A stretch of DNA of 64,000 nucleotides, taken from positions 162,759 through 226,758 of the forward strand of contig NMRA01000568.1 of assembly GCA_002633005.1 (NCBI GenBank). Direction: 5' to 3'. Under the pieces are notes generated by a model. The model saw only the letters and a list, made by a program, of their open reading frames with translations. It did no database searches and had not been told where the DNA came from. This DNA is from Phoronis australis. Its lineage: Eukaryota > Animalia > Phoronida. Below, piece after piece: positions 1-64,000 of this stretch (positions are counted from its first letter, which is position 1; each line of letters begins with the position of its first letter). The position numbers were made by a program, and so were the translations under genes.

Positions 1-553
1 TTATCCACGCATGAACATCCAATTCTTGTTTTGTGTATCAGTATGATCCTTGTCAGTGACTGAATACACTCCTTGAAACTCTACAGACTCGGTGATCTGC
101 CTAAAATACTTGATTCTCCAAAGTTACTGAGCTTCCTCGTCTCCTAACTTTTTCTTTTGAGAATGACGCTTATGTTTGCTCCAGAAATATTTATACTCTA
201 AAATATGACTAAACATCACATGGACACTGGTCAAGGCATAAGTACATCGGTGTGGGTGTTTCTTAGAATCAACCCACCTAAAACTGACCACTCCAAAACA
301 TGTTTTGATGATCATATCCTGTTTGTCAGAACTGCACTGAGAACTTAACAGAACTAAAGCTTTTCTGAAGAAATTGCGCAATACTCAAGTTTACCACAAC
401 AAGTTGTTTACAATAACAAGTCCTGTTCTAGAATATTTGTGACTTTCAAAATAGTTAGCTGTTATTAATTAACACAGTTGTTCATAAATTTAATTATCGA
501 TTAATCGTTACATAATTCTAACATTTTTCGTCAAAAATGTTACACTCCCGGCC
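1..553 (-). repeat. Polypurine tract and start of probable 3' LTR
   Basis: Minus strand reads GGCCGGGAG followed directly by TGTAACA (plus 538-553), about 100 bp after the pol stop. No matching 5' LTR copy is visible, so the LTR extent is unconfirmed. Confidence 0.6.
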
Positions 554-652
554 TTAAATTTACCCCTAAATTTAACCTATATATTTAAACTGATAGTATT
601 GAACCTTAGAAATCTATAACTATTATCAATTCTTTCTTGACAAAATAACTTC

Positions 653-3076
653 TCAATAAAGTTTCCCTTCAAGCATCACTAACTGGGTAATGGGTCTTGT
701 AAGAAGAGTATTCCTGGTTTTAACCTTTACTGAGCGGACTAAGCCATCAGTACCAGGATTAACTTCAACAACCCTACCCAGAGGCCAAAGATTTCTTGGG
801 ACGTTGTCCTCAATGAGTAAGACTAAATCACCTACTGAGACATTTGGGGTAATTTGTAGCCACTTGTGACGCCGTTGCAGTTCGGGAAGGTACTGTTTAA
901 GCCATCTTCTCCAGAAAAGTTGGGCCATGTACTGAACTTGACGCCAACGACGTCTATAAATATCATTCCTCTCTGAGGCGCAGGGTGGCAATGATGGACC
1001 TTCTTTCATCATTAAGAGATGATTTGGTCTAAGTGCTTGCATATCATCTGTATCATCACTAATAGGTGTAATTGGTCTGTTATTCAGTATGCTTTCAACT
1101 TCACACAAGAGTGTAGTCAAAGTTTCATCATTTAATTTTTGTTCACCCAATAAAGTCATCAAAACTTTTCTAATCGATCTAATTTGTCTTTCCCAAACAC
1201 CGCCGTGATGGCTTGCATGAGGTGGATTGAATTTCCATTCAATGTTATTTTGTAGCAAGAAATTTTGTGTCCTCATGTCGTCTAGTTCTTTTAGACCTTT
1301 GGCAAGTTCCTTATTGCCACTGACAAAATTTCCACCATTGTCAGAAGTTATTGACTTTGGTTGACCTCTTCTTGCAATGAATCTCCTCAATGCATTTATG
1401 AACGAATCAGTATCAAGTGTTTCCAAAACTTCAATGTGTACGGCACGAGTACTCATACATGTGAATACACATCCATACCGTTTCAATTCAGAGCGTCCCC
1501 TTTTGACTAAAAAGGGACCAAAGCAGTCAACACCAGTATGTGCGAAGGGTGTATCACCTGCTGCAAGTCGGGTCTCTGGGAGTTCTCCCATTTTTTGTTG
1601 ACATGATCTGCCATTAACTTTACGACAAATAAAGCATTTGCGTAAGATAGATTTCACATCTTTTCTGCGAATCCAATACATTTCTCTTATGTTTGCCAAG
1701 GTGTATTCACATCCCATGTGATTAGCTTCATGTATGTGGCGAATCAATATATTTGCAATGTGTCCGCTTGGGACAATGATTTGATTTTTGTTATTGGTAC
1801 CAGCTTTGCTAGTCCTACCTCCAACACGTATGATGCCATTTTCATCAATGTAAGGATTTAGTTGCCGAACATTTTCGCTGTTTGTTTTCAAATTTTGTTG
1901 TGCAAATTTCAGAATTTCTTCTTCTGCTGATTGCATGTCTGAAACGGTTAGTTTCGTGAATTTGCTTTTCGTTTTCAATGACTTCTTGATTTTAATCAGC
2001 CATGCGACTGCTTTTTTCAGTCGCTGCCAGTCTGAGTAGTATTCACTCAGTTGCTTAAGAGGATGTTCTCTAATAACTGCCTTTCTTCGAACAGGCATAG
2101 ACACTGCACTTCCATGCGAAGTGACTTGGTATTTAACTTCAGGGTCATCATCTTTGACCTCAAACACTTTATTGTCAGATTTAGTCCAATCTGACCTATG
2201 CTTGGAAAGAAACATTGGACCTTTTAACCAAATATTCTTCTTCATTTCTCCACTGACACATCCCCTAGAAATTATGTCTGCAGGATTTTCATCGCCGGCA
2301 ATATGATTCCATTGTTTCGCGTTGGTATTTCGCCGAATAGCACTCACTCTGTTGGAAACAAAAACCTGGAATCTTCTGGATTCATTCCTAATATATCCCA
2401 GGACTATTTCACTGTCGACCCAGAAGGTGGACTCAGCCAGATCCAGACCTAGTTCTTTTCTCAACGTAACATCAACCTGAGATGCCAAAGTTGCAGCTTG
2501 TAACTCCAGCCTTGGGATGGTGAGAGATTTGATAGGAGCTACTCGACTTTTGCTCATGATAAGGGCCGTGTAAATCTGCCCTGCCTTGTTGACACAACGC
2601 AGGTATGAACAACAACCATATGCCTTCTCACTGGCATCACTGAAATGGTGCAATTCTAAAAGAGCATCATTGAACTGAACTGGTTTTATACATCGGGGAA
2701 TCTCCACCTCACAAATATTTGACAAGGAATTCGACCATGAAAACCAATCTTTATGGATGTCAGAGGGAACCGGTTCATCCCAGGCCAATCCTCGCCTAGT
2801 GACTTCCTGAACCAGCATTTTCCCCCTCAGAATGACTGGTCCGACTAATCCCAGCGGATCATACATAGACGAAACATAACTTAGCATTTTACGCTTCGTC
2901 AATTCATCTGAAGCATCATTCCGAGCTTCAAAATAGAACTTGTCGGATTTAATGTTCCACTTGATACCTAAAGCCTTGCTGCTTTCGCCTTTATCAATGG
3001 ACTTGACTTCCTTGGCGACATCATCAGTGGATAAACCTGACAAGATTCTTTCATCATTTGCTGCGAATTTAGTCAA
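653..3076 (-). CDS. BEL/Pao pol C-terminal part: RT thumb, RNase H, integrase and C-terminal tail
   Basis: 807-aa open frame with YDPLG, FSDAS, HEANHMG..CFIC zinc finger, GVDCFGP, SDNGGNF, GGVWERQIR and WPLGRVVEV..GLVRSV motifs. The frame continues upstream to the gap at 3113. Confidence 0.95.
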   Translation of the reverse strand: MTKFAANDERILSGLSTDDVAKEVKSIDKGESSKALGIKWNIKSDKFYFEARNDASDELTKRKMLSYVSSMYDPLGLVGPVILRGKMLVQEVTRRGLAWDEPVPSDIHKDWFSWSNSLSNICEVEIPRCIKPVQFNDALLELHHFSDASEKAYGCCSYLRCVNKAGQIYTALIMSKSRVAPIKSLTIPRLELQAATLASQVDVTLRKELGLDLAESTFWVDSEIVLGYIRNESRRFQVFVSNRVSAIRRNTNAKQWNHIAGDENPADIISRGCVSGEMKKNIWLKGPMFLSKHRSDWTKSDNKVFEVKDDDPEVKYQVTSHGSAVSMPVRRKAVIREHPLKQLSEYYSDWQRLKKAVAWLIKIKKSLKTKSKFTKLTVSDMQSAEEEILKFAQQNLKTNSENVRQLNPYIDENGIIRVGGRTSKAGTNNKNQIIVPSGHIANILIRHIHEANHMGCEYTLANIREMYWIRRKDVKSILRKCFICRKVNGRSCQQKMGELPETRLAAGDTPFAHTGVDCFGPFLVKRGRSELKRYGCVFTCMSTRAVHIEVLETLDTDSFINALRRFIARRGQPKSITSDNGGNFVSGNKELAKGLKELDDMRTQNFLLQNNIEWKFNPPHASHHGGVWERQIRSIRKVLMTLLGEQKLNDETLTTLLCEVESILNNRPITPISDDTDDMQALRPNHLLMMKEGPSLPPCASERNDIYRRRWRQVQYMAQLFWRRWLKQYLPELQRRHKWLQITPNVSVGDLVLLIEDNVPRNLWPLGRVVEVNPGTDGLVRSVKVKTRNTLLTRPITQLVMLEGKLY

Positions 3077-3259
3077 ATTAAATCCGCCCCTTTTAAGAAC
3101 CTCTCTTGTTCCNNNNNNNNNNNNNNNNNNNNNNNNNNNNNNNNNNNNNNNNNNNNNNNNNNNNNNNNNNNNNNNNNNNNNNNNNNNNNNNNNNNNNNNN
3201 NNNNNNNNNNNNNNNNNNNNNNNNNNNNNNNNNNNNNNNNNNNNNNNNNNNNNNNNNNN

Positions 3260-5605
3260 TACACTACCCTCATTTTACCTGGTTTCTTGTCGCTAAGAAC
3301 TAGGTGATGGGGAATATACCAAATTTTATTGCTTGCTTCAATTTCGTCAAAAGGTATGGGTTCAGCATAACCTTTATTGAGTAATTTCTGGATTTCTTCA
3401 TCATATTTATCCAGGAGACCTCTCTTAGTCAGGTTTCTTCGCAGGCTGTTCAGCCGAGGGATTGCTACTTCTAAATTATTTGGAAATACTTTTCCTTCTT
3501 TCCATGGGATAGGGAGTTGATAATGGCCCTCAATTATTTTGCCACTCTCGTCCCATAATTTCAAAACCTTCTCATCATTGACGGATGGACCCGTGGCATC
3601 CAAAGCATTAGTCCCATCATCCGTCACAAAAAATTCAGACCGTTCAGAAACAAATTTCGGCTTGACGTCAGTAACAAAATGCGAAATCACCTTACTGGTA
3701 ACAGCGCCACCTTTTGGACCATTAAGGCACCAACCAAACAGAGTGCGGACTGCAAAGGGCTCATTTTTCCCACCCTTTCTGACTTCCAGTGGGATAAGGG
3801 CCTCACAATTATCTTGGCCAATTAGGATTTCAACCTCAACTCTTCCTTGGACAATTGGCAAATCTTTTAGGTGGTTGTACGCTGCTAAGTCAACAGCAGG
3901 CGTGTCGGTTGGTATTTCCTCTGCCACATAAACATGAGACATAGATAAGTCGTTTGCAGGGCCTCACAATTATCTTGGCCAATTAGGATTTCAACTTCAA
4001 CTCTTCCTTGGACAATTGGCAAATCTTTTAGGTGCTTGTATGCTGCTAAGTCAACGGGAGGCGTGTCGGTTGGTATCTCCTCTGCCACATAAACATGAGA
4101 CATAAATAAGTCGTTTGCACCGTCTTGGGTTGTCAAACGGAAAGCAGTTTTCATTGAGCGCCGCTCTTGGTCGAGCGCATCAATCGTACTCAATGTATAT
4201 GTAAGTTTTGTGGTCGGCAGCTTCAATTTCTCAACTAGACTCCTGGTGCAGAAGCTGCCTGAAGACCTGGTGTCTAAAAGGGCAAAGGTAGAATACGCAT
4301 TGTTCACCCGAACCGGGACAATTGGCAGATATATGCCATGGTCAGCCACCCGGATTCCATTATTGGTCACATTAGGGGGAATGTTATCTTTTTTATCATG
4401 AAGTAGGTATGAATGTTTCTCTACGCAGCCTTGTTTGCGACAAAAAGACGTTTTTTGGCAATTTTCTACCTGATGGTTGTCAAAAAGGCAATTTCGACAA
4501 AGTTTAGCCCTTTCAACCACGACTTGGCGTTCTGAAGGTGTTTTATTCTTAAATTGTTCACAGCGCCACAGTGGATGGGGCTGCGAACAATCAGGACATT
4601 TTCTTATCTTTTGCGACTGACCCACCTTCACACTAGTATTAAAATTGGAAGATCTTTTGGGAACATCATTGAATTGCTTATGGCTATGACCGACAGACGG
4701 ATGTTTTCCGTATATGGGGTCATTCTGATCGGTTGCCATTTGACCAACAAACTTCACGAATTCTGAAAATTTGGGGTAGCGGTCTTCCTCTCGCTTTAAA
4801 CTGAGAGCCCTTTTTCGCCACTTTTGCTGAATGAAGGGCTGAAGCCTGCTTATGATTTCTAAGATGCTCGCCTGGGTGTCAATCTCAGGGAGTTTCTCTA
4901 ACTTATCTAATATCAGATAGGTATTTTCAAGGTCATCCGCAAAACGCTGGAGGTCAGCCGATGACCTTATCTGGCCACCCTTTTTGACGTCAGCCATCAA
5001 TCTGTCTGCTACTTTATGGTTGTCACCATATCGTGAGTGCAGGATCTCACGGTCAGTTCGAAACCTTCTTCACCGCCGACCAATGCGCATTTCTGAATAC
5101 TTTCTTTGGCCGCTCCGGTGGTATACTGGAGGAGTCTTGTTAATTTGGCATCACCGTCCTTCACGACGCTTGCAACGTTTTGATCAAAAATGGCTACAAA
5201 AGTGTGATACTTGACCGGATTACCATCAAATTTGTCTAGTGTGACCTTGGGTAAATTTACAAGACCCATTACCTCTTCTTTGGTCAAACTCTCATGTTTC
5301 TCTATGGGAGTTTCAGTTACTGAATTAAACTTATCTAAATACTCATTAATTCTAGTTAAAGTATCTATGTACTTGGATTCTTCATCCATAAAATACTCTT
5401 CACACTCTTCTAAAAGCTCATCATCACTTTCTATAAAAGCCCTATACTTTAAATTGCTGACATCAAATTCATGAAACAAAAAGTTCAATTTATCTTTGTC
5501 TTCTTCTGTGACAGCTTCTTTTCTTGCAACTAATTGTTTCATGTGTCCACATTGTCTTGTGAATAGTCTCTTAGCATTTGAACGAGCCTTTCTTGCAGCT
5601 TCCAT
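3260..5605 (-). pseudogene. BEL/Pao gag-protease-RT N-terminal region, frameshifted
   Basis: Split over ORFs 5009..5605, 3885..5000 and 3073..3942, with a frameshift near 5050 and a 161-bp duplication at 3797-4119. Confidence 0.9.
3797..4119. repeat. 161-bp direct tandem duplication inside the retrotransposon
   Basis: AGGGCCTCACAATTATCTTGG...TCGTTTGCA starts at 3797 and again at 3958, with a few substitutions; MSHVYVAEEIPTDTP appears twice in translation. Confidence 0.92.
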
Positions 5606-6686
5606 TTTTATTTAGGTTCACTGAACTCAAATCAAAATACAGTTATATAACGTGGTGGTATTACTGTCCTAATACCAGCTGTTTCCAATCACTGTCCCCT
5701 TAGTCTGAANTAGCTTTTTAGGTTTATTTGATTTGCACTAAACTGCTGCTGTTCCATACAGTAGATCGGTATAGGAAGTTTTTCTTAAGTGGGGGTGAAA
5801 AGGTATCTCCTTATGCGAAAATGACATACAAATTGTACACAGAATAATTACTATCGCAGAATTCTAACATTTTCTTGGGAATTTTGGAGTGAGTGGTATA
5901 AGCACTACTTCCAGATTTCCCACTTCCTACACATAGTATTTGTGTTTTTATACCATGCCATAGACATCTAAAGCTATTGCATGCTGGAGCTTTTGGGTTG
6001 AGATTCAGTGGTTGCTGTGACGTGTTACTTGATATCTCTTTGAATTACAGTAGAACTCACTTAGTTGAATCCAATGAGACTGATATATATTTCATCGAAG
6101 TCAGAGTTATTTGGAGGCGTTACAGCGGCATTTATTCTAACCTTTCTAAAGTTCCCCCGCAAGCACTACCAATTTAGAGAGTTCTACTGATAAGAAGATG
6201 GCAGAAGATTTAGTCTCGACTCCAGACAATGGCCCAGATTCAAAACTTAATTTCTTATGTAACAGCCATACTGTTCAATGTGTTCGTTTCAAGCACACAA
6301 ACTGGAATCCAATGAGTCCAATTTCTCTGTTTACCTACGTAAACCATAAGTTTAACAGGTGTTGAGTTTTATAATGTAGTCCTAGTTAAATTACACTCGT
6401 CATGACCATGTTATTACAAGTAATCGGATTGATCTGAAACCACAGAAGTCTATTCATGGAATGCCAACTTCAATTTCATGCCGCTGAAGTTGCGCTACGA
6501 TTGCATTCGTTTGTTACAATGTTTGTTCTTTCTATGGTATTTGTCACTACAACTTTTTGCAACTCATACGAATTATAAGACTAATCCCCGAGTCGCAAGT
6601 TTTAATAATAGAATGCATAGGTCATGTGCAGGAGTTGGCATTCCAGGGCTAAGACAACTGTTGACATCTACAAATGGATGAAACTA

Positions 6687-7111
6687 TTAAGAAACTCCGT
6701 GGAACTCAAAGTTCTCCTCTTTTCGTGGCGGAGGGTAGAAAGCTCTGATGAATGTTACTGCGCATGCTGGAATGACAACACCGACAGTCCGTCCTAAGTG
6801 ACCGTGTATCCATCTTTGGAACTGTCTGTAGTCCACGTGTCGCATCCTTTTACCCAAGGGTCCATCACAGCGATCAGGGTATTGACTTTTGTATTGCAGC
6901 CATGAAGTCTCAAAACATCCCGATTGATGTATACTGCTTTAAAACACCCATGCTCCACAACACATTTTTTCCTTCTGTGTAAGTTGTCACGCTTCATTTT
7001 TCCATCAAGTTTTGCAACAACCTTGTCGACCTCTTGACAACATACTCTTTCTTCAACAACTGGGGTTGTCTCACAGTTGCCACAGGTGCAGCTCCAAGAT
7101 TTGTCAGCCAT
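6687..7111 (-). pseudogene. P2X7 C-terminal ballast-like zinc/Cys domain (KolX-type accessory gene of Kolobok transposons), frameshifted
   Basis: WSCTCGNC..EERVCCQE..CVVEHGCF, then after a frameshift near 6910 RMRHVDYRQFQRWIHGHLG..VIPACAVTFIRAFYP to a stop at 6687-6689. Confidence 0.8.
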
Positions 7112-7829
7112 ACATTACTTCAGTAAACATCAAAATTTCGAATTGAAAAATTTACCAAGAGTGTTTCTGCCAAATTTAATTGAAGGTACTGCATACGATC
7201 ACATATAGTAAAGATATATACTTTCCATACAAATGAGTAGTGCTACACCCAAGGCAGTGGTAGATCATGCCCGGGGGATGTAGTGATGGAAATGAGTTGT
7301 TTGTTTCGAAGCTGACCATAAGACACAAGGAAGTTGCCCCGATTCATTGGTGGAGGGGACTGTTTTGTAAGTAGTCGTGAGACCTGCTCTCCCAATCTGA
7401 ACCCTATCGGTACCCACATACCAATAAACAAACTAGACAATGCCAATGGGGCATGTCAACTTGAAAAGCAGTGTTGCCACTCAAATATTACAGTATACAT
7501 GTACATTTTTTAAACCTTCTTCGTATGCTATATGGGCAATGACCAATCCAATGGTATACCCTCTATACTCTACTGAAAATTTACCAGGCGGTTTCGCCCA
7601 AGTCGACTCGTACCAAGGCCATGCACCGTTTTTTATTCATAAAAGATGGCAAAATAGGATCAATGTACATCAACATGAAATGGTTGTTTCCATTCCAAGC
7701 ATCGCCTTACAAAATATAACTGTTTTGGAACACATGTGTACATTGATATGGGTCCGAGTTGACTTGCCCTGGGGTGACTTGTTCTATAACCTATAGAATT
7801 GCCCCCCTTCGCCAGCACCTAGGTAAGAA

Positions 7830-8060
7830 AGTCGAAATTATAAAATTGCGATTTTTCATTCTCTTGTTAACACTTCACAGTCGATTATTCCTAAGTGGCT
7901 CTCAATCATTTCCTTGCATACATATTTTCACTCACTAGTAACACCGAGCTCAGTCTCAGAGAAGTAGGAGACACTTTTGTGCAAAGCTCAATTGTCTGCC
8001 AGTGAAAGCCAGGATTCGAACCTGAGTCTCATGAGCTCAAACCACTGAGCCACGCTGTCA
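7830..8060 (-). mobile_element. tRNA-derived SINE-like element
   Basis: Minus strand GACAGCGTGGCTCAGTGG (A box) and GGTTCGAATCC (B box) with no complete cloverleaf. The 3' limit is approximate. Confidence 0.6.
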
Positions 8061-8439
8061 ACAAATAGTCAGAGACCAATCACTTTTTGAGTGATTTGCT
8101 AAAATGCAAAATAATTATTCAGTTTTTATCACTGAAAGTGGTATTAAACCACGGCTGAAAGACGTTTCACCAGTGGAGACGTAGGCGCCTGGGACTGACT
8201 GGTAAAGCACCTACTTTTGAATTAAAAAAGACCAAGTAATAATTCGCGGTTGTAGAATACATATTGATAATATGATTTTTACCAGTCACAAACATCCAAT
8301 CGCAACTCCTGCGCACCTTCTGCCCGTGGATGTTCACTCGACGAACAGGCTGAGGCTGAGTCTTTGGCGACCGGAGAAAAAATTTATACCATATTTTTGT
8401 TCAGATTGGTTAGGACCTTGCTATTTCCCCTTTAAAGAA

Positions 8440-8770
8440 AATCCACAGCTAGAAGCCATCTGCTCTGAGGCTATAGAATCAGCAATAGCACTGTTTTCAG
8501 AGAAGAAAAAAGACCAGAAAGGTAAAGCGTGCAAAGCAAGCTCACCACAGCTTCCTTGAATTATTGACAGTTGCTGAGATACTAGAAACATTCAGAGAAT
8601 GGGAAGCCCACAGATCAGCTAATTTCATGCTTAAGTCTATCAAGAACTACATGTATCAACATTTATTCGAAACGTTCCTGCTATCTGTGAAAGACTTGAC
8701 TCTGCATCTCCAAAATGCTTGTGGAATGAGCAAGATCTTTTTAAATGCAAGACCTAAGAGGCTACACCTT
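8440..8770 (+). pseudogene. Possible DNA-transposase relic (Academ-like), highly degraded
   Basis: NYMYQHLFETFLLSVKDLTLHLQNACGMSKIF loosely resembles the Y..M..L..FI...R...W.LHL....M...F segment of such transposases. Stops and frameshifts are present; the match is weak. Confidence 0.25.
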
Positions 8771-9134
8771 GACTGAATTTGAAACACGCAACTTATCAGT
8801 CAACGAAAATGAAAAAGCATGTATCCATAGCACAATTGTGAACACCTCAACAGGATGGTGATGGTCCGTTCTGAACTGACCCGTATTTTCAACGATGCCC
8901 ATGCCAGACAAAGACTCTTCTCTAAAACTCCAAAACTGTCCTATCTGTCCATAGATTTCAAGAGTCAGTTCAGCATTGCAACAGGTTTCAATCAAGAGCA
9001 CCCTTGCCTATCGGATCAAGAGCGATAGGGATACAATAGACAAGACTAAAAGTACCATACTCAACCATGGCAGTCCAGTTACAGTTTGGGGTGACCAGTT
9101 GCATGGCATGACGGTATGGTCAAACATCCTCTTG

Positions 9135-9390
9135 CATGCGCGCACCCAGCCTTTAATATGGGGGGCTCTAATCTCTGGCAAAGGGGACCTTTTGCTAACA
9201 AAAAAAGCGGGAGGACTACAAAAACGGGGTACCACCTTCAGTTCAGCGAACTGTGCGTCTATGCGTTTTTACTGGACTTGTGTCTCGCTTTCTCGGACTT
9301 CTTTTTTCTGAGGCGGACCTTTTTACCCACTTCGCCAATTGGGGGGGGGGGGCTCGTTCGAGCCCTCCGAGCCCCCTGGGTGCGCGCATG
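9135..9390. mobile_element. MITE with perfect 15-bp terminal inverted repeats
   Basis: CATGCGCGCACCCAG at 9135 and CTGGGTGCGCGCATG ending at 9390. No clear target-site duplication. Confidence 0.75.
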
Positions 9391-12300
9391 AATAAGATAT
9401 CAGTAACACTCACCAACCATTTACTTCAGCACGTACACTGTAAGCGTACATTAACTGTCGCCAGCCGACTAAAGCGACGTCTTTCGTGAAAATGCCCACG
9501 AGCCTGTCACATTTATTCAGTTCAGTGCTAAGGAAACCTATTATGGCGGNNNNNNNNNNNNNNNNNNNNNNNNNNNNNNNNNNNNNNNNNNNNNNNNNNN
9601 NNNNNNNNNNNNNNNNNNNNNNNNNNNNNNNNNNNNNNNNNNNNNNNNNNNNNNNNNNNNNNNNNNNNNNNNNNNNNNNNNNNNNNNNNNNNNNNNNNNN
9701 NNNNNNNNNNNNNNNNNNNNNNNNNGTTTATTTTAGCATGTAAAAGCTTAAAAATCACATCTGACTTTGAAAGTTTAGATATTTTTGGAGCGGTGAATCT
9801 TCGGAGTGATGAATCGTCGATGTAATGAACCTTTAGAATAGCTAACTTTACGAGTAGTAAACTTTCGAAATAGTGGATTGTCGCCATTTCCAGTGATGTA
9901 AGCAACTTAAGTAACACGCTAAAATACAACCAGATAAAGGTGTTTTATTTGTTTCACAATCTCTCTTGATAAGTTAAAAAAACTTGCTGTCATTAAAAAA
10001 GCTCACTTTACAAGCACCCCTGGACTTCTTATGGACCTGGATTAGGGTCCCCAGAAACCACCAGAGGTGGCTGGAATGTCACGTGACTGATGCGAGACGG
10101 CCGTCCCTATGCCTTCACACCGTTTTGCTTAAAGTCCTTATTTTAAAATGCCAATGTGGCTCCAGTATCAGGAAACACTTAATAAATAAAATGTTATTTT
10201 CGATACCCTTTCGTTATTTTCTTTTCGCCTTTCGTGCCACAAGTGTTTTTTACCTGTATTTGACCCTTCACTGTCAGAAGATACATGTAATTACCGGCTG
10301 TCATCGGTTATTTCTGTATCCACATTTCCGGCTCGTCAGTTCAGGAACTTGTCCTGAACGCCGCCATTTTTTCCTTGAAACTGAATGTGCTATCGCTTGC
10401 TTGAAAAGTCTTCATTATTCTGTTTTATTAGTCATATCTCGTACGTTGGTGTATATAGCGTACTTATAGTTCGTAGTTAGTGGTCGTTAATTTTTTTGGA
10501 TGGTTACGCGTACTTTTGTTTATTATGTTAAAATAGCATTGGTGTTTAATTCATGTTATGTCGAGCGGTTTAACCAATTTTATTTCGTTTTGAATTTTTT
10601 CCATCGTTTTGAAAAAGTACTTTGCCATCACCGGAAACATAATGCATCCTACTCAGTAAAAATCAAAAAAGTGTCAAAATGGGGGCAAGCAGTGCAAAGT
10701 TAATGCAATTTTGTGGCAAAATTTGGGTCAATTTGTTAGCCATCTTGGACGACAGCGGGATAGGCTACGAGTTTAAAACTTTGTGCAAATTGTTTTCACC
10801 TACAATTTGAAAACGGTGAAATTTAATGAGACACCTCTTTACTTACTATTCTGCACGATTTAACAGTTTTCACCAAATTTCAGCCTTGAGGTTGTTATTT
10901 ATTAAGTGATAAATGTGCTCTCAATTCCCGTTGGACTTCGTCTCATTTCTGCCGGCACCGGCCGTTGACTTTTGCTGAACTGAAAGGCATGTTCAACCGG
11001 TTACTTTGTAATTTGTGAAGATTTAACGTTGATACGTTTTGTCAAACTTTGCTACAAAGAAAGGATTTACGTGTTTTTGTGCAAAAAATATAAGGTTTAT
11101 TCGAAATATTTTACTGTGAATTTCCCATTGATTTGATCATATACTAAGCTAAATAAATAGTTGAAATATTTTTGAAATGGTTTTTTGTTTGATTGTCAAC
11201 TGCTGTTCAAGGCTTGATTAGTTGTCACAAAATGATTAAGATTTTTCTAAATTTCAAGTCTAAATCGCTTTGAAGTCAGTTTCTGTAACTTGTTGCTTTC
11301 TTAATTCAGGTTATCAAGTCAGCAATATGAAGAATCTTAATTAGAGAAATAAGCTATGTTGGATTGTGAAGCTTCAAACCTCCAGTTCAATGATTGAGTG
11401 ACCAAAGCATGATATAATTAGCTTGCCATAAATAATACGTTCACTAGCATCTTCAGGCAACATTTCCTGATACCTTGAGTTTACTATTAGTTCAATAGAT
11501 TATTACATCAATATAAAAACATCATACGTCAGTTGAAAACCACGTTCACTGGAAGTTTTTCATTTCATGGGTTCTGGCAATTCTGCCACTTCCACTCAAA
11601 TTACAATTATTGCTGTGGTTTAGTTGTAAGGTCATTTCCTTCGTACTCACTGCTTGATGAACATGTAGAATTTTGTACTGAACTTGTCATACTTATGTGC
11701 TCGAACGAGCCCCCTATTTGGAGAAATGGAGAAACGTCTGCCTTAGTCAGAGAACTCCGAAAAAAGTAGTAAACGAGACAAAAAAACACTAGAAGGTAGG
11801 AAGAACCAAAATTTGGCGTCTGCAATTCGTATCTCTGAACGTACCCTATTAATGTTGTAGTAAAAGATACACATTCTCAAAAAATCGAGCCCCCCATTTT
11901 TTAGGCTTGTTGCGCTCAGTTTGGGCAATACTCTCTTGAAAGCCAACAACTTTGCTCAGTTCGCCAGATGACCCCAAGTTCTAAATGAACCTCGTTTGAG
12001 CGAGTGTTGTTGCCAGGGACGAGGTAGGCCTCAGGGTAGCTTTGGCGCAAGGCTGCATACTAAAAGGCTGTATTTTGACGAAAGTCTACAAACTGCTAGC
12101 TGGCGCTGGGGCTAGCTAACCTAGGGGTTGCCGCGGCAGTAAAACACAGGACTAACTAGCCAGTACTTTAATTCAAATGTCTGAAATTACCTGTCTATGT
12201 ATTCGGCGTAAATGACTTGAAACTTTTACTTCAATCAAACAGCTTGCAACTGCATGCCCTTACCGTTCGCCAGTGTCTGGTCTCGGTCCGCGCGGGCTCC

Positions 12301-12499
12301 GATCGGCTGCGGGCCCAGAGTCCAGCAAAATAATTTCTGTCAAAATTTATTCGCCACATTTCGTCAGCAATTTCGATACAATTATATTCTGTTTTCATTT
12401 AACGTTATGGCGCTCTGTCGATTTTCTTATCCGCGTTCGCAGGCTGGTAACAGACACTTATCCAGTCGCACAGACGGCGTACACTAAGCCTGGGTTCCT

Positions 12500-14625
12500 G
12501 AATGAACTGTGAAGTGTTAACAAGTATTAACATTGGAAGTGACCACAGAATGGTTAGAACAAAAATAAGAATCAACAAAAGACTACTAAGGCTTAAAAGA
12601 ATGCAAAGACTGAGACCATTCAAGGCAAACACAGAACACATGGAACAATGCAAAGAGGAACTTCAACTGACACTAAAAAAGAGATTTCAAGCCTTAGAAG
12701 AAGAGACTCAATCAATAGAAACTTTTAACAAATATCCTAACAGAAGAAGTCAAGATCCTACGTGAGAAAAAGGAAAGACAGACAAAAGCCCATCACCATA
12801 AGACATTAAAATTACACAGATGGACACAAAAAGAAAAGAACTGTACAAGAAAGACAAAAAGACAGAAAGAGAAAGAATAGAATACAGTGAACTTAAAAAG
12901 CAGTGAAAAAATGAAGAGAAATAGAGCCCGACGAAAAAGAACAAAGATGATAATGGGCACAATTGAAAAAGAAAAAGGACCAAAAGAAATCTACAAGCAA
13001 GGAAATAAAAAGAAGATATCAAAAATGCGAAATCCTAACGGAGAAATGACTAACAACGGAGAAGAAATACTCAAAATATGTGCCGATTTCTAAAAAAAAT
13101 GATATGAGAAAACGATGAAACCACCAGAAAAGATGGGAATCAGGAATCTAGACACAGAACAAGTACCACCTTTCACTGAGGTGAAAGTAGAGCATACCCT
13201 CAGAAGGATGAAGAACAGAATAGCATCAGGAAATGGTAATATTACAAGCGATATAATTTCGGCAGGAGGACAAGAAACAATCAAATACTTGACAAAAGCA
13301 TTCAATGTAATTCTAAGGACCCAAAACATCCCAGAATGCTGGAAAGAAGCAAAAATAATAATATTGTTTAAAAAAGGAGACCGAAGTGACATAAAGAACT
13401 ATAGACCCATAAGCTTATTAGCTCATACATACAAACTGCTCACAAGGCTATTACAAAATAGAATGGAGAAACAACTGGAAGAAAATCAACCCCGAGAACA
13501 AGCAGGGCTTAGAAAGAACTACTCAGCAACAGACCACCTTGACAAACAATTGAAAAATGTAACGAATTTAACCTGGCACTGTGTGTTGGTCTCATAGACT
13601 ATGAAAAGCCTTTTGATTCAATTGGACACCTTGCCATCACTGAAGCCCTAAAAAACACCAATAAAAATGAAACATTTGTAAAACTACTGCAAAATATATA
13701 TACAGATGCCACCGCCAGAATACACATCGACAACCACGTCTCTAAAAGATTCAACATAGAGAGATGAGTTAGACAGGGAGACCCAATTTCAAATAAACTG
13801 TTTACACTGACAATGGAAGAAACATAGACGAGGACATGTAACACACCTAAGATTTGTGCACAGAAGACATAATGCCATTAGAAACAAATTTAAATATACT
13901 GAATAAAGAAAGCAGCAATGTGGGATTAAAGATACACAAGAACAAGACAAAGCACATGAACATTTTTGAAACAGATGAACAGTAACACTGGAGAACAAGA
14001 TCATTGAAAGTGTCATACAATATAAATATCAGGGACAAACTATACAAATGGGAAACCGTATGACCAGTGAAATACAAATCCGAAAGAGCCGGATGGAGTT
14101 GCTTTGGACAAAACAGAGAAATATTCCAAGATAAGAACATACCCATATCCCTGAAAAATATTTGACTAGTGCATCATCCCCACAGTCACCTATGGATGCC
14201 AAACATGGACCTTGACAAAACAGACAATTGCCAAACAGAGAACAACACAGAGAGCAATGGAGAGAGAAATGCTTGGAATAAAGCTACTAGACAGGATTCC
14301 ACACACAGATAGGGGAACAAACAGGAGTTATGGACATAATCAAGACAATTCTGAAATTGAAATGGAGGTGGGACGGACACGTCGCAAGAGCACAGGACAA
14401 CAGATGGACAAAAAGATGCACAGTGTGGCAACCCAGATACATGTATGGAAAGAGATCAAGACGACGGTTCCAAGCCACATGGAGAGATGACAGCGTGAAG
14501 ACGAGAGGCACAACGAGGATGAGAGCGGCAAGAGACAAAACAAATTGGAAGGCATTGTCGGAGGGCTACATCTTGCAGCAGATGGACAATGCCTAGAGTC
14601 AGTAAGTCAGTCAGAGTCAGAGTCA
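12500..14625 (+). mobile_element. 5'-truncated, decayed RTE-clade LINE
   Basis: End of the AP endonuclease (NIGSDHRMV); RT motifs WKEAKIIILFKKGD..NYRPISLL, QPREQAG, DYEK, VRQGDPIS; C-terminal TYGCQTW and KWRWDGHVAR..RWTK. Many stops and frameshifts; YADD region not recognisable; ends in an (AG)AGTC microsatellite tail at 14595-14625. Confidence 0.92.
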
Positions 14626-16093
14626 ATGTGACTTCACCGGAAGAGGGGCAAAACCCGCATTATTGCTCTTGTTTGTCCCCAGTCTTTGCTACGCACGCTA
14701 AATCTTACTGGAGATCTTATGGTGAATTTTACGCTTAAGAGCCCGTCCACGAATGGACCAGGCAAAAAGTGATAAAGGCTATGTCACGGATTTCCTCGAT
14801 TGTTTGCATGATGGTAGGGGTTGATGCCCCAACCTTCATACCAACATTAATTTTTTTGCGTGCGCCACCTTGTGGTTGCTATGGGAACGTGTTTTTTTCT
14901 GTCAATTCCAAGCCTCGTTACAGCTACATTTTGGCACTTTTTGCGAACTTACCTTGAGAACAATAGTGCAAAATGAAACACTTCAAGTTTATCACTGAAT
15001 TGGGGTGTCTTTAACTTGCCAGTCATAGAAAATGTCAAGGTTTCAGTTACATCTTAACCGTTTTTGAAGGCTACCAGTTTAGCTAGTTTGTGGTGATTCC
15101 AAAATGTTGAAAATTGCCCTACTTCCTGCCTCAATATCTCAGCTGAAGCCAAATTTAAAACAACAAAACTACAACCAGTGTTTAGATTGATCTTAGCTCT
15201 ACAAAATAAAACCATAAAAAGTCTAGGCAATCACCCTTCTTCATACCGCTTCGGGCTCTAGAAGTAGGGCACCGCACCAAAATTATGCAACTGGCCAATG
15301 TCTGCATAGTAACAAATGTATGCGAGGATTCAAAATACAGTTTTGAAATCTTAAAATAGGCGATCGAACATATCAAGAGAACTTTAATTTTGTTACTTTA
15401 CAGAAAATAATGAGAAGCACAACAAGGCACGTTGGTTTCCTTTGACCCTGACGATAACGCTGCCAATAGCATGTGCATATACTCACCGTTTCAAAATACA
15501 TCATGGTTGAGTAAAAAATCTCTAACGTCTTCAGTTATACTTAACTGGGAACTTGAACTCTGAAATTTTAATGTGTGGGTCTGATTGAAATTTAGTTTTC
15601 TAATGTTCTCGAAGTCGGTTGATCGTGTCCCGACGCATCTCAATTCAACAAATTTTATAAAAAACAATATCAGGTGTATTGGGCCGTTAGGAGACAACTG
15701 CATCTCCATACACTCGGTGTATATCACCAAACCCAAACAAATCAGACAGCAAAGTAGTTAGTCATAAAAAAGAGATGTATTGAAATGGTATTGGTTAAAT
15801 GCTGTGAAATGAGGTTAGAAAAACTGATCTGATAATTATAGTCGACTACCGGTGAAATTGACGTTGTTGAATAACTTTTCTTACGCTTCTCATTCGGGAA
15901 AGTCCCCGAACAGCACACGCCCAGATGTGCATATGGATGTCTGAATATTCTCGCATTATGGATACCAATGTTTTTTAGTTTTCACCGACAACGCATAGAA
16001 TGATGTATTTGCGGAAGGTTTGTAGGAAACAAAGTATTTCACACGCAAGATAGCAGAAAAATCAGTTCAGATGTTTTTTGCATCTATCAGTTT

Positions 16094-16132
16094 CAATGGC
16101 GGATTCCAGGAGGGGGCCAAGGGGGCCATGCC
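16094..16132 (+). repeat. 5' end of a CAGTGGCGGAT-family short TIR element, cut by a gap
   Basis: CAATGGCGGATTCCAGGAGGGGGCCAAGGGGGCCATG matches the copy at 23900. Confidence 0.65.
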
Positions 16133-19100
16133 NNNNNNNNNNNNNNNNNNNNNNNNNNNNNNNNNNNNNNNNNNNNNNNNNNNNNNNNNNNNNNNNNNNN
16201 NNNNNNNNNNNNNNNNNNNNNNNNNNNNNNNNNNNNNNNNNNNNNNNNNNNNNNNNNNNNNNNNNNNNNNNNNNNNNNNNNNNNNNNNNNNNNNNNNNNN
16301 NNNNNNNNNNNNNNNNNNNNNNNNNNNNNNNNNNNNNNNNNNNNNNNNNNNNNNNNNNNNNNNNNNNNNNNNNNNNNNNNNNNNNNNNNNNNNNNNNNNN
16401 NNNNNNNNNNNNNNNNNNNNNNNNNNNNNNNNNNNNNNNNNNNNNNNNNNNNNNNNNNNNNNNNNNNNNNNNNNNNNNNNNNNNNNNNNNNNNNNNNNNN
16501 NNNNNNNNNNNNNNNNNNNNNNNNNNNNNNNNNNNNNNNNNNNGCTTGGCTATGGGCTTGGAGCATTTCTGATGTTGAAGGTGGGCACATATCTTACTTT
16601 TACTGAGCCTCGATCTGATTCCATGCTGAGATCGACGATTTTTACAAACTGGGGGGTGGGTGGGGGGGTTGTTGGGGCAAACTGTTGTAAACAAGCCCAC
16701 TCTGACCCTGGCAAGAATCAGCTGCCACTTTCAGTTTCAGCACTGTCACTGAACGGGACTGGGTCGGTGACTTTAACATATTTCAAATGGCTTGCTATGG
16801 ACTTGCTGCAATCAGTTAGTGCTTCAATTGCTTGCTGCATGGTTTTGATATTCCTTTGAAGCTCCATAAACCAGATTTGAAGGATTATGCCAACGAACAC
16901 ACTATATTAACTACTTCCACCACCTCATCAGCCATTTTTTCTTCAGTGATATCAGAGACACCTGAAGGGTTCTTCATCAAAATGGTAATTCACAGTAACA
17001 AAAAACAAAAAAAAACAACAAAAAATACTAGTTTTATCGAGTTTTATTTGCTAAGAAATAAGCCCAATAATTTAACAACCATTTGAGCACTTTTAAATCT
17101 CAAAACTCAACATTTTCGATGACTAGTAGCTATTGTCACAAGTGCTCACTTTGGCTGAGGTGGCTTCGAACAATTGCTTATTACTATATGAAGACATGTG
17201 TTTGCCGGTGGTTTTGATGCCAAATACATGTATCTATTCTACTAAGATAGAACAAACCCACGATTAAGTTTCAAAGTGTAAAATTTGGCTTCAGGTGAGA
17301 TTGACTCATTCAAACCTGGGCAAGTTATCCATGTTTTCTGCTTGTATGACCCCATGACCCTTCAAACCCCAAAATGTGGAATTTAAGGAAGACAATGGAT
17401 GACCTAATATACAAAACAGTAGCTATTTCATTTTCTAGTAGCTTCTGTAATTACTTACATGTACAATGTCACAAAAACTGTGATTATTGGGGTAAGTTCT
17501 GATAGTGGTTTTCAGTGAAAACTGAGGTACCCGACTTTTACGCAACCTAACGCGATAGAATTTGTTTAAAGTGCATTTTAGTAATTACCATAAGAAAGAA
17601 AACAAAAATGCATAATAAGATCCAAATCCGTGACATAGGGTTTATCACCCCTGCATGGATTTTTGCCTCGTCTGAAGTGTACTGCACTCTTAAAACGTTA
17701 ACACAACTTAAGAGATGGTAGATGGATCGTGGAATAATTGTAGATGGACGAAGAAAATGTGAACTTGTTATGTTGTGCGAAGCTGTGAACGGACTGAAAT
17801 TGGAACTCAACTCGGTCTAGGACTGAATGACGCAGGCAACCATTACCAGCAATTCGTAAACTAGGTCATCCGCCAGGTTCTCTGCGTAAACTAGGCCATC
17901 GCTTATGGACCAGTTAGCGCTTCACTCTCCGTGTGTCTCACTGGAGAGAAGCACCAGGAAGGTTGTTCTACATTTTGTAGCCCAAAATTACCAAAGTTCA
18001 AATATATTCCGTTAATAAGGAAAGACAATACATATCATTACAGATGTGTGGCCAATATCATGAGCCACCACTCGTAAGCAAATCAAAGCTGCCCTTACTC
18101 GTTGCCTTATCTCGCACTACCTCAATCGACTAGTTTTCAGTTCGCAATGCAGCAATACAATTCTCATACATTCAACTTGTAATGGCCCCTTTCAATTTTA
18201 AACCATGCCCGAGGTACTCGGAAACAACTTATTGTTAGGTACAACGAGGTTTTTTTTTTTCTTGAAGTGGATCGTAAACATCTCAGGTGAGTTTTCCGCA
18301 CGCAGCTACTTTGGTTTAGGCTGAATTTTAGCTCCCATACTACTATGGGCCGGGCCGATCAAGGGCCAATTCCTGTTGTACGCACTACTTATAGAATTGG
18401 AATCAAACTGCTATATATAGAGAAAATGTTTATTAGTATACTGGTGTGAATATTATCAGTGATTTAACCACAAACTTCGAATTAACTAGACCCACTAATG
18501 GTAGTCTATGATGATCAACTGATATCAAAAGGCCAAAATTGGCAATTTTCGACTACCCCATGTTAAATACAAAATTTTGTCTAATTTTCTTCAAACTCCT
18601 ACATTTCAATCTTGATTATACTGACATCTGTTGGGTCTATCGGCAACTAACCGCACATGAAAGGCTTGGTCGAAAATTATCGTTTTCACACATGCTCTTT
18701 CGGGTTTTTAGCCGCGATTTCACTGATCGAAGCCACAAAATAAGCCAAAACTTTGGCTATACCATGTTAAACATAAAATGTTTTCCAATTTTGCTGAAAC
18801 TTGGCCACGTTTTGAACAAAATACTTATCTATGTTATGTGCTATCGGCAAATGTGATTGATTCACAAATAAGACCCTCACGCTGTGTTTTCTGCGAATCC
18901 CATGTATCCTGAAGGGGGCTAACTGAGTGATTTTCGCGCATGCGCAGTTCACGGTATCAATATTGCTGGTAATGACACGGCAATAGAATACCCATAAAAA
19001 CTTCTTCACTTCAAAACACAGCAAATAAAATCAAATGAAACATGCATGTGTGCCCATGGAGTTTTAATTAACACATACCACGATACAATTTAGTCTACAA

Positions 19101-22100
19101 ATAACTTGTACATATTCATGAAGACATCGAGGTTCGGTCGCTCGAGTTTCTCTCGCCGAGCGCCATTTTGAGGAAGTTACGTGAAATCACGCCTGTTGGC
19201 GAACAAAAAGTCCAAGGGACACAAATCTTACAAATTTCACTTGATATTTTCTCATGCTATTTTGCAAGTGTCACGCGCCAGGTCTCGCGCTGAGCTCAGT
19301 CTCGCGCTAGCCTTTGCATCATACTCACCTGACTCAGTTGAAATACTTTGTGGTTATCGTGCGCGCGTCAAAGTTAACAGTAACCACAAAGTGGAGTTGG
19401 AATTCTTCGCCAAAGTCACCTGAATTCCAAGAGCTATGCTTCATCGAAGATTTGTTTTGAAGAAGAAAGTATCACTGAAGAAATTTAGCGCCTTTTAGGT
19501 GATAAATTTACGTGTAGAATATATTTTTGACCAGGTGAAAACATAATCAGTGAGCGGATTTTGCCTATCGCCCGTTTAACTACACGGGACGAAATTAATG
19601 CAGAACGCGATGGAACATATTGTTGTGCGAATCTGAGTTTCATTTGCCATAACAGCAATGCTTGTTTGGCATTTATCAAACTAAACGGCTAAAAACTCGA
19701 AGAAAACAACAGAATACACTCTGCTACAGTATTGGGCAAATGGCCAAACGACAAGCTTTTGCCCCACTTCCCGTGACGTCATTGTTAAGTCTCACATAAT
19801 CTCGCGTTATTGTTATAAACTCGTAAAAGGAATACTGTACTTCCGGGTTGGTGGTAAGTTCAAACTGGCGCCGTGTTCTTCGGGTTCGAATCGTGAGTGA
19901 CGCGTTTCTTTAAACTTAATTCAATTACGAATTGTGTATTAGTTATGGGGTAGGTACTTCTTGGATCCTGCTGACATCTTCTAACCATGGGCTGACAACG
20001 TGTGCTTCTTGGACTTTAAGGCAGGGCGGAAGTTTGAAGTGTATGGTCACGGCTAATTACCCACATAGCGGCGAGGCTAGTGGTCTACAAATTCCACGCA
20101 CAATCATTTTTTCAGGTCTGTCGGATATTATTGATAAATTGGAGACGTTACTATATAATTTTAGGACTGTAGGTAAGGCACTTTTCGCACGTACACGTTT
20201 ATTTTAGTAAAGTCTGAAAACGCGCGGGGGTGCTTATAGGGACATGGACGGTTATTAGGGTGAATACGGTTCACAACCTAGAGTTGGCGCGATATGGATT
20301 TTAATATTTTCATAAGTTACCTTGAAGAAACATAAAAGTGAAAATATTTTGAATTTTATCTTAGTTGAGCGTGGTATTTGAAGTAACAATTTAATTGAAG
20401 TAATTGGCGACTGGTCAAGTACGAAAAAGTTTAAAGCTGCAATTCGAACGTTTAGCTGTCAATATTGAATTCTTCATCGAAACGCTCTGCGAGTTAAAAA
20501 ACATTACCACACTCATTCGATCTAGTGTCGAATCAGTCCGAAACTCAAGCCACAGGCATTGTGTTCATGCGCATTTTTGATACGCAGTTTTAGGATTGGC
20601 TAATCCTAGTAAACCCTGAAGTGTTTTCTCTTCTTGCTGATGGTTTCGATATTCTTGTTACCAATGGTAATAGAATCTTATCATGATAAGCAATACTAGG
20701 AGAGTAAAAGGCCTAATTTAATTTTCGCTGTTTAGCCTGCTAAGCGTTGAAATACATCTTTAACATTAGAAATTGTACGTAAGTTCTTCACATCATATGA
20801 AGTCTACGTAACACTGGTTTCACTTCCATTGGGTTCAATTGTTATCTACCGTCTAATTATTTACTTTCAACGATGCAAAGCTACTCTTTGTAACCTTATT
20901 TTTCGTTTTTATGTCGACTATATGTTTCTACTAACCCCTTTATTGTTCAACTTGCTATTCATGATTCTGATGTGTTCTTTAAATCGAAGATTCGTATATT
21001 TTGCTAGAGATCTATGTACAACCTGTCATATTTTAGTATGTTTCCTTATATGGACTAATGTATTTATATATGGCATGTCTGGCTAATACGAGTGGTTACA
21101 TAACATCAGTGACAGCTTTTCTTTCAGTAAAAAATACAACTCAGTCTTCCACCAAGCCTATAACTTTATTGAAATCGGAATATCTCCAAACAAATTACAC
21201 CCGGATCCAGACAGTTTCTTCACTTCGGTAACATTCCGTCAGTTTCTGAAATTTTTTTTTGTGTAATTCAATAGTTGACATTCTAATTATATAAAATACG
21301 TTCTATGTGGTCCCATTGTTAAATACAATCACGTAAACACGTACTACGACCCAATGCTCGGTTCAATTCGTTTATGTACTCACTGTAAAGTTTGGACTAA
21401 GTTTTCAAATTTCCTTACAAAGCTAGCTAAACGGGAAAGTGTGGCCTACGCCTTTGTGTACATGTATGGTCGAAAGTTAAGGAAAACTGAAATGACGACA
21501 GCTACAATTCTCCATCTGTTTCGCACAAAAATAAATAATTGTCATAATATTCATTTTTAAGGCTGATTACTTTTCTACAAAGTGTCGAAAGTTCACTAAA
21601 TGTTTTATGCCATCCACACAGTGCAAACGTCCTTGAATGTTTAACGTCATCTACACAGTACGAACTATGCTAGGAGTAGACTAAGGTGTTCGTAATTTTT
21701 GTTTGTGCGAAGAAATTTGACAAACTAGGATTACATTTTTAGACCATATTTGTTCTAGATATATTTGAAGAATTACCGTAAAGCACAATCAGGAACGTAA
21801 ATAATCTACTAAACTTGAGGCTACGCTTGCAGTGACGGTGGTAAGGTCACGGCTGAGTCCAACAAATGATAGCCATAGGTGCCCACTCACGTTTGTCGTA
21901 TGCCCTCTTATCGCGTTTTAAGTTAAAGCTGCATGTTTGACCTGTCTAACCAGGAGATCAAAAACTGATTCTTCATCGAGTTTGTTGAATCCAAATGCAA
22001 AGGCGGATGTCTTCTACTCTAATTTCTTGAATTTTTATATTCACGTGCGTTTTTTTATTGTTACGGAAAGATAGACCAGAAAAACGTCAGGTCAGAAAGG

Positions 22101-22792
22101 GGCATGATGTTTACTGTCTATGAGTCTATGTAGGCCCACTGTGCGTATAGGTGAAGGTGTGTGTGTGCCCTTATCATTAGGAGCATGCACTTATAATTAA
22201 TGGAATCGTTTGAGCAAAACTGATGGGCGAGTTTCTAAAATATTACGTCTCTTAAACTTGAACCATCCCCCTCTGAGGCGGATAAACATTGACGTACATT
22301 CATTAAAACGTTAACTATGAAATAAAATAGTTTTACGAACGGTCAACCCATTTAAAGACAAGAAGAGAATACGCAGATGGTAGCCGCCGGGTCCTACTCT
22401 TGAAGCTTTAACGCTTGCGCCTCAATGGAAGGCACTAGAGTATACAACCCCCTATAAGAACCATTCTACTACTTTCTGCTGTCTTTTATTTTTTAAAAAA
22501 TGTGATTCTTTGAATAAAAACACCACCAGTTCTGGCGAAGTCATTCCAGAGCATTTTGTCGTTAACTTACCTGCAGAGAATGTCCAAAAATATATCTGCA
22601 ATTTCTTAGAAAAGGGAACAAAGATCCTATCGGAGATAACGGTGTTTCATCATACACTAGAATTTTTGTGACTCTCACTGAGGCTATTAAACAATTACAT
22701 ATTGTAGCCGTTACAAAATGATCTAACAGTCTCTCCAGATTTATTTAACTGCTCAGCCCTTGACACTAGGTCATTGGGAGCCCGACGAGGAG

Positions 22793-23382
22793 CTCGCTGG
22801 TTCCCTGCGTGTCGCTAGGTGGGGCGGCAGCCGCGCCAGCACGCACAGGTATAACTTAATTTTCCTGGGGATTTTTTTTACATCGGCGTTTCTGATTGGC
22901 TTGACGAATTCTCAACAGGCAGCGCTTTACGCAAACAAACTGGCATGACTGATGGACTGAAGTGTAAACGTTGTCTGTTGTACAGACAAATCAGTGCTTA
23001 AAATTTATGTTCATGAAATGTGAAGCCTAGAAATTTGTGTGATTGCGCCTTCGTTTTCGGAATGCATCTTTCTACCGTCGATGACTTTTGTTTACGATAG
23101 TGTCATGTATTAATACAGTATGAATAACACACCGGTTAAATCGGCCAGATATGTGTTTATTGTACACGTATGTGCGTCAAGCACGTAGCTATTAAATATC
23201 ACTGCAGAAACGAAGTAGTTGCTGCGACGCCACTTGCATGGCAAGGCTAAAAATCCTTCACAGTCCACTATTTTTTTCACGGTATTTTCAAGCTAACCAA
23301 TGGCTGCCAAGGTTAAATCGACCAATGCTAAAGCGCGTGCCACTGAGTGATGGCTGGGCTAAGTACGCAGGGAACCAGCGAG
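22793..23382. mobile_element. 590-bp non-autonomous DNA transposon with 18-bp TIRs and 9-bp TSD (Mutator-like by TSD length)
   Basis: CTCGCTGGTTCCCTGCGT ... ACGCAGGGAACCAGCGAG, flanked by GACGAGGAG at 22784-22792 and 23383-23391. Confidence 0.88.
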
Positions 23383-23899
23383 GACGAGGAGTGGCGTTAT
23401 GCCGCAACTGTGACCTTTGACATTAAGGGTGGGACTAGTACTATGTCTTAATGACACAAATTCTATTGGTATCAATGCTGAAACTCGTTTTAATACAAAT
23501 CTGCCTAGCGAAAGTACATGTAGGCCTAATCTTGAAGCAATATTGTCGTGTCGGATGTAATCAAATGAACGTTAGTTTCTGTGAAACCTCAGCTTTGTAT
23601 TCAATATTCGGTATCAGACATTTATTTTCAGTTTCAACATACAGTATACGACAAGCATCATCAATTTGCTTAGTTTCGGATATAGTTGACGTTCTTAGCA
23701 TGAGAGAACGTGTGCGTGGTAAGAAAGATTGTCACAATAATCAACATTATATTTGCACAGTCCCACATCTGGGGGGAATCCAAGTCAAAATTTGCGCGGC
23801 AATTATGAGGTCGCTGTACAGTTTCGACGAGAGCGATAACGGTTTCGATCTGAATTTACGGTCTCACTGACAGGTTATAGCTCAATCGTGACCGATATG

Positions 23900-24061
23900 C
23901 ACTGGCGGATTTAGAGGGGGGCCAAGGGGGCCATGCACCCCCCTAAAATTCTCCAAGATTTCATTGGGTTGTTCGGGAGAGCCAATGTATGGCAGGCAAA
24001 ATTCTGGCTAATACTCTGCCCTGCCCCCCACCCCCTAACTCGAAATCCTGGATCCGCCCAT
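23900..24061 (+). mobile_element. CAGTGGCGGAT-family short TIR element
   Basis: CACTGGCGGATTTAGAGGGGGGCCAAGGGG...AAATCCTGGATCCGCCCA; homologous to 25177, 26148 and 32497. Confidence 0.8.
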
Positions 24062-25176
24062 ACTATGGGCCGTCAAAGTAACATTCACACTAAGCTTTAA
24101 GTAAGCAATTCATGAGACAAACAAAATAATCAAAAATATACAACAATGCCTCAGTTTTTGTTAACAAATTCGACTCGTGGTTGCATAGGGCATTTACCTA
24201 GCGCGGCCAGTTCCTAGCACTTTGCTGTCGGATTACTGGCCGGCTTATATGGCTAGTTATGTAGCAAGTATAGACTGAATTTGGGCTAAAAAAGTGTTTG
24301 GTGGATTTGGCAAGCGCAGCAAGTAAAAATGTAGTATTCACTATGCTGGCTGAATGAGCCAAGCATGCGAAAGGTACCTGTACACTGTATGATTTGTTTC
24401 CGAGAAAACAACCGGGGTATCCATCAAAACTAGAACTGAGACAACGTGCATGATCGTCCCGTTTAACTAGTCAAAATGACAATCAAATGAACCTTCGTAA
24501 AGTCATTGGCCTCAAAATATTCCTAACCAGATTCTTTAGCACACAAATAATCCAATAAACAACCACCGGTCTACCTTACGAGGACCAACTTCAGGTGAAA
24601 GGTGACAACAGCTACCGTCAGGAAGTCATTACTTTCTGCAACCATTCAGTAGTGGTAACAGCCTGAGAGCCATCAAGTTCTTGTAGGGGCCCAGTGTAAA
24701 ATTTGTACGATTACCAATGAGTGGGTAATTGTAGAAAGGGAATTGCACTCGAGCAGGGATGGCTTTAGGAGCTTACCTCTCGTTATTGACGCACTGAATT
24801 TTTCATGGGCGCAATGCAATTGCTAAACTCGGGCCAACTGACGTTGTTATCTGTCACACATTATTTTGTCTAGCTGCAGTCAGATTTTAACACAGCAACT
24901 GTAGATCGAAGCAATACTGCTTCGTGACACTTAAATGTTGCGCAACACAAGAAATCCCTGGAGAAATATACCCCCTGCAAAATCAATTTAGTGAGAAAGG
25001 ACAGAAAAAATAACGTGACCCATGTTTATCAAAATTAGCTCACAGATTTGAAGACGCGTGGATCGGTTATGCAGTGTTTCGAATATTAACGAATTTAGAT
25101 CGACGGCCAGTTTCATCTGCTAAATGACAGGCCCGTTATGAGTGTCTGGTTTTCTAAACAAAAGGCCGCTATACTG

Positions 25177-25316
25177 CAGTGGCGGATTTAGAGGGGGGGC
25201 AAGGGAGCCATAGCCAGATTTCTTTTGACAGTTTGGGAATGCAAATGTCCGACGCGTAAAACCCTGGCAAATGCTCTGCCCTGGCTCCTTAACTCAAAAT
25301 CCTGGATCCGCCCCTA
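25177..25316 (+). mobile_element. CAGTGGCGGAT-family short TIR element
   Basis: CAGTGGCGGATTTAGAGGGGGGGC...AAAATCCTGGATCCGCCCCT. Confidence 0.8.
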
Positions 25317-26147
25317 CATTTAATTCGAGTTTATGGGCTAACAACTAATATGACTATCAGGGTGCAGACCTGTAAGAAGGTAAATATCATATCCCGTCGC
25401 CACCACCTTCCTCGATCTCAAAATGTTGCAAATTTTGTTTCGACCCCCCTTGTATGACATAGTACGTGGGAGTGAATACGAGGGAGTATTTTTACTGTTT
25501 TGAGATACATGTAGGCAAATTTCGGTAAGTGTACATTGTTGTTTAGTGAACAGGTGATTTTGTTTACTTTAATCTGAAAACTAAACTCACTGAAGCATAA
25601 CGAGTTCTTACCAGCTTAGCTCCTAATCTTCAAAAATTATCTATGAATCTGTCGACTTTAGTATTTACATAAAGATGCCAGTCAGAAGCCAACGCCGGGG
25701 CACTCTCTGAAAATGTAATTATTAAATGTAAACTAACGTGTTCATAATACTTAATAAGACTGTGTATCGGTAACGAAAATCGTTTGTTAAGAACTAATTA
25801 ATCCATTCGGGAACACGCAGGAATTGATCCTGTGTTCGATTTCAGTTTCCCTGCAACAATAAGTTTTTGATTCAAGATTTGGAAATCACGCTTAATCCAA
25901 ACAATCTGAAAACTGAGCTGGTACTTTTTATGGATCACCTGTACAGCACGTGTTTTCGAGAGCCTCAGCTTTTAGCAAATAGGTCAACGTTCACATTCTA
26001 AAAACAGGGGAAACACATAAGCAAAGCTTTTTTGAGACCACGTGACTACTGCATAGGCCATGTGACTACCGCATAGACAGCCGTACGATTCACAAATCTT
26101 GCTTTTAGTAAGCAGAGATGAAACTGTTTTATGATGCCGATAATGTT

Positions 26148-26294
26148 CAGTAGCGGAGGGCTAAGGGGGAATGCTACCCCCAAAATTATCCGAGATTCCA
26201 TTTGTCAGTTCGGGGGTGCGAATGTCTAACTGGCAAAATCCTGGCTAATCCTCTGACCTGCCCCCTCCAACTCAAAATCCTAGATCCGTCCTTG
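26148..26294 (+). mobile_element. CAGTGGCGGAT-family short TIR element, diverged
   Basis: CAGTAGCGGA...GGCAAAATCCTGGCTAAT...AACTCAAAATCCTAGATCCGTCC. Confidence 0.7.
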
Positions 26295-28148
26295 ATACTA
26301 TTCCGACCAGTGCCGGAGTCAGACTCATAGCCACTTTTTCTAAAATAATCCCTGCTTTCGTACCTACTGTATATTTGAAACATCTGTAGGGTTAGCTTGA
26401 TGATGTGCGCACTTAGGCTTAGTGAACAGTTGTACACTGTAGGTCACTAAACCCGGCACAAACAACCATCTCAATCGGTTTATGAACATCAGCTACACAC
26501 ATCTGTGTACATAGCTTGGTTCTAGAGACATTATCAGTATGTAACACATTACCAATATGCATCCACAAGATTGTCACACAAATTGCTCTCGAGTTCGGTC
26601 ACTAGAGGCTTTTGGTGGAATCATGTCAAACTAACAATTATGTATAGGTTACTCTTTTCAGTCACGTTTGATCTATTAGTAAAAACAACATACCTTTTAT
26701 GGCAAATAAACTTATTACAGAGACGCCGAGGTAGGCGCACACTACATTGTTCGCACTGATCGCAAAAACGCGAGGAAAAAGAAACCTTGCTCTGGATAAC
26801 GAAAGCTGCCGAGTGTTACCGATCAGATTCGAAACCTCATGGAAAATTGACTCATCGGACTCCTGCATCACGTGTTTGATGCCTCGCGCACATTATTGAC
26901 ATTCACCTTTTCAAAAAAAACAAGCGCCTGAATTTGTCTGGAATGACAAAAAGCACTGGCGTGATTTATTCAGAAAACACAATGGAATATCATCATTAAA
27001 AGACCCTGGAGAACTGATACGTTGCGCACAAAGTAGACAGTGACTTACTGCTGGGTAAGGTTACTGCCACCGACAGTTGTGCCACAGTTAAGAAGAGTAA
27101 CACTTTCACTCGACCAGTTTCCCCGCGAGAGGGTTCTTGCGACAAAATTCTCGACTAAAAGGTCATATTTTTCTAATAAAATTCCCTACAAAACGTTTAG
27201 TCACTTACAAACTGCGGACATTTAAACAATCTATTGACTATACAAATTTACTGAATGCAATGATGTATATTTTTAAAGCGCACGATATCTCTACCTTTAC
27301 TGCGTCTACCTTTACTGTCTCGGGTTTCATCGTCGGGTTGAAACATCAGCTGTTCAAGACTCCCTACAGAACGGTCAGTTTCATTTAAAAATATCAATGA
27401 AGAATGAGTGTTTGTGGACCAAAACTTGATTTTGTATGTGTGACCTGCTTTTTCAAGTGCAGGACGAACAAAAACTATCAACTGCCACACAAATTTGCTT
27501 TGAGGCCTACAGTGGTTACAGACCCCTATGTCGCTATGTCTTGTTCAGTGACTATCTTACAAAAACAAGACTGCGTTTCGTGGACGTTTCTTTCTTGAAA
27601 AGCAAGATCACGCACCCCTTGCTAAGATACTGACATGTATTTTACGCGAAAGTGGTGACCACACTGCAAAGCGTAACTCGCAAATTTCTTGCGTGTGTGC
27701 ACGTGAGACAATGAAATGGTAGACTACTATTTGATGCGATTCGAGCCAAAATTCAAACAAAAGTACTTAACGGTAAGTGTGTTTGTATGTATGTTGTAGT
27801 CACCGTCGTCGTCTAATTGTGGCAACCCACAGAAAATTAAAAGTTTTGACACTGGTTGCCAGTTTGCTTTCAATTTTTTATTGTTTTCAATAAACTTTTA
27901 CATCAGGTCACAAGTTGACTAATTTTCAAGAATTTGCGCACTTGAAAGGATTTTAATTTAGCTCCCGAGGCACTTTAAGCATTTTTCAGTTTCGGTGGGC
28001 TGTATTGTTTTTTTTATTCACGTATGGTTTCGTGTTTCATAACAAAATATCTACAAGCAGGTGAGATCGTCGAAACAGTGTACACAAACTGTACCTTTTA
28101 GACAGTTAAAGAGATTATATCCTGATCCTAATAAACCCGTAAACTTAA

Positions 28149-29758
28149 AGGAGAATGCCACCCGATTTAATTAGTCTTTTTAGCGTCTTAATCGGTCTAT
28201 ATCCACGTCGGCTCTTATACGGTCGACCTCACATAGCCGAGAGGTGTCGCGTTAACCTGTAAGGAAGTTGAGAAACGACGCAGTGACGTCAGTGGTTCGT
28301 CTGCAGACTAAATACCGCTATCGTTCCTGCTTGTCCGAACGATGAAGCTGCGAAGAAAGCAGGTATATCGTTTTTTCGACTTCCTCGAGAGCCCGAAATT
28401 CTTAGGAAGTTGCTCCCCGTAGTGAAGAATGAAACGGGGTCGCTGTTAACAGCAATTTTATGGCCGTGAAACATCTCCGTGTCTGTGGCCGGTTTTTCGT
28501 CTGACGGATTCCGGCTTACCAAAGAACTATCGATACGTTCCCTTGCCTGTGCATGTTCACGGCGTCTCTATTATTTTCTGATCAGTGTATTCCGGTTCGA
28601 ACTGATAGCCTGTGAAACGTAACGATCCGACCCGTGAAGTCTTCGACGTTTGAGCTCTTGACTAAGTCGTGATTGGCGCCGGGCGAGATGCCTTGTAGAC
28701 GTTTATTATTCTGCGTTCTCTTTCAAAATGAATTATTCTCATCCTAACCAATGATTACAAAAAACTAAAACAAACTCTGTCTCATTAGATACAATTTGTA
28801 ATGCATTTGCAGTATTCGTTAGGGCAAATGTTGAGAAGCCAGCAGTGGCCACTGCTTTACCTACTGTTGATGCCGGCAATAAATGTAACTAACAGGGCCT
28901 CGAGACTGTGTGAGCGCATGCTAATTCAATGCTTGCTGACAGAAAGCTGTTGTAAAACAATTACTCGATTTTATATGCTATGGTAGCATGTAAGGGGAAT
29001 CTTTATTTAAAAATACAAATACATTATCCAAATCATTGTCCTGACGGTCTGTGGAAGGGGAACCCGACTTCGCAGCCCCCAACAAATACTGTAAGTAGAT
29101 TTCCAGTTTTGTGGCTGATTCACATAAATAATTACGTGCACATTATTTATTGGCTCACTATTATAGTATTTTCGTGACTGGAGGTTTAGTTTCCAACTCA
29201 AGCTGGTTTATGTTCGTGCCAGTCCCGGCGGCCACGACGGGCCTGATCGGGCTCCGAACCAGTGGCCGAGATGAGCGTTCTGTGTGTTTAGAACTAAAAA
29301 AACCACAAGTCTAAGCAACAGAGATTTAGGTTCTCCTGTCATTATTTCACGGAAGAATACTTCGAATTTATCTCCAAACAGACCCCAAGCTCCTGCTACG
29401 AACCTTTGTAAATTGGCCTGCCGAACTTTGTAGGCTACGGTGTGTCCAAATACCAATAAATCCGTAGCAGCGAAATAAAACAGCACGTTTATATATAAAA
29501 TCTTGGCGTGTTTTTAAGGGTTTTACATCGAAGTTTGATTTTTTAGTGGTGTTAAACGATTACTTCAAGCGATAAGCTGACACCAGTAACGCGTGTTGTG
29601 AACTGCTGAACAGACTGCGCGTGAAACCAATGACGTCATTGGATAATTTCAACACCTCCGTCTTTCTTCAGGTAACGCAACCGAATGTGCCGATATCGAG
29701 TAGAACTACTCGATCTAAATTCATACAAAATATGTTGATTTCTGGGTGTCAATCTCCT
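28149..29758. mobile_element. Kolobok-like DNA transposon (TTAA TSD, AG..CT termini), non-autonomous
   Basis: TTAA|AGGAGAATGCCACCC at the left and GGGTGTCAATCTCCT|TTAA at the right (imperfect ~15-bp TIR); contains a THAP relic. Confidence 0.8.
28310..28545 (+). pseudogene. Degenerate THAP domain
   Basis: IVPACPNDEAAKKAGISFFRLPREPEILRKLL, then in a shifted frame KHLRVCGRFF..YVP: the THAP pattern with eroded zinc ligands. Confidence 0.65.
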
Positions 29759-30607
29759 TTAATGAATTTTCTTAACATCCAACCTAGCATTTCTGGTGTT
29801 CTGAACTGGCAGGCCAGGTACATGTCTACGTTCCATAGACCCTACAGGCCTGCGAAAATGTATGATCACGCAAAACTTTGTGAGATATTGCGGCCGTGCA
29901 TTGCTACTGAAGCACACGATCCCACTAGATTTTCTTGCGAATGTCTTAGGTGAACATGTACGTAACGCAGTTCAGCTACTTACTAAGTTTGAAGCTAAGT
30001 TAATGAAACCTTGAGGCTCTCTAATTAGGTTCAAATCGTTGTTTCGAAGCTGATGTAATCCGTCCGTGTCACGGAATTGCAAATATCTCTAATTACTTCA
30101 AATTTGGGAAATTCCTTCGTAGAGCTCTCACGGAGTGACCAGGGATTACAAACCAAGGCATTATGAAGAAAACTGGATCATATATCGTAGACAACAGATT
30201 CGCAACTCCGAGATTTTCATATGATAAGTGAACAGACTGCATGAACGTACATGTACATGTAAACCGCGCTAGTACGACAGGCACTTTCAGTAATCATGAC
30301 GTTGCGGTCAATATTGCACTCCAAGCTGGCTACGGTTTGGCCCTTCTTAGGTCACTAAAAATGAAGTAAATGGGGGTGAGTCAGGTTTGACGGCATTTTT
30401 TAGAATACTGGAAGTGATCGCCACGAATGGTATTCAGTAGCCCATTGAAACTTTTTTGAGTAAACGAAGCTCTGTTCCACCTGGATACGGAACACACTCA
30501 TATTTTAGGAGGACATCATTATCAGTAGGAAATTTTTGGCGCAAACACAAGTACATTTCAGACAAATGGAAAATGACAAAAACCTTGTTAAATATGAAAT
30601 AAATATT

Positions 30608-30765
30608 GATTATTGCATGGCGAAGTCGTTATCCCCCGTTATCTAGAGTCCGAGTGGATTTTGGAGAATTATCACCCTATGGGCTAACGCCCATCTGTTG
30701 ATAATTCTACAAAATCCACGAGGGCTCTAGATAAGGGGGATAACGACTGAGAACATGTAATAATC
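30608..30765. repeat. ~158-bp imperfect palindrome (foldback element)
   Basis: Arms GATTATTGCATG..AGTCGTTATCCCCC..TTATCTAGAG..GTGGATTTTG.AGAATTATCA..ATGGGC around a TAAC loop, mirrored on the right. Confidence 0.9.
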
Positions 30766-31319
30766 TGTTTATACCACATACTAAACGAGAAACATTGCAG
30801 CGAATCGATCTACCTTTCTCGACTTGCCTCGGCTTTGTAACTACTTTCTATCTCAGAGGCCAGGGAACGGAGGTCGTGACCTTTTAAGAAAAGCCCATCT
30901 ATTTTTGTCAAATGATGCATATACTCAAAACCATTGGAAATTTAAACAAAATAGAAATGAAGTGACTCTATAAATTAAGGTTTAGCAACTATTATAGCTT
31001 ACTACACATTTTATCACGCCAAGCTTCGACCGGGAAAATATCGTCTGCTAAAGTAGGTTACCACTAGTAACTGACTATACATGTATTGATCAAGTCAAAG
31101 GATTCCAACGACACGATACCCGCATTCAAATTGGAGATCGGTGATTTTCAAGTGAGAGAACACGAGAGAAAAAGTTTCACTGAATTAAAGTATCGTTTTT
31201 ATGGAATTTATGCGTCATATTTTTCATAGCGTATAAATGTCGGTGCAATGCCCCTTGCTGAACATGCGATTGTTCCGCGTGCTCATTTAAGTATTCTATT
31301 TTCACGTTTGATGACGTCA

Positions 31320-31790
31320 GCCGCCGTGTGGTGTAGTGGTAAAGTCGGCGACTCGAAACTCTTGAGGCCTAGGCCCGGTTTCCAATCTTTTTACTCAAAA
31401 TGGAACTCGAAATTAGATTTGACATTTTCTACTCTACTTTTTGGCGAACTTAAGATAAGTGTCTATTATTTTAAGCTCGAGTACACTATTACTTATGTAG
31501 ATAATTTATTGCCCTAAGTTCATAATTTGTATACCCAATATTAAAGCAATAAGTTCGAGTTTGAACTCGAAATTTCGAGTTTTTACTCGAGTTTGTAGCA
31601 CGAATATAAGGGTCTTCAAGGGCAAACTTGAACTAGAAACTCCTATGCATAAACTATAATGTATTCGAGCCCAGTCTGATAACCAATTATCTTAAGTTCG
31701 CGCAAAAGGAGCAGAGGAATTGCCAAAAATAGTTTTGAGTTCGTTTCGAGTACAAAGATGAGAGACCGGGTCCTGGGTTCGAATCCGGCC
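31320..31790 (+). mobile_element. tRNA-like (SINE head) sequence interrupted by a MITE
   Basis: A box TGGTGTAGTGG near 31328 and B box GGTTCGAATCC at 31776. Removing 31372-31772 restores normal tRNA-like spacing. The anticodon stem does not pair, so this is not a functional tRNA. Confidence 0.7.
31372..31772. mobile_element. PIF/Harbinger-like MITE with long imperfect inverted arms
   Basis: GGCCCGGTTTCCAATCTTTTACTC..GAACTCGAAA..GCGAACTTAAGATAA mirrored by TTATCTTAAGTTCGC..TTTTGAGTTC..GAGTACAAAGATGAGAGACCGGGTC; 3-bp flanks CTA/CTG. Confidence 0.8.
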
Positions 31791-32496
31791 TCTAGTGAGA
31801 TAACTTTATGGGTTATTACACGGTTGTATCTGCCATTCGAGGCTAATATTGTGGTATAAATTTGCTTTCTTACAAGTATTTAAGTATTGCAGTCCGACTG
31901 TTTTCTATGGACAGGTGTACACTTTTGTTCTTTTGCTTCAAGCAACACCTTATAAAGTCTATATGATGGAAACTTAAGCGCAAATGGCCCTTTTCTATCT
32001 TTTTATCCTGGAATAAAGTAGTTGTACCAATAAGATTCGCTCACGCAAAGGTGCGCTTGAGAATGTACTGCCTTAGATTGACTGATATGTATTCAAAGCT
32101 ATGTAGGTCCCTAGCAAACTACATGTACGAAAACTTCATTTTCACGAAAGACGTCGTTCTAGTCGGTTGCCGACATATAGCACATCACATTTACAAAATA
32201 CCGCGAAAAACGGGTGATGAGGCTGGATCTCGAGAGATCATATCGTTTCGTATCCGCGCCAAATAAACCGCAGAAAAACGTTTCGTCATTGTTGGAATTT
32301 GAATAAGTTTTGTAGGAGTTAGGACTAAATTCTTAAAAATGGTAATTATAATTTTTGTGGATGAGAAAATCTGTAGTTTTCGACTCCTTTATGTATCAAA
32401 ATAAAGACTTATCTCCCTTGTCATGCATACTCGGAGTGTCAATGGAATCCCCTTAGTAGAATCGCGAAGAATGCGGACGATATTGGAGTACCTGTA

Positions 32497-32623
32497 GTTG
32501 GGGGAGGCAGGGGACAGTATTAGCCTGGATTTTGCCCGTCAGACATTCGCACCCCAAACTCAGTGTCAAATGGAATCTGGGAGAATTTTAGGGGGGCCTT
32601 GGCCCCCTCTAAATCCGCAACTG
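32497..32623 (-). mobile_element. CAGTGGCGGAT-family short TIR element, reverse orientation, truncated
   Basis: Ends GGCCCCCTCTAAATCCGCAACTG; interior is the reverse complement of the 23900 and 26148 copies. Confidence 0.75.
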
Positions 32624-33410
32624 GTTTCAATATAAGAACATAATATATCAACCGGTTTATCTATAAAAACGGGGCAGCCAAATGCCACACACAAAAGCTT
32701 TTCACAATTTCCAGTACTGGTACTATAAACACTCTGGCATTACAATCTGTACTACAATCAAAAATTTAATCTAAAACATCGGTAGTGACTGTCAAATATG
32801 TGACGGAAAGAAATTCCAATGCTGTCCATTGACAAAGCAGCCAGTCTGAATTTACATTGTACATGTATCTCTGCCACGGCATCCTCTTTGGACACATCTG
32901 GAACACCAGCAGTCGGCATTTCTAAGCGAATTTCAAAATCTCCCGGCAGCTTCTCTTTTGTTCCGAACAAAGTGTAAGGTGTTCTCCCCTACTTCATTTA
33001 CATGTACATACTCTGAAAAGCACAACAGCAGAACTTGAAAAGTAAAAAACATTTTGAATCCAGAATAGTCCATGATAAAAGTAAAACACGACGATATCTA
33101 ATTGTAAATTTTCACCTACTTTTATAACCTCCGATTACTTTAATAATCAAAACCTTGGAATTTAGTTACCATTGCGTGTTTTACTTTATTCATGGTCCGT
33201 ATTTTTTCAAAATACATGCATTTTTTGAGATCATCTTTATTTGCTGTGGCTTTTAGTTTTACTGATCCATTTATAACTAAATGTTTCACGGAAAAATAAC
33301 AGACTTTGAACACTTGAGAACTATGGTAATTGTGAAAAAAGATTGTTAGTGTTCAGGCACTGCGAAAGCGTCATGAATTCTTAGAAATCAAAATTATCAA
33401 GGTAACTTAC

Positions 33411-33661
33411 CTTTTTATGAAACCAGCTTCATGCTTCATAATATGTTTGTCGTCGAAGCAGCCGTCCTCAAAATGGTCGGAGCATATTTCGGCTCCGACA
33501 GATGGTTGACTCGACAATGACAATAATTTTCCAAAGACGAACAGTGCACACGAAAACGTGCCATTACGCGGCCAGGTGCTTGTTTCCTAGAATTTAAATG
33601 GGCCCACGCCTTCCACTTGGGTGGTGTTAGAACAGTTACCGCACACACACCGATGCACCAT
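33411..33661 (-). pseudogene. THAP domain exon, pseudogenised (transposon-derived)
   Basis: MVHRCVCGNCSNTT..FKF*..W..FV..EICSDHFEDGCF..AGFIK, then AG|GTAAG donor; one stop plus frameshifts. KEDAVAEI near 32870 may be the THAP-terminal AVP motif. Confidence 0.8.
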
Positions 33662-34390
33662 TACTAAAACACGCCAAGATTAAAGGTCTTTGTTCGTCGC
33701 GTACTGTGATACAATAGCTGTGAACTGCATTTTAGGATGTGATGTGGTTTGTACATGTAGGTGTTCCCTAGCACCATGTCACGTTGTCAAAGGTCAACTT
33801 TTCGGGGATTTTTTATTTCTGCTTTTTAAAAGAACTAAAGATGCAATTATAATATTACGTGTAACTTTTCCGAAGTTGTTTCCTTTTTCTACAGGTGTAT
33901 AACTGCTTTAACAATCCGATATTTGACCCGGGAATCGTGGCGTTTTATTACAATGTAATTGTGTAATAATTGCGTATTATTTTGAGGAGAAGTCTACATG
34001 TATTTGATGTTGACATAAAACTGAGCCCTTTTAGTATTCTGAAACTAATGGGAAGTCAATCAAATGGTACATGTATTTGTGAAACTGTATGAGGCGCTTG
34101 ACCACGAGTTTCGGGCGAAACCCCCTTTCTGTGAAAATTACGAGGAAGTGTACTTCACTTATTTGGGACAATTGGTTTCACAGTACCGTAATTCTCGTAA
34201 TATTTGCAGGGTGACTGTAGGTTACAACAAGTCAGCCACCAGCTTCAATGTATGTGTACGTATCAAACGATTTACAAAGATGTCTATATTTTTGAAAAGA
34301 TTCAATGACAGAGTATAATCATTTGAAGAGAGCCATTTTAGTACGGGCCTGCATTAAACAAAACACGGTAACGTCCTTAACAATAAATAT

Positions 34391-34494
34391 CACGTGTGGG
34401 CACGTGATCTGGCAATCAGTCGCAAAATACATGTACAGGTATATAAAATTGAGACGGCTCAGCAAGGACTCTATTCTGCTTCAGCAGCACCATG
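34391..34494 (+). promoter_or_regulatory. Core promoter of the Cys-module gene: two E-boxes, TATA box, Kozak ATG
   Basis: CACGTG at 34391 and 34401, TATATAAAA at 34440-34448, GCACCATG with ATG at 34492. Confidence 0.75.
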
Positions 34495-34549
34495 AAGTCG
34501 TTTGCACTACTTGCACTATTCGGCGTCTTGTCTGCCGCGGTGTGCTCAG
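34492..34549 (+). CDS. Exon 1: signal peptide MKSFALLALFGVLSAAVCS
   Basis: Met-Lys, hydrophobic core, small residues at the cleavage region; phase-1 donor CAG|GTAATA at 34550, in frame with the next exon. Not in the ORF track. Confidence 0.85.
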
Positions 34550-35334
34550 GTAATACCTGTGGAATAGAGTAACTTACATGTAGTGTTCAGACAGAATGTC
34601 TTTTGTTATTCAGTTTTGGAGTGCCTATCGAAATCGGTTCCGTTATGAGTGCCATTTCCTTGAATTGACATATGTTTGGGACCAAAAAAACACAATTGCT
34701 TCTGGTCTGTGTTTCTTAGACCAATGTACATTTGTATGTGTGAGTGTACGAAAGAGGTGAAGTGGTGTGCGAAGTTTTTCACAGCTTCAGCGGTGCACTC
34801 GACTGTACTCCTGTCGACAAGGTCGGAGAGCACTTGGCTGTAATGTCTAGTTCTTAGTAATGCCTCAACCCGTGAATGTTGACACTCAACTTTGTTAAAA
34901 ACAACCTTTTTTGAAAAGTGAGGTGCATTTTTCGAAATCAATTGTAAATCGACCAGGTCCAACAGTTCGACTTCCCTTTATTAACCTCCAGGTAAAGCTA
35001 CATCCGGGTATGATTTTTACCATAGGTTATCTTCTTTAGTGGAAACAACATTGACGCGTTACTAAATAAAGGTCTGGCTTCATAAAATAGTGAACAAAAT
35101 AATTCTATTATTAAATACCGTTTTGTCTTAATGTAACTAATGAGTAAATTTGGAAGATGATGCGTTCTTAATACATATCAGATATTTACGAATAAACACC
35201 ATTGATGAGTCAAGTTTATACTTTTGCTCATATTGACGTATTATAATTTTGTTGTAATGCTCAAAGGAATCTATGTGCAGCAATGCGCTACCGGAATATT
35301 ACTGCAAGCTTATCGCCTGTGAGTGCTATTTCAG

Positions 35335-35604
35335 TGGCATCGGCTGTCGTCAAGTGGAAAATGGCGTTGCAAGAGATCCACAGCGAAGAAGACTTGGAAG
35401 GCATCGAGGACTTTTTGAAGTGCGCAGCTAAATGCCTGGGTGAGACCGCTATGGCCATATTTAAAGACTGCAACTTCAATATGACATGCTGGAAGAAAGC
35501 AATCATGGGCCGAGCTGGCGGTCAGGCTTTCATCTGCGCAGTCAAGTGCTTCGACTTGAGGACACGAGATGCCGCACTTGTCCTTCTCGACCACAAACCT
35601 GCCG
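35335..35604 (+). CDS. Exon 2: acidic pro-region plus six-Cys module 1
   Basis: Acceptor TATTTCAG, donor CCG|GTAAGA, phase 1-1, 270 nt. EEDLEGIEDFLKCAAKCLGETAMAIFKDCNFNMTCWKKAIMGRAGGQAFICAVKCF. Confidence 0.88.
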
Positions 35605-36023
35605 GTAAGAATAAAAACTTCACGTACCGTTTTTATGCATTTTTGTTTTCAAAAAGTTAGAACTCGGACTGAGTTTCAGCAGTCGAAAGCCATAACTATA
35701 ATCATGTGCTTGCGTTTTTTGCCGGTGCAACCCAATGTCGCTCTACGGTGGCAGCCATTTTGTTGGTGCACCGTCAGAAATTCAAAACGGAACTAAAAAA
35801 GCATGCATTCATTTGTGTCTATTATAAAAAATCGACACCATGTTGTAAAGCAATCACCGGAAACAAAATCTGGATAAATTGGTGTGCCGATCAAAATTCG
35901 CTTTTTCAAGTTTGTAACCAAACTAACGAGGTTCTTTGGTTATTACCCTGTATTGCGGCAGTGTGTTACTACTCTGACTAATAGTATGTCACTGACATTT
36001 TGTGGCGGGAAATATCATTTCAG

Positions 36024-36182
36024 CCCACTGCCTGATTACGACGGAAAACCCCCCTAATTTAAAGGATATTATTGGCGAGAAAAATGATTTTCTGCGAATT
36101 CGCCCCTCCAGATTAGTACCGTAAAACCATGTGGTCGCTGTCAAATGCTTTGCAGTCAGAGCTAAATCTCAGTCAATGGTTG
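36024..36182 (+). pseudogene. Relic module exon with internal deletion and stop
   Basis: Acceptor CATTTCAG, donor G|GTAAAG, 159 nt, phase 1-1. Reads ..GEKNDFLR..*NHVVAVKCFAVR, matching both ends (DFL, AVKCF) of module 1; TAA at 36122. Confidence 0.5.
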
Positions 36183-38659
36183 GTAAAGTAATTTAAGTCT
36201 ATTTAACTGGGCCCTGGATTCAGCGAAGGTCTGACACAACGGCGATTATTGGGGATTTGTAATGAAATAACAAATACACAACGAAGTTTATTGTTTTATA
36301 ACTCTGGTCAAAGCTATCAGCGTAAAAACGTCTATCTCATTAAACAGTAATCAATAAAACGCGTTTTCGGCCGTAATAACGACAATATGTCTTTGAGATC
36401 TGCTGGTGCTCACGTTGGTTACAGTTGCAGCGCCCTCGTGTGACGAGGTTCTGACCCAGGGTGTGGAAACGTAAAAACTCTTGCCAAGCACAAAAATTCC
36501 TACCGCAGTACTTTAACCCTAGTTGCTCTCAGTCTCATATTTACTACTGACAGATGTAGTACAAGAGAGCGAGAACACATTACATGTGCGTAGTTGTGGT
36601 GAAACTGACTGAGTGTGATAATTTTGTCCATGGTAAGATTTTTCCGGTGTGTGGTAAGGGAGCACTCTCGTGCTAACAGCTGATTTCCAAAGTATGGCTC
36701 TGTACTTGCCGTACATTGTAACTAAACAGGGTTACTTTTTCCTTTCAGTCTAAAATAGTAATAATATTAATGTTTCTTTTTGCAACGGGCGTGACACTTC
36801 GGTAAAATCATTAGAAACGCGTTATACAGCAAAAGCATTTTCAGTACAAATATTCTTTCACAACCAGTTTCGTTGCACTCCCTACACATACACGACAGGT
36901 AAGTCACTGAAAAGACCATAGTTGGTGTTTCATTTTCATGTATTTGCCACGAACGCACCTGTCCACTGATTCATCTTAACTACATGTAAACTTATTATCA
37001 ATTTCGCCCAGGATTTGTAATAGAAGCAAAAAGAAATCTCAACGATGTTTCGCACTAGCAACCTCCGCATTTTATCACGAGATCGGTATTCACCAAGACT
37101 CCGTTTTGTTTGTTTCGTGGTAGACAAACAAGGTATCACACGCATGCGCACGCGAGCACGCGTACACTGGGTGTAATAAGAGCCCACCTGATGAAATTTA
37201 ATGTAGTCGTTATTAAAAAAAACAATACTTAAATAAATCGGGGTATTTAGAATTTTTCCTTGTTGGTCACTTCTAAACTTGTCTGACATTATTTTTACAT
37301 GTATGCAAATTTTCAAGGCTAATTATTTTGGTTCACTCATTTAGCGTTAAACACAAGAGAGCAAAGGAGGCGAGAAACGGCGGGGAAAGTCTTCGAGGGT
37401 TTCATAGATCCTTGCTGTTCCTCAGTCGATCGTGCTTTGATGGGAATGCGTACATTCATTTGTTTGACCGTTTGCTCATGTTTTTATAGAGTAACTCAAT
37501 TCCAAGGGGACAGCGTGCTCAGTCAATAAAATTATACAATTACAAGAAGTTTATTCGAGTCAATGAAACGATGTTAACAATGAAAATATAATATAGAAAA
37601 ATAAGATACCCACAAGAATTTACTAGTGATGTAGTTTGCTAGATCACTGCCACTTTCAAACGTTGGTCAGAACCTCATGGATATATGGTATAGTCGCTTC
37701 GGAAACAAGGGCGATGATATCAACATCTGTTTTGACGTCTGGACCGATTGTTGCGAATCGTTGATCAATGTAAAATTCAGCAGTGGTCGCTAGAGTGAGC
37801 CTTGGTCGAGAGTTATTCTATGAGAAAACCGAAAGGTTTAAGAGGTTTTTGATAAAAATCCATGCAAGTAAGTCCCTTCTATCCGGTTACCGTTGANNNN
37901 NNNNNNNNNNNNNNNNNNNNNNNNNNNNNNNNNNNNNNNNNNNNNNNNNNNNNNNNNNNNNNNNNNNNNNNNNNNNNNNNNNNNNNNNNNNNNNNNNNNN
38001 NNNNNNNNNNNNNNNNNNNNNNNNNNNNNNNNNNNNNNNNNNNNNNNNNNNNNNNNNNNNNNNNNNNNNNNNNNNNNNNNNNNNNNNNNNNNNNNNNNNN
38101 NNNNNNNNNNNNNNNNNNNNNNNNNNNNNNNNNNNNNNNNNNNNNNNNNNNNNNNNNNNNNNNNNNNNNNNNNNNNNNNNNNNNNNNNNNNNNNNNNNNN
38201 NNNNNNNNNNNNNNNNNNNNNNNNNNNNNNNNNNNNNNNNNNNNNNNNNNNNNNNNNNNNNNNNNNNNNNNNNNNNNNNNNNNNNNNNNNNNNNNNNNNN
38301 NNNNNNNNNNNNNNNNNNNNNNNNNNNNNNNNNNNNNNNNNNNNNNNNNNNNNNNNNNNNNNNNNNNNNNNNNNNNNNNNNNNNNNNNNNNNNNNNNNNN
38401 NNNNNNNNNNNNNNNNNNNNNNNNNNNNNNNNNNNNNNNNNNNNNNNNNNNNNNNNNNNNNNNNNNNNNNNNNNNNNNNNNNNNNNNNNNNNNNNNNNNN
38501 NNNNNNNNNNNNNNNNNNNNNNNNNNNNNNNNNNNNNNNNNNNNNNNNNNNNNNNNNNNNNNNNNNNNNNNNNNNNNNNNNNNNNNNNNNNNNNNNNNNN
38601 NNNNNNNNNNNNNNNNNNNNNNNNNNNNNNNNNGCAAATGCTTCCAACCCGACAAAATG

Positions 38660-38698
38660 TTGGGCCCCCCCCCTTGTGATATCCTAGATCCGCCACTG
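38660..38698 (+). repeat. 3' end of a CAGTGGCGGAT-family element next to a gap
   Basis: CCCCCCCTTGTGATATCCTAGATCCGCCACTG. Confidence 0.6.
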
Positions 38699-39487
38699 AC
38701 TATGCCGCCACTTTTTTAAGCTAGTGGTTCACCTTCTCAAAGGCGATATTTTGCTGTTGCTTTGGCAAGATCTTTCAACCTGCCGGCAAATAAATGTGTG
38801 TTTTTATTTCCTTCCACCACAAGGTCTTTAAGAAATTGTCATTCGTAGCCAAGGTGGTAGACTGCACCCGCCAGCATATGAAACTGGTTTTTCTCCTTTT
38901 GTGTGAACCAGGGCAATTACTGCATTAGCGATGTATCCAATGCCAAAATAAACCAATGAAACTATCGTGGACTAAAACTGGTGTTTTTTCTATCAAATTG
39001 GCCTCCGAAATTGAATTCTCCATGAAAAAAATTTGTCATTGTCGTTCGTTACAGGGGAAAGACGATAAATATTAGCCAAATACGATGTCATTGATGTTCT
39101 TACCAAGGGAAGTGTGTTGACTGTAATGTCGGATACACAATTGGTTTATGAGCGTCAACAGAAGATCGCAAGAACGCTTTAACGATAAAAACTTGTTACC
39201 TGATCCTGGAAACTCCTTTCGTGTGGAGTTGAAACTGTACACTCTACAGTTTTGACTATACCATAAAACTACTCGTGTTAAAAACCCATGGAAAGCAGAT
39301 AGGGACACATCTATAAAGTCGACCTGGCGCATTAATTTGATAGAGTTTCATTCACACAATCCGAGAAGAAGGCGTTAAGTGAACGGTTTTCCTCTGTTTG
39401 ACAAATACCATGCAAACTCATGAAATATGATGTCGCTTTCGTAAACTGCAACGATGATACATTTCTCGCATGTGCATTCGACATAAA

Positions 39488-39592
39488 TTGTAACAATTTC
39501 GTAAAATGTAACAACTTGATGCGTTTTAGGAGAAGCCTAGCAACGTAAAATATAACAATGGCACAATTGTTACATTTTACGAAATTGTTACA
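39488..39592. repeat. Short inverted-repeat element
   Basis: TGTAACAATTTCGTAAAATGTAACAA mirrored by TTGTTACATTTTACGAAATTGTTACA. Confidence 0.75.
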
Positions 39593-39851
39593 TTTTACGG
39601 CGTATACTGTAATTGATGGCTTCCTTTCATTACTTGATTGCTCAATGTCGGATCCTTCACGAGATACACATTTAAAATATAAAAATACGACTGTAGTCAA
39701 CACTTAAAGAGAAATTTAGAAACGTGTAAATGTGCGTTTGGTTCGTCTTAACATCAAATTCTGCCTCTGTCTTCGTTCGCCACACGCTTTACTAATTCCA
39801 TCCAATGTAGAATGGGAATCTTTCTAGTGTTAACCAGTGCACGTTTTGCAG

Positions 39852-40067
39852 GCTATCGAACCACCTGCTACGAAAAGGGGAATGAATACAAACTAGTTAC
39901 CGGCACGGGCTGCGAGAATTTTACCCAAAGGAACGTGTTTAACAACGTGTTCGGTTTGCTCCAATGTCCTAAAGGGCTTCAGTTTAACGTGAGACCATGT
40001 GTGTGCGATTACCCGTACCGAACCAGGTGCGCCCTGCAGATAGACAATCAAGAAAATCTTCCAGCTT
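39852..40067 (+). CDS. Candidate exon: chitin-binding type 2 (CBM14/peritrophin-A)-like domain
   Basis: Acceptor TTTTGCAG (phase 1). CYEKG..GCENFTQ..CPKGLQFNVRPCVCDYPYRTRC fits CPxGLxFN..CDY/W. Probable phase-1 donor T|GTATGC at 40068 (216 nt). The expected third Cys is absent. Confidence 0.7.
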
Positions 40068-40749
40068 GTATGCGAATCTTGCTTGTTTTAGCGTCAGCGT
40101 TGTTTCAATTCGAAAGAATTTTAGGTGATCATTGAACCTTCCTTGTTATACAATAGGTCCATTCTGCATTACATATGTGCTTCAAGCCGAGTCTCATTTT
40201 GCACTGATGCGCATGCTCGAATTTGTGCAAAATTTGCCGTCTGGCAGAAAACACTCGATGCACGTGCAGGTAACCGGTTATTTTGTCTGGCAACACTCAT
40301 TTTGCATAGATCGAATTACAGGCGATTTGTGAGCCAATAAATCTGTTACGTAACTGTTGTACAAAAACCAAGTATATTTGAATGAAATGTAATTCAAGGT
40401 TTATGTTGAAGTTTCCACTCTTCTCAAGCTTTGTAGTCAACCGCGTAGACAAGAACATTTGCTTGAGTTTTAATTTTCAATCTCATCTTTTTATTGCATC
40501 TGTGTTTCTATTTTGCTTATTTTTGCTTTGCTGAACACGTTTACAACATAGCAAGTTCTGTGCTGCTATTGCAGCAAACTCATTTCATTGAGGTAGGCAT
40601 GCTAAAGATGTTCAAAAGAATTATTGACCGAAACGTCGTGGCAATGTTTATGAGCAAGACTTGGACTTAGATAAACACAAAGATTTTAGAAGTGGTATAT
40701 ATGCTTTGAAAATTCCCATGATAACGGGAGGTTTAATGGATTGTCTTAG

Positions 40750-40950
40750 CTATTGTTTTTGTTGTTGTTTTTGTAATAGTAGTAGTAATAGCACTAATAA
40801 TGGGAATAACAGTAATAGTTGCTGCTGTTCTTGTTTTTGGTGTTGTTTTTGTAATAGTAGTAGTAGTAATAGCACTAATAATGGGAATAATAGTAATAGT
40901 TGCTGCTGTTCTTGTTTTTGGTGTTGGTTTTGGTGTTGTCATTTTTGTTG
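40750..40950. repeat. Low-complexity TGT/TAG/TAA tract with an ~80-bp tandem duplication
   Basis: TGTAATAGTAGTAGTAATAGCACTAATAATGGGAATAA..TGCTGCTGTTCTTGTTTTTGG occurs twice. Confidence 0.85.
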
Positions 40951-40998
40951 TTGATATCGCTATTGAACCCTAGATAAATGTACGCTTGCGTCGAATAG

Positions 40999-41229
40999 GT
41001 CTTGTGGCCGGAACAAACACAGAAGTCGAACTGCCCGACTTCCTGAAGTGTCTGGCTAAATGCCTTGGGAAGTCGTTGGCTGAAATCGAACAGTGGTTCA
41101 ATGAGTGTGGGAACAACAAAAAATGTTGGGCGAAAAAAGTTGGCTTTACGGGACTAAAGTGCGTTGGCAGTTGCATCATGTTTGATGATGAAACCAGTGA
41201 CGCCACATCCTTCAATGCAATCAAGTTAG
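40999..41229 (+). CDS. Six-Cys module 2 exon
   Basis: TAG acceptor, G|GTAAGT donor, 231 nt, phase 1-1. DFLKCLAKCLGKSLAEIEQWFNECGNNKKCWAKKVGFTGLKCVGSCI. Confidence 0.88.
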
Positions 41230-41728
41230 GTAAGTCATTGAATCAGATATTCAATACCGTAAATGAAATTCGACGGGCTATGTCATATCTGGGCTTAATT
41301 GCTTCTCTCCACGTCACGATAATGCCACCAAAATTAATTTATCTTAACAGATTGTCGAAAGACCGAGCCCAGTTTACAGGAAGTTGTGTGTGGCATGCAC
41401 TCTTTCCACACTGCACGTTTCAAAACCCGATACATGGATATCTAGAGTTATCATTCTTGAGTTAATTCCCTTTTTGAGTATACCTTTTACATGTATAACT
41501 CCTGTCGTATTGGACTGTCTAATCGCTTTGAGCTATCAATCACGCGTTCCTATGCTTCCTTTTCTTACAATTAGAAAATAATACTTACATTATTACAGTT
41601 GCAATCGGTATTTTGAAAATGTTATTGTTGTTGTTGATGATGTTATAGGTTGATATTGTTGTGGTTGTCATTTTTGTTGTTGTTGTCGCTAACTCAACCC
41701 TGGATAAATATGCACTTCCGTCGGTTAG

Positions 41729-41962
41729 GGGGTGTGGCCGGTAAAAACACAGAAGTTGATATGCCAGACTTCGTGAAGTGCCTGGCTAAATGCCTTGGGA
41801 AGTCGTTGGCTGAAATCGAACAGTGGTTCAATGAGTGTGGGAACAACAAAAAATGTTGGGCGAAAAAAGTTGGCTTTAAGGGACTAAAGTGCGTTGGCAG
41901 TTGCATCACGTTTGATGATGAAACCAGTGACGTCACATCCGTTGAGCACGAGATCAGATCAG
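41729..41962 (+). CDS. Six-Cys module 3 exon
   Basis: 234 nt, phase 1-1; core nearly identical to module 2; weaker donor GTCCGT. Confidence 0.78.
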
Positions 41963-42691
41963 GTCCGTCATTAAAAAGATATACAGGTTGTCTAATTCTC
42001 GATATCAGTGCAAATTAAGAGCTAACTATTCTTGTCAGCTGTTCTTAGGTAAAACGCAATAAAGGTAACATCCCTGCAAATTAAACGAATATAAACCTTG
42101 CCTCCGTGCAAGAAAGGAACTTTATTTAAACCACTTTTCTCGTCTGTCCATGTACATGTATGTCGGTATGGCAGCCATTGAGAGAAAATTGTCAAGAAGA
42201 GTGTTGCACGCACCGCTACGGTACGTATAATTTTACGCGGACTCGTAATCAACATCCACAGTCTCTGTTTATTTTTTAGAAATGAAAAAACTCGAGTACA
42301 AATTCTACCGACGTTAAACACGAGGGATGTAATTCGACAGAAATGGGGGGGCAGTCCTTTGATCTTGTGAACATTTTTTATTTATCAATGCTAAACACCT
42401 GAAGATGTCCAAAGAAATAATTGACTGTAGCGTCGTGGCAATGTAAAAAGGCTACACCATAGTGTAGATAAACCAATAGATTTTAGAATGGATATAAATG
42501 TTTGGAATTCCTTCATGATAACGGGAGTTTTAATTTAATGTCTTTGCTATTGTTTTTATTTTTGTAGGCGTAGTAGTAGTCGTAGCAGCAGCAACAGCAA
42601 AAGCAACAGCAGTAGTTCTTGTTATTGTAGTTATTTTTTGTCAGATGTTGTCGTTAAGTGGATCCAATGTTCGCTTTAATTCGTCCAATAG

Positions 42692-42925
42692 GTATTGTGG
42701 CCGCAACAAACGCAGAAGTCGAACGCCCCTACTTGCTGAAGTGTCTGGCTAAATGCCTTGACATGTCGTTGGATGAAATCGAAGAGTTGTTTGCAAAGTG
42801 CGGAAGAAGAAGGCAATGCTGGTGGAATAAAGTTGGTGTGGAGGCAGTAAAGTGCCTCCGCAGTTGCATCAAGTTGGATGATGAAAGCAGTGACGTCACA
42901 TCCGTTGAGCATGAGATCAAACCAG
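42692..42925 (+). CDS. Six-Cys module 4 exon
   Basis: AATAG acceptor, CAG|GTCAGT donor, 234 nt. YLLKCLAKCLDMSLDEIEELFAKCGRRRQCWWNKVGVEAVKCLRSCI. Confidence 0.85.
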
Positions 42926-43679
42926 GTCAGTCATTATGCAAGAATATATGAAATTTGAGGGTTGTCTAATTTCTGGGTGCAATAGTAATGCCCGACGTCA
43001 TCAAATTTTAAGCGAGTTAAATCTTGTCAGAAATTATCAGGTAAATCGCAAAGAAGGTAACATCCCTGCAAACTAAAACGAATATAAACCTTGGCTCCGT
43101 GCAAGAAACGAATTTTATTTAAACCACTTTTCTCGTCTGTATGTCGGCATGGCAGTTATTGAAAGAAAATTGTCAAGAAGTGTGTAGCATGCACCGCAAC
43201 GGTACGTATGATTTTACGCGGACTCGTAATCAACACCCACTTTTTTCTGTTTATTTCTTAGTCATGAAAAAAACTTGAGTACCAATTCTATCGACGTTAA
43301 ACACGAGGGATGTAATTCGACAGAAATGGGGGGCAGTCCTTTGATTTTGTGAAGATTTTTTATTTATAAATGCTAAACACCTGAAGATGTCCAAATAAAT
43401 AATAGACTAAAGCGTCGTGGCAATGTAAATAGGCTGCACCATAGTGTAGATAAACCAATATATTTTAGAATGGATATAAATGTTTGGAATTCCTTCATGA
43501 AATCGGGAGTTTTAATTTAATGTCTTTGCTATTGTTTTTGTTTTTGTTTTTGTAGCCGTAGTAGTAGTCGTAGCAGCAGCAACAGCAAAAGCAACAGCAG
43601 TAGTTTTTTTTATTGTAGTTATTTTTTGTCAGATGTTGTCGTTAAGTGGATCCAATGTTCGCTTTAATTCGTCCAATAG

Positions 43680-43913
43680 GTATTGTGGCCGCAACAAACG
43701 CAGAAGTCGAACGCCCCTACTTGCTGAAGTGTCTGGCTAAATGCCTTGACATGTCTTTGGATGAAATCGAAGAGTTGTTTGCAAAGTGCGGAAGAAGAAG
43801 GCAATGCTGGTGGAATAAAGTTGGTGTGGAGGCAGTAAAGTGCCTCCGCAGTTGCATCAAGTTGGATGATGAAAGCAGTGACGTCACATCCGTTGAGCAT
43901 GAGATCAAACCAG
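43680..43913 (+). CDS. Six-Cys module 5 exon (protein identical to module 4)
   Basis: Same splice sites as module 4; one synonymous TCG/TCT difference seen. Confidence 0.82.
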
Positions 43914-44661
43914 GTCAGTCATTATGCAAGAATATATGAAATTTGAGGGTTGTCTAATTTCTGGGTGCAATAGTAATGCCCGACGTCATCAAATTTTAAG
44001 CGAGTTAAATCTTGTCAGAAATTATCAGGTAAATCGCAAAGAAGGTAACATCCCTGCAAACTAAAACGAATATAAACCTTGGCTCCGTGCAAGAAACGAA
44101 TTTTATTTAAACCACTTTTCTCGTCTGTATGTCGGCATGGCAGTTATTGAAAGAAAATTGTCAAGAAGTGTGTAGCATACACCGCTACGGTACGTATGAT
44201 TTTACGCGTACTCGTAATCAACACCCACTTTTTTCTGTTTATTTCTTAGTCATGAAAATAACTCGAGTACCAATTCTATCGACGTTAAACACGAGGGATG
44301 TAATTCGACAGAAATGGGGGAGCAGTCCTTTGATTTTGTGAAGATTTTTTATTTATAAATGCTAAACACCTGAAGATGTCCAAAGAAATAATCGACTAAA
44401 GCGTCGTGGCAATGTAAAAAGGCTACACCATAGTGTAGATAAACCAATAGATTTTAGAATGGATATAAATGTTTGGAATTCCTTCATGAAATCGGGAGTT
44501 TTAATTTAATATCTTTGTTATTGTTTTTGTTTTTGTAGCTGTAGTAGTAGTCGTAGCAGCAGCAACAGCAAAAGCAACAGCAGTAGTTCTTGTTATTGTA
44601 GTTATTTTTTGTCAGATGTTGTCGCTAAGTGTACCCAGTGTTTGCTTTAATTCTCCAGTAG

Positions 44662-44895
44662 GTCTTGTGGCCGCAACAAACGCAGAAGTCGAACTCCCCT
44701 ACTTCCTAAAGTGTCTGGCTAAATGCCTCGATATGCCGTTGGATAAAATCGAACAGTTGTTTAAAAAGTGCGGGAGAAGACGGCAATGCTGGTTTAATAA
44801 ACTTGGTGTGGAGAAAGGAAAGTGCCTCCGCAGTTGCATCAAGTTGGATGATGAAAGCAGTGACGTCACATCCGTTGAGCATGAGATCAAACCAG
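44662..44895 (+). CDS. Six-Cys module 6 exon
   Basis: Tandem acceptor CAGTAG (could start at 44659), donor GTCAGT. YFLKCLAKCLDMPLDKIEQLFKKCGRRRQCWFNKLGVEKGKCLRSCI. Confidence 0.85.
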
Positions 44896-45751
44896 GTCAG
44901 TCATTAGGCAAGAATATGTGAAATTTGAGCTAAATCTTGTCAGCAATTCTCAGGTAAAGCGCAATAACCTACTTCCGTGCAAAATGCGTTTTCTCCTGCA
45001 CAAACATGTATTCGAAATACAAACAGCTGCTCAGAAGAGTAGTAGGATGAAACGTAAAGCGCTTATTGCTACCCGTCAGTATGGAGTACAAGATTCCGGT
45101 TTGGCGTTGATTAATTTATCAAAAATTAACTTTTTGTTAAAGAAAATTGCCAGGAAGTGTCGAAAGCGCTGCAACGNGCAAGAAACGAATTTTACTTAAA
45201 CCACTTTTCTCGTCTGTATGTCGGCGTGGCAGTTATTGAAAGAAAATTGTCAAGAAGTGTGTAACATGCATCGCTACGGTACGTATGATTTTACGCGTAC
45301 TCGTAATCAACACCCACTTTTTTCTGTTTATTTCTTAGTCATGAAAAAAACTTGAGTACCAATTCTATCGACGTTAAACACGAGGGATGTAATTCGACAG
45401 AAATGGGGGGAGCAGTCCTTTAATTTTGTGAAGATTTTTTATTTATAAATGCTAAACACCTGAAGATGTCCAAAGAAATAATCGACTAAAGCGTCGTGGC
45501 AATGTAAATAGGCTACACCATAGTGTAGATAAACCAATAGATTTTAGAATGGATATAAATGTTTGGAATTCCTTCATGAAATCGGGAGTTTTAATTTAAT
45601 GTCTTTGTTATTGTTTTTGTTTTTGTAGCTGTAGTAGTAGTCGTAGCAGCAGCAACAGCAAAAGCAACAGCAGTAGTTCTTGTTATTGTAGTTATTTTTT
45701 GTCAGATGTTGTCGCTAAGTGTACCCAGTGTTTGCTTTAATTGTCCAGTAG

Positions 45752-45985
45752 GTCTTGTGGCCGCAACAAACGCAGAAGTCGAACTCCCCTACTTCCTAAA
45801 GTGTCTGGCTAAATGCCTCGATATGCCGTTGGATAAAATCGAACAGTTGTTTAAAAAGTGCGGGAGAAGACGGCAATGCTGGTTTAATAAACTTGGTGTG
45901 GAGAAAGGAAAGTGCCTCCGCAGTTGCATCAAGTTGGATGATGAAAGCAGTGACGTCACATCCGTTGAGCATGAGATCAAACCAG
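45752..45985 (+). CDS. Six-Cys module 7 exon (protein identical to module 6)
   Basis: Same sites as module 6; the unit follows a single-N join at 45177, so it may be an allelic assembly copy. Confidence 0.72.
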
Positions 45986-48215
45986 GTCAGTCATTAGGCA
46001 AGAATATGTGAAATTTGAGCTAAATCTTGTCAGCAATTCTCAGGTAAAGCGCAATAACCTACTTCCGTGCAAAATGCGTTTTCTCCTGCACAAACATGTA
46101 TTCGAAATACAAACAGCTGCTCAGAAGAGTAGTAGGATGAAACGTAAAGCGCTTATTGCTACCCGTCAGTATGGAGTACAAGATTCCGGTTTGGCGTTGA
46201 TTAATTTATCAAAAATTAACTTTTTGTTAAAGAAAATTGCCAGGAAGTGTCGAAAGCGCTGCAACGGTATGGTGAATGCCAAATCCTCGGAATCTAACGT
46301 AGCAGGCCAACGTTTATGTCATTGAGTTGGTACAACGTATTATTTTACGCCGACTGGTAATCAACATTATCTTTTTCTGTTGTTTTTTCTGTTTTGAAAC
46401 AATAGAGTACTAAACAACGATAATCCTTTATGCGTAGGGTCAAAATTCCAATTTATCGACGTCAGTATTTGTGTTGCCGGTCTTTTTACCTCAACAAAAC
46501 GGAAGAAGCCGAGCTTCCCGTGCTTATCAGGGGCCAGCCAAATGCCTCGTACAAAAACAATATTTTTACATGTTTTGTGTGAAATAAGTTGAGAATTCCG
46601 GTAAGCTTCGTAACTTGCTGGGCAGACCACTTCACGGAATACTTGCGAAATAGTCAATTGTCCTAATAGAGCCATGCTGTACGTCTTGGCGTTCAAGACA
46701 GATGAGTGGTCGCCAGGTTTGGCTGAAACAAGCTAGAAACGAACCAGTAAGGGGAAATAATAACAGTTGTTACGTAGCAAAAAGCGAGCACAGCTGCTTT
46801 TTTGTGATACTTAACATTGAAGTTATTGACTTACTCAGTGGCTGACCCAGGATCATGGGCAAATGCACTTTGGCATCGGATCGACTTGCATAATAGGCAC
46901 GTCCTATTCCTACAGTACAGCAATGCAAAGTAACTGAGCGTGGCGTCTGGACCACATGGTCCTTTTTTTAAACTGGGTCAGATACACTACACTTCTAGTT
47001 TAACTGACTGGACATCAAACAGTTTTTCAATGTCTGTCTATAACCATGCTTGTTCAATAAAGTAAACAAAGTTCCCTTCGTGATAATAGATTTGCCACCA
47101 TCCTGTACAGTACACTTAACGGCATAGTGTATACTGTGGTTCCGGGCTCGGACTGCAGGGAATTTACTCAGAGAACCGTAAAGATTAACGAATCAGACGT
47201 ACACCCAACACTGCCCGACAGGTCTGCAGTTTAACGTCGACGTTTCTGTATGTGATAAATAGAAGCAGGACAAAATGCACGGCCACGTGACCTATTCGTC
47301 ACCAAACCACGTCATTTCAAATTGCCAATCGTTGAACTTCATTTTAACATACAATTATTTCACAACAGGAAAGATAAAAGTAACGTACAGCTGTACATGT
47401 TTTAAGTTTTTAAGCAGATCTTCCTTTATACATGTACATGCTGTGTTGAAAGTCATGCTTTGTAAGTCTTCTTTGACGTTTTCTCATTCACGCAACACGG
47501 CGGACATATGGAGAAACCCCACGTTGGCAAATGTTTACCAAAGAAAGTGCCGTTTCCAGCAAAACAGGGTAAAAATTTAATAACTCCAAAGGGTCTACTC
47601 TCTGCACTCGAAACTGGACTCGAAAATTGACCAGTTGCATGACAAGCTTACTGAAACTAACACATTTGTTAATGCACTAAAGTGACTGGTTAAGTTTTGA
47701 TTCCTAGTTGAGTCTAAGAATATACTTTGGGCTCTGGTTAATGTATGAATTTAAACAAAACTCCATTTTGGTTTGAGCAGTACTAGTGTGCAGCAAACAA
47801 AATTTGACCTGCATTGTACATTGTAGTTGTGTGACGAGTGGCAGAAGAATGGAGGTCTTAGTTTCACGAACTGTTTGTATGCTCAAAAATGCGCTGTCCT
47901 TTTAAATGATAAATCAAACACTACTAGTACATTATAAAAAATGACAACAAATAATAGTTTAGTCGTAAGGTATCATTATAAGCAAACGTATTAAATAAAT
48001 TCGGACAAATCTGTTTAAGAGATAGCGCTCTCTGTGCCTATATGTATATTCACAGCCGGGTGCTCCATTGAAACCATTTTCCGAACATCATGTGCAAGGA
48101 AAAGTCCTGCACGCTCGTTTAAAAGTTTGAGATGAGATCTGTGGTGTCTCGATATCAAAAAATACACCTGCTCGTCCCTTACTATACTATTGTACAATTT
48201 TCACTTATTTTACAG

Positions 48216-48442
48216 GCGACGCAAATGTTTCTGAAGAGTGTTTAGCCAAATGCCTGGGAGGATCTCAGCCAGATGTCGCCCAGTTGAGCAGAAAATGTTA
48301 CAGCGTCATCAAGTGCTGGATGAGAGAAGTTGGTGTCAAGGGATTCCTTTGCGCCGCCTCTTGTTTGAGCGCCAAAGAGAAGACTCCTGCGGAGAGTTAT
48401 TCGTTTTCCGCGACGTTGACTGCAAGCGCAAACAAGTCATAA
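48216..48442 (+). CDS. Six-Cys module 8 exon, ending in a stop
   Basis: Strong acceptor TTATTTTACAG, phase 1. DANVSEECLAKCLGGSQPDVAQLSRKCYSVIKCWMREVGVKGFLCAASCLSAKEKTPA...NKS*. The ORF track shows only another frame. Confidence 0.85.
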
Positions 48443-49543
48443 AAGATCGCTTCTAAAGATGTAGGCCTAGTACTGAAGATTTCCTGTAAATCGTCTTCTT
48501 GGTTCTTGATTTTTAACGTTTTAAGTGATTATAAAACAGCGTTCCACCCTAAAATGAACAATTGATTTAAACCACTGATGTCGACTTGTTCCTTGTTAAC
48601 ATGATAGTGATTTCGAGGCTGGCAAAGAATCGACTATTCGCTGTTCTTCGTAGCATGTTCCCGCCTACAGGCCAACCTATAGTGCCTGGGGATCCTTTCC
48701 ACTAAAAACCAATTCTCGGATGGTCTAGAATTTTCCACGAAAATCAAGCAAAGGCGTAGGAAAATCTGTCCGAGACTCTAAGTCAACGGACAGAAATTTA
48801 AACTGTGCTCGAACAGACAGAAGACAAAACGCTTCGAGAAACGCAAAAGACAAAAGTAATCATTTTTGGCTCTTTTTGGTCAGATTGCAAACCTATGGCT
48901 AAAAAAAGACCACAGTTGATAGATTATTCAACTGGCCCACGCTCTTAAGCAATAACGAACGGTCGGTTCTCCTGAAGTCCAGAAATTATCCCTCTGATTA
49001 AAGAACAATTTGAGATCAAAATCATGCGGTAAGTAGTCTAAACGAGAGTTGGTTGTTACGATGGAAGGCCGGTCTACAGCTGCTGCAAGCCAACAAAGTT
49101 AGTGCAGACATTAATAAGTGCTTTATAACATGTGCAGAATAATCCCAAGACGAGAGCAATGAACCAAGTTTAGGCATGCAGTGCAGCGACGCCTGTGAAC
49201 CTAGTCTTTGAAACCGGAGTAACGAGAGCTGGTCTTTCGTCTAAACGTGAACAGAATCTTTTCGGTGATCTGGAGTGAGGTTAATGGACACGATGTGAAG
49301 TGTTGATGGATGTGATGTGAGTTTAATCCTGACTGATTCATGAACTTGTGTTTTTTGTTTTAATAGCGGTATTAGAAAAATCTTTAAATCCCGTAGTTTC
49401 GATAAACAAAGCCTGCAGTACGACCTGAGCGACAATTTGTGTTCTTTACTTTATACAGTACGTGCATGTATGCCTGTTCAATATTTATACATTCATTTGA
49501 ATTAGACACTGGTTTTCGTCTTTATTGCCTATTCATTCTTCAG

Positions 49544-49740
49544 GATAATCCAGCTAACATACACATGTATACATGTCATGCTGAAGAATTCAGATCGTAC
49601 AAATCATCACCGACCACCGTCTATTTCACCCTATAATTCATACTATAGGCCACGAATAAATTCACTGCCAATATGCATTCGTTTTAATTCTTTGTGTTTA
49701 GTAATGCGATGTTTTGACCTGAAAATAAACATTTTTTGAT
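49544..49740 (+). other. Candidate terminal exon A: phase-1 acceptor, immediate stop, 3' UTR and polyA signals
   Basis: TTCATTCTTCAG|GA TAA; AATAAA at 49655 and 49724; the same arrangement is kept in the paralog at 61929. Confidence 0.6.
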
Positions 49741-52700
49741 ATTATTTCATTCGAATTTTGATTTCATGACGATTGTTCGCTTGTCTCAAAATTTTCAGAC
49801 CCTTATTATAAACAATATCAAACTACAATAAGCACCAGGCTAATTGCTGACAGACAAATCATGCCCAATACTCCAAAACCACACATAAATGGATGGAACT
49901 ACTTTTGACCAGGTGCATCAGTTTAATAAAGAATTTGAGGGACATAAATCAAAAAGAACAGTTTATAACCAAGCTTTCTGGGGTAAATGCGAACATCCGT
50001 CCGGGGATTATATAGATGAACCAGTGAGACAACTGAAAACCCGAAATACCAGTTTTAACATATACTAAGAATTGCATTATTATTTACACAAATGTTAAAC
50101 AAAGCATTGCACAACGTCAATGGAAAAATTTCAAATCTACAGATCAAATCAGGACTCGGGAAAGTCTAAGAAATGACAGTAAAATAAAATACCGCATGTA
50201 CATGTTGTTCTAACAAGTAAGCTTGTATAAGATAAACAATCCCCGTTTCTTCATAAGTGGTTTATACAAGAAAAAGAAGCGAGCAACTAATGAGACACAA
50301 TTTGAAACAAAATTTGAGGAACTGAATGCAGTGTAAAACTTTAACATTCATCAGAGTTACAGTAACTGCAAACAATGATAAAAATAATAAGGATGGAGAA
50401 GAAAGGTAGTTCCATTTCACTTATTTAATTAGAAGTAGTAGTGTAGAACAGAACGTGACAAATTGATGTAGAAGGGTAACAATGTACACACACTGTTGGA
50501 TGTACATATATTTTGGCATAGTCAAGGAATGTTCAATAGACCCTATTTTCAACTGAAAATGTCATTAGTCGTTGGCCAAATGAGTATCGGAATTATTGTT
50601 GAATTTTAATCACTTGCTTTCGTAAATAAGCACATTCTTTAACTGCGTGTTGCTGCAGTTATAAGATTATTTCCAACCACACATATTAATATCGCTAATT
50701 TTTCTTTTTAAGGTGTAAATGCTTAAACATTATACAACATATAGTGTAGCTTATATACATGTATAAACGAAATTGTGTTCGCCTTCGTGAGGTGAATATA
50801 CTTACAGTTGTAGCTGTCAACGTCTGCTCAAATTCGATTACGGCCTGACTTAGGCTAGAAAGCATGTACATGTACATGTACAATGTTATTTTTATCCATA
50901 CTCCCTGAAAAACAACACAGTAAGTGTCGAGTAAATTGATGAATTGGGTAAATGTCCTTAATGTTTTTATCAGCAGAAAAACAAAGCAATTTAAGCAAAA
51001 CAGCAGGTGGCTAAATGAGCTACTCAGTGAATACAATCAGAATGTATTATTCGAAACCAGAGATCAGAGTGATGAGTAACAGCAGTGTTCACTGTAACTT
51101 ATAGTGTTAGTAGAGTGAGTGCATACACAGCATACTCACATGTCAGAGTGGTAATTGTACAAGAAATACAATTGTGCAGTACACTTCAAGTGTTTGGGTC
51201 ATGTAAACGAGAATAAGATGGAATGCAGTAAGGCCACGCTTTTACTTTGCGACACTTTATTGAATCTAAACCACTTGTTCCCTGACATAGAGAAAGCAAC
51301 TATCACTGTTTCTGCAACATACACGGATTATGCTAACGATCATCCTGTCGCTTGCAACCAATGCTTCTTCGAATGGGCAATGTGTCAATATCATAGACCA
51401 AGTAAGTCTCCTACTTGGTCACCTACTTAGTCTAGCTACGGCATCAACATGTTTACTACAGAAATGAGCAGTACACAGTACATCACATGGATACTCAGGC
51501 TGATGGACTATAGAAGTTACTCGACAGAAAACAAAGCAAGTTGTAAATTAGTATTATTTTCTCGTTATTCATAAGTTGTTAAAGTGTTTAGTAGGTGGAA
51601 TTTTGACATTTCCTTTCTGTTAAGTCCGTTCAGTGAATTTTAAAAGTGAAATTAACCTTTTCCTATAGTCAAATTGCATGTTTTTATTCATAGAAAGCTC
51701 TTTAGAAACTTCAGAGGTCAGCTTGTTTCAGAGAAATGTAGCTTTTCAGATTTTAGGCCTTGTTCCCTGCAACAGAAAAGAGAAGGAAACAACCAGAAAA
51801 GAGTAGGAAACAACCAGATGACCACATGGGATTGCCACTTTTAAGGCCAGGGGATACTTTGATTTGTTGTTATAAGAATGAAACAAAAGTAAGATTTTGT
51901 CCTTGGGGGTTTGCCATCATTCCGCGACATCATGGCGTGGACCTCATTTTGCGATACTTTTTGTCATCATCTGATCCTGTTCTCTGTGTGTGATAACATC
52001 TCCTTGAGAAAGAATTAAGTTTCACGTACCGGTAGGTAAACTGTTGTTTACAGCTATATTTATTTTTTGTTGTATTCAACCCATTACATGTAACTACGGA
52101 AAATAAAGCAAATGCCGTGGATGGTTTAGACGAGGCACTAACAAAACACAAATGAATTACCAATTAGTGATTGCACACTCAGTTAATGTTAAGTAAACTT
52201 AATCGAAGAGGATTTATTTACAGACACCCTGAGTACATGCATAGCTATTTTCTCTTCTCTTAATGACAGAGCTTTAATGGGTTAAATGTGCATTTTGGTG
52301 CTGTCTTGGGCCTGAAGTTCCCTATCTGTTTATCCTGGTTTTATTTCCACTGTCACATATGAATCAGTCTCAGTGACCCTATCTGAATTGGTTACAGGTC
52401 ACAACCCACACTATCACTACAAATATAATAAAAAGAGACAGACTACTGTACTTGGGATTATATAGAAACTGAAGCAATACACAATTACGGCCATACAGTG
52501 TATGACTCAACTGTGTATTAGTCCTGTTCACTTCAAGGTTGTTAACCAAGCATACATGTACATGTATGTGGAACGTTTCACTGAACATGTACATGTATAG
52601 CCAAAACCTAGTCTGGGATCGAAAACAATGATGATGGTTGCAAGAAAACGCACTAAATTGTCAAATGGATTTAGTGGTTGAACTCTACCATGAAAAAAGC

Positions 52701-53530
52701 ATAGTTTAAAAATTGTGACATCAGCGTAATTTCAAGCTGCAAGGTCACCTTGGTTAGCTTCCGTCTCATTTTGGGATGCATAAAAATTGTAAACAATATT
52801 GCTTATTTAGGTTAATAATGTCTAAGATTCTCTTGATAACTCTTGCCAACTTTATTAAAGTCTGGCATTTTTGTGTCTTGTTCTACTCACAGGTGTTCAT
52901 TTAAATGGATGACGCCAATGACGTCTGCTTAACCAACTTACACAGGGACATACGTATAATTGCGCAACTGAAATAGTTCTCAATATATGACATAGCTGTA
53001 AAGCTATTATATCCCCTATTACGAAAATATCGTGACGTTCTGAAAAGTGCATGAATGAAACTGAAAAGCTTGTAATGAAAATTTGCATTCATACACTAAC
53101 TTCACATTGACTAATTATTTTATAAAATCATGAATAATGGATGTAGAAAAAAATCGATGTCATCTCATACACTGTTTTTGTGTTGTTTTTGTATATTTTA
53201 ACGAAAAGTCTTTAAGTATTTATAAAAATTCATTAATTTTATAGCGTGTACAGAATACGAGGCTTGGTGTTAAGTTCCAATGTTCACTATTACTACTACA
53301 TGTACTAGTGATAACAGGGGGTCGGTAAGTTGACACTTTCTAAGTTATAAACATAACAGCAGTCCGAGAGCTGCACTGCTGTAGCTTGAGACCACGAGAG
53401 TTTTTCTCATATGCTAGACTTTGGAATACCTATTCTAATGTGCATAACCCTCCACCCACACAAACGCGCAGTAGCATAGTCGATAAACAAAACAAGCAGT
53501 AACACGACAGTAAGACTAAACGAACAGTTC

Positions 53531-55030
53531 AATAGCGGAGTTGCAACGCCGCCATATTGGAAATGGGTCAGAATGTTGCATTGTGGTTAAGCCGGTAAAC
53601 AAGTACGTCGGCAAGCGTGGGGGCGAACCGGCCACAGGGAGGTTATACGTGTTGTGTGCCTGGCATGCTATAATACCAGTTAGCGAAATAAAAAATTTAG
53701 TTACTACCTGTTTCCCAAGGATCAAGAACTGCGTTAAACATGGGTCAGAGACATCGGTAGAGCTGGTAGCAAAGGCCGACTTCGTGAATTCTTTCCGACT
53801 TCGTAGCATAAAGTGTGCAGCGCTCATTTTGAGGGCGGCAAGAAAACGTATCTTAGAAACTGCCCAACAATATCTCCCTTCAAAGAAACAGTAACAAATA
53901 CTCCANNNNNNNNNNNNNNNNNNNNNNNNNNNNNNNNNNNNNNNNNNNNNNNNNNNNNNNNNNNNNNNNNNNNNNNNNNNNNNNNNNNNNNNNNNNNNNN
54001 NNNNNNNNNNNNNNNNNNNNNNNNNNNNNNNNNNNNNNNNNNNNNNNNNNNNNNNNNNNNNNNNNNNNNNNNNNNNNNNNNNNNNNNNNNNNNNNNNNNN
54101 NNNNNNNNNNNNNNNNNNNNNNNNNNNNNNNNNNNNNNNNNNNNNNNNNNNNNNNNNNNNNNNNNNNNNNNNNNNNNNNNNNNNNNNNNNNNNNNNNNNN
54201 NNNNNNNNNNNNNNNNNNNNNNNNNNNNNNNNNNNNNNNNNNNNNNNNNNNNNNNNNNNNNNNNNNNNNNNNNNNNNNNNNNNNNNNNNNNNNNNNNNNN
54301 NNNNNNNNNNNNNNNNNNNNNNNNNNNNNNNNNNNNNNNNNNNNNNNNNNNNNNNNNNNNNNNNNNNNNNNNNNNNNNNNNNNNNNNNNNNNNNNNNNNN
54401 NNNNNNNNNNNNNNNNNNNNNNNNNNNNNNNNNNNNNNNNNNNNNNNNNNNNNNNNNNNNNNNNNNNNNNNNNNNNNNNNNNNNNNNNNNNNNNNNNNNN
54501 NNNNNNNNNNNNNNNNNNNNNNNNNNNNNNNNNNNNNNNNNNNNNNNNNNNNNNNNNNNNNNNNNNNNNNNNNNNNNNNNNNNNNNNNNNNNNNNNNNNN
54601 NNNNNNNNNNNNNNNNNNNNNNNNNNNNNNNNNNNNNNNNNNNNNNNNNNNNNNNNNNNNNNNNNNNNNNNNNNNNNNNNNNNNNNNNNNNNNNNNNNNN
54701 NNNNNNNNNNNNNNNNNNNNNNNNNNNNNNNNNNNNNNNNNNNNNNNNNNNNNNNNNNNNNNNNNNNNNNNNNNNNNNNNNNNNNNNNNNNNNNNNNNNN
54801 NNNNNNNNNNNNNNNNNNNNNNNNNNNNNNNNNNNNNNNNNNNNNNNNNNNNNNNNNNNNNNNNNNNNNNTCGGCTGAAGGGTCGGCTGTGGGGTCGCCT
54901 TATGAGTCGGCACTGCGGGCGGCTGCCGGTCGGCTAATTTTTAGCCGACCGGTCGGCTAATTTGCCGACCGGTCGACGGCCGGTCGTCGACCAATTTCCG
55001 ACCGGTCGGCCAAAAATTCGTGATGTGTGC
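53531..55030 (+). mobile_element. THAP-bearing DNA transposon remnant spanning a gap, with a GTCGG/CCGAC palindromic tract
   Basis: Starts AATAG where homology to the 62225-62430 paralog stops; contains a THAP relic; 54871-55015 is nested CCGACCGGTCGG repeats. Continuity across the gap is unproven. Confidence 0.5.
53641..53880 (+). pseudogene. THAP domain pseudogene
   Basis: GYTCCVPG/CYNTS*RNKKFSYYLFPKDQELR*TWVRDIGR..HKVCSAHFEGGKK..PTI: full C2CH pattern with one frameshift and three stops. Confidence 0.88.
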
Positions 55031-56551
55031 TGTATTTCGAAAAATCATGAAAATTCGCAAAGCGAAGCTTTTGCGGAGTATATCAATTCACTGGATTTTT
55101 TAAGTTCAATTAGACAATTTTACAAACATAAAACTGTAATTTCCAGAGGACCTTCTCAAGCAACGGACAATGTCGCACTATTTTTCGTTTTTTTACTCTC
55201 TAAATTGTATATAACTAGAAAAAAATTGATGACCTGACAGATGACATCAATTGCTGCACGTTTCCTGATTTTTAAAAAATAGATCTTTGGAGCCCAGCCC
55301 TTGAAGGCTTCCTTGATGACATTCACGTGGCTACCTTTTTCCTGTTTTTATCAACAATTTTTTTTAAGGTAGCTCACAAAGAGAGGGCCAATGTTGGAAT
55401 CGATTACCTCTATTTCCCTGTTTTTTTTCTGAAATCGTACAACCGGCTTTCATGTTCAGTAAAGTCACTTCTTGCGGTGGAATGAACCGTCACTTATTTT
55501 AAGCTTAATGATGTTTACCCTTTCATCTTAGGTGTCCCATTTCAGAAAGGACACTCTCTCGGGGCGGTTCGGGTGAATTGTTTATTTCTTCATACACTGC
55601 CAAGTATTCACGAGGGGAACTTGAGATTCCAAATTCATCAAAAAAGACAAAACATCCGAGCACAGAACAGCAATGTCAAGTCATTTTTCACAAACAACCA
55701 ATAAATGTGAACAATACAATAGGATATACCGCCATTGAACAGGTGGAATTTGAAGAAGGTGAAGACCACTATTTGTACATTACACAGAATGATTACTACC
55801 GATGGTTAGTTATAATATAATGTTACTTTTTCCCGTATTATCACAAGAATATTATTTCTTTTGAAAATCGTTACTATGGGTTGTTTGTAAGGAATTCGCA
55901 ATTATCGAAAAGACTGGGGGCTAGGATTTGTGATGGACCTGTACATGACGAACTGGGGTCCTTACAATACTCGCGATAATAAACAAATATCAAATATTCA
56001 GCATGTTTTTGAGCTCAAGTTTAATTCGTGAACCGTTATAGGAACCTCTGAAATGATCAAAAATACACCTTAATCAGAATGCCCCATCTCCCATGTTCTC
56101 CCGTTTGCCTGTCAGAAATTTGTAAGCATGCTTATAACATTTTTGCTTAACTAAAATAACTGTCAAAGACATTCATTGATGAAATTCGGACAGTACATGT
56201 ACCTAAATATACCCAAAATTCAAATGACAATAAATGCATTAGTTTTTTACTTGGGCAAAAGATCTGTTGTTTAAACTCATTAACAGGGGATCAAAAAGGA
56301 AATAAGTCATAAAATCAAGGTAAAGACATTGCTCATCAATTCGATTGTTGGTTTCTGATTGATGATTTTTTGGCAATTAGAAGCTAATCTAGTAAGAAAT
56401 GACAATGCTTCAATGAACTTAGTTGCAAGCTGACATTGGGAAAATTCGATCTACATTGTATGATCAAGACCCCAATTAGAAAAGTACACTAAACAATTTT
56501 TGTATATCTGAAATAAATCTCAAAGATATTGATGAATGCTGGACAGCTCTA

Positions 56552-56931
56552 CAAGGTGTCCCAAAATGTTCTCACACTTCAAATGATTGTTTCTTGACTT
56601 AGGAAATAGATAAGTGGGTTTAAAATCACAAACAGTGAATTGAAAAACAAGTTTAAGTACTTAAATAAATAAAATTAAACTCATTGCTGATCAGCTTGGA
56701 AAGGCTGTATTTGCACTTCCTTGATGTTTTTAATTTCCAGTAGTATTGCGCAATTAACTTTTTTCTTCAAAACTGAATCGTTTGCTTGCCAGTTGCGTGC
56801 ATATTACAGACGGAACACGTCATAACTGACTGGTCTAAACATGCAGTAGGCTCGTGCAGAATCTCAGAGATCTACGGGAACTGAAATTGAAGTCGAGACG
56901 ATGAACTGCCTACGTTTTGGGACACACTCTG
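56552..56931. mobile_element. Tc1/mariner-type MITE
   Basis: TA|CAAGGTGTCCCAAAA ... TTTTGGGACACACTCTG|CA; imperfect TIRs with TA on the left. Confidence 0.65.
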
Positions 56932-58142
56932 CATCATTTTTCCCAGGCACCAGAAGCTGGACTATCGGCAGTGTTTCAACAAGGGATTCTCAAACGGCCC
57001 TAAAGGCATCATACCAGGGAAATTCGGGAACTCACCATTCCAATATTTAAATTTACACCTGGGATACGCAAGCACCACTTTACTGTAGGACTCATTTACG
57101 TACTGTATTATCCTGTTCCCAAGATACACGACACAGAGATATACATGTAAGGCGGAAATGCTTCACTTTTTGTTCAATTGTGACTGAAGTTCGAGGCGCA
57201 CCTTTATTTTCTATCATGATGTGGACCTCAGTGCCTAATATATATTAATTGTATGGTTGGTAACCTGCTTGATAATTTGCCATAGGTACATGTACAGTAG
57301 TGTTGAAGGGAGTGTTCTTGTAAAAGCATACTCCGAGCCTTACATCGGTGGATACTTCGTTAGCATGTGTGTTACCGTGGAAACCCCGTTACACTCAGTG
57401 GTGATGTCGTTTGTTTATATTTTTTGTTTTGACACGGGTCTTGAAACATCAAGTGTTTTTACTTTGAAGTTAGCCATTTTACCCGCTGATGTAGGCTGAC
57501 AATGCCTTGAATTAACTGCTGATAGTTGATTAAATAAAATGTGGATGGTTTACGAGATCTGGGAAGCACCAGAAGAAACTACCCTAAATGGACTCTGTAT
57601 TCAATAGTCTTCTTGACACAGACCAGAGCTAATGATTTTTTGGCCTTACACAGCCAATTCAGTATTGCAAAAAGTTCATATTGAAATTTAAGCTCAATGT
57701 CTTACTTAAAGTATGCATTGATTTAAAAAGGCTTCTATTTTTTATTTCTTGTATATAAAATATAGAAAAAGATTCCCCAATAGCGGCTAAAGTTATATAA
57801 TCGCACCTCAGTACATGTATTTCTTGTTTATTTGTTTAACTGCCTGTATAGATTCTGATATGTTGAAAATTTCAGGTTCACCATTTTTTGATGACAAAGC
57901 AAAAGATGACATCGTATCGTAGTGGAGAGTTTTCAAGGAAATTGTGAGATTGATATGTAATCATAAAATCTCTATAGACGTTGTGCTAGTCATGTTACTC
58001 AAAGAGCACATACATTGTAAGTTGAGTTGAAACAGAAATCGTTTAAGCAGTTCGTACACGAAATTTGATTGTTAGAGAATATGTGGTTTGGCTTCATGTA
58101 GTTCTAATATTGTGCTTTTTGTACATTACTCTGATTTGAAAG

Positions 58143-58330
58143 TCAGAAATGGTTTCCTGAACTGCATGGCCAAATGTTTGGATAAATCGCTGGCTGACAT
58201 TGAACAAAGGTACAACGAGTGTGGCGCTGATGTAAAGTGTTGGGCGAGAAAGGTTGGCTTTGAGGGATACACATGCGCCGCGAAATGTATTCCGGTTACC
58301 TATCCTGTGGAATTGCCAGCTGAAGTTTAA
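58143..58330 (+). CDS. Six-Cys module 9 exon (stop just before the relic donor)
   Basis: AAG acceptor (phase 1) after a CTAAT branch-like site. GFLNCMAKCLDKSLADIEQRYNECGADVKCWARKVGFEGYTCAAKCI..PAEV*; donor GTACGT at 58353. Confidence 0.75.
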
Positions 58331-59627
58331 GTTGAAAAAAAGTCTGTGACAAGTACGTTGTTTATTGTACAATGTTGAAATTTACCAATGTGCCATACTA
58401 GGAAGACATGCAATAGCAAAATACTGTAGTACAAATGCTGTGACATTTTCTGCAATTTGAGTGGACGAAGTTAATTTTTTAGTCATTGGTCTATCAAAAG
58501 TTGAATTAATCTGAGCGATTCCGGATGTCCTGTAATCATCACTGAATCAAACACCAGTGTTCAGCCACAGCAAAGGCAAAGCACTCCAAATTTCGGAAAT
58601 CACAGAGAGATTATTCCTTTAGACATGGCGTATCGCTTCAATTAGTACATTTTGTTTATGTTCATTTTTAGTTCTTTAATCAAACACGTTAGTGAGTTTT
58701 TTGTTGAAACTGGATGTTTACCGATAATAACAGAACAGGATAATCAACATTATTTTCCCTTCCAGACACCTGCTGGTCACACCTCGAGACCTGTATTTAT
58801 TCTAAGTCTGATGATTCAGTTCGAACGCTATCTCGAACCCAGCATTTCCTGCTTTCCGCAAGACAAACAATGGATACTTTAATTTCATCCATAGAAACGT
58901 GCACCAACATTCTCAAAAATCCATTTGCTTGTTAAAGTATTCTCAGTGGTGAAATTACATTACACAACAATTATAGTGTAGACGTACATTCTACCATAAC
59001 TGTTTTTAAAAACAGAAGCTGTGATGCCTTATTTCTATTTGTACAAAACAGGTTGCAAAATGCATTGGGCACAGACCAGAGCTAATTATTTTATTTTTAG
59101 CCTTACACAGCGAATTCGGCATTGCAAAAAATCATCTTTAAATTTAAGCTCAATGTCTTATTTTAAGTATGCATTGATTTAAAATAGCTTCGATTTTTTA
59201 TTTCTTATATATAAAAATTTCGAGAAAGGTCGTCCAGCAGTGGCTAAAAAGATACAAATGTATAGTATCACATCAGTATTTTTGTTTGTTTGTGTACATG
59301 TATATGTCTGTATATTTTGCCAACACCTAGGATTCAGAGATGTTAACATTATCGTATTCATCAATAACTGACGGAAGAGAAAAAGATTACAGAGTATCAT
59401 GGAGTAGGCATTTCTGTGAACATTTGAGCTTGATACATGTATTTAGTGATAAAATCTCTATAGCCGTTGTGTTTATCATGTCACGCAAACAGCACACGAA
59501 TTGTGTTGCAGTAGAAAGTTTTTCAATACATGTAGTTTGTAGATGAAATTTGATTGACAGATAATAAGTGATTTGTGCGTTTGTAGTCCTAATATTGTGC
59601 TTTTTATACATTACTCTGATTTGAAAG

Positions 59628-59833
59628 GTGGCAACAATTTCCTGAAGTGCATGGCCTCATGCCTGGACAAAACGATGGCAGACATTGAACAATGGTACAA
59701 CGAGTGTGGTACTGATGGAAACTGTTGGTTGAGAAAGGTCGGCTTCATGGGCCTCACATGTGCCGGACGTTGTACGCTTAACACGGGATCTCTGGAATTG
59801 TCCGCTGTAGTTAAAGTTGAAAAAAGTCTGTGA
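59628..59833 (+). CDS. Six-Cys module 10 exon (stop just before the relic donor)
   Basis: NFLKCMASCLDKTMADIEQWYNECGTDGNCWLRKVGFMGLTCAGRCT..KSL*; donor GTACGT at 59837. Confidence 0.75.
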
Positions 59834-61242
59834 CAAGTACGTTGTTTTCTAGATAATGTTAAAATTTACCGGTTTGTCATACTTAGAAGACTTGCAATAG
59901 CAAAAGAGTGTAGTATAAAGTTGTGAAGTTTTCTGGGATTTGCACGGAGAAAGTTAATTTTTGTTAGACATTGCACTGTCAAAGTTGAATTAATCTAAGT
60001 TATTCCGGATGACCTGTATCACTGAATCAATCACCAGTGTTCAGCCAAAGCAAAGACAAAGCACCCGAGAGTTCGGCAATTACAGAGATATTATAACTTA
60101 AAACATTGCGTTTCGTTTCAATTAGTTCTTTGTGCATTTGGTAATGTTTAATTGTTTAGTCAAAAATGTTTGTGAGTTTTTTTGAAGCTGGAGGTTTACC
60201 GATAATAACAGAACATAGTATGCAACATTATTTTTCTTTCTCGACACCTGCTGGTCACCACGCAACTGGCCCTTATTCCAAATCTGAAGATTGAGTCCGA
60301 ACTGTTCCTCAAAGCCCGCGCTTCCTGCTTTCCGCAGGACAAACAATGGAAACTCTTCATCCATACAAATGAGCACAAGCATTCTCAAAAATCCATTTGT
60401 CTGTTATTCCTTTCTCAGTGGTGAAATCACATTACACATCAATTATAGTCTATACTACGGAGATTTTGTTGGGCAGATCACTTCACGGAATATCATCAAA
60501 AATCAATCGTCCTAATAGGTATATGCAGTCCGTCTAGGCGTGCGAGTCAGTTGAGAGGTCGCCAGGTTTGAAAGCAACAAGCTAGGAACCAGTAAGAGGA
60601 GAGGATAATAGCTGTTACCTAGCAACAAGCGAACACAGCTGCGTTTTTGTGTTAGTTAACATTGAAGTTATTGACTTACTCAGTGGCTGACCCAGGATCA
60701 TGGGCAAATGCACTTTGACATTAGACATACATACTTAGGCGCATCATATTCATAAAGTACAGCAATGCATGGGTTCTGGACCACATGGTCCATCTCTGAA
60801 TCCGGGTCGGATACTAGTTTACAGGACAGAACGTAAAGCAATGTTTCAATTTATGTTCTTTGAAAAATGTCTGTCAATAGCAATCTTGCTCAATAAATTA
60901 AAGAAAGCCCCGTTTGTGATTCTAGAGTGGACACCATCGTGTAGAAGTAACGGCGTGGTGTTTACTGTGGTTCTGGGCTCGTTCTGCACGAAATATACTC
61001 AAAGAACCGAAAAAAACAATCAGTTGTACACCCAACGCTGCCCGACAGATATGATATTTGACGTCCACGCTTGTGCGTGTGACTATAACTTGAGGGCAAA
61101 ATGCACTTCCATCCTACCTACTGGTCACCATGTGCCGTCATGAAAATTTTCAAATTGCCAATCGTTCAAATACATTCAAGGACAACATTTTGAAATTGCC
61201 TATTGTATGGCAACAATTCAGTTTAACATTTTTTTTTTCACA

Positions 61243-61656
61243 ACAGGAACGAATAAAGTAACGTACATGCAAAGTTTTTAAGCAGATCTCCCTTTATACA
61301 TGCCGTGTTGAAAGTCTACGGCCGTCTACAATTGCTTTAAGTCAACATAGTGCAGATCATAATAAGTGCTTTAAACTGCGTGCAGAATTATTCCAATACG
61401 AGAGTCTTTGAAACAGGAGTAACAAGAGCTGGTATTTTGACTAAACGCGATCAGATTTTCAAAACAGGAACGAATAAAGTAACGTACACGCAAAGTTTTT
61501 AAGCAGATCTCCCTTTATACATGCCGGTCTACAACTGCTTTAAGTCAACACAGTGCAGATCATAAGTGCTTTAAACTGTGTGCAGAATTATTCCAATACG
61601 AGAGTCTTTGAAACAGGAGTAACAAGAGCTGGTATTTTGACTAAACGCGATCAGAT
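61243..61656. repeat. ~200-220-bp tandem duplication
   Basis: ACAGGAACGAATAAAGTAACGTACA...GACTAAACGCGATCAGATT occurs twice. Confidence 0.9.
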
Positions 61657-61928
61657 TCTTTTCGGTGACCTCGAGAAAGGTTTAATGACACGATGTAAAG
61701 AGTTGGTAGGTCTGACGTAAGTTGAATTGTAATTGTTTTGTGAAATAGCGTTGCCGTTGTATTGATAGGTGCGTTAGAAAGTCTTTAAATCCCGCTGTTT
61801 GGATCAAAAATGAATGCAGTACGACCTAAGTGACAAATTCGTGTTCTATTTTATACCAAAATGCTTGTTAAATACATTCATTTAAATTACATAGTGGTTT
61901 TCGTCTTTATTGCCAATTAATTCTTCAG

Positions 61929-62195
61929 AATAACGTCGGACCGAACGTACATGCATGAACGTAAATACACGGAAGCATCAGCTGGCTTAAAAGCTGATAT
62001 GCCATGCTGAAAAATCCAGATCATACATATCACCACTGATCACCGTCAATTTCACACACCCTATAGATCATACTATAGGCTACGACACTACAAATTTCCA
62101 TTCGATTTAAATCTTTTCTCGTGGTAATTTACTTGTTTCCAGTATGTTAATTTTATTACTATGATTTGACCTGAGAATAAACAGTTTCTGAGGTT
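61929..62195 (+). other. Candidate terminal exon B
   Basis: TTAATTCTTCAG|AA TAA (phase 1, then stop); AATAAA at 62176. Confidence 0.6.
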
Positions 62196-62260
62196 ATTTC
62201 TTTCGAATTTTGATTTTGCATGATCTTTGAATCCCTGTTCTGATGCCCATTTAGCACTCC

Positions 62261-62316
62261 ACGCGCGCGCGCACACTCACACGCACACACATAAACGCAC
62301 ACAAACACACACACGC

Positions 62317-62370
<54 letters not shown>
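62261..62370. repeat. (CA)n/(CG)n microsatellite
   Basis: Read directly from the sequence. Confidence 0.98.
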
Positions 62371-62371
<1 letters not shown>

Positions 62372-64000
62372 GCTGGATCGATTGACAAAACACGCAGTAA
62401 CACGACAGTAAGAAAACGAACAGTTTGTTGTCTTTTTTGTTGAGAAAAATACGCCCTTGGCCCTACAGTGAAGGTGAGATCTTCAGGCACAAAATGGAAC
62501 ATACTGGCTCCTGACACAGTGACATTTACGAGGATTGAAGTTCTTGAAAATAGGTCACGGTGTCTTGAAAAATGGCTGTTGCGATCCTCGGTTTGAGAAA
62601 TCGTCGCCTGATCACGTCATCTGGAGGTTCCACAAAGAATTTTTAGTAATATCACGCTACAAGAGATGTCGTCAAAAGTTTCAAGTATCAATGCTTCGGA
62701 TCATTTTAAAGAATGTGAATTGACAATCGGGCTCAAATGTTTTTGCTTCGGGACGGAATGAAGTGATAAGTGATCATATGTCTAAACCCAGATAGCATTA
62801 CTACATGTATTTCAGGCAATGCAGTGCATATTCATGATACATGTCTGCATTTAAGGTTGTATTAATCACTTATCGCGTCTTGATGCTCAGGCCTCCAGTT
62901 GGGTAAGTGATGCATCCACACGTTTTAATGAATTACAGTACAGCCACTGAATTATTAGACTTCCACCGGTCTACCTCACGTCTGGACAGACCAGAGCCCA
63001 ACCGGAACACAGGCGTGAGAGAAATCCGTCACGGTTGTCCCATGCCTACTCTCCGGGTAGCTCTCACGCTTACCTCCAGTTTTATTAACGCCTTCCTCAC
63101 GCTTTCCTCACGCCTTTGGTACATGTACATGTACATGTAGCTGTGGTAACATACATGTACGGTACCGTGATGGTGCACCGGGCTAATAAAAATATCATCT
63201 AGATCTGCATGTACAGGTGACGTTGTTTGTGTAGCTGTCGAGTAAGCCGTTGTTTCGGCATTTTATACCACTGAGTTCCGACAAACTCCGCATTTAATCG
63301 TATTTGTCGTACAAACGAACTCCTTTAACTCGTCTGGCGTTACCTTTATGTTGTCCAATTTATTACTGCAAATCATGTCCCATCAACGACTTGACCGTGG
63401 TTAGGTTAGTAAAGTTTAGATCAATTTAGTGGCCTAGGTAAAGACGAACAAACGCGACCCTCTACACTCGTTCATAGCTTACACGGTTGCAGTCTTCACG
63501 AAACTCATTACTGCTGGATATTTATTTCGCCCTAAAAATAGCCCACCCATCTTGCTTGCGCACTCATGTATTGTCTCTCCGTGGATTCTTGCACCGCACT
63601 CAGAGGAACAGAAAATTTCAATGGGCTTGTGTGACAACATGTAACACCCCTACTGCGAGTGCATAATAAGTCTCCAACCCCTTGTGCGGGTTTATTTGTA
63701 GCCCATCCCCTTAGTAGTTCGGTTCCATGTAGTCTACTTGTCTGACTCGTCAGATGGTCGTGTTCACTTTTTCCGTTTTTTTTTGATTCTATTCTGTAGA
63801 CAAATTACTAGTCGTAAATCCCGGGGGTGAATTACAGTACAAAAAAGCTAGTTGAAAAGCTGACCGATAGAAAAGTTCGCATACATTTTACACCGTGGTT
63901 TATCCAATAAAAGACCGGTAGTTAGGGATGTGATAAATACGCAGCAAGATTCTGAAGTAATTTCACCTAAAATATCTGATAGTTTAATGATGTCCGTGAA

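Follow-up and report, generated by a model that had tools for sequence, protein, structure and literature searches.

Saposin precursors with several domains are cleaved into units that form pores (PMC11542183), and in Ciona a CBM14 domain tethers the bacteria-binding protein VCBP-C to gut chitin (PMC6109156). Other described systems include neurotoxin B-IV, a two-helix hairpin with eight cysteines (PMC6410017), acanthaporin, which carries a histidine pH switch (PMC5198042), and two unannotated peptides of 65 and 69 residues with cysteine framework IX from a nemertean mucus proteome (PMC11768458).

This article describes a locus of the phoronid Phoronis australis contained in a 64-kb stretch of DNA (the window, that is, the whole stretch analyzed). 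RNA evidence supports it as a real, expressed and spliced gene for a predicted secreted protein composed of one-exon modules. The module is an undescribed protein domain, without a family model or a matching solved fold. Its proposed role in innate defence is weighed below against structural, recognition, venom and signalling alternatives.

Organization of the Locus

All ten six-cysteine modules of the window lie on the + strand. The strict cysteine pattern, which an earlier interpretation based on the letters of the DNA (the sequence-only reading) had assigned to ten exons, matches the window 10 times, whereas 50 order-2 Markov shuffles gave 0 matches. The gene is laid out as follows; for modules, the span from first to sixth cysteine is given in parentheses.

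34391..34450, + strand: putative core promoter, with CACGTG boxes at 34391 and 34401 and a TATA box near 34440 (sequence)
34492..34549, + strand: coding part of exon 1 (58 nt), with ATG at 34492, a hydrophobic signal-peptide-like stretch and a phase-1 donor (sequence)
35335..35604, + strand: exon with a pro-region and module 1, divergent cysteine spacing, core net charge +5 (35421-35549; RNA depth 43-141)
37897..38633, no strand: assembly gap (N run) in the intron 3' of module 1
39852..40067, + strand: CBM14-like (chitin-binding type 2-like) exon with six cysteines (Pfam CBM_14, E 0.0044, 17.6 bits, cut-off 22.1)
40999..41229, + strand: module 2 exon, core net +5 (41049-41174; RNA depth 117-344)
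41729..41962, + strand: module 3 exon, matching module 2 at 96% identity, core net +6 (41779-41904; RNA depth 105-278)
42692..42925, + strand: module 4 exon, core net +3 (42742-42867; RNA depth low, mainly X7)
43680..43913, + strand: module 5 exon, with the same core protein as module 4 (43730-43855; sequence)
44659..44895, + strand: module 6 exon, core net +8 (44712-44837; sequence and RNA joint)
45749..45985, + strand: module 7 exon, core identical to module 6 (45802-45927; sequence and RNA joints)
47090..47306, + strand: second CBM14-like exon, frame-broken in the assembly (tblastn; RNA joint)
48216..48442, + strand: module 8, the terminal coding exon, with the stop codon and followed by the 3' UTR (48239-48364; RNA depth 48-214)

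The TATA box, start codon and signal-peptide-like exon pointed out by the sequence-only reading are present, the signal peptide as a predicted hydrophobic stretch, and the core promoter stretch has one copy only within the window. Poly(A)-signal-like hexamers occur from 48997 onward, 3' of module 8. The phase-1 layout of one-exon modules also holds: exon 1 ends in phase 1, and the eight internal exons are bounded by AG..GT, each with a length divisible by three.

Joining exon 1, module 1, the CBM14-like exon and modules 2-8 gives 725 amino acids with 0 internal stops. An open frame of about 723 residues had been anticipated; the frame is indeed open, and the lower figure corresponds to the downstream AG of tandem acceptors at modules 6 and 7, where reads take the upstream AG. 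The 725-residue join is probably incomplete, because in one RNA contig (X8, record 2) module 1 and the CBM14-like exon are set apart by 414 extra nucleotides, an in-frame stretch of 138 codons, and so by some 138 residues that the anticipated frame lacks. The assembly gap at 37897..38633 may, we infer, hold this segment.

Expression and Splicing

The RNA evidence comes from the part of the window before 49000, in runs chosen by species label, none of the listed runs that contain the stretch being recorded as RNA. Over the gene the RNA is stranded, confined to exons and spliced. Junction mapping, which had been suggested as a check, recovered five of nine modelled junctions among the 15 listed of 28 read joints; the modelled exon joins stand to that extent, and the direct junction from module 1 to the CBM14-like exon was not confirmed. 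GT..AG joints connect exon 1 with module 1 (43, 41 and 105 reads) and a module 4/5-type donor with module 6 (22 X7 reads). Further joints connect the CBM14-like exon with module 2 (40, 37 and 126 reads, and contig X8), one module 6/7 with another (12 X7 reads and 1 X6 read), module 6/7 with module 8 (22 X7 reads) and the second CBM14-like exon with module 8 (47306>48216; 32, 26 and 74 reads in the RNA animals). Reads of this second CBM14-like exon are free of the insertions present in the window.

In the RNA animals the modules stand in another order than in the assembly, and in their reads an exon related to module 9 but diverged follows module 3 (seen as loose ends). The possibility that the tandem array is an assembly artefact was rejected, tandem module joints being present in reads, and four other named genomes or proteins having arrays as well. 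Modules 6 and 7 may be an allelic pair, judging from the module 7 repeat unit, which is 98.8% identical, and an N at the seam.

A Duplicate of the 3' Region

Beyond the gene, four further features were recognized:

58133..58352, + strand: module 9, an orphan exon copy with an in-frame stop before the donor at 58353 (58163-58288; sequence)
59618..59836, + strand: module 10, a tandem copy of module 9, out of phase, with a stop before the donor at 59837 (59648-59773; sequence)
60466..62223, + strand: decayed duplicate of the gene's 3' region (self-BLAST, 68-78% identity to 46615-49769)
60926..61140, + strand: third CBM14-like stretch, an open frame with six cysteines (CBM_14 E 0.0026, 18.3 bits, below cut-off)

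The locus had been proposed to encode a polyprotein. The ten modules do not make up a single one: modules 1-8 share one frame, and modules 9 and 10 lie about 10 kb past the module 8 stop, carry stops of their own and sit in a partial 3' duplicate. From their sequence, they appear to belong to a decaying duplicate of the 3' part of the gene. Positions 57617-58983 and 59070-60455 match at 75% (self-BLAST), and the duplicate of 46615-49769 contains the third CBM14-like stretch and lacks the module 8 exon.

The Six-Cysteine Module

The module is about 45 residues long, with 42-43 residues from first to sixth cysteine. Cysteine spacing is 3/14/5/11/3 in nine of the ten modules and 3/11/5/15/3 in module 1; module 8 is without the leading F/L-x-K, as had been noted. 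In an alignment of 32 modules, five cysteines are invariant and the sixth occurs in at least 90% of rows. An aromatic residue after C4 and one glycine are conserved as well. Predicted structures are all-helical, with three helices in one model and four in another (pLDDT 90), in agreement with the small helical bundle that had been proposed. CxxxC motifs fall in the first and last helices, and C3 and C4 flank a short loop. The module is predicted to be a compact amphipathic bundle of three to four helices, whose disulfides are probably nested (C1-C6, C2-C5, C3-C4), a pairing that had been suggested and that is compatible with this helix layout.

The sequence-only reading could assign the module to no known family, and the searches concur. 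Pfam and NCBIfam hold no family for it, a PDB sequence search with 8- and 32-row profiles gave 0 matches at E up to 10, and Foldseek found nothing in PDB and BFVD at E up to 0.001. VIA-align against 48,161 chains reached best Z scores of 4.6 and 4.2 for two models, with no saposin, toxin or pheromone fold among the best 50 rows. With module 2 the ESM Atlas gave no usable match, and with the homologue P0017 no more than leads below 0.8; Rfam gave no match, and neither did a search for homologues of near length. DUF4787 (PF16029) gives a weak match in 4 of 32 modules (best E 5e-4), which lies over the C3-C6 part and covers about 30-42 of 63 profile positions, and one exon product scores 13.9 bits at positions 3-33. 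Membership in this family was rejected, single modules falling below the 27-bit cut-off, which is passed only by summing 13 repeats of Lingula P0037 with no significant single stretch. Matches of whole repeat proteins to Pfam WHD_ROQ1, RalF_SCD, DUF2119, GAD and DUF5766 were likewise discarded as summed-repeat artefacts with zero significant single stretches. The one locus (L001) from a metagenome scan, a 19-residue match on the strand opposite a 576-aa bacterial ORF, was put down to chance.

A literature search by homologue accessions and module motifs, with most subscription journals outside its scope, returned no paper on the module. The module may have been sighted earlier among the 65- and 69-residue nemertean mucus peptides (PMC11768458).

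Relatives and the CBM14-Like Domains

A profile search found 36 relatives, 0 of them named for the module, with hosts that include Lineus, Lingula, Owenia, three tunicates (Ciona, Clavelina and Styela) and the sponge Oscarella. The module thereby occurs in at least five animal phyla (sponge, nemertean, brachiopod, annelid and tunicate chordates). A tree of 94 modules over 50 columns was largely unresolved and gave neither host assignment nor order of events.

The CBM14-like exon at 39852-40067 covers the full CBM_14 profile yet scores below the PF01607 gathering score of 22.1. Its cysteines at 5, 20, 38, 49, 51 and 59, including a CxC, and its nine aromatic residues follow the CBM14 pattern, and the N-terminal domain of Lingula P0035 matches it at 30% identity over 60 aa. 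The label CBM14-like is kept since CBM_14 is the only family match for the first and third copies.

Proposed Function and Alternatives

We give about an even chance to the reading that the gene encodes a secreted innate-defence precursor whose cationic amphipathic cores, set between acidic spacers, attack microbial membranes in the manner of saposin precursors, the module itself not being a saposin. The gene is transcribed, and its symmetric phase-1 exons are spliced into a predicted secreted precursor with at least eight cationic modules, acidic spacers and at least one predicted chitin-binding domain. While the protein is being secreted, the spacers would neutralise the cores; lysosomal or luminal proteases other than convertases would then free single modules, or the intact array may work multivalently, and the modules would bind and permeabilise anionic microbial membranes. 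CBM14-like domains may anchor the protein on chitin-bearing barriers such as the gut lining, the cuticle or the tube, a step against which the CBM14 scores below the Pfam cut-off count. Duplication and loss of whole exons would alter module number and charge.

The fusion partners support this reading, because saposin-B, trefoil and CBM14-like domains belong to mucosal or antimicrobial systems: P0048 has two saposin-B domains followed by 11 modules, the Ciona, Clavelina and Styela homologues have two trefoil domains, and Lingula P0035 has a CBM14-like domain beside the module. In P0017 a Lys-rich stretch of net +14, which we take to resemble linear antimicrobial peptides, lies between two modules. 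Charge points the same way. Cores of modules 1-8 range from +2 to +8, and the linkers are acidic as had been described, at -4 to -6 (-5 to -6 for those between modules), except for the CBM-containing linker at -1. Lineus cores run from +1 to +12 with linkers from -2 to -6, and Owenia and Lingula mostly repeat the contrast. The helix 1 hydrophobic moment of 0.52-0.68 in nine of ten window modules, together with the all-helical model, also speaks for the defence reading. Many homologous cores count against it, being neutral or acidic (P0021, -4; P0038, -4 to +6; Lingula P0037, -2 to +4) or, in the window, close to neutral (module 9, +1; module 10, 0), and so does the identity of 54-62% between window module 2 and modules of Lingula, Lineus and Owenia, which is high for antimicrobial peptides.

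That conservation agrees with the main rival, a matrix protein with a structural, adhesive or surface-active role in mucus, tubes, cuticle or the organic layer of shells. Its array would stay intact, and the helical beads, locked by disulfides, would be attached to chitin by the CBM14-like domains and would coat or cross-link the matrix. Long, near-identical arrays of up to 13 modules in Lingula, the fusions to CBM14-like and trefoil domains, and a Ciona record titled 'integumentary mucin A.1-like' fit such a protein, and the named hosts produce chitinous or mucous coverings. So does the lack of dibasic sites, 0 of the 8 linkers before modules 1-8 having one in the window model; among homologues, none of the 8 linkers in Lineus and none of the 12 in Lingula P0037 has such a site, and 1 of 6 has one in Owenia. 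Against a matrix role stand the saposin-B fusion and Lys-rich insert, the contrast of cationic cores with acidic spacers, and homologues with one or two modules; moreover, all 48 cysteines of modules 1-8 fall in sets of six, which suggests that none within the modules is free for cross-linking. We consider a matrix role unlikely, though by no means negligible.

The missing dibasic sites led to rejection of a convertase-processed peptide polyprotein for the window model, and they count against the defence reading too, in which single-module release is a conjecture. They also speak against a precursor of water-borne, pheromone-like signalling peptides. Protein pheromones of ciliates and molluscs would be similar to the module in size and helix content; no match to pheromone structures came from the PDB sequence search, from Foldseek or among the best 50 VIA-align rows, and the fusion partners are non-signalling domains. 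A signalling precursor is the least probable of the readings.

Divergence among modules bears on defence as well as on recognition and venom. Between modules 5 and 6, 18 of 135 core nucleotides differ, a higher share than in the linkers (1 of 81; p 0.002) or the intron (about 20 of 550; p 7e-5), with 9 amino-acid changes that add 5 positive charges. This excess and the differing module order favour the defence reading. On the other side, dN/dS is below 1 in every computable module pair, the core-over-intron excess of module 4 vs module 6 is not significant (p 0.14), and in module 1, where 17 codons differ between window and RNA, 7 of 9 amino-acid changes fall in linkers (listed variants only). 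Gene conversion could also have produced the excess.

Variation of module sets between animals would also suit a protein for multivalent recognition, such as an agglutinin, opsonin or lipid carrier, with modules that, in the manner of VCBP, attach to glycans or lipids of the microbial surface without lysing cells; so would the conserved aromatic residue and glycine. Its combination of CBM14 with a variable domain would parallel VCBP-C (PMC6109156). Pfam gave no lectin or immunoglobulin family match for the 9 exon products and 32 modules scanned, and the predicted 45-residue helical bundle would leave little room for a pocket; recognition appears improbable.

In one module pair the core has diverged more than its flanks, which might indicate a precursor of venom or of toxins against predators, with animal cells or ion channels as targets. 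A nine-module homologue occurs in Lineus longissimus, a toxic ribbon worm, and nemertean cytolysins are Lys-rich, helical and three-disulfide (PMC6410017). Five module motifs are absent from one nemertean toxin supplement, and no match to solved toxins came from the PDB sequence search, from Foldseek or among the best 50 VIA-align rows. Homologues occur in a sponge, tunicates, a brachiopod and Owenia, none of which is known to be venomous, and a venom role is very improbable. The sequence-only reading had left defence, venom and signalling side by side; the fusion partners favour mucosal or antimicrobial defence, and a dedicated venom is disfavoured by the filter-feeding, tube-dwelling habits of the relatives' hosts.

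Returning to defence, a bolder version is offered tentatively and is more doubtful than the core reading: an ancient 'mini-saposin' domain, a 45-residue, three-disulfide helical membrane-permeabilising unit, may have been kept from sponges (probably microbial eukaryotes too) to tunicates, arming chitin and mucus barriers by shuffling of one-exon modules beside CBM14 or trefoil tethers, with number and charge varying between individuals. If true, it would constitute a new host-defence peptide family with a fold lacking a solved representative. Membrane activity would make the modules an old defence-peptide family, in which invertebrate immunity would show modular variation at the level of exons; a structural role would make them a new building block for chitinous or mucous coverings. 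In both cases a domain is now defined for several uncharacterised records from Lingula, Lineus, Owenia, Oscarella and three tunicates, and at 45 residues the module is small enough for direct synthesis and assay.

Comparison With Known Systems

Like acanthaporin and the saposin-fold circular bacteriocins, the module is small and predicted to be helical; membrane activity is a property of theirs. The structure of NKR-5-3B, presumably a circular bacteriocin, ranked 39 in VIA-align (Z 2.9, rmsd 2.5, 44 aligned), a Z at background level. The module differs from acanthaporin in having no conserved histidine.

With B-IV, nemertide beta, cytolysin A-III and parborlysin it shares a predicted secreted, helical, disulfide-rich and basic character and one host phylum (PMC6410017). 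The likeness to neurotoxin B-IV that had been drawn was not upheld: B-IV has eight cysteines (PMC6410017), whereas the module has six, with three to four predicted helices and no sequence or fold match. Parborlysins, of 9.4-10.1 kDa, also differ from a module of about 5 kDa with six cysteines in tandem arrays (PMC6410017).

VCBP-C resembles the window gene in joining a CBM14(-like) domain to an effector or recognition domain in a secreted (here predicted) protein; its own layout is a pair of Ig V domains with the CBM14 at the C-terminus (PMC6109156). In the window gene no Ig match was found in the 9 exon products scanned with Pfam, the CBM14-like domains lie inside the protein and score below cut-off, and six-cysteine modules, predicted to be helical, are numerous.

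The saposin-like affiliation that had been considered fails on length (saposin-B domains have about 80 residues), on spacing (3/14/5/11/3 over 42-43 residues vs 2/25/9/25/5 for saposin-B in P0048) and on SapB matches (0 of 32 modules); a profile comparison with saposin-B scored 12.3, within shuffles (maximum 13.3). The saposin fold has four to five helices, and the module models have three or four. In architecture, prosaposin, naegleriapore B and Dictyostelium AplE/AplK nevertheless share with the window gene a signal peptide, linkers and small helical three-disulfide domains, predicted on the module side, and saposin-like units are membrane-active once released (PMC11542183). Together with the chitin tether of VCBP-C (PMC6109156), these precursors are the precedents that support a defence role.

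Structure and transcription of the module gene

The window, AT-rich eukaryotic DNA that contains assembly gaps, carries a gene which is real and expressed. A six-frame scan recovered the ten modules (M1-M10) of the sequence-only reading, CxxxC-x11/14-C-x5-CW-x10/14-CxxxC, all on the + strand; the pattern occurred in none of 50 order-2 Markov shuffles. The proposed first exon also held, as did phase 1 entry and exit for the exons of modules 1-7 and the CBM14-like exon, all of which have AG..GT ends and lengths divisible by three. The modelled exons, module 8 included, join without an internal stop as had been claimed, the length being 725 aa instead of about 723.

Features of the gene
Upstream of 34492: TATA box and two CACGTG boxes, from sequence
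34492, + strand: ATG of exon 1 (58 nt), hydrophobic signal-like stretch, putative signal peptide
39852-40067, + strand: first CBM14-like exon

The introns before modules 2-7 contain a degenerate GTT/GTA/GCA-rich simple repeat (e.g., 40750-40950, 41600-41700, 42560-42650 and equivalents), which was copied along with each module exon and may favour unequal crossing-over.

Three RNA runs (X5, X6, X7) and one RNA contig set (X8), sharing the species label of the DNA, were compared with region 34300-49000, about one fifth of each raw run being used. First mates over exons fell nearly all on one strand (344 vs 0.2 in the module 2 bin of X7) and several intron bins had zero reads. Five of the nine modelled junctions were present among the 15 joints listed, out of 28.

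Reads at modelled joints (three runs)
Exon 1 to M1: 43, 41, 105
CBM14-like exon to M2: 40, 37, 126
M4/5-type to M6: 1, 0, 22
M6/7 to M6/7: 0, 1, 12
M7 to M8: 1, 2, 22

M2-M3, M3-M4 and M4-M5 did not appear as such among the joints listed, and the direct join of M1 to the CBM14-like exon was contradicted by X8 record 2, in which 414 in-frame nt separate the two; this extra sequence may lie inside the gap 37897-38633. The commoner transcripts do not follow the exon order of the assembly: M2/3-type ends return to the start of an M2-type exon in 46-156 reads per row, loose read ends place an M9-like exon downstream of M3, and M8 is spliced to the second CBM14-like exon (47090-47306; 32, 26, 74 reads), whose frame is broken in the window. 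Because most reads are only 90-95% similar to the window (4056/5992 in X7), diverged alleles, a paralogue and a sister species are indistinguishable. Part of the first CBM14-like exon, 39977-40032, was the sole matched stretch in 279 (X5) and 131-137 (X6) reads, which continue into different sequence; they look like a further expressed CBM14-like exon, perhaps the piece missing from this gene, or part of another gene.

Toward the 3' end, 46615-49769 and 60466-62223 match at 68-78%, the M8 exon being absent from the latter, and the M9 and M10 units match at 75%, each with an in-frame stop ahead of the donor. The third CBM14-like stretch (60926-61140) keeps its open reading frame, and no second copy of exon 1 was found in the 64-kb window. 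We take 57.6-62.2 kb to be an incomplete, degenerating copy of a 3' end of the M9-CBM-M8 type. A (CA)n microsatellite (62272-62370) lies directly beyond the duplicated region.

Other repeats in the window

653-5611, - strand: remains of a Pao/BEL LTR retrotransposon, matching peptidase A17, aspartyl protease, DUF5641 and the integrase core and zinc finger; contains a tandem duplication of 161 nt (3797-4119)
13103-14596, + strand: element in fragments that encodes reverse transcriptase (RVT_1, E 2.7e-7), probably a LINE
30608-30765, 31374-31770, 54936-55018: inverted repeats with imperfect arms (81%, 68%, 78%); probably non-autonomous transposons, either miniature or of another type
23898-24063, 25175-25317, 26177-26291, 32496-32623: four matching upstream copies of a dispersed GC-rich short repeat

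The stretch 38634-38698, beyond the gap, attracts many unrelated RNA reads on both strands and looks like the same kind as the GC-rich repeat.

Relatives and novelty of the module

The module is an undescribed, widespread domain. A profile of eight window modules, searched against 1.84 billion representatives (E up to 0.001), returned 36 proteins, whose host names rest on the source records of 30 of them plus the Owenia protein; a second search with a 32-row profile gave 11 proteins, one of them new. By a counting profile built partly from these same proteins, relatives carry nine modules in Lineus longissimus, up to 13 in four loci of Lingula anatina (on contigs of equal length; the species also has small proteins of a CBM14-like domain plus a module), seven in Owenia fusiformis and two in each of three Oscarella pearsei proteins, while Ciona, Clavelina and Styela proteins combine two trefoil domains with two modules. 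The others are ENA, JGI, Logan or eukprot records, some of them, at a guess, from microbial eukaryotes; one bears two saposin-B domains and 11 modules, another nine cores of charge +5 to +13, and a further one a Lys-rich insert (+14). Modules of Owenia, Lineus and Lingula share 62, 58 and 54% identity with window module 2, those of tunicates and sponge 22-34%, a difference that points to a lophotrochozoan host; the module tree was largely unresolved and adds nothing to this.

By eye, the relatives P0022, P0029, P0031, P0033 and P0067 share an apparent second helical domain of ~65-80 residues bounded by two Cys, with no Pfam match except a weak DUF842 (P0029). In the P0002, P0010 and P0014 clusters, contigs sized 191,861 and 154,324 recur among several single-module ENA proteins, which suggests another one-exon-per-module array in one genome.

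Records of the relatives are named "uncharacterized" or after other domains, none after the module. Literature searches by accession, motif and topic, with subscription journals mostly outside coverage, returned no description of it, leaving aside the supplements of PMC11768458 and PMC12846013, which may bear on novelty; its motifs were not found in the sole supplement of PMC10674772. Among six-Cys peptides named in passages of PMC10608444 (aurelin, penaeidins, big defensin, tachystatins), none is shown with the module layout. The module matched no family in Pfam or NCBIfam and nothing in PDB sequence or Atlas searches.

Predicted fold

AlphaFold2 predicted three helices from 10 sequences (pLDDT 81) and four from 32 (2-11, 15-25, 29-36, 38-50; pLDDT 90). 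As one CxxxC pair lies in the first helix of the model and the other in the last, with C3/C4 beside a short loop, the previously proposed 1-6/2-5/3-4 pairing fits the prediction. Foldseek returned nothing at E up to 0.001, and the best VIA-align Z values (4.6 and 4.2) are background for a helical bundle. Saposin-B identity was rejected, the profile score being inside the shuffle range and the Cys spacing different.

Proposed role and comparison with known systems

The cores are amphipathic with charge +2 to +8, and the linkers are acidic and devoid of dibasic sites. Between M5 and M6 the core differs at 18/135 positions, the linkers at 1/81 and the intron at about 20/550, with five positive charges gained in the core. 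Counting against this signal of core divergence, M4 vs M6 core compared with their own intron was not significant (p 0.14), dN/dS was <1 in all computable pairs, and linker changes outnumbered core changes in the listed module-1 variants.

Given the saposin, trefoil and CBM14-like fusions, the charge evidence and two precedents, saposin precursors that get cut into units (PMC11542183) and the chitin-tethered VCBP-C, a Ciona CBM14 protein (PMC6109156), the most likely role by analogy, held at about even probability, is that of a secreted precursor which would guard barriers through membrane-active modules. Several homologues have neutral or acidic cores, convertase sites are lacking and conservation is high; these points would suit a matrix or adhesive role, rather unlikely overall, and a non-lytic recognition role, which we consider improbable; venom is less likely still, and signalling the least probable. 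That the module represents an ancient membrane-active family is a tentative proposal, somewhat short of probable.

The gene architecture resembles saposin-type precursors and CBM14-tethered effectors, although the module itself belongs to neither. The likeness to nemertean neurotoxin B-IV drawn from sequence was not supported: as described in PMC6410017, B-IV is unlike the module in both Cys count and fold.

Follow-up and report, generated by a model that had tools for sequence, protein, structure and literature searches.

A predicted secreted polyprotein of serially spliced six-cysteine modules in Phoronis australis

The gene described here lies in a 64,000-nucleotide stretch of Phoronis australis DNA (the window). 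It is quite probably spliced from one signal exon into a first module exon, M1, and on through phase 1-1 modules in series to M8, giving a secreted polyprotein that arose by tandem exon duplication. The protein would string together some eight modules or more, each with six cysteines and predicted to form three helices, and would carry one or two putative chitin-binding domains; we infer a window-type frame of about 784 codons, with M7 counted once and a missing 414 nt included. Variation is likely to come mainly from module copy number and less from splicing choice. A sequence-only reading of the same DNA had proposed that a shared exon phase lets a single signal exon yield a diversified peptide repertoire through exon skipping or mutually exclusive choice, with alternative 3′ ends; as a whole, that interpretation is partly supported.

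Gene architecture

The main gene comprises the following features.

34441..34446, + strand: putative TATA-like box (from sequence only), about 50 nt 5′ of the ATG
34492..34549, + strand: exon 1, coding portion (19 codons plus 1 nt), encoding a predicted signal peptide
35335..35604, + strand: module exon M1, 270 nt, phase 1-1, stranded RNA cover
37897..38633: assembly gap between M1 and CBM14-like exon a
39852..40067, + strand: CBM14-like exon a, 216 nt, phase 1-1; Pfam CBM_14 E 0.003-0.004
40999..41229, + strand: module exon M2, 231 nt, phase 1-1
41729..41962, + strand: module exon M3, 234 nt, donor GTCCGT; candidate skipped or haplotype-specific exon
42692..42925, + strand: module exon M4, 234 nt
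43680..43913, + strand: module exon M5, 234 nt, 99.6% identity to M4
44662..44895, + strand: module exon M6, 234 nt
45752..45985, + strand: module exon M7, 234 nt, same sequence as M6
47090..47306, + strand: CBM14-like exon b, candidate cassette exon; window copy frameshifted, without GT donor
48216..48442, + strand: M8, last coding exon, stop at 48440-48442
48443..49740, + strand: 3′ UTR continuous with M8, AATAAA at 49655 and 49724; 3′ limit approximate

Exon 1 opens with an ATG at 34492 and contributes 58 coding nt before a phase-1 donor at 34550. Judged solely by hydrophobicity, it is predicted to encode a 19-residue signal peptide; as in known module polyproteins, this predicted peptide ends at a phase-1 intron. 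Ten six-cysteine module exons (M1-M10) follow, all on the + strand, and the window's six reading frames hold no further six-cysteine module. Their cysteines are spaced C-x3-C-x14-C-x5-C-x11-C-x3-C, with 3,11,5,15,3 in M1.

The claim that the module exons are entered in phase 1 and are multiples of 3 holds for M1-M7 (270, 231 and five times 234 nt, all phase 1-1), behind an exon 1 that ends in phase 1, but M8, M9 and M10 contain in-frame stops, and the length of M10 up to the conserved donor, 209 nt, does not divide by 3. Donors do differ in sequence as described (GTAAGA, GTAAGT, GTCCGT, GTCAGT); the observation as a whole is partly confirmed. Junctions in RNA place phase-1 introns on both sides of module exons (exon 1-M1, CBM14a-M2, M2-M4, M4-M4 type and M7-M8). 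Were ten exons independent, a shared phase would arise by chance at about 2e-5; the modules are paralogous copies of one exon (75-100% DNA identity among M2-M7), so the agreement is expected and counts as one event. The common reading frame is thus likely to reflect ordinary exon duplication, not a mix-and-match splicing system, and the splicing claim mostly reduces to an ordinary effect of such duplication.

Two corrections to the assembly seem likely. Over 1092 bp the M6 unit shares 98.8% identity with the M7 unit (exons 100%), a single N at 45177 lies between them, and M7 is likely the M6 exon assembled twice across it. One transcript contig runs in the order M1, 410 unplaced letters, CBM14-a, M2; these letters sit between 35608 and 39852, match nothing within the window (best 14/20) and have a loose end that reads as a module start. 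About 414 nt of exon sequence with a module-like start are therefore absent from the assembly, and their place would likely be the gap at 37897..38633.

Serial inclusion of modules in RNA

Three RNA runs were chosen by species label (same species), and they do not come from the assembled individual. Their forms are 91-93% identical to the window, with a minor form closer to it in run X3. Reads were placed on two stretches of the window, with 42961-45179 (M5, M6) outside both. Junctions, strand, last exon and UTR are observed directly in these data.

Exon 1 splices to 35335 with GT..AG borders (11+15+45 reads), and all 71 listed reads from it go to M1. An exon 1 join to M8, M9 or M10 would be detectable only as a loose end, since these never share one mapped stretch, and none occurs among the loose ends listed (24 of 217; 18 of 388). 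Downstream, CBM14-like exon a joins M2 (40+37+126 reads), and module-to-module joints are abundant (62/52/128, 46/51/151 and 17/30/47 reads), including M4-type to M4-type joints (1+1+35). M3/M7-type exons join M9/10-type exons (39+44 and 16+24 reads), and M10-type exons join M9/10-type exons (47 and 17 reads; 2424 in the contig), so that M9/M10-type exons are internal in the RNA forms. M8 is reached from an M7-type exon by a GT..AG splice (40+2 reads).

Depth agrees with serial inclusion. In the contig, entries into M2-type exons (1093+2140+2890 = 6122) compare with a module-core depth of 6170, which is about 5.6x the single-copy depth; isoforms cannot be counted from short reads when the modules are so nearly identical, and some skipping among modules may still occur. 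In X3, entries into M8 (111+40+260, the last loose, = 411) compare with a depth of 431. The M8 3′ UTR has a stranded depth of 60-74 in X3 and 10-20 in X1 up to 49739 and zero past it.

Module number differs between the RNA forms and the window, and the dominant form has other module counts. That form could be an allele, or instead a paralogous gene, and the window's own isoform set is what we infer. Joints that go back along the window were considered as circular RNA or trans-splicing and set aside, the simpler account being that the RNA forms contain additional tandem copies. The joints 45865-58234, 58267-45909 and 49296-61718 were also rejected as splices: they are non GT-AG and come from reads split across paralogs.

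CBM14-like exons and exon skipping

Pfam CBM_14 (PF01607) is the sole family matched by the CBM14-like sequences. It is covered over its whole profile at 17.6-18.3 bits (17.6-18.1 for exon a) against a gathering cut-off of 22.1, and chitin binding by these domains is putative, from sequence. In both copies Arg occupies the position of the usual third cysteine of the CBM14 consensus. Reading through exon b in the window needs three frames; in RNA forms it is an internal exon.

Exon b joins M8 (47306 to 48216; 111+42 reads and one contig), and M10-type exons also join M8 directly with exon b omitted (47 and 14 reads). The second candidate skip is M3: M2 joins M4 without it (10 reads, one run), no M2-M3 or M3-M4 joint occurs among 13 joints listed, and the M3 5′ end is without listed joint support. 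The proposed in-frame skipping is permitted by exon symmetry and has two candidates, but neither can be separated from allele or paralog differences. Leaving out exon b is probably the chief genuine splice variant.

The most serious competing account, which we rate somewhat below an even chance, has no regulated skipping: joints with and without exon b, and from M2 to M4, would belong to different alleles or paralogs. Module content plainly differs between haplotypes, the window is without a working exon b, and the runs may pool several animals; the exon upstream of the joints is also not pinned, M9- and M10-type ends being alike (18/20 match at both). Against this, joints with and without exon b are both present in X1 and in X3. 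X1 has two exon b versions (46/71 at 47265) plus the direct joint, so that skipping is needed if X1 is one diploid animal, and in X3 the M8 reached by both joints shows no variation at the sites examined.

The module family and its possible function

The module is modelled as three helices with no strand (pLDDT 78.7). No Pfam family matches the module or its relatives, and there is no defensin match; matches of the long proteins to GAD, RalF and others had 0 passing stretches and were treated as repeat artefacts. Sequence search of the PDB gave no convincing match (one hit, E 0.25), the ESM Atlas no usable match to the module, Foldseek 0 matches at E<=0.001, and VIA-align over 48,161 chains 0 at Z>=8. 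The best structural match (Z 5.2, rmsd 2.4, 54 aligned) is an unrelated enzyme cap, and no saposin-like or RECK CC helical disulfide chain is among the structural matches listed. These nulls do not establish the fold as new. A metagenome locus scan returned 209 pattern matches, 0 confirmed; Rfam had 0 matches in 33000-64000. A literature search by accession found no paper on the module family, and none of the titles listed by keyword concerned it.

Relatives number 38 database proteins at E<=0.001, spread over lophotrochozoans, tunicates, a sponge and protists. Signal-plus-tandem polyproteins occur in Owenia (CAH1800560.1, 7 modules), Lineus (XP_064627860.1, 9) and Lingula (XP_013408573.1, 9; XP_013408580.1, 13). 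The module is fused to unrelated domains in 4 of the 22 proteins scanned, namely trefoil (P0040, P0043) and saposin B (P0026, P0060), and to CBM14-like domains in the window gene. This makes the module worth keeping: it has no Pfam family, no solved relative, and CBM14-like, trefoil or saposin fusions according to lineage.

Module cores are cationic in 8/9 window exons examined and flanks acidic in 8/9; dibasic sites are found in 0/9 linkers, so the protein may act uncut. Cores of the Lingula and protist relatives carry only a weak charge, and the linkers of the protist proteins are not acidic. By analogy, the product might be an innate-defence or mucosal precursor, X-tox-like, with cationic disulfide-locked modules, acidic linkers and a chitin tether, a reading that we hold at just under even odds. 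A wider proposal is speculative and rather unlikely: that an unnamed all-helical, three-disulfide mobile module forms X-tox-like defence polyproteins with a chitin tether, their length and makeup differing between haplotypes by gain or loss of exons, and regulated skipping of one chitin-binding exon tuning the tether.

Alternatively, and a little less plausibly than a defence role, the gene may encode a structural or mucus matrix protein (tube, shell, cuticle or peritrophic layer) whose modules cross-link or bind. The CBM14-like domains and the lack of dibasic cleavage sites would suit this, as would the tunicate relatives fused to trefoil domains, one of which carries the name integumentary mucin A.1-like in its source record. 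Cationic cores, acidic spacers and rapid copy-number turnover are instead reminiscent of defence precursors, and the protist relatives are fused to saposin B. If antimicrobial, the module would represent a new scaffold for defence peptides, in an expressed, haplotype-variable gene; if structural, a new matrix module.

The downstream cluster

A second group of related exons lies beyond the M8 3′ UTR.

53906..54870: assembly gap of 965 N, which could conceal a downstream-cluster promoter with its signal exon
58143..58352, + strand: M9, internal-type module exon; the conserved phase-1 donor is preceded by an in-frame stop (58328-58330); acceptor uncertain
59628..59836, + strand: M10, internal-type module exon whose frame does not match the conserved donor; stop 59831-59833; acceptor uncertain
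60926..61140, + strand: CBM14-like exon paralogous to exon b, with an intact frame, a phase-1 acceptor and a terminal stop codon; Pfam CBM_14 E 0.0025, score under the cut-off
61141..62190, + strand: UTR-like region, paralog of the M8 3′ UTR (68-77% identity), AATAAA at 62176; includes 61929-61933

The stretch 46615-49769 is paralogous with 60466-62223 at 68-77%, the M8 segment being missing from the latter, and the coding sequence of the downstream copy likely ends with the exon at 60926..61140. We propose that M9-M10-CBM14′ is an old partial duplicate of the 3′ part of the gene: copy 1 would have lost M9-type exons and had CBM14-b inactivated, copy 2 would have lost M8, and the downstream copy may now be decaying or be a separate gene with an unassembled 5′ end. 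The cluster is transcribed on the + strand in one run, X3, the only run with stranded cover of 60926..61140. A simple dead duplicate does not require this transcription, which counts against our preferred explanation.

The short terminal exon that the sequence-only reading seems to place at 61929-61933 is not confirmed: continuous + strand cover of UTR type runs across this site and across the paralogous one at 49544, and the joints listed (15 of 24) include none that enters either site. Acceptors at 58143 and 59628 are plausible in the window copies (first AG after a pyrimidine tract), but the RNA forms use another site; M9/M10-type reads hold the 9 bases 5′ of these positions, which places the RNA-form acceptor further upstream.

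The absence of a second signal exon before M9 and M10 was borne out by a simple scan of 49700-58140, which gave nothing convincing: 1 weak candidate, with Asp/Glu and Cys in it, versus 4 background hits in 1-34300. Local alignment of exon 1 to the same interval scored 28 at best against a shuffle mean of 26.9, and the assembled sequence yielded no promoter or signal exon for the cluster. A hydrophobic ATG frame at 40070-40125 was rejected as a second signal exon, read cover being absent over 40080-40368 and the background rate similar.

The cluster might instead be an alternative 3′ end, in which M8 is bypassed and M6 or M7 joins M9, ending at the M9 stop or beyond; we regard this as unlikely. 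The scan without a signal exon is in its favour, as are same-strand transcription in X3, a run that also contains the window-like form, and the order of M3-type before M9-type exons in RNA. Yet the joints listed between 45987 and 58154/59639 contain 21 intervening letters of a different paralog (13/20 match at 58133) and are not M7-to-M9 or M7-to-M10 splices of this locus; moreover, M8 ends in a UTR and polyA signals of its own, a promoter may be concealed in the 965-N gap, and M9 and M10 are broken.

Least tenable is a single signal exon feeding modules that are chosen one at a time or combined freely, to give many short peptides: every internal exon is phase 1-1, donors are of unequal strength, there are two candidate skips, and X-tox was reportedly found to be alternatively spliced (by d'Alencon in 2013), but the 71/71 listed exon-1 joints to M1, the predominance of module-to-module joints (hundreds of them), and relatives that are long polyproteins make it very improbable, and mutually exclusive choice is strongly disfavoured because module depth is about 5.6x single-copy, in line with the sum of serial entries.

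Comparison with known systems

Arthropod Dscam1 has mutually exclusive arrays of tandem duplicated exons of equal phase. The window gene shares such duplicated exons; it differs in including them together, serially, with internal joins in place of one array exon per mRNA.

An excess of phase 1 is described at signal peptides and in class 1-1 modules in the accessible portions of two studies (PMC1626468, PMC8001218); phase 1-1 is unremarkable here because it is normal for secreted modules. With the class 1-1 extracellular modules of Patthy, as excerpted (PMC8001218), the gene shares a phase-1-flanked domain exon behind a phase-1 signal peptide, tandem repetition and fusion to unrelated extracellular domains. 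It differs in that its module, all-alpha by prediction, belongs to no Pfam family, its phase being known here from the window gene; according to that excerpt, all-alpha domains make up a negligible share of the class 1-1 modules in frequent use.

Mytilus multi-MgCRP-I, as far as the available text goes (PMC4558851), is likewise a lophotrochozoan secreted precursor of repeated six-cysteine modules, and differs in having its modules on one exon, another cysteine pattern and a dibasic cleavage site. Amphioxus VCBPs, in the part of the report at hand (PMC2632668), are secreted, have a chitin-binding domain and show strong haplotype and copy-number variation, pseudogenes and haplotype-specific transcripts, features that the window gene would share; they carry two Ig V domains in place of cysteine-rich helical modules.

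Lepidopteran X-tox, in the available portions of PMC4558851 and PMC4436361, shares the signal peptide and many six-cysteine motifs, one motif per exon, as found here; its motif number varies between species and individuals, and alternative splicing is reported. It differs in its defensin CS-alpha-beta motifs, whereas the window module is predicted from its model to be three-helix with other cysteine spacing, and the window gene adds CBM14-like domains and a module found in lophotrochozoans, tunicates, a sponge and protists.

Gene layout and module exons

A six-frame scan of the window reveals ten copies of the six-cysteine motif; all are + strand and fall within 35421-59773. These correspond to the module exons M1 to M10; accompanying features are as follows.

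Features of the gene
5' of the ATG at 34492, +: TATA-like box, seen in the sequence
34492, +: ATG and 19 codons, mostly hydrophobic (exon 1, the signal-peptide exon); phase-1 donor at 34550
39852-40067: CBM14-a, a CBM14-like exon of 216 nt, phase 1-1; Pfam CBM_14 match slightly below cut-off
47090-47306: CBM14-b, a CBM14-like exon requiring three frames in the window and lacking a GT donor
60926-61140: paralog of CBM14-b, intact
40741-40960, 42538-42640, 43526-43620, 44509-44610, 45599-45700: GTT/GTA/GCA triplet-like repeats

The sequence-only reading proposed a phase-1 architecture shared by all modules; this holds for M1 to M7 (270, 231 or 234 nt, all phase 1-1) and fails for M8, M9, and M10, which contain in-frame stops. 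The common phase of M2 to M7 is unsurprising, because these are tandem copies in units of roughly 1 kb with 75-100% DNA identity, where phase was set once and then copied. PMC1626468 and PMC8001218 describe phase-1 introns as over-represented at signal-peptide ends and extracellular modules as mostly class 1-1. Across 1092 bp the units of M6 and M7 share 98.8% identity, and a single N marks their junction, as in an overlap between contigs left unmerged; M7 is therefore likely not an exon distinct from M6. The triplet-like repeats lie directly 5' of M2 and M4 to M7, one per duplicated unit, and are absent from mature RNA in the regions aligned with reads; they could favor unequal crossing-over and changes in module copy number.

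Transposon-like sequences also occur in the window.

Transposon-like neighbors
653-5611, -: Bel/Pao-type LTR retrotransposon frames (Peptidase_A17, integrase, DUF5641, aspartyl protease); a gap and, at 3797-4118, a tandem duplication of 161 bp interrupt them
12500-14600, +: remains of a degenerate LINE-type reverse transcriptase (RVT_1 match at 13103-13594, E 2.7e-07)
53630-53905: frameshifted frame adjoining a 965-N gap, covered by reads from both strands and probably the end of a transposon

The last frame resembles a THAP zinc-finger domain; its two short pieces had no Pfam match. A short high-copy element at 38634-38699 is covered from both strands by hundreds of reads whose flanks vary; GC-rich motifs like it are seen near 23900, 25180, 26150, and 32580.

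Transcripts of the 5' half

The RNA data, all bearing the same species label, comprised three runs of raw reads and a contig set. Reads on 34300-42960, aligned at 90%, have a strandedness that fits a + strand mRNA; their similarity to the window is mostly 90-95%, and they therefore represent different haplotypes or a closely related paralog. Exon 1 to M1 is the sole exon-1 joint (splice-like junction) among the 13 listed (11, 15, and 45 reads; GT..AG), and M2-M3 and M3-M4 joints are absent from the same 13. A single contig links M1 to CBM14-a and M2, with 410 unplaced letters between M1 and CBM14-a. After adjustment of the cut, the unplaced part measures 414 nt, which is divisible by 3, and it opens like another module; since it matches nothing in the window, it likely sits in the 737-N gap between M1 and CBM14-a. 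CBM14-a joins M2 in 40, 37, and 126 reads.

Joints of three kinds run backward, from the end of one M2- or M3-type exon into the beginning of another (62/52/128, 46/51/151, and 17/30/47 reads). In the contig set, summed entries into M2-type exons reach 6122 against a shared-core depth of 6170, 5.6 times that of a single-copy contig; contig depth is a rough measure, but the two figures agree with about six M2-type copies spliced in series. Mutually exclusive choice, as proposed earlier, predicts a ratio near one and no module-to-module joints, and is contradicted on both counts. Run X3 also contains a minor form that resembles the window more closely; it joins M2 to M4 in 10 reads and one M4-type exon to another in 35.

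Transcripts of the 3' half and the downstream cluster

Reads from three of the four runs were aligned to 45180-62250 at 85%; results here cover 15 of the 24 joints and, for loose ends (read parts left unplaced), 18 of 388, compared with 24 of 217 in the 5' half. An M7-type exon joins M8 in 40 and 2 reads (GT..AG), and M8 passes directly into unbroken stranded cover ending about 49740; M8 is therefore the last coding exon, and a possible mini-exon at 49544 is UTR. Exon 1 and M8 to M10 fell in separate aligned stretches; in X3, entries into M8 sum to about 411 of a depth of 431, leaving little room for splicing from exon 1 to M8.

Among the joints listed, exons of M9/M10 type occupy internal positions in the dominant RNA form, entered from M3-type exons and joined to one another. 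They continue through CBM14-b to M8 (111 and 42 reads, plus one contig) or reach M8 without it (47 and 14 joints, and in X3 another 260 loose-end reads). The acceptors placed earlier at 58143 (M9) and 59628 (M10) do not apply to the RNA forms: reads carry the nine bases preceding each, so these forms splice earlier, at a position where the window has no AG.

In the window, M9 meets a stop 7 codons ahead of its conserved phase-1 donor; M10 does not keep frame with its own. Regions 46615-49769 and 60466-62223 are paralogs with 68-77% identity, the second lacking the M8-bearing segment. Such divergence is too great for alleles, and the downstream cluster (M9, M10, the intact CBM14-like exon, and a UTR-like region) is therefore an old copy of the 3' part of the gene. 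Its CBM14-like exon and UTR have + strand cover at a depth of 18-37 per bin in X3 and hardly any in X1. A strong-looking acceptor lies at 58767, 3' of M9; the paralogous site after M10 (about 60245) lacks AG, and read cover is sparse.

Proposed working of the gene

We propose that one promoter would yield one long mRNA, whose product is likely secreted. The window-type frame has about 784 codons (M7 counted once, the missing 414 nt included); the dominant RNA form is longer, with about six M2-type and about three M9/M10-type exons by contig depth. Diversity would arise mainly through whole-exon gain and loss between haplotypes or paralogs, which phase symmetry would render harmless. The combinatorial splicing first envisaged is largely ordinary, and contradicted in its strong form.

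The best candidate for genuine alternative splicing is skipping of CBM14-b, because joints with and without it are present in both runs, and X1 holds two CBM14-b versions (46 of 71 reads at 47265) alongside the direct joint. A serious rival is that these joints reflect allele or paralog differences, as the runs may mix animals.

The module family

A ten-module profile matched 3 of 244 near-length candidates, 1 of 7996 longer candidates, and 38 representatives at E<=0.001. The closest named relatives are lophotrochozoan; homologs in Owenia fusiformis, Lineus longissimus, and Lingula anatina are polyproteins of 7-13 modules with a signal-like N-terminus, and those of Oscarella have 1-2 modules. 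The module accompanies trefoil domains in Ciona and Clavelina, is fused to them in tunicate proteins P0040 and P0043, and is fused to saposin B domains in metagenome proteins P0026 and P0060. AlphaFold2 (26-row alignment) predicts three helices (mean pLDDT 78.7, pTM 0.56); a sequence search of PDB and structure comparisons with the model gave no convincing structural relative.

Of the 9 window exons examined (M7, being identical to M6, was not counted), 8 have a cationic core and 8 have acidic flanks; the pattern recurs in the Owenia and Lineus proteins, is weak in Lingula, and is absent from protist-type proteins. The window's linkers contain no dibasic sites. From charge pattern, rapid turnover, and fusion partners we infer a defense role; a matrix or mucus function is almost equally likely. 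This unnamed family is of moderate interest.

Comparison with known systems

The gene is not a Dscam-type array: the defining feature of such arrays, one array exon per mRNA, is contradicted by the module-to-module joints. The gene operates as a class 1-1 tandem-module precursor with a layout closest to X-tox, where each exon likewise carries one six-cysteine motif and motif number varies (PMC4558851, PMC4436361). It is not an X-tox, because its motif, with three predicted helices, is not a defensin fold. In contrast to these exon-wise modules, bivalent spider toxins are described in PMC13172734 as having arisen inside one exon. For chitin-binding combined with haplotype variation, VCBPs offer a precedent (PMC2632668).
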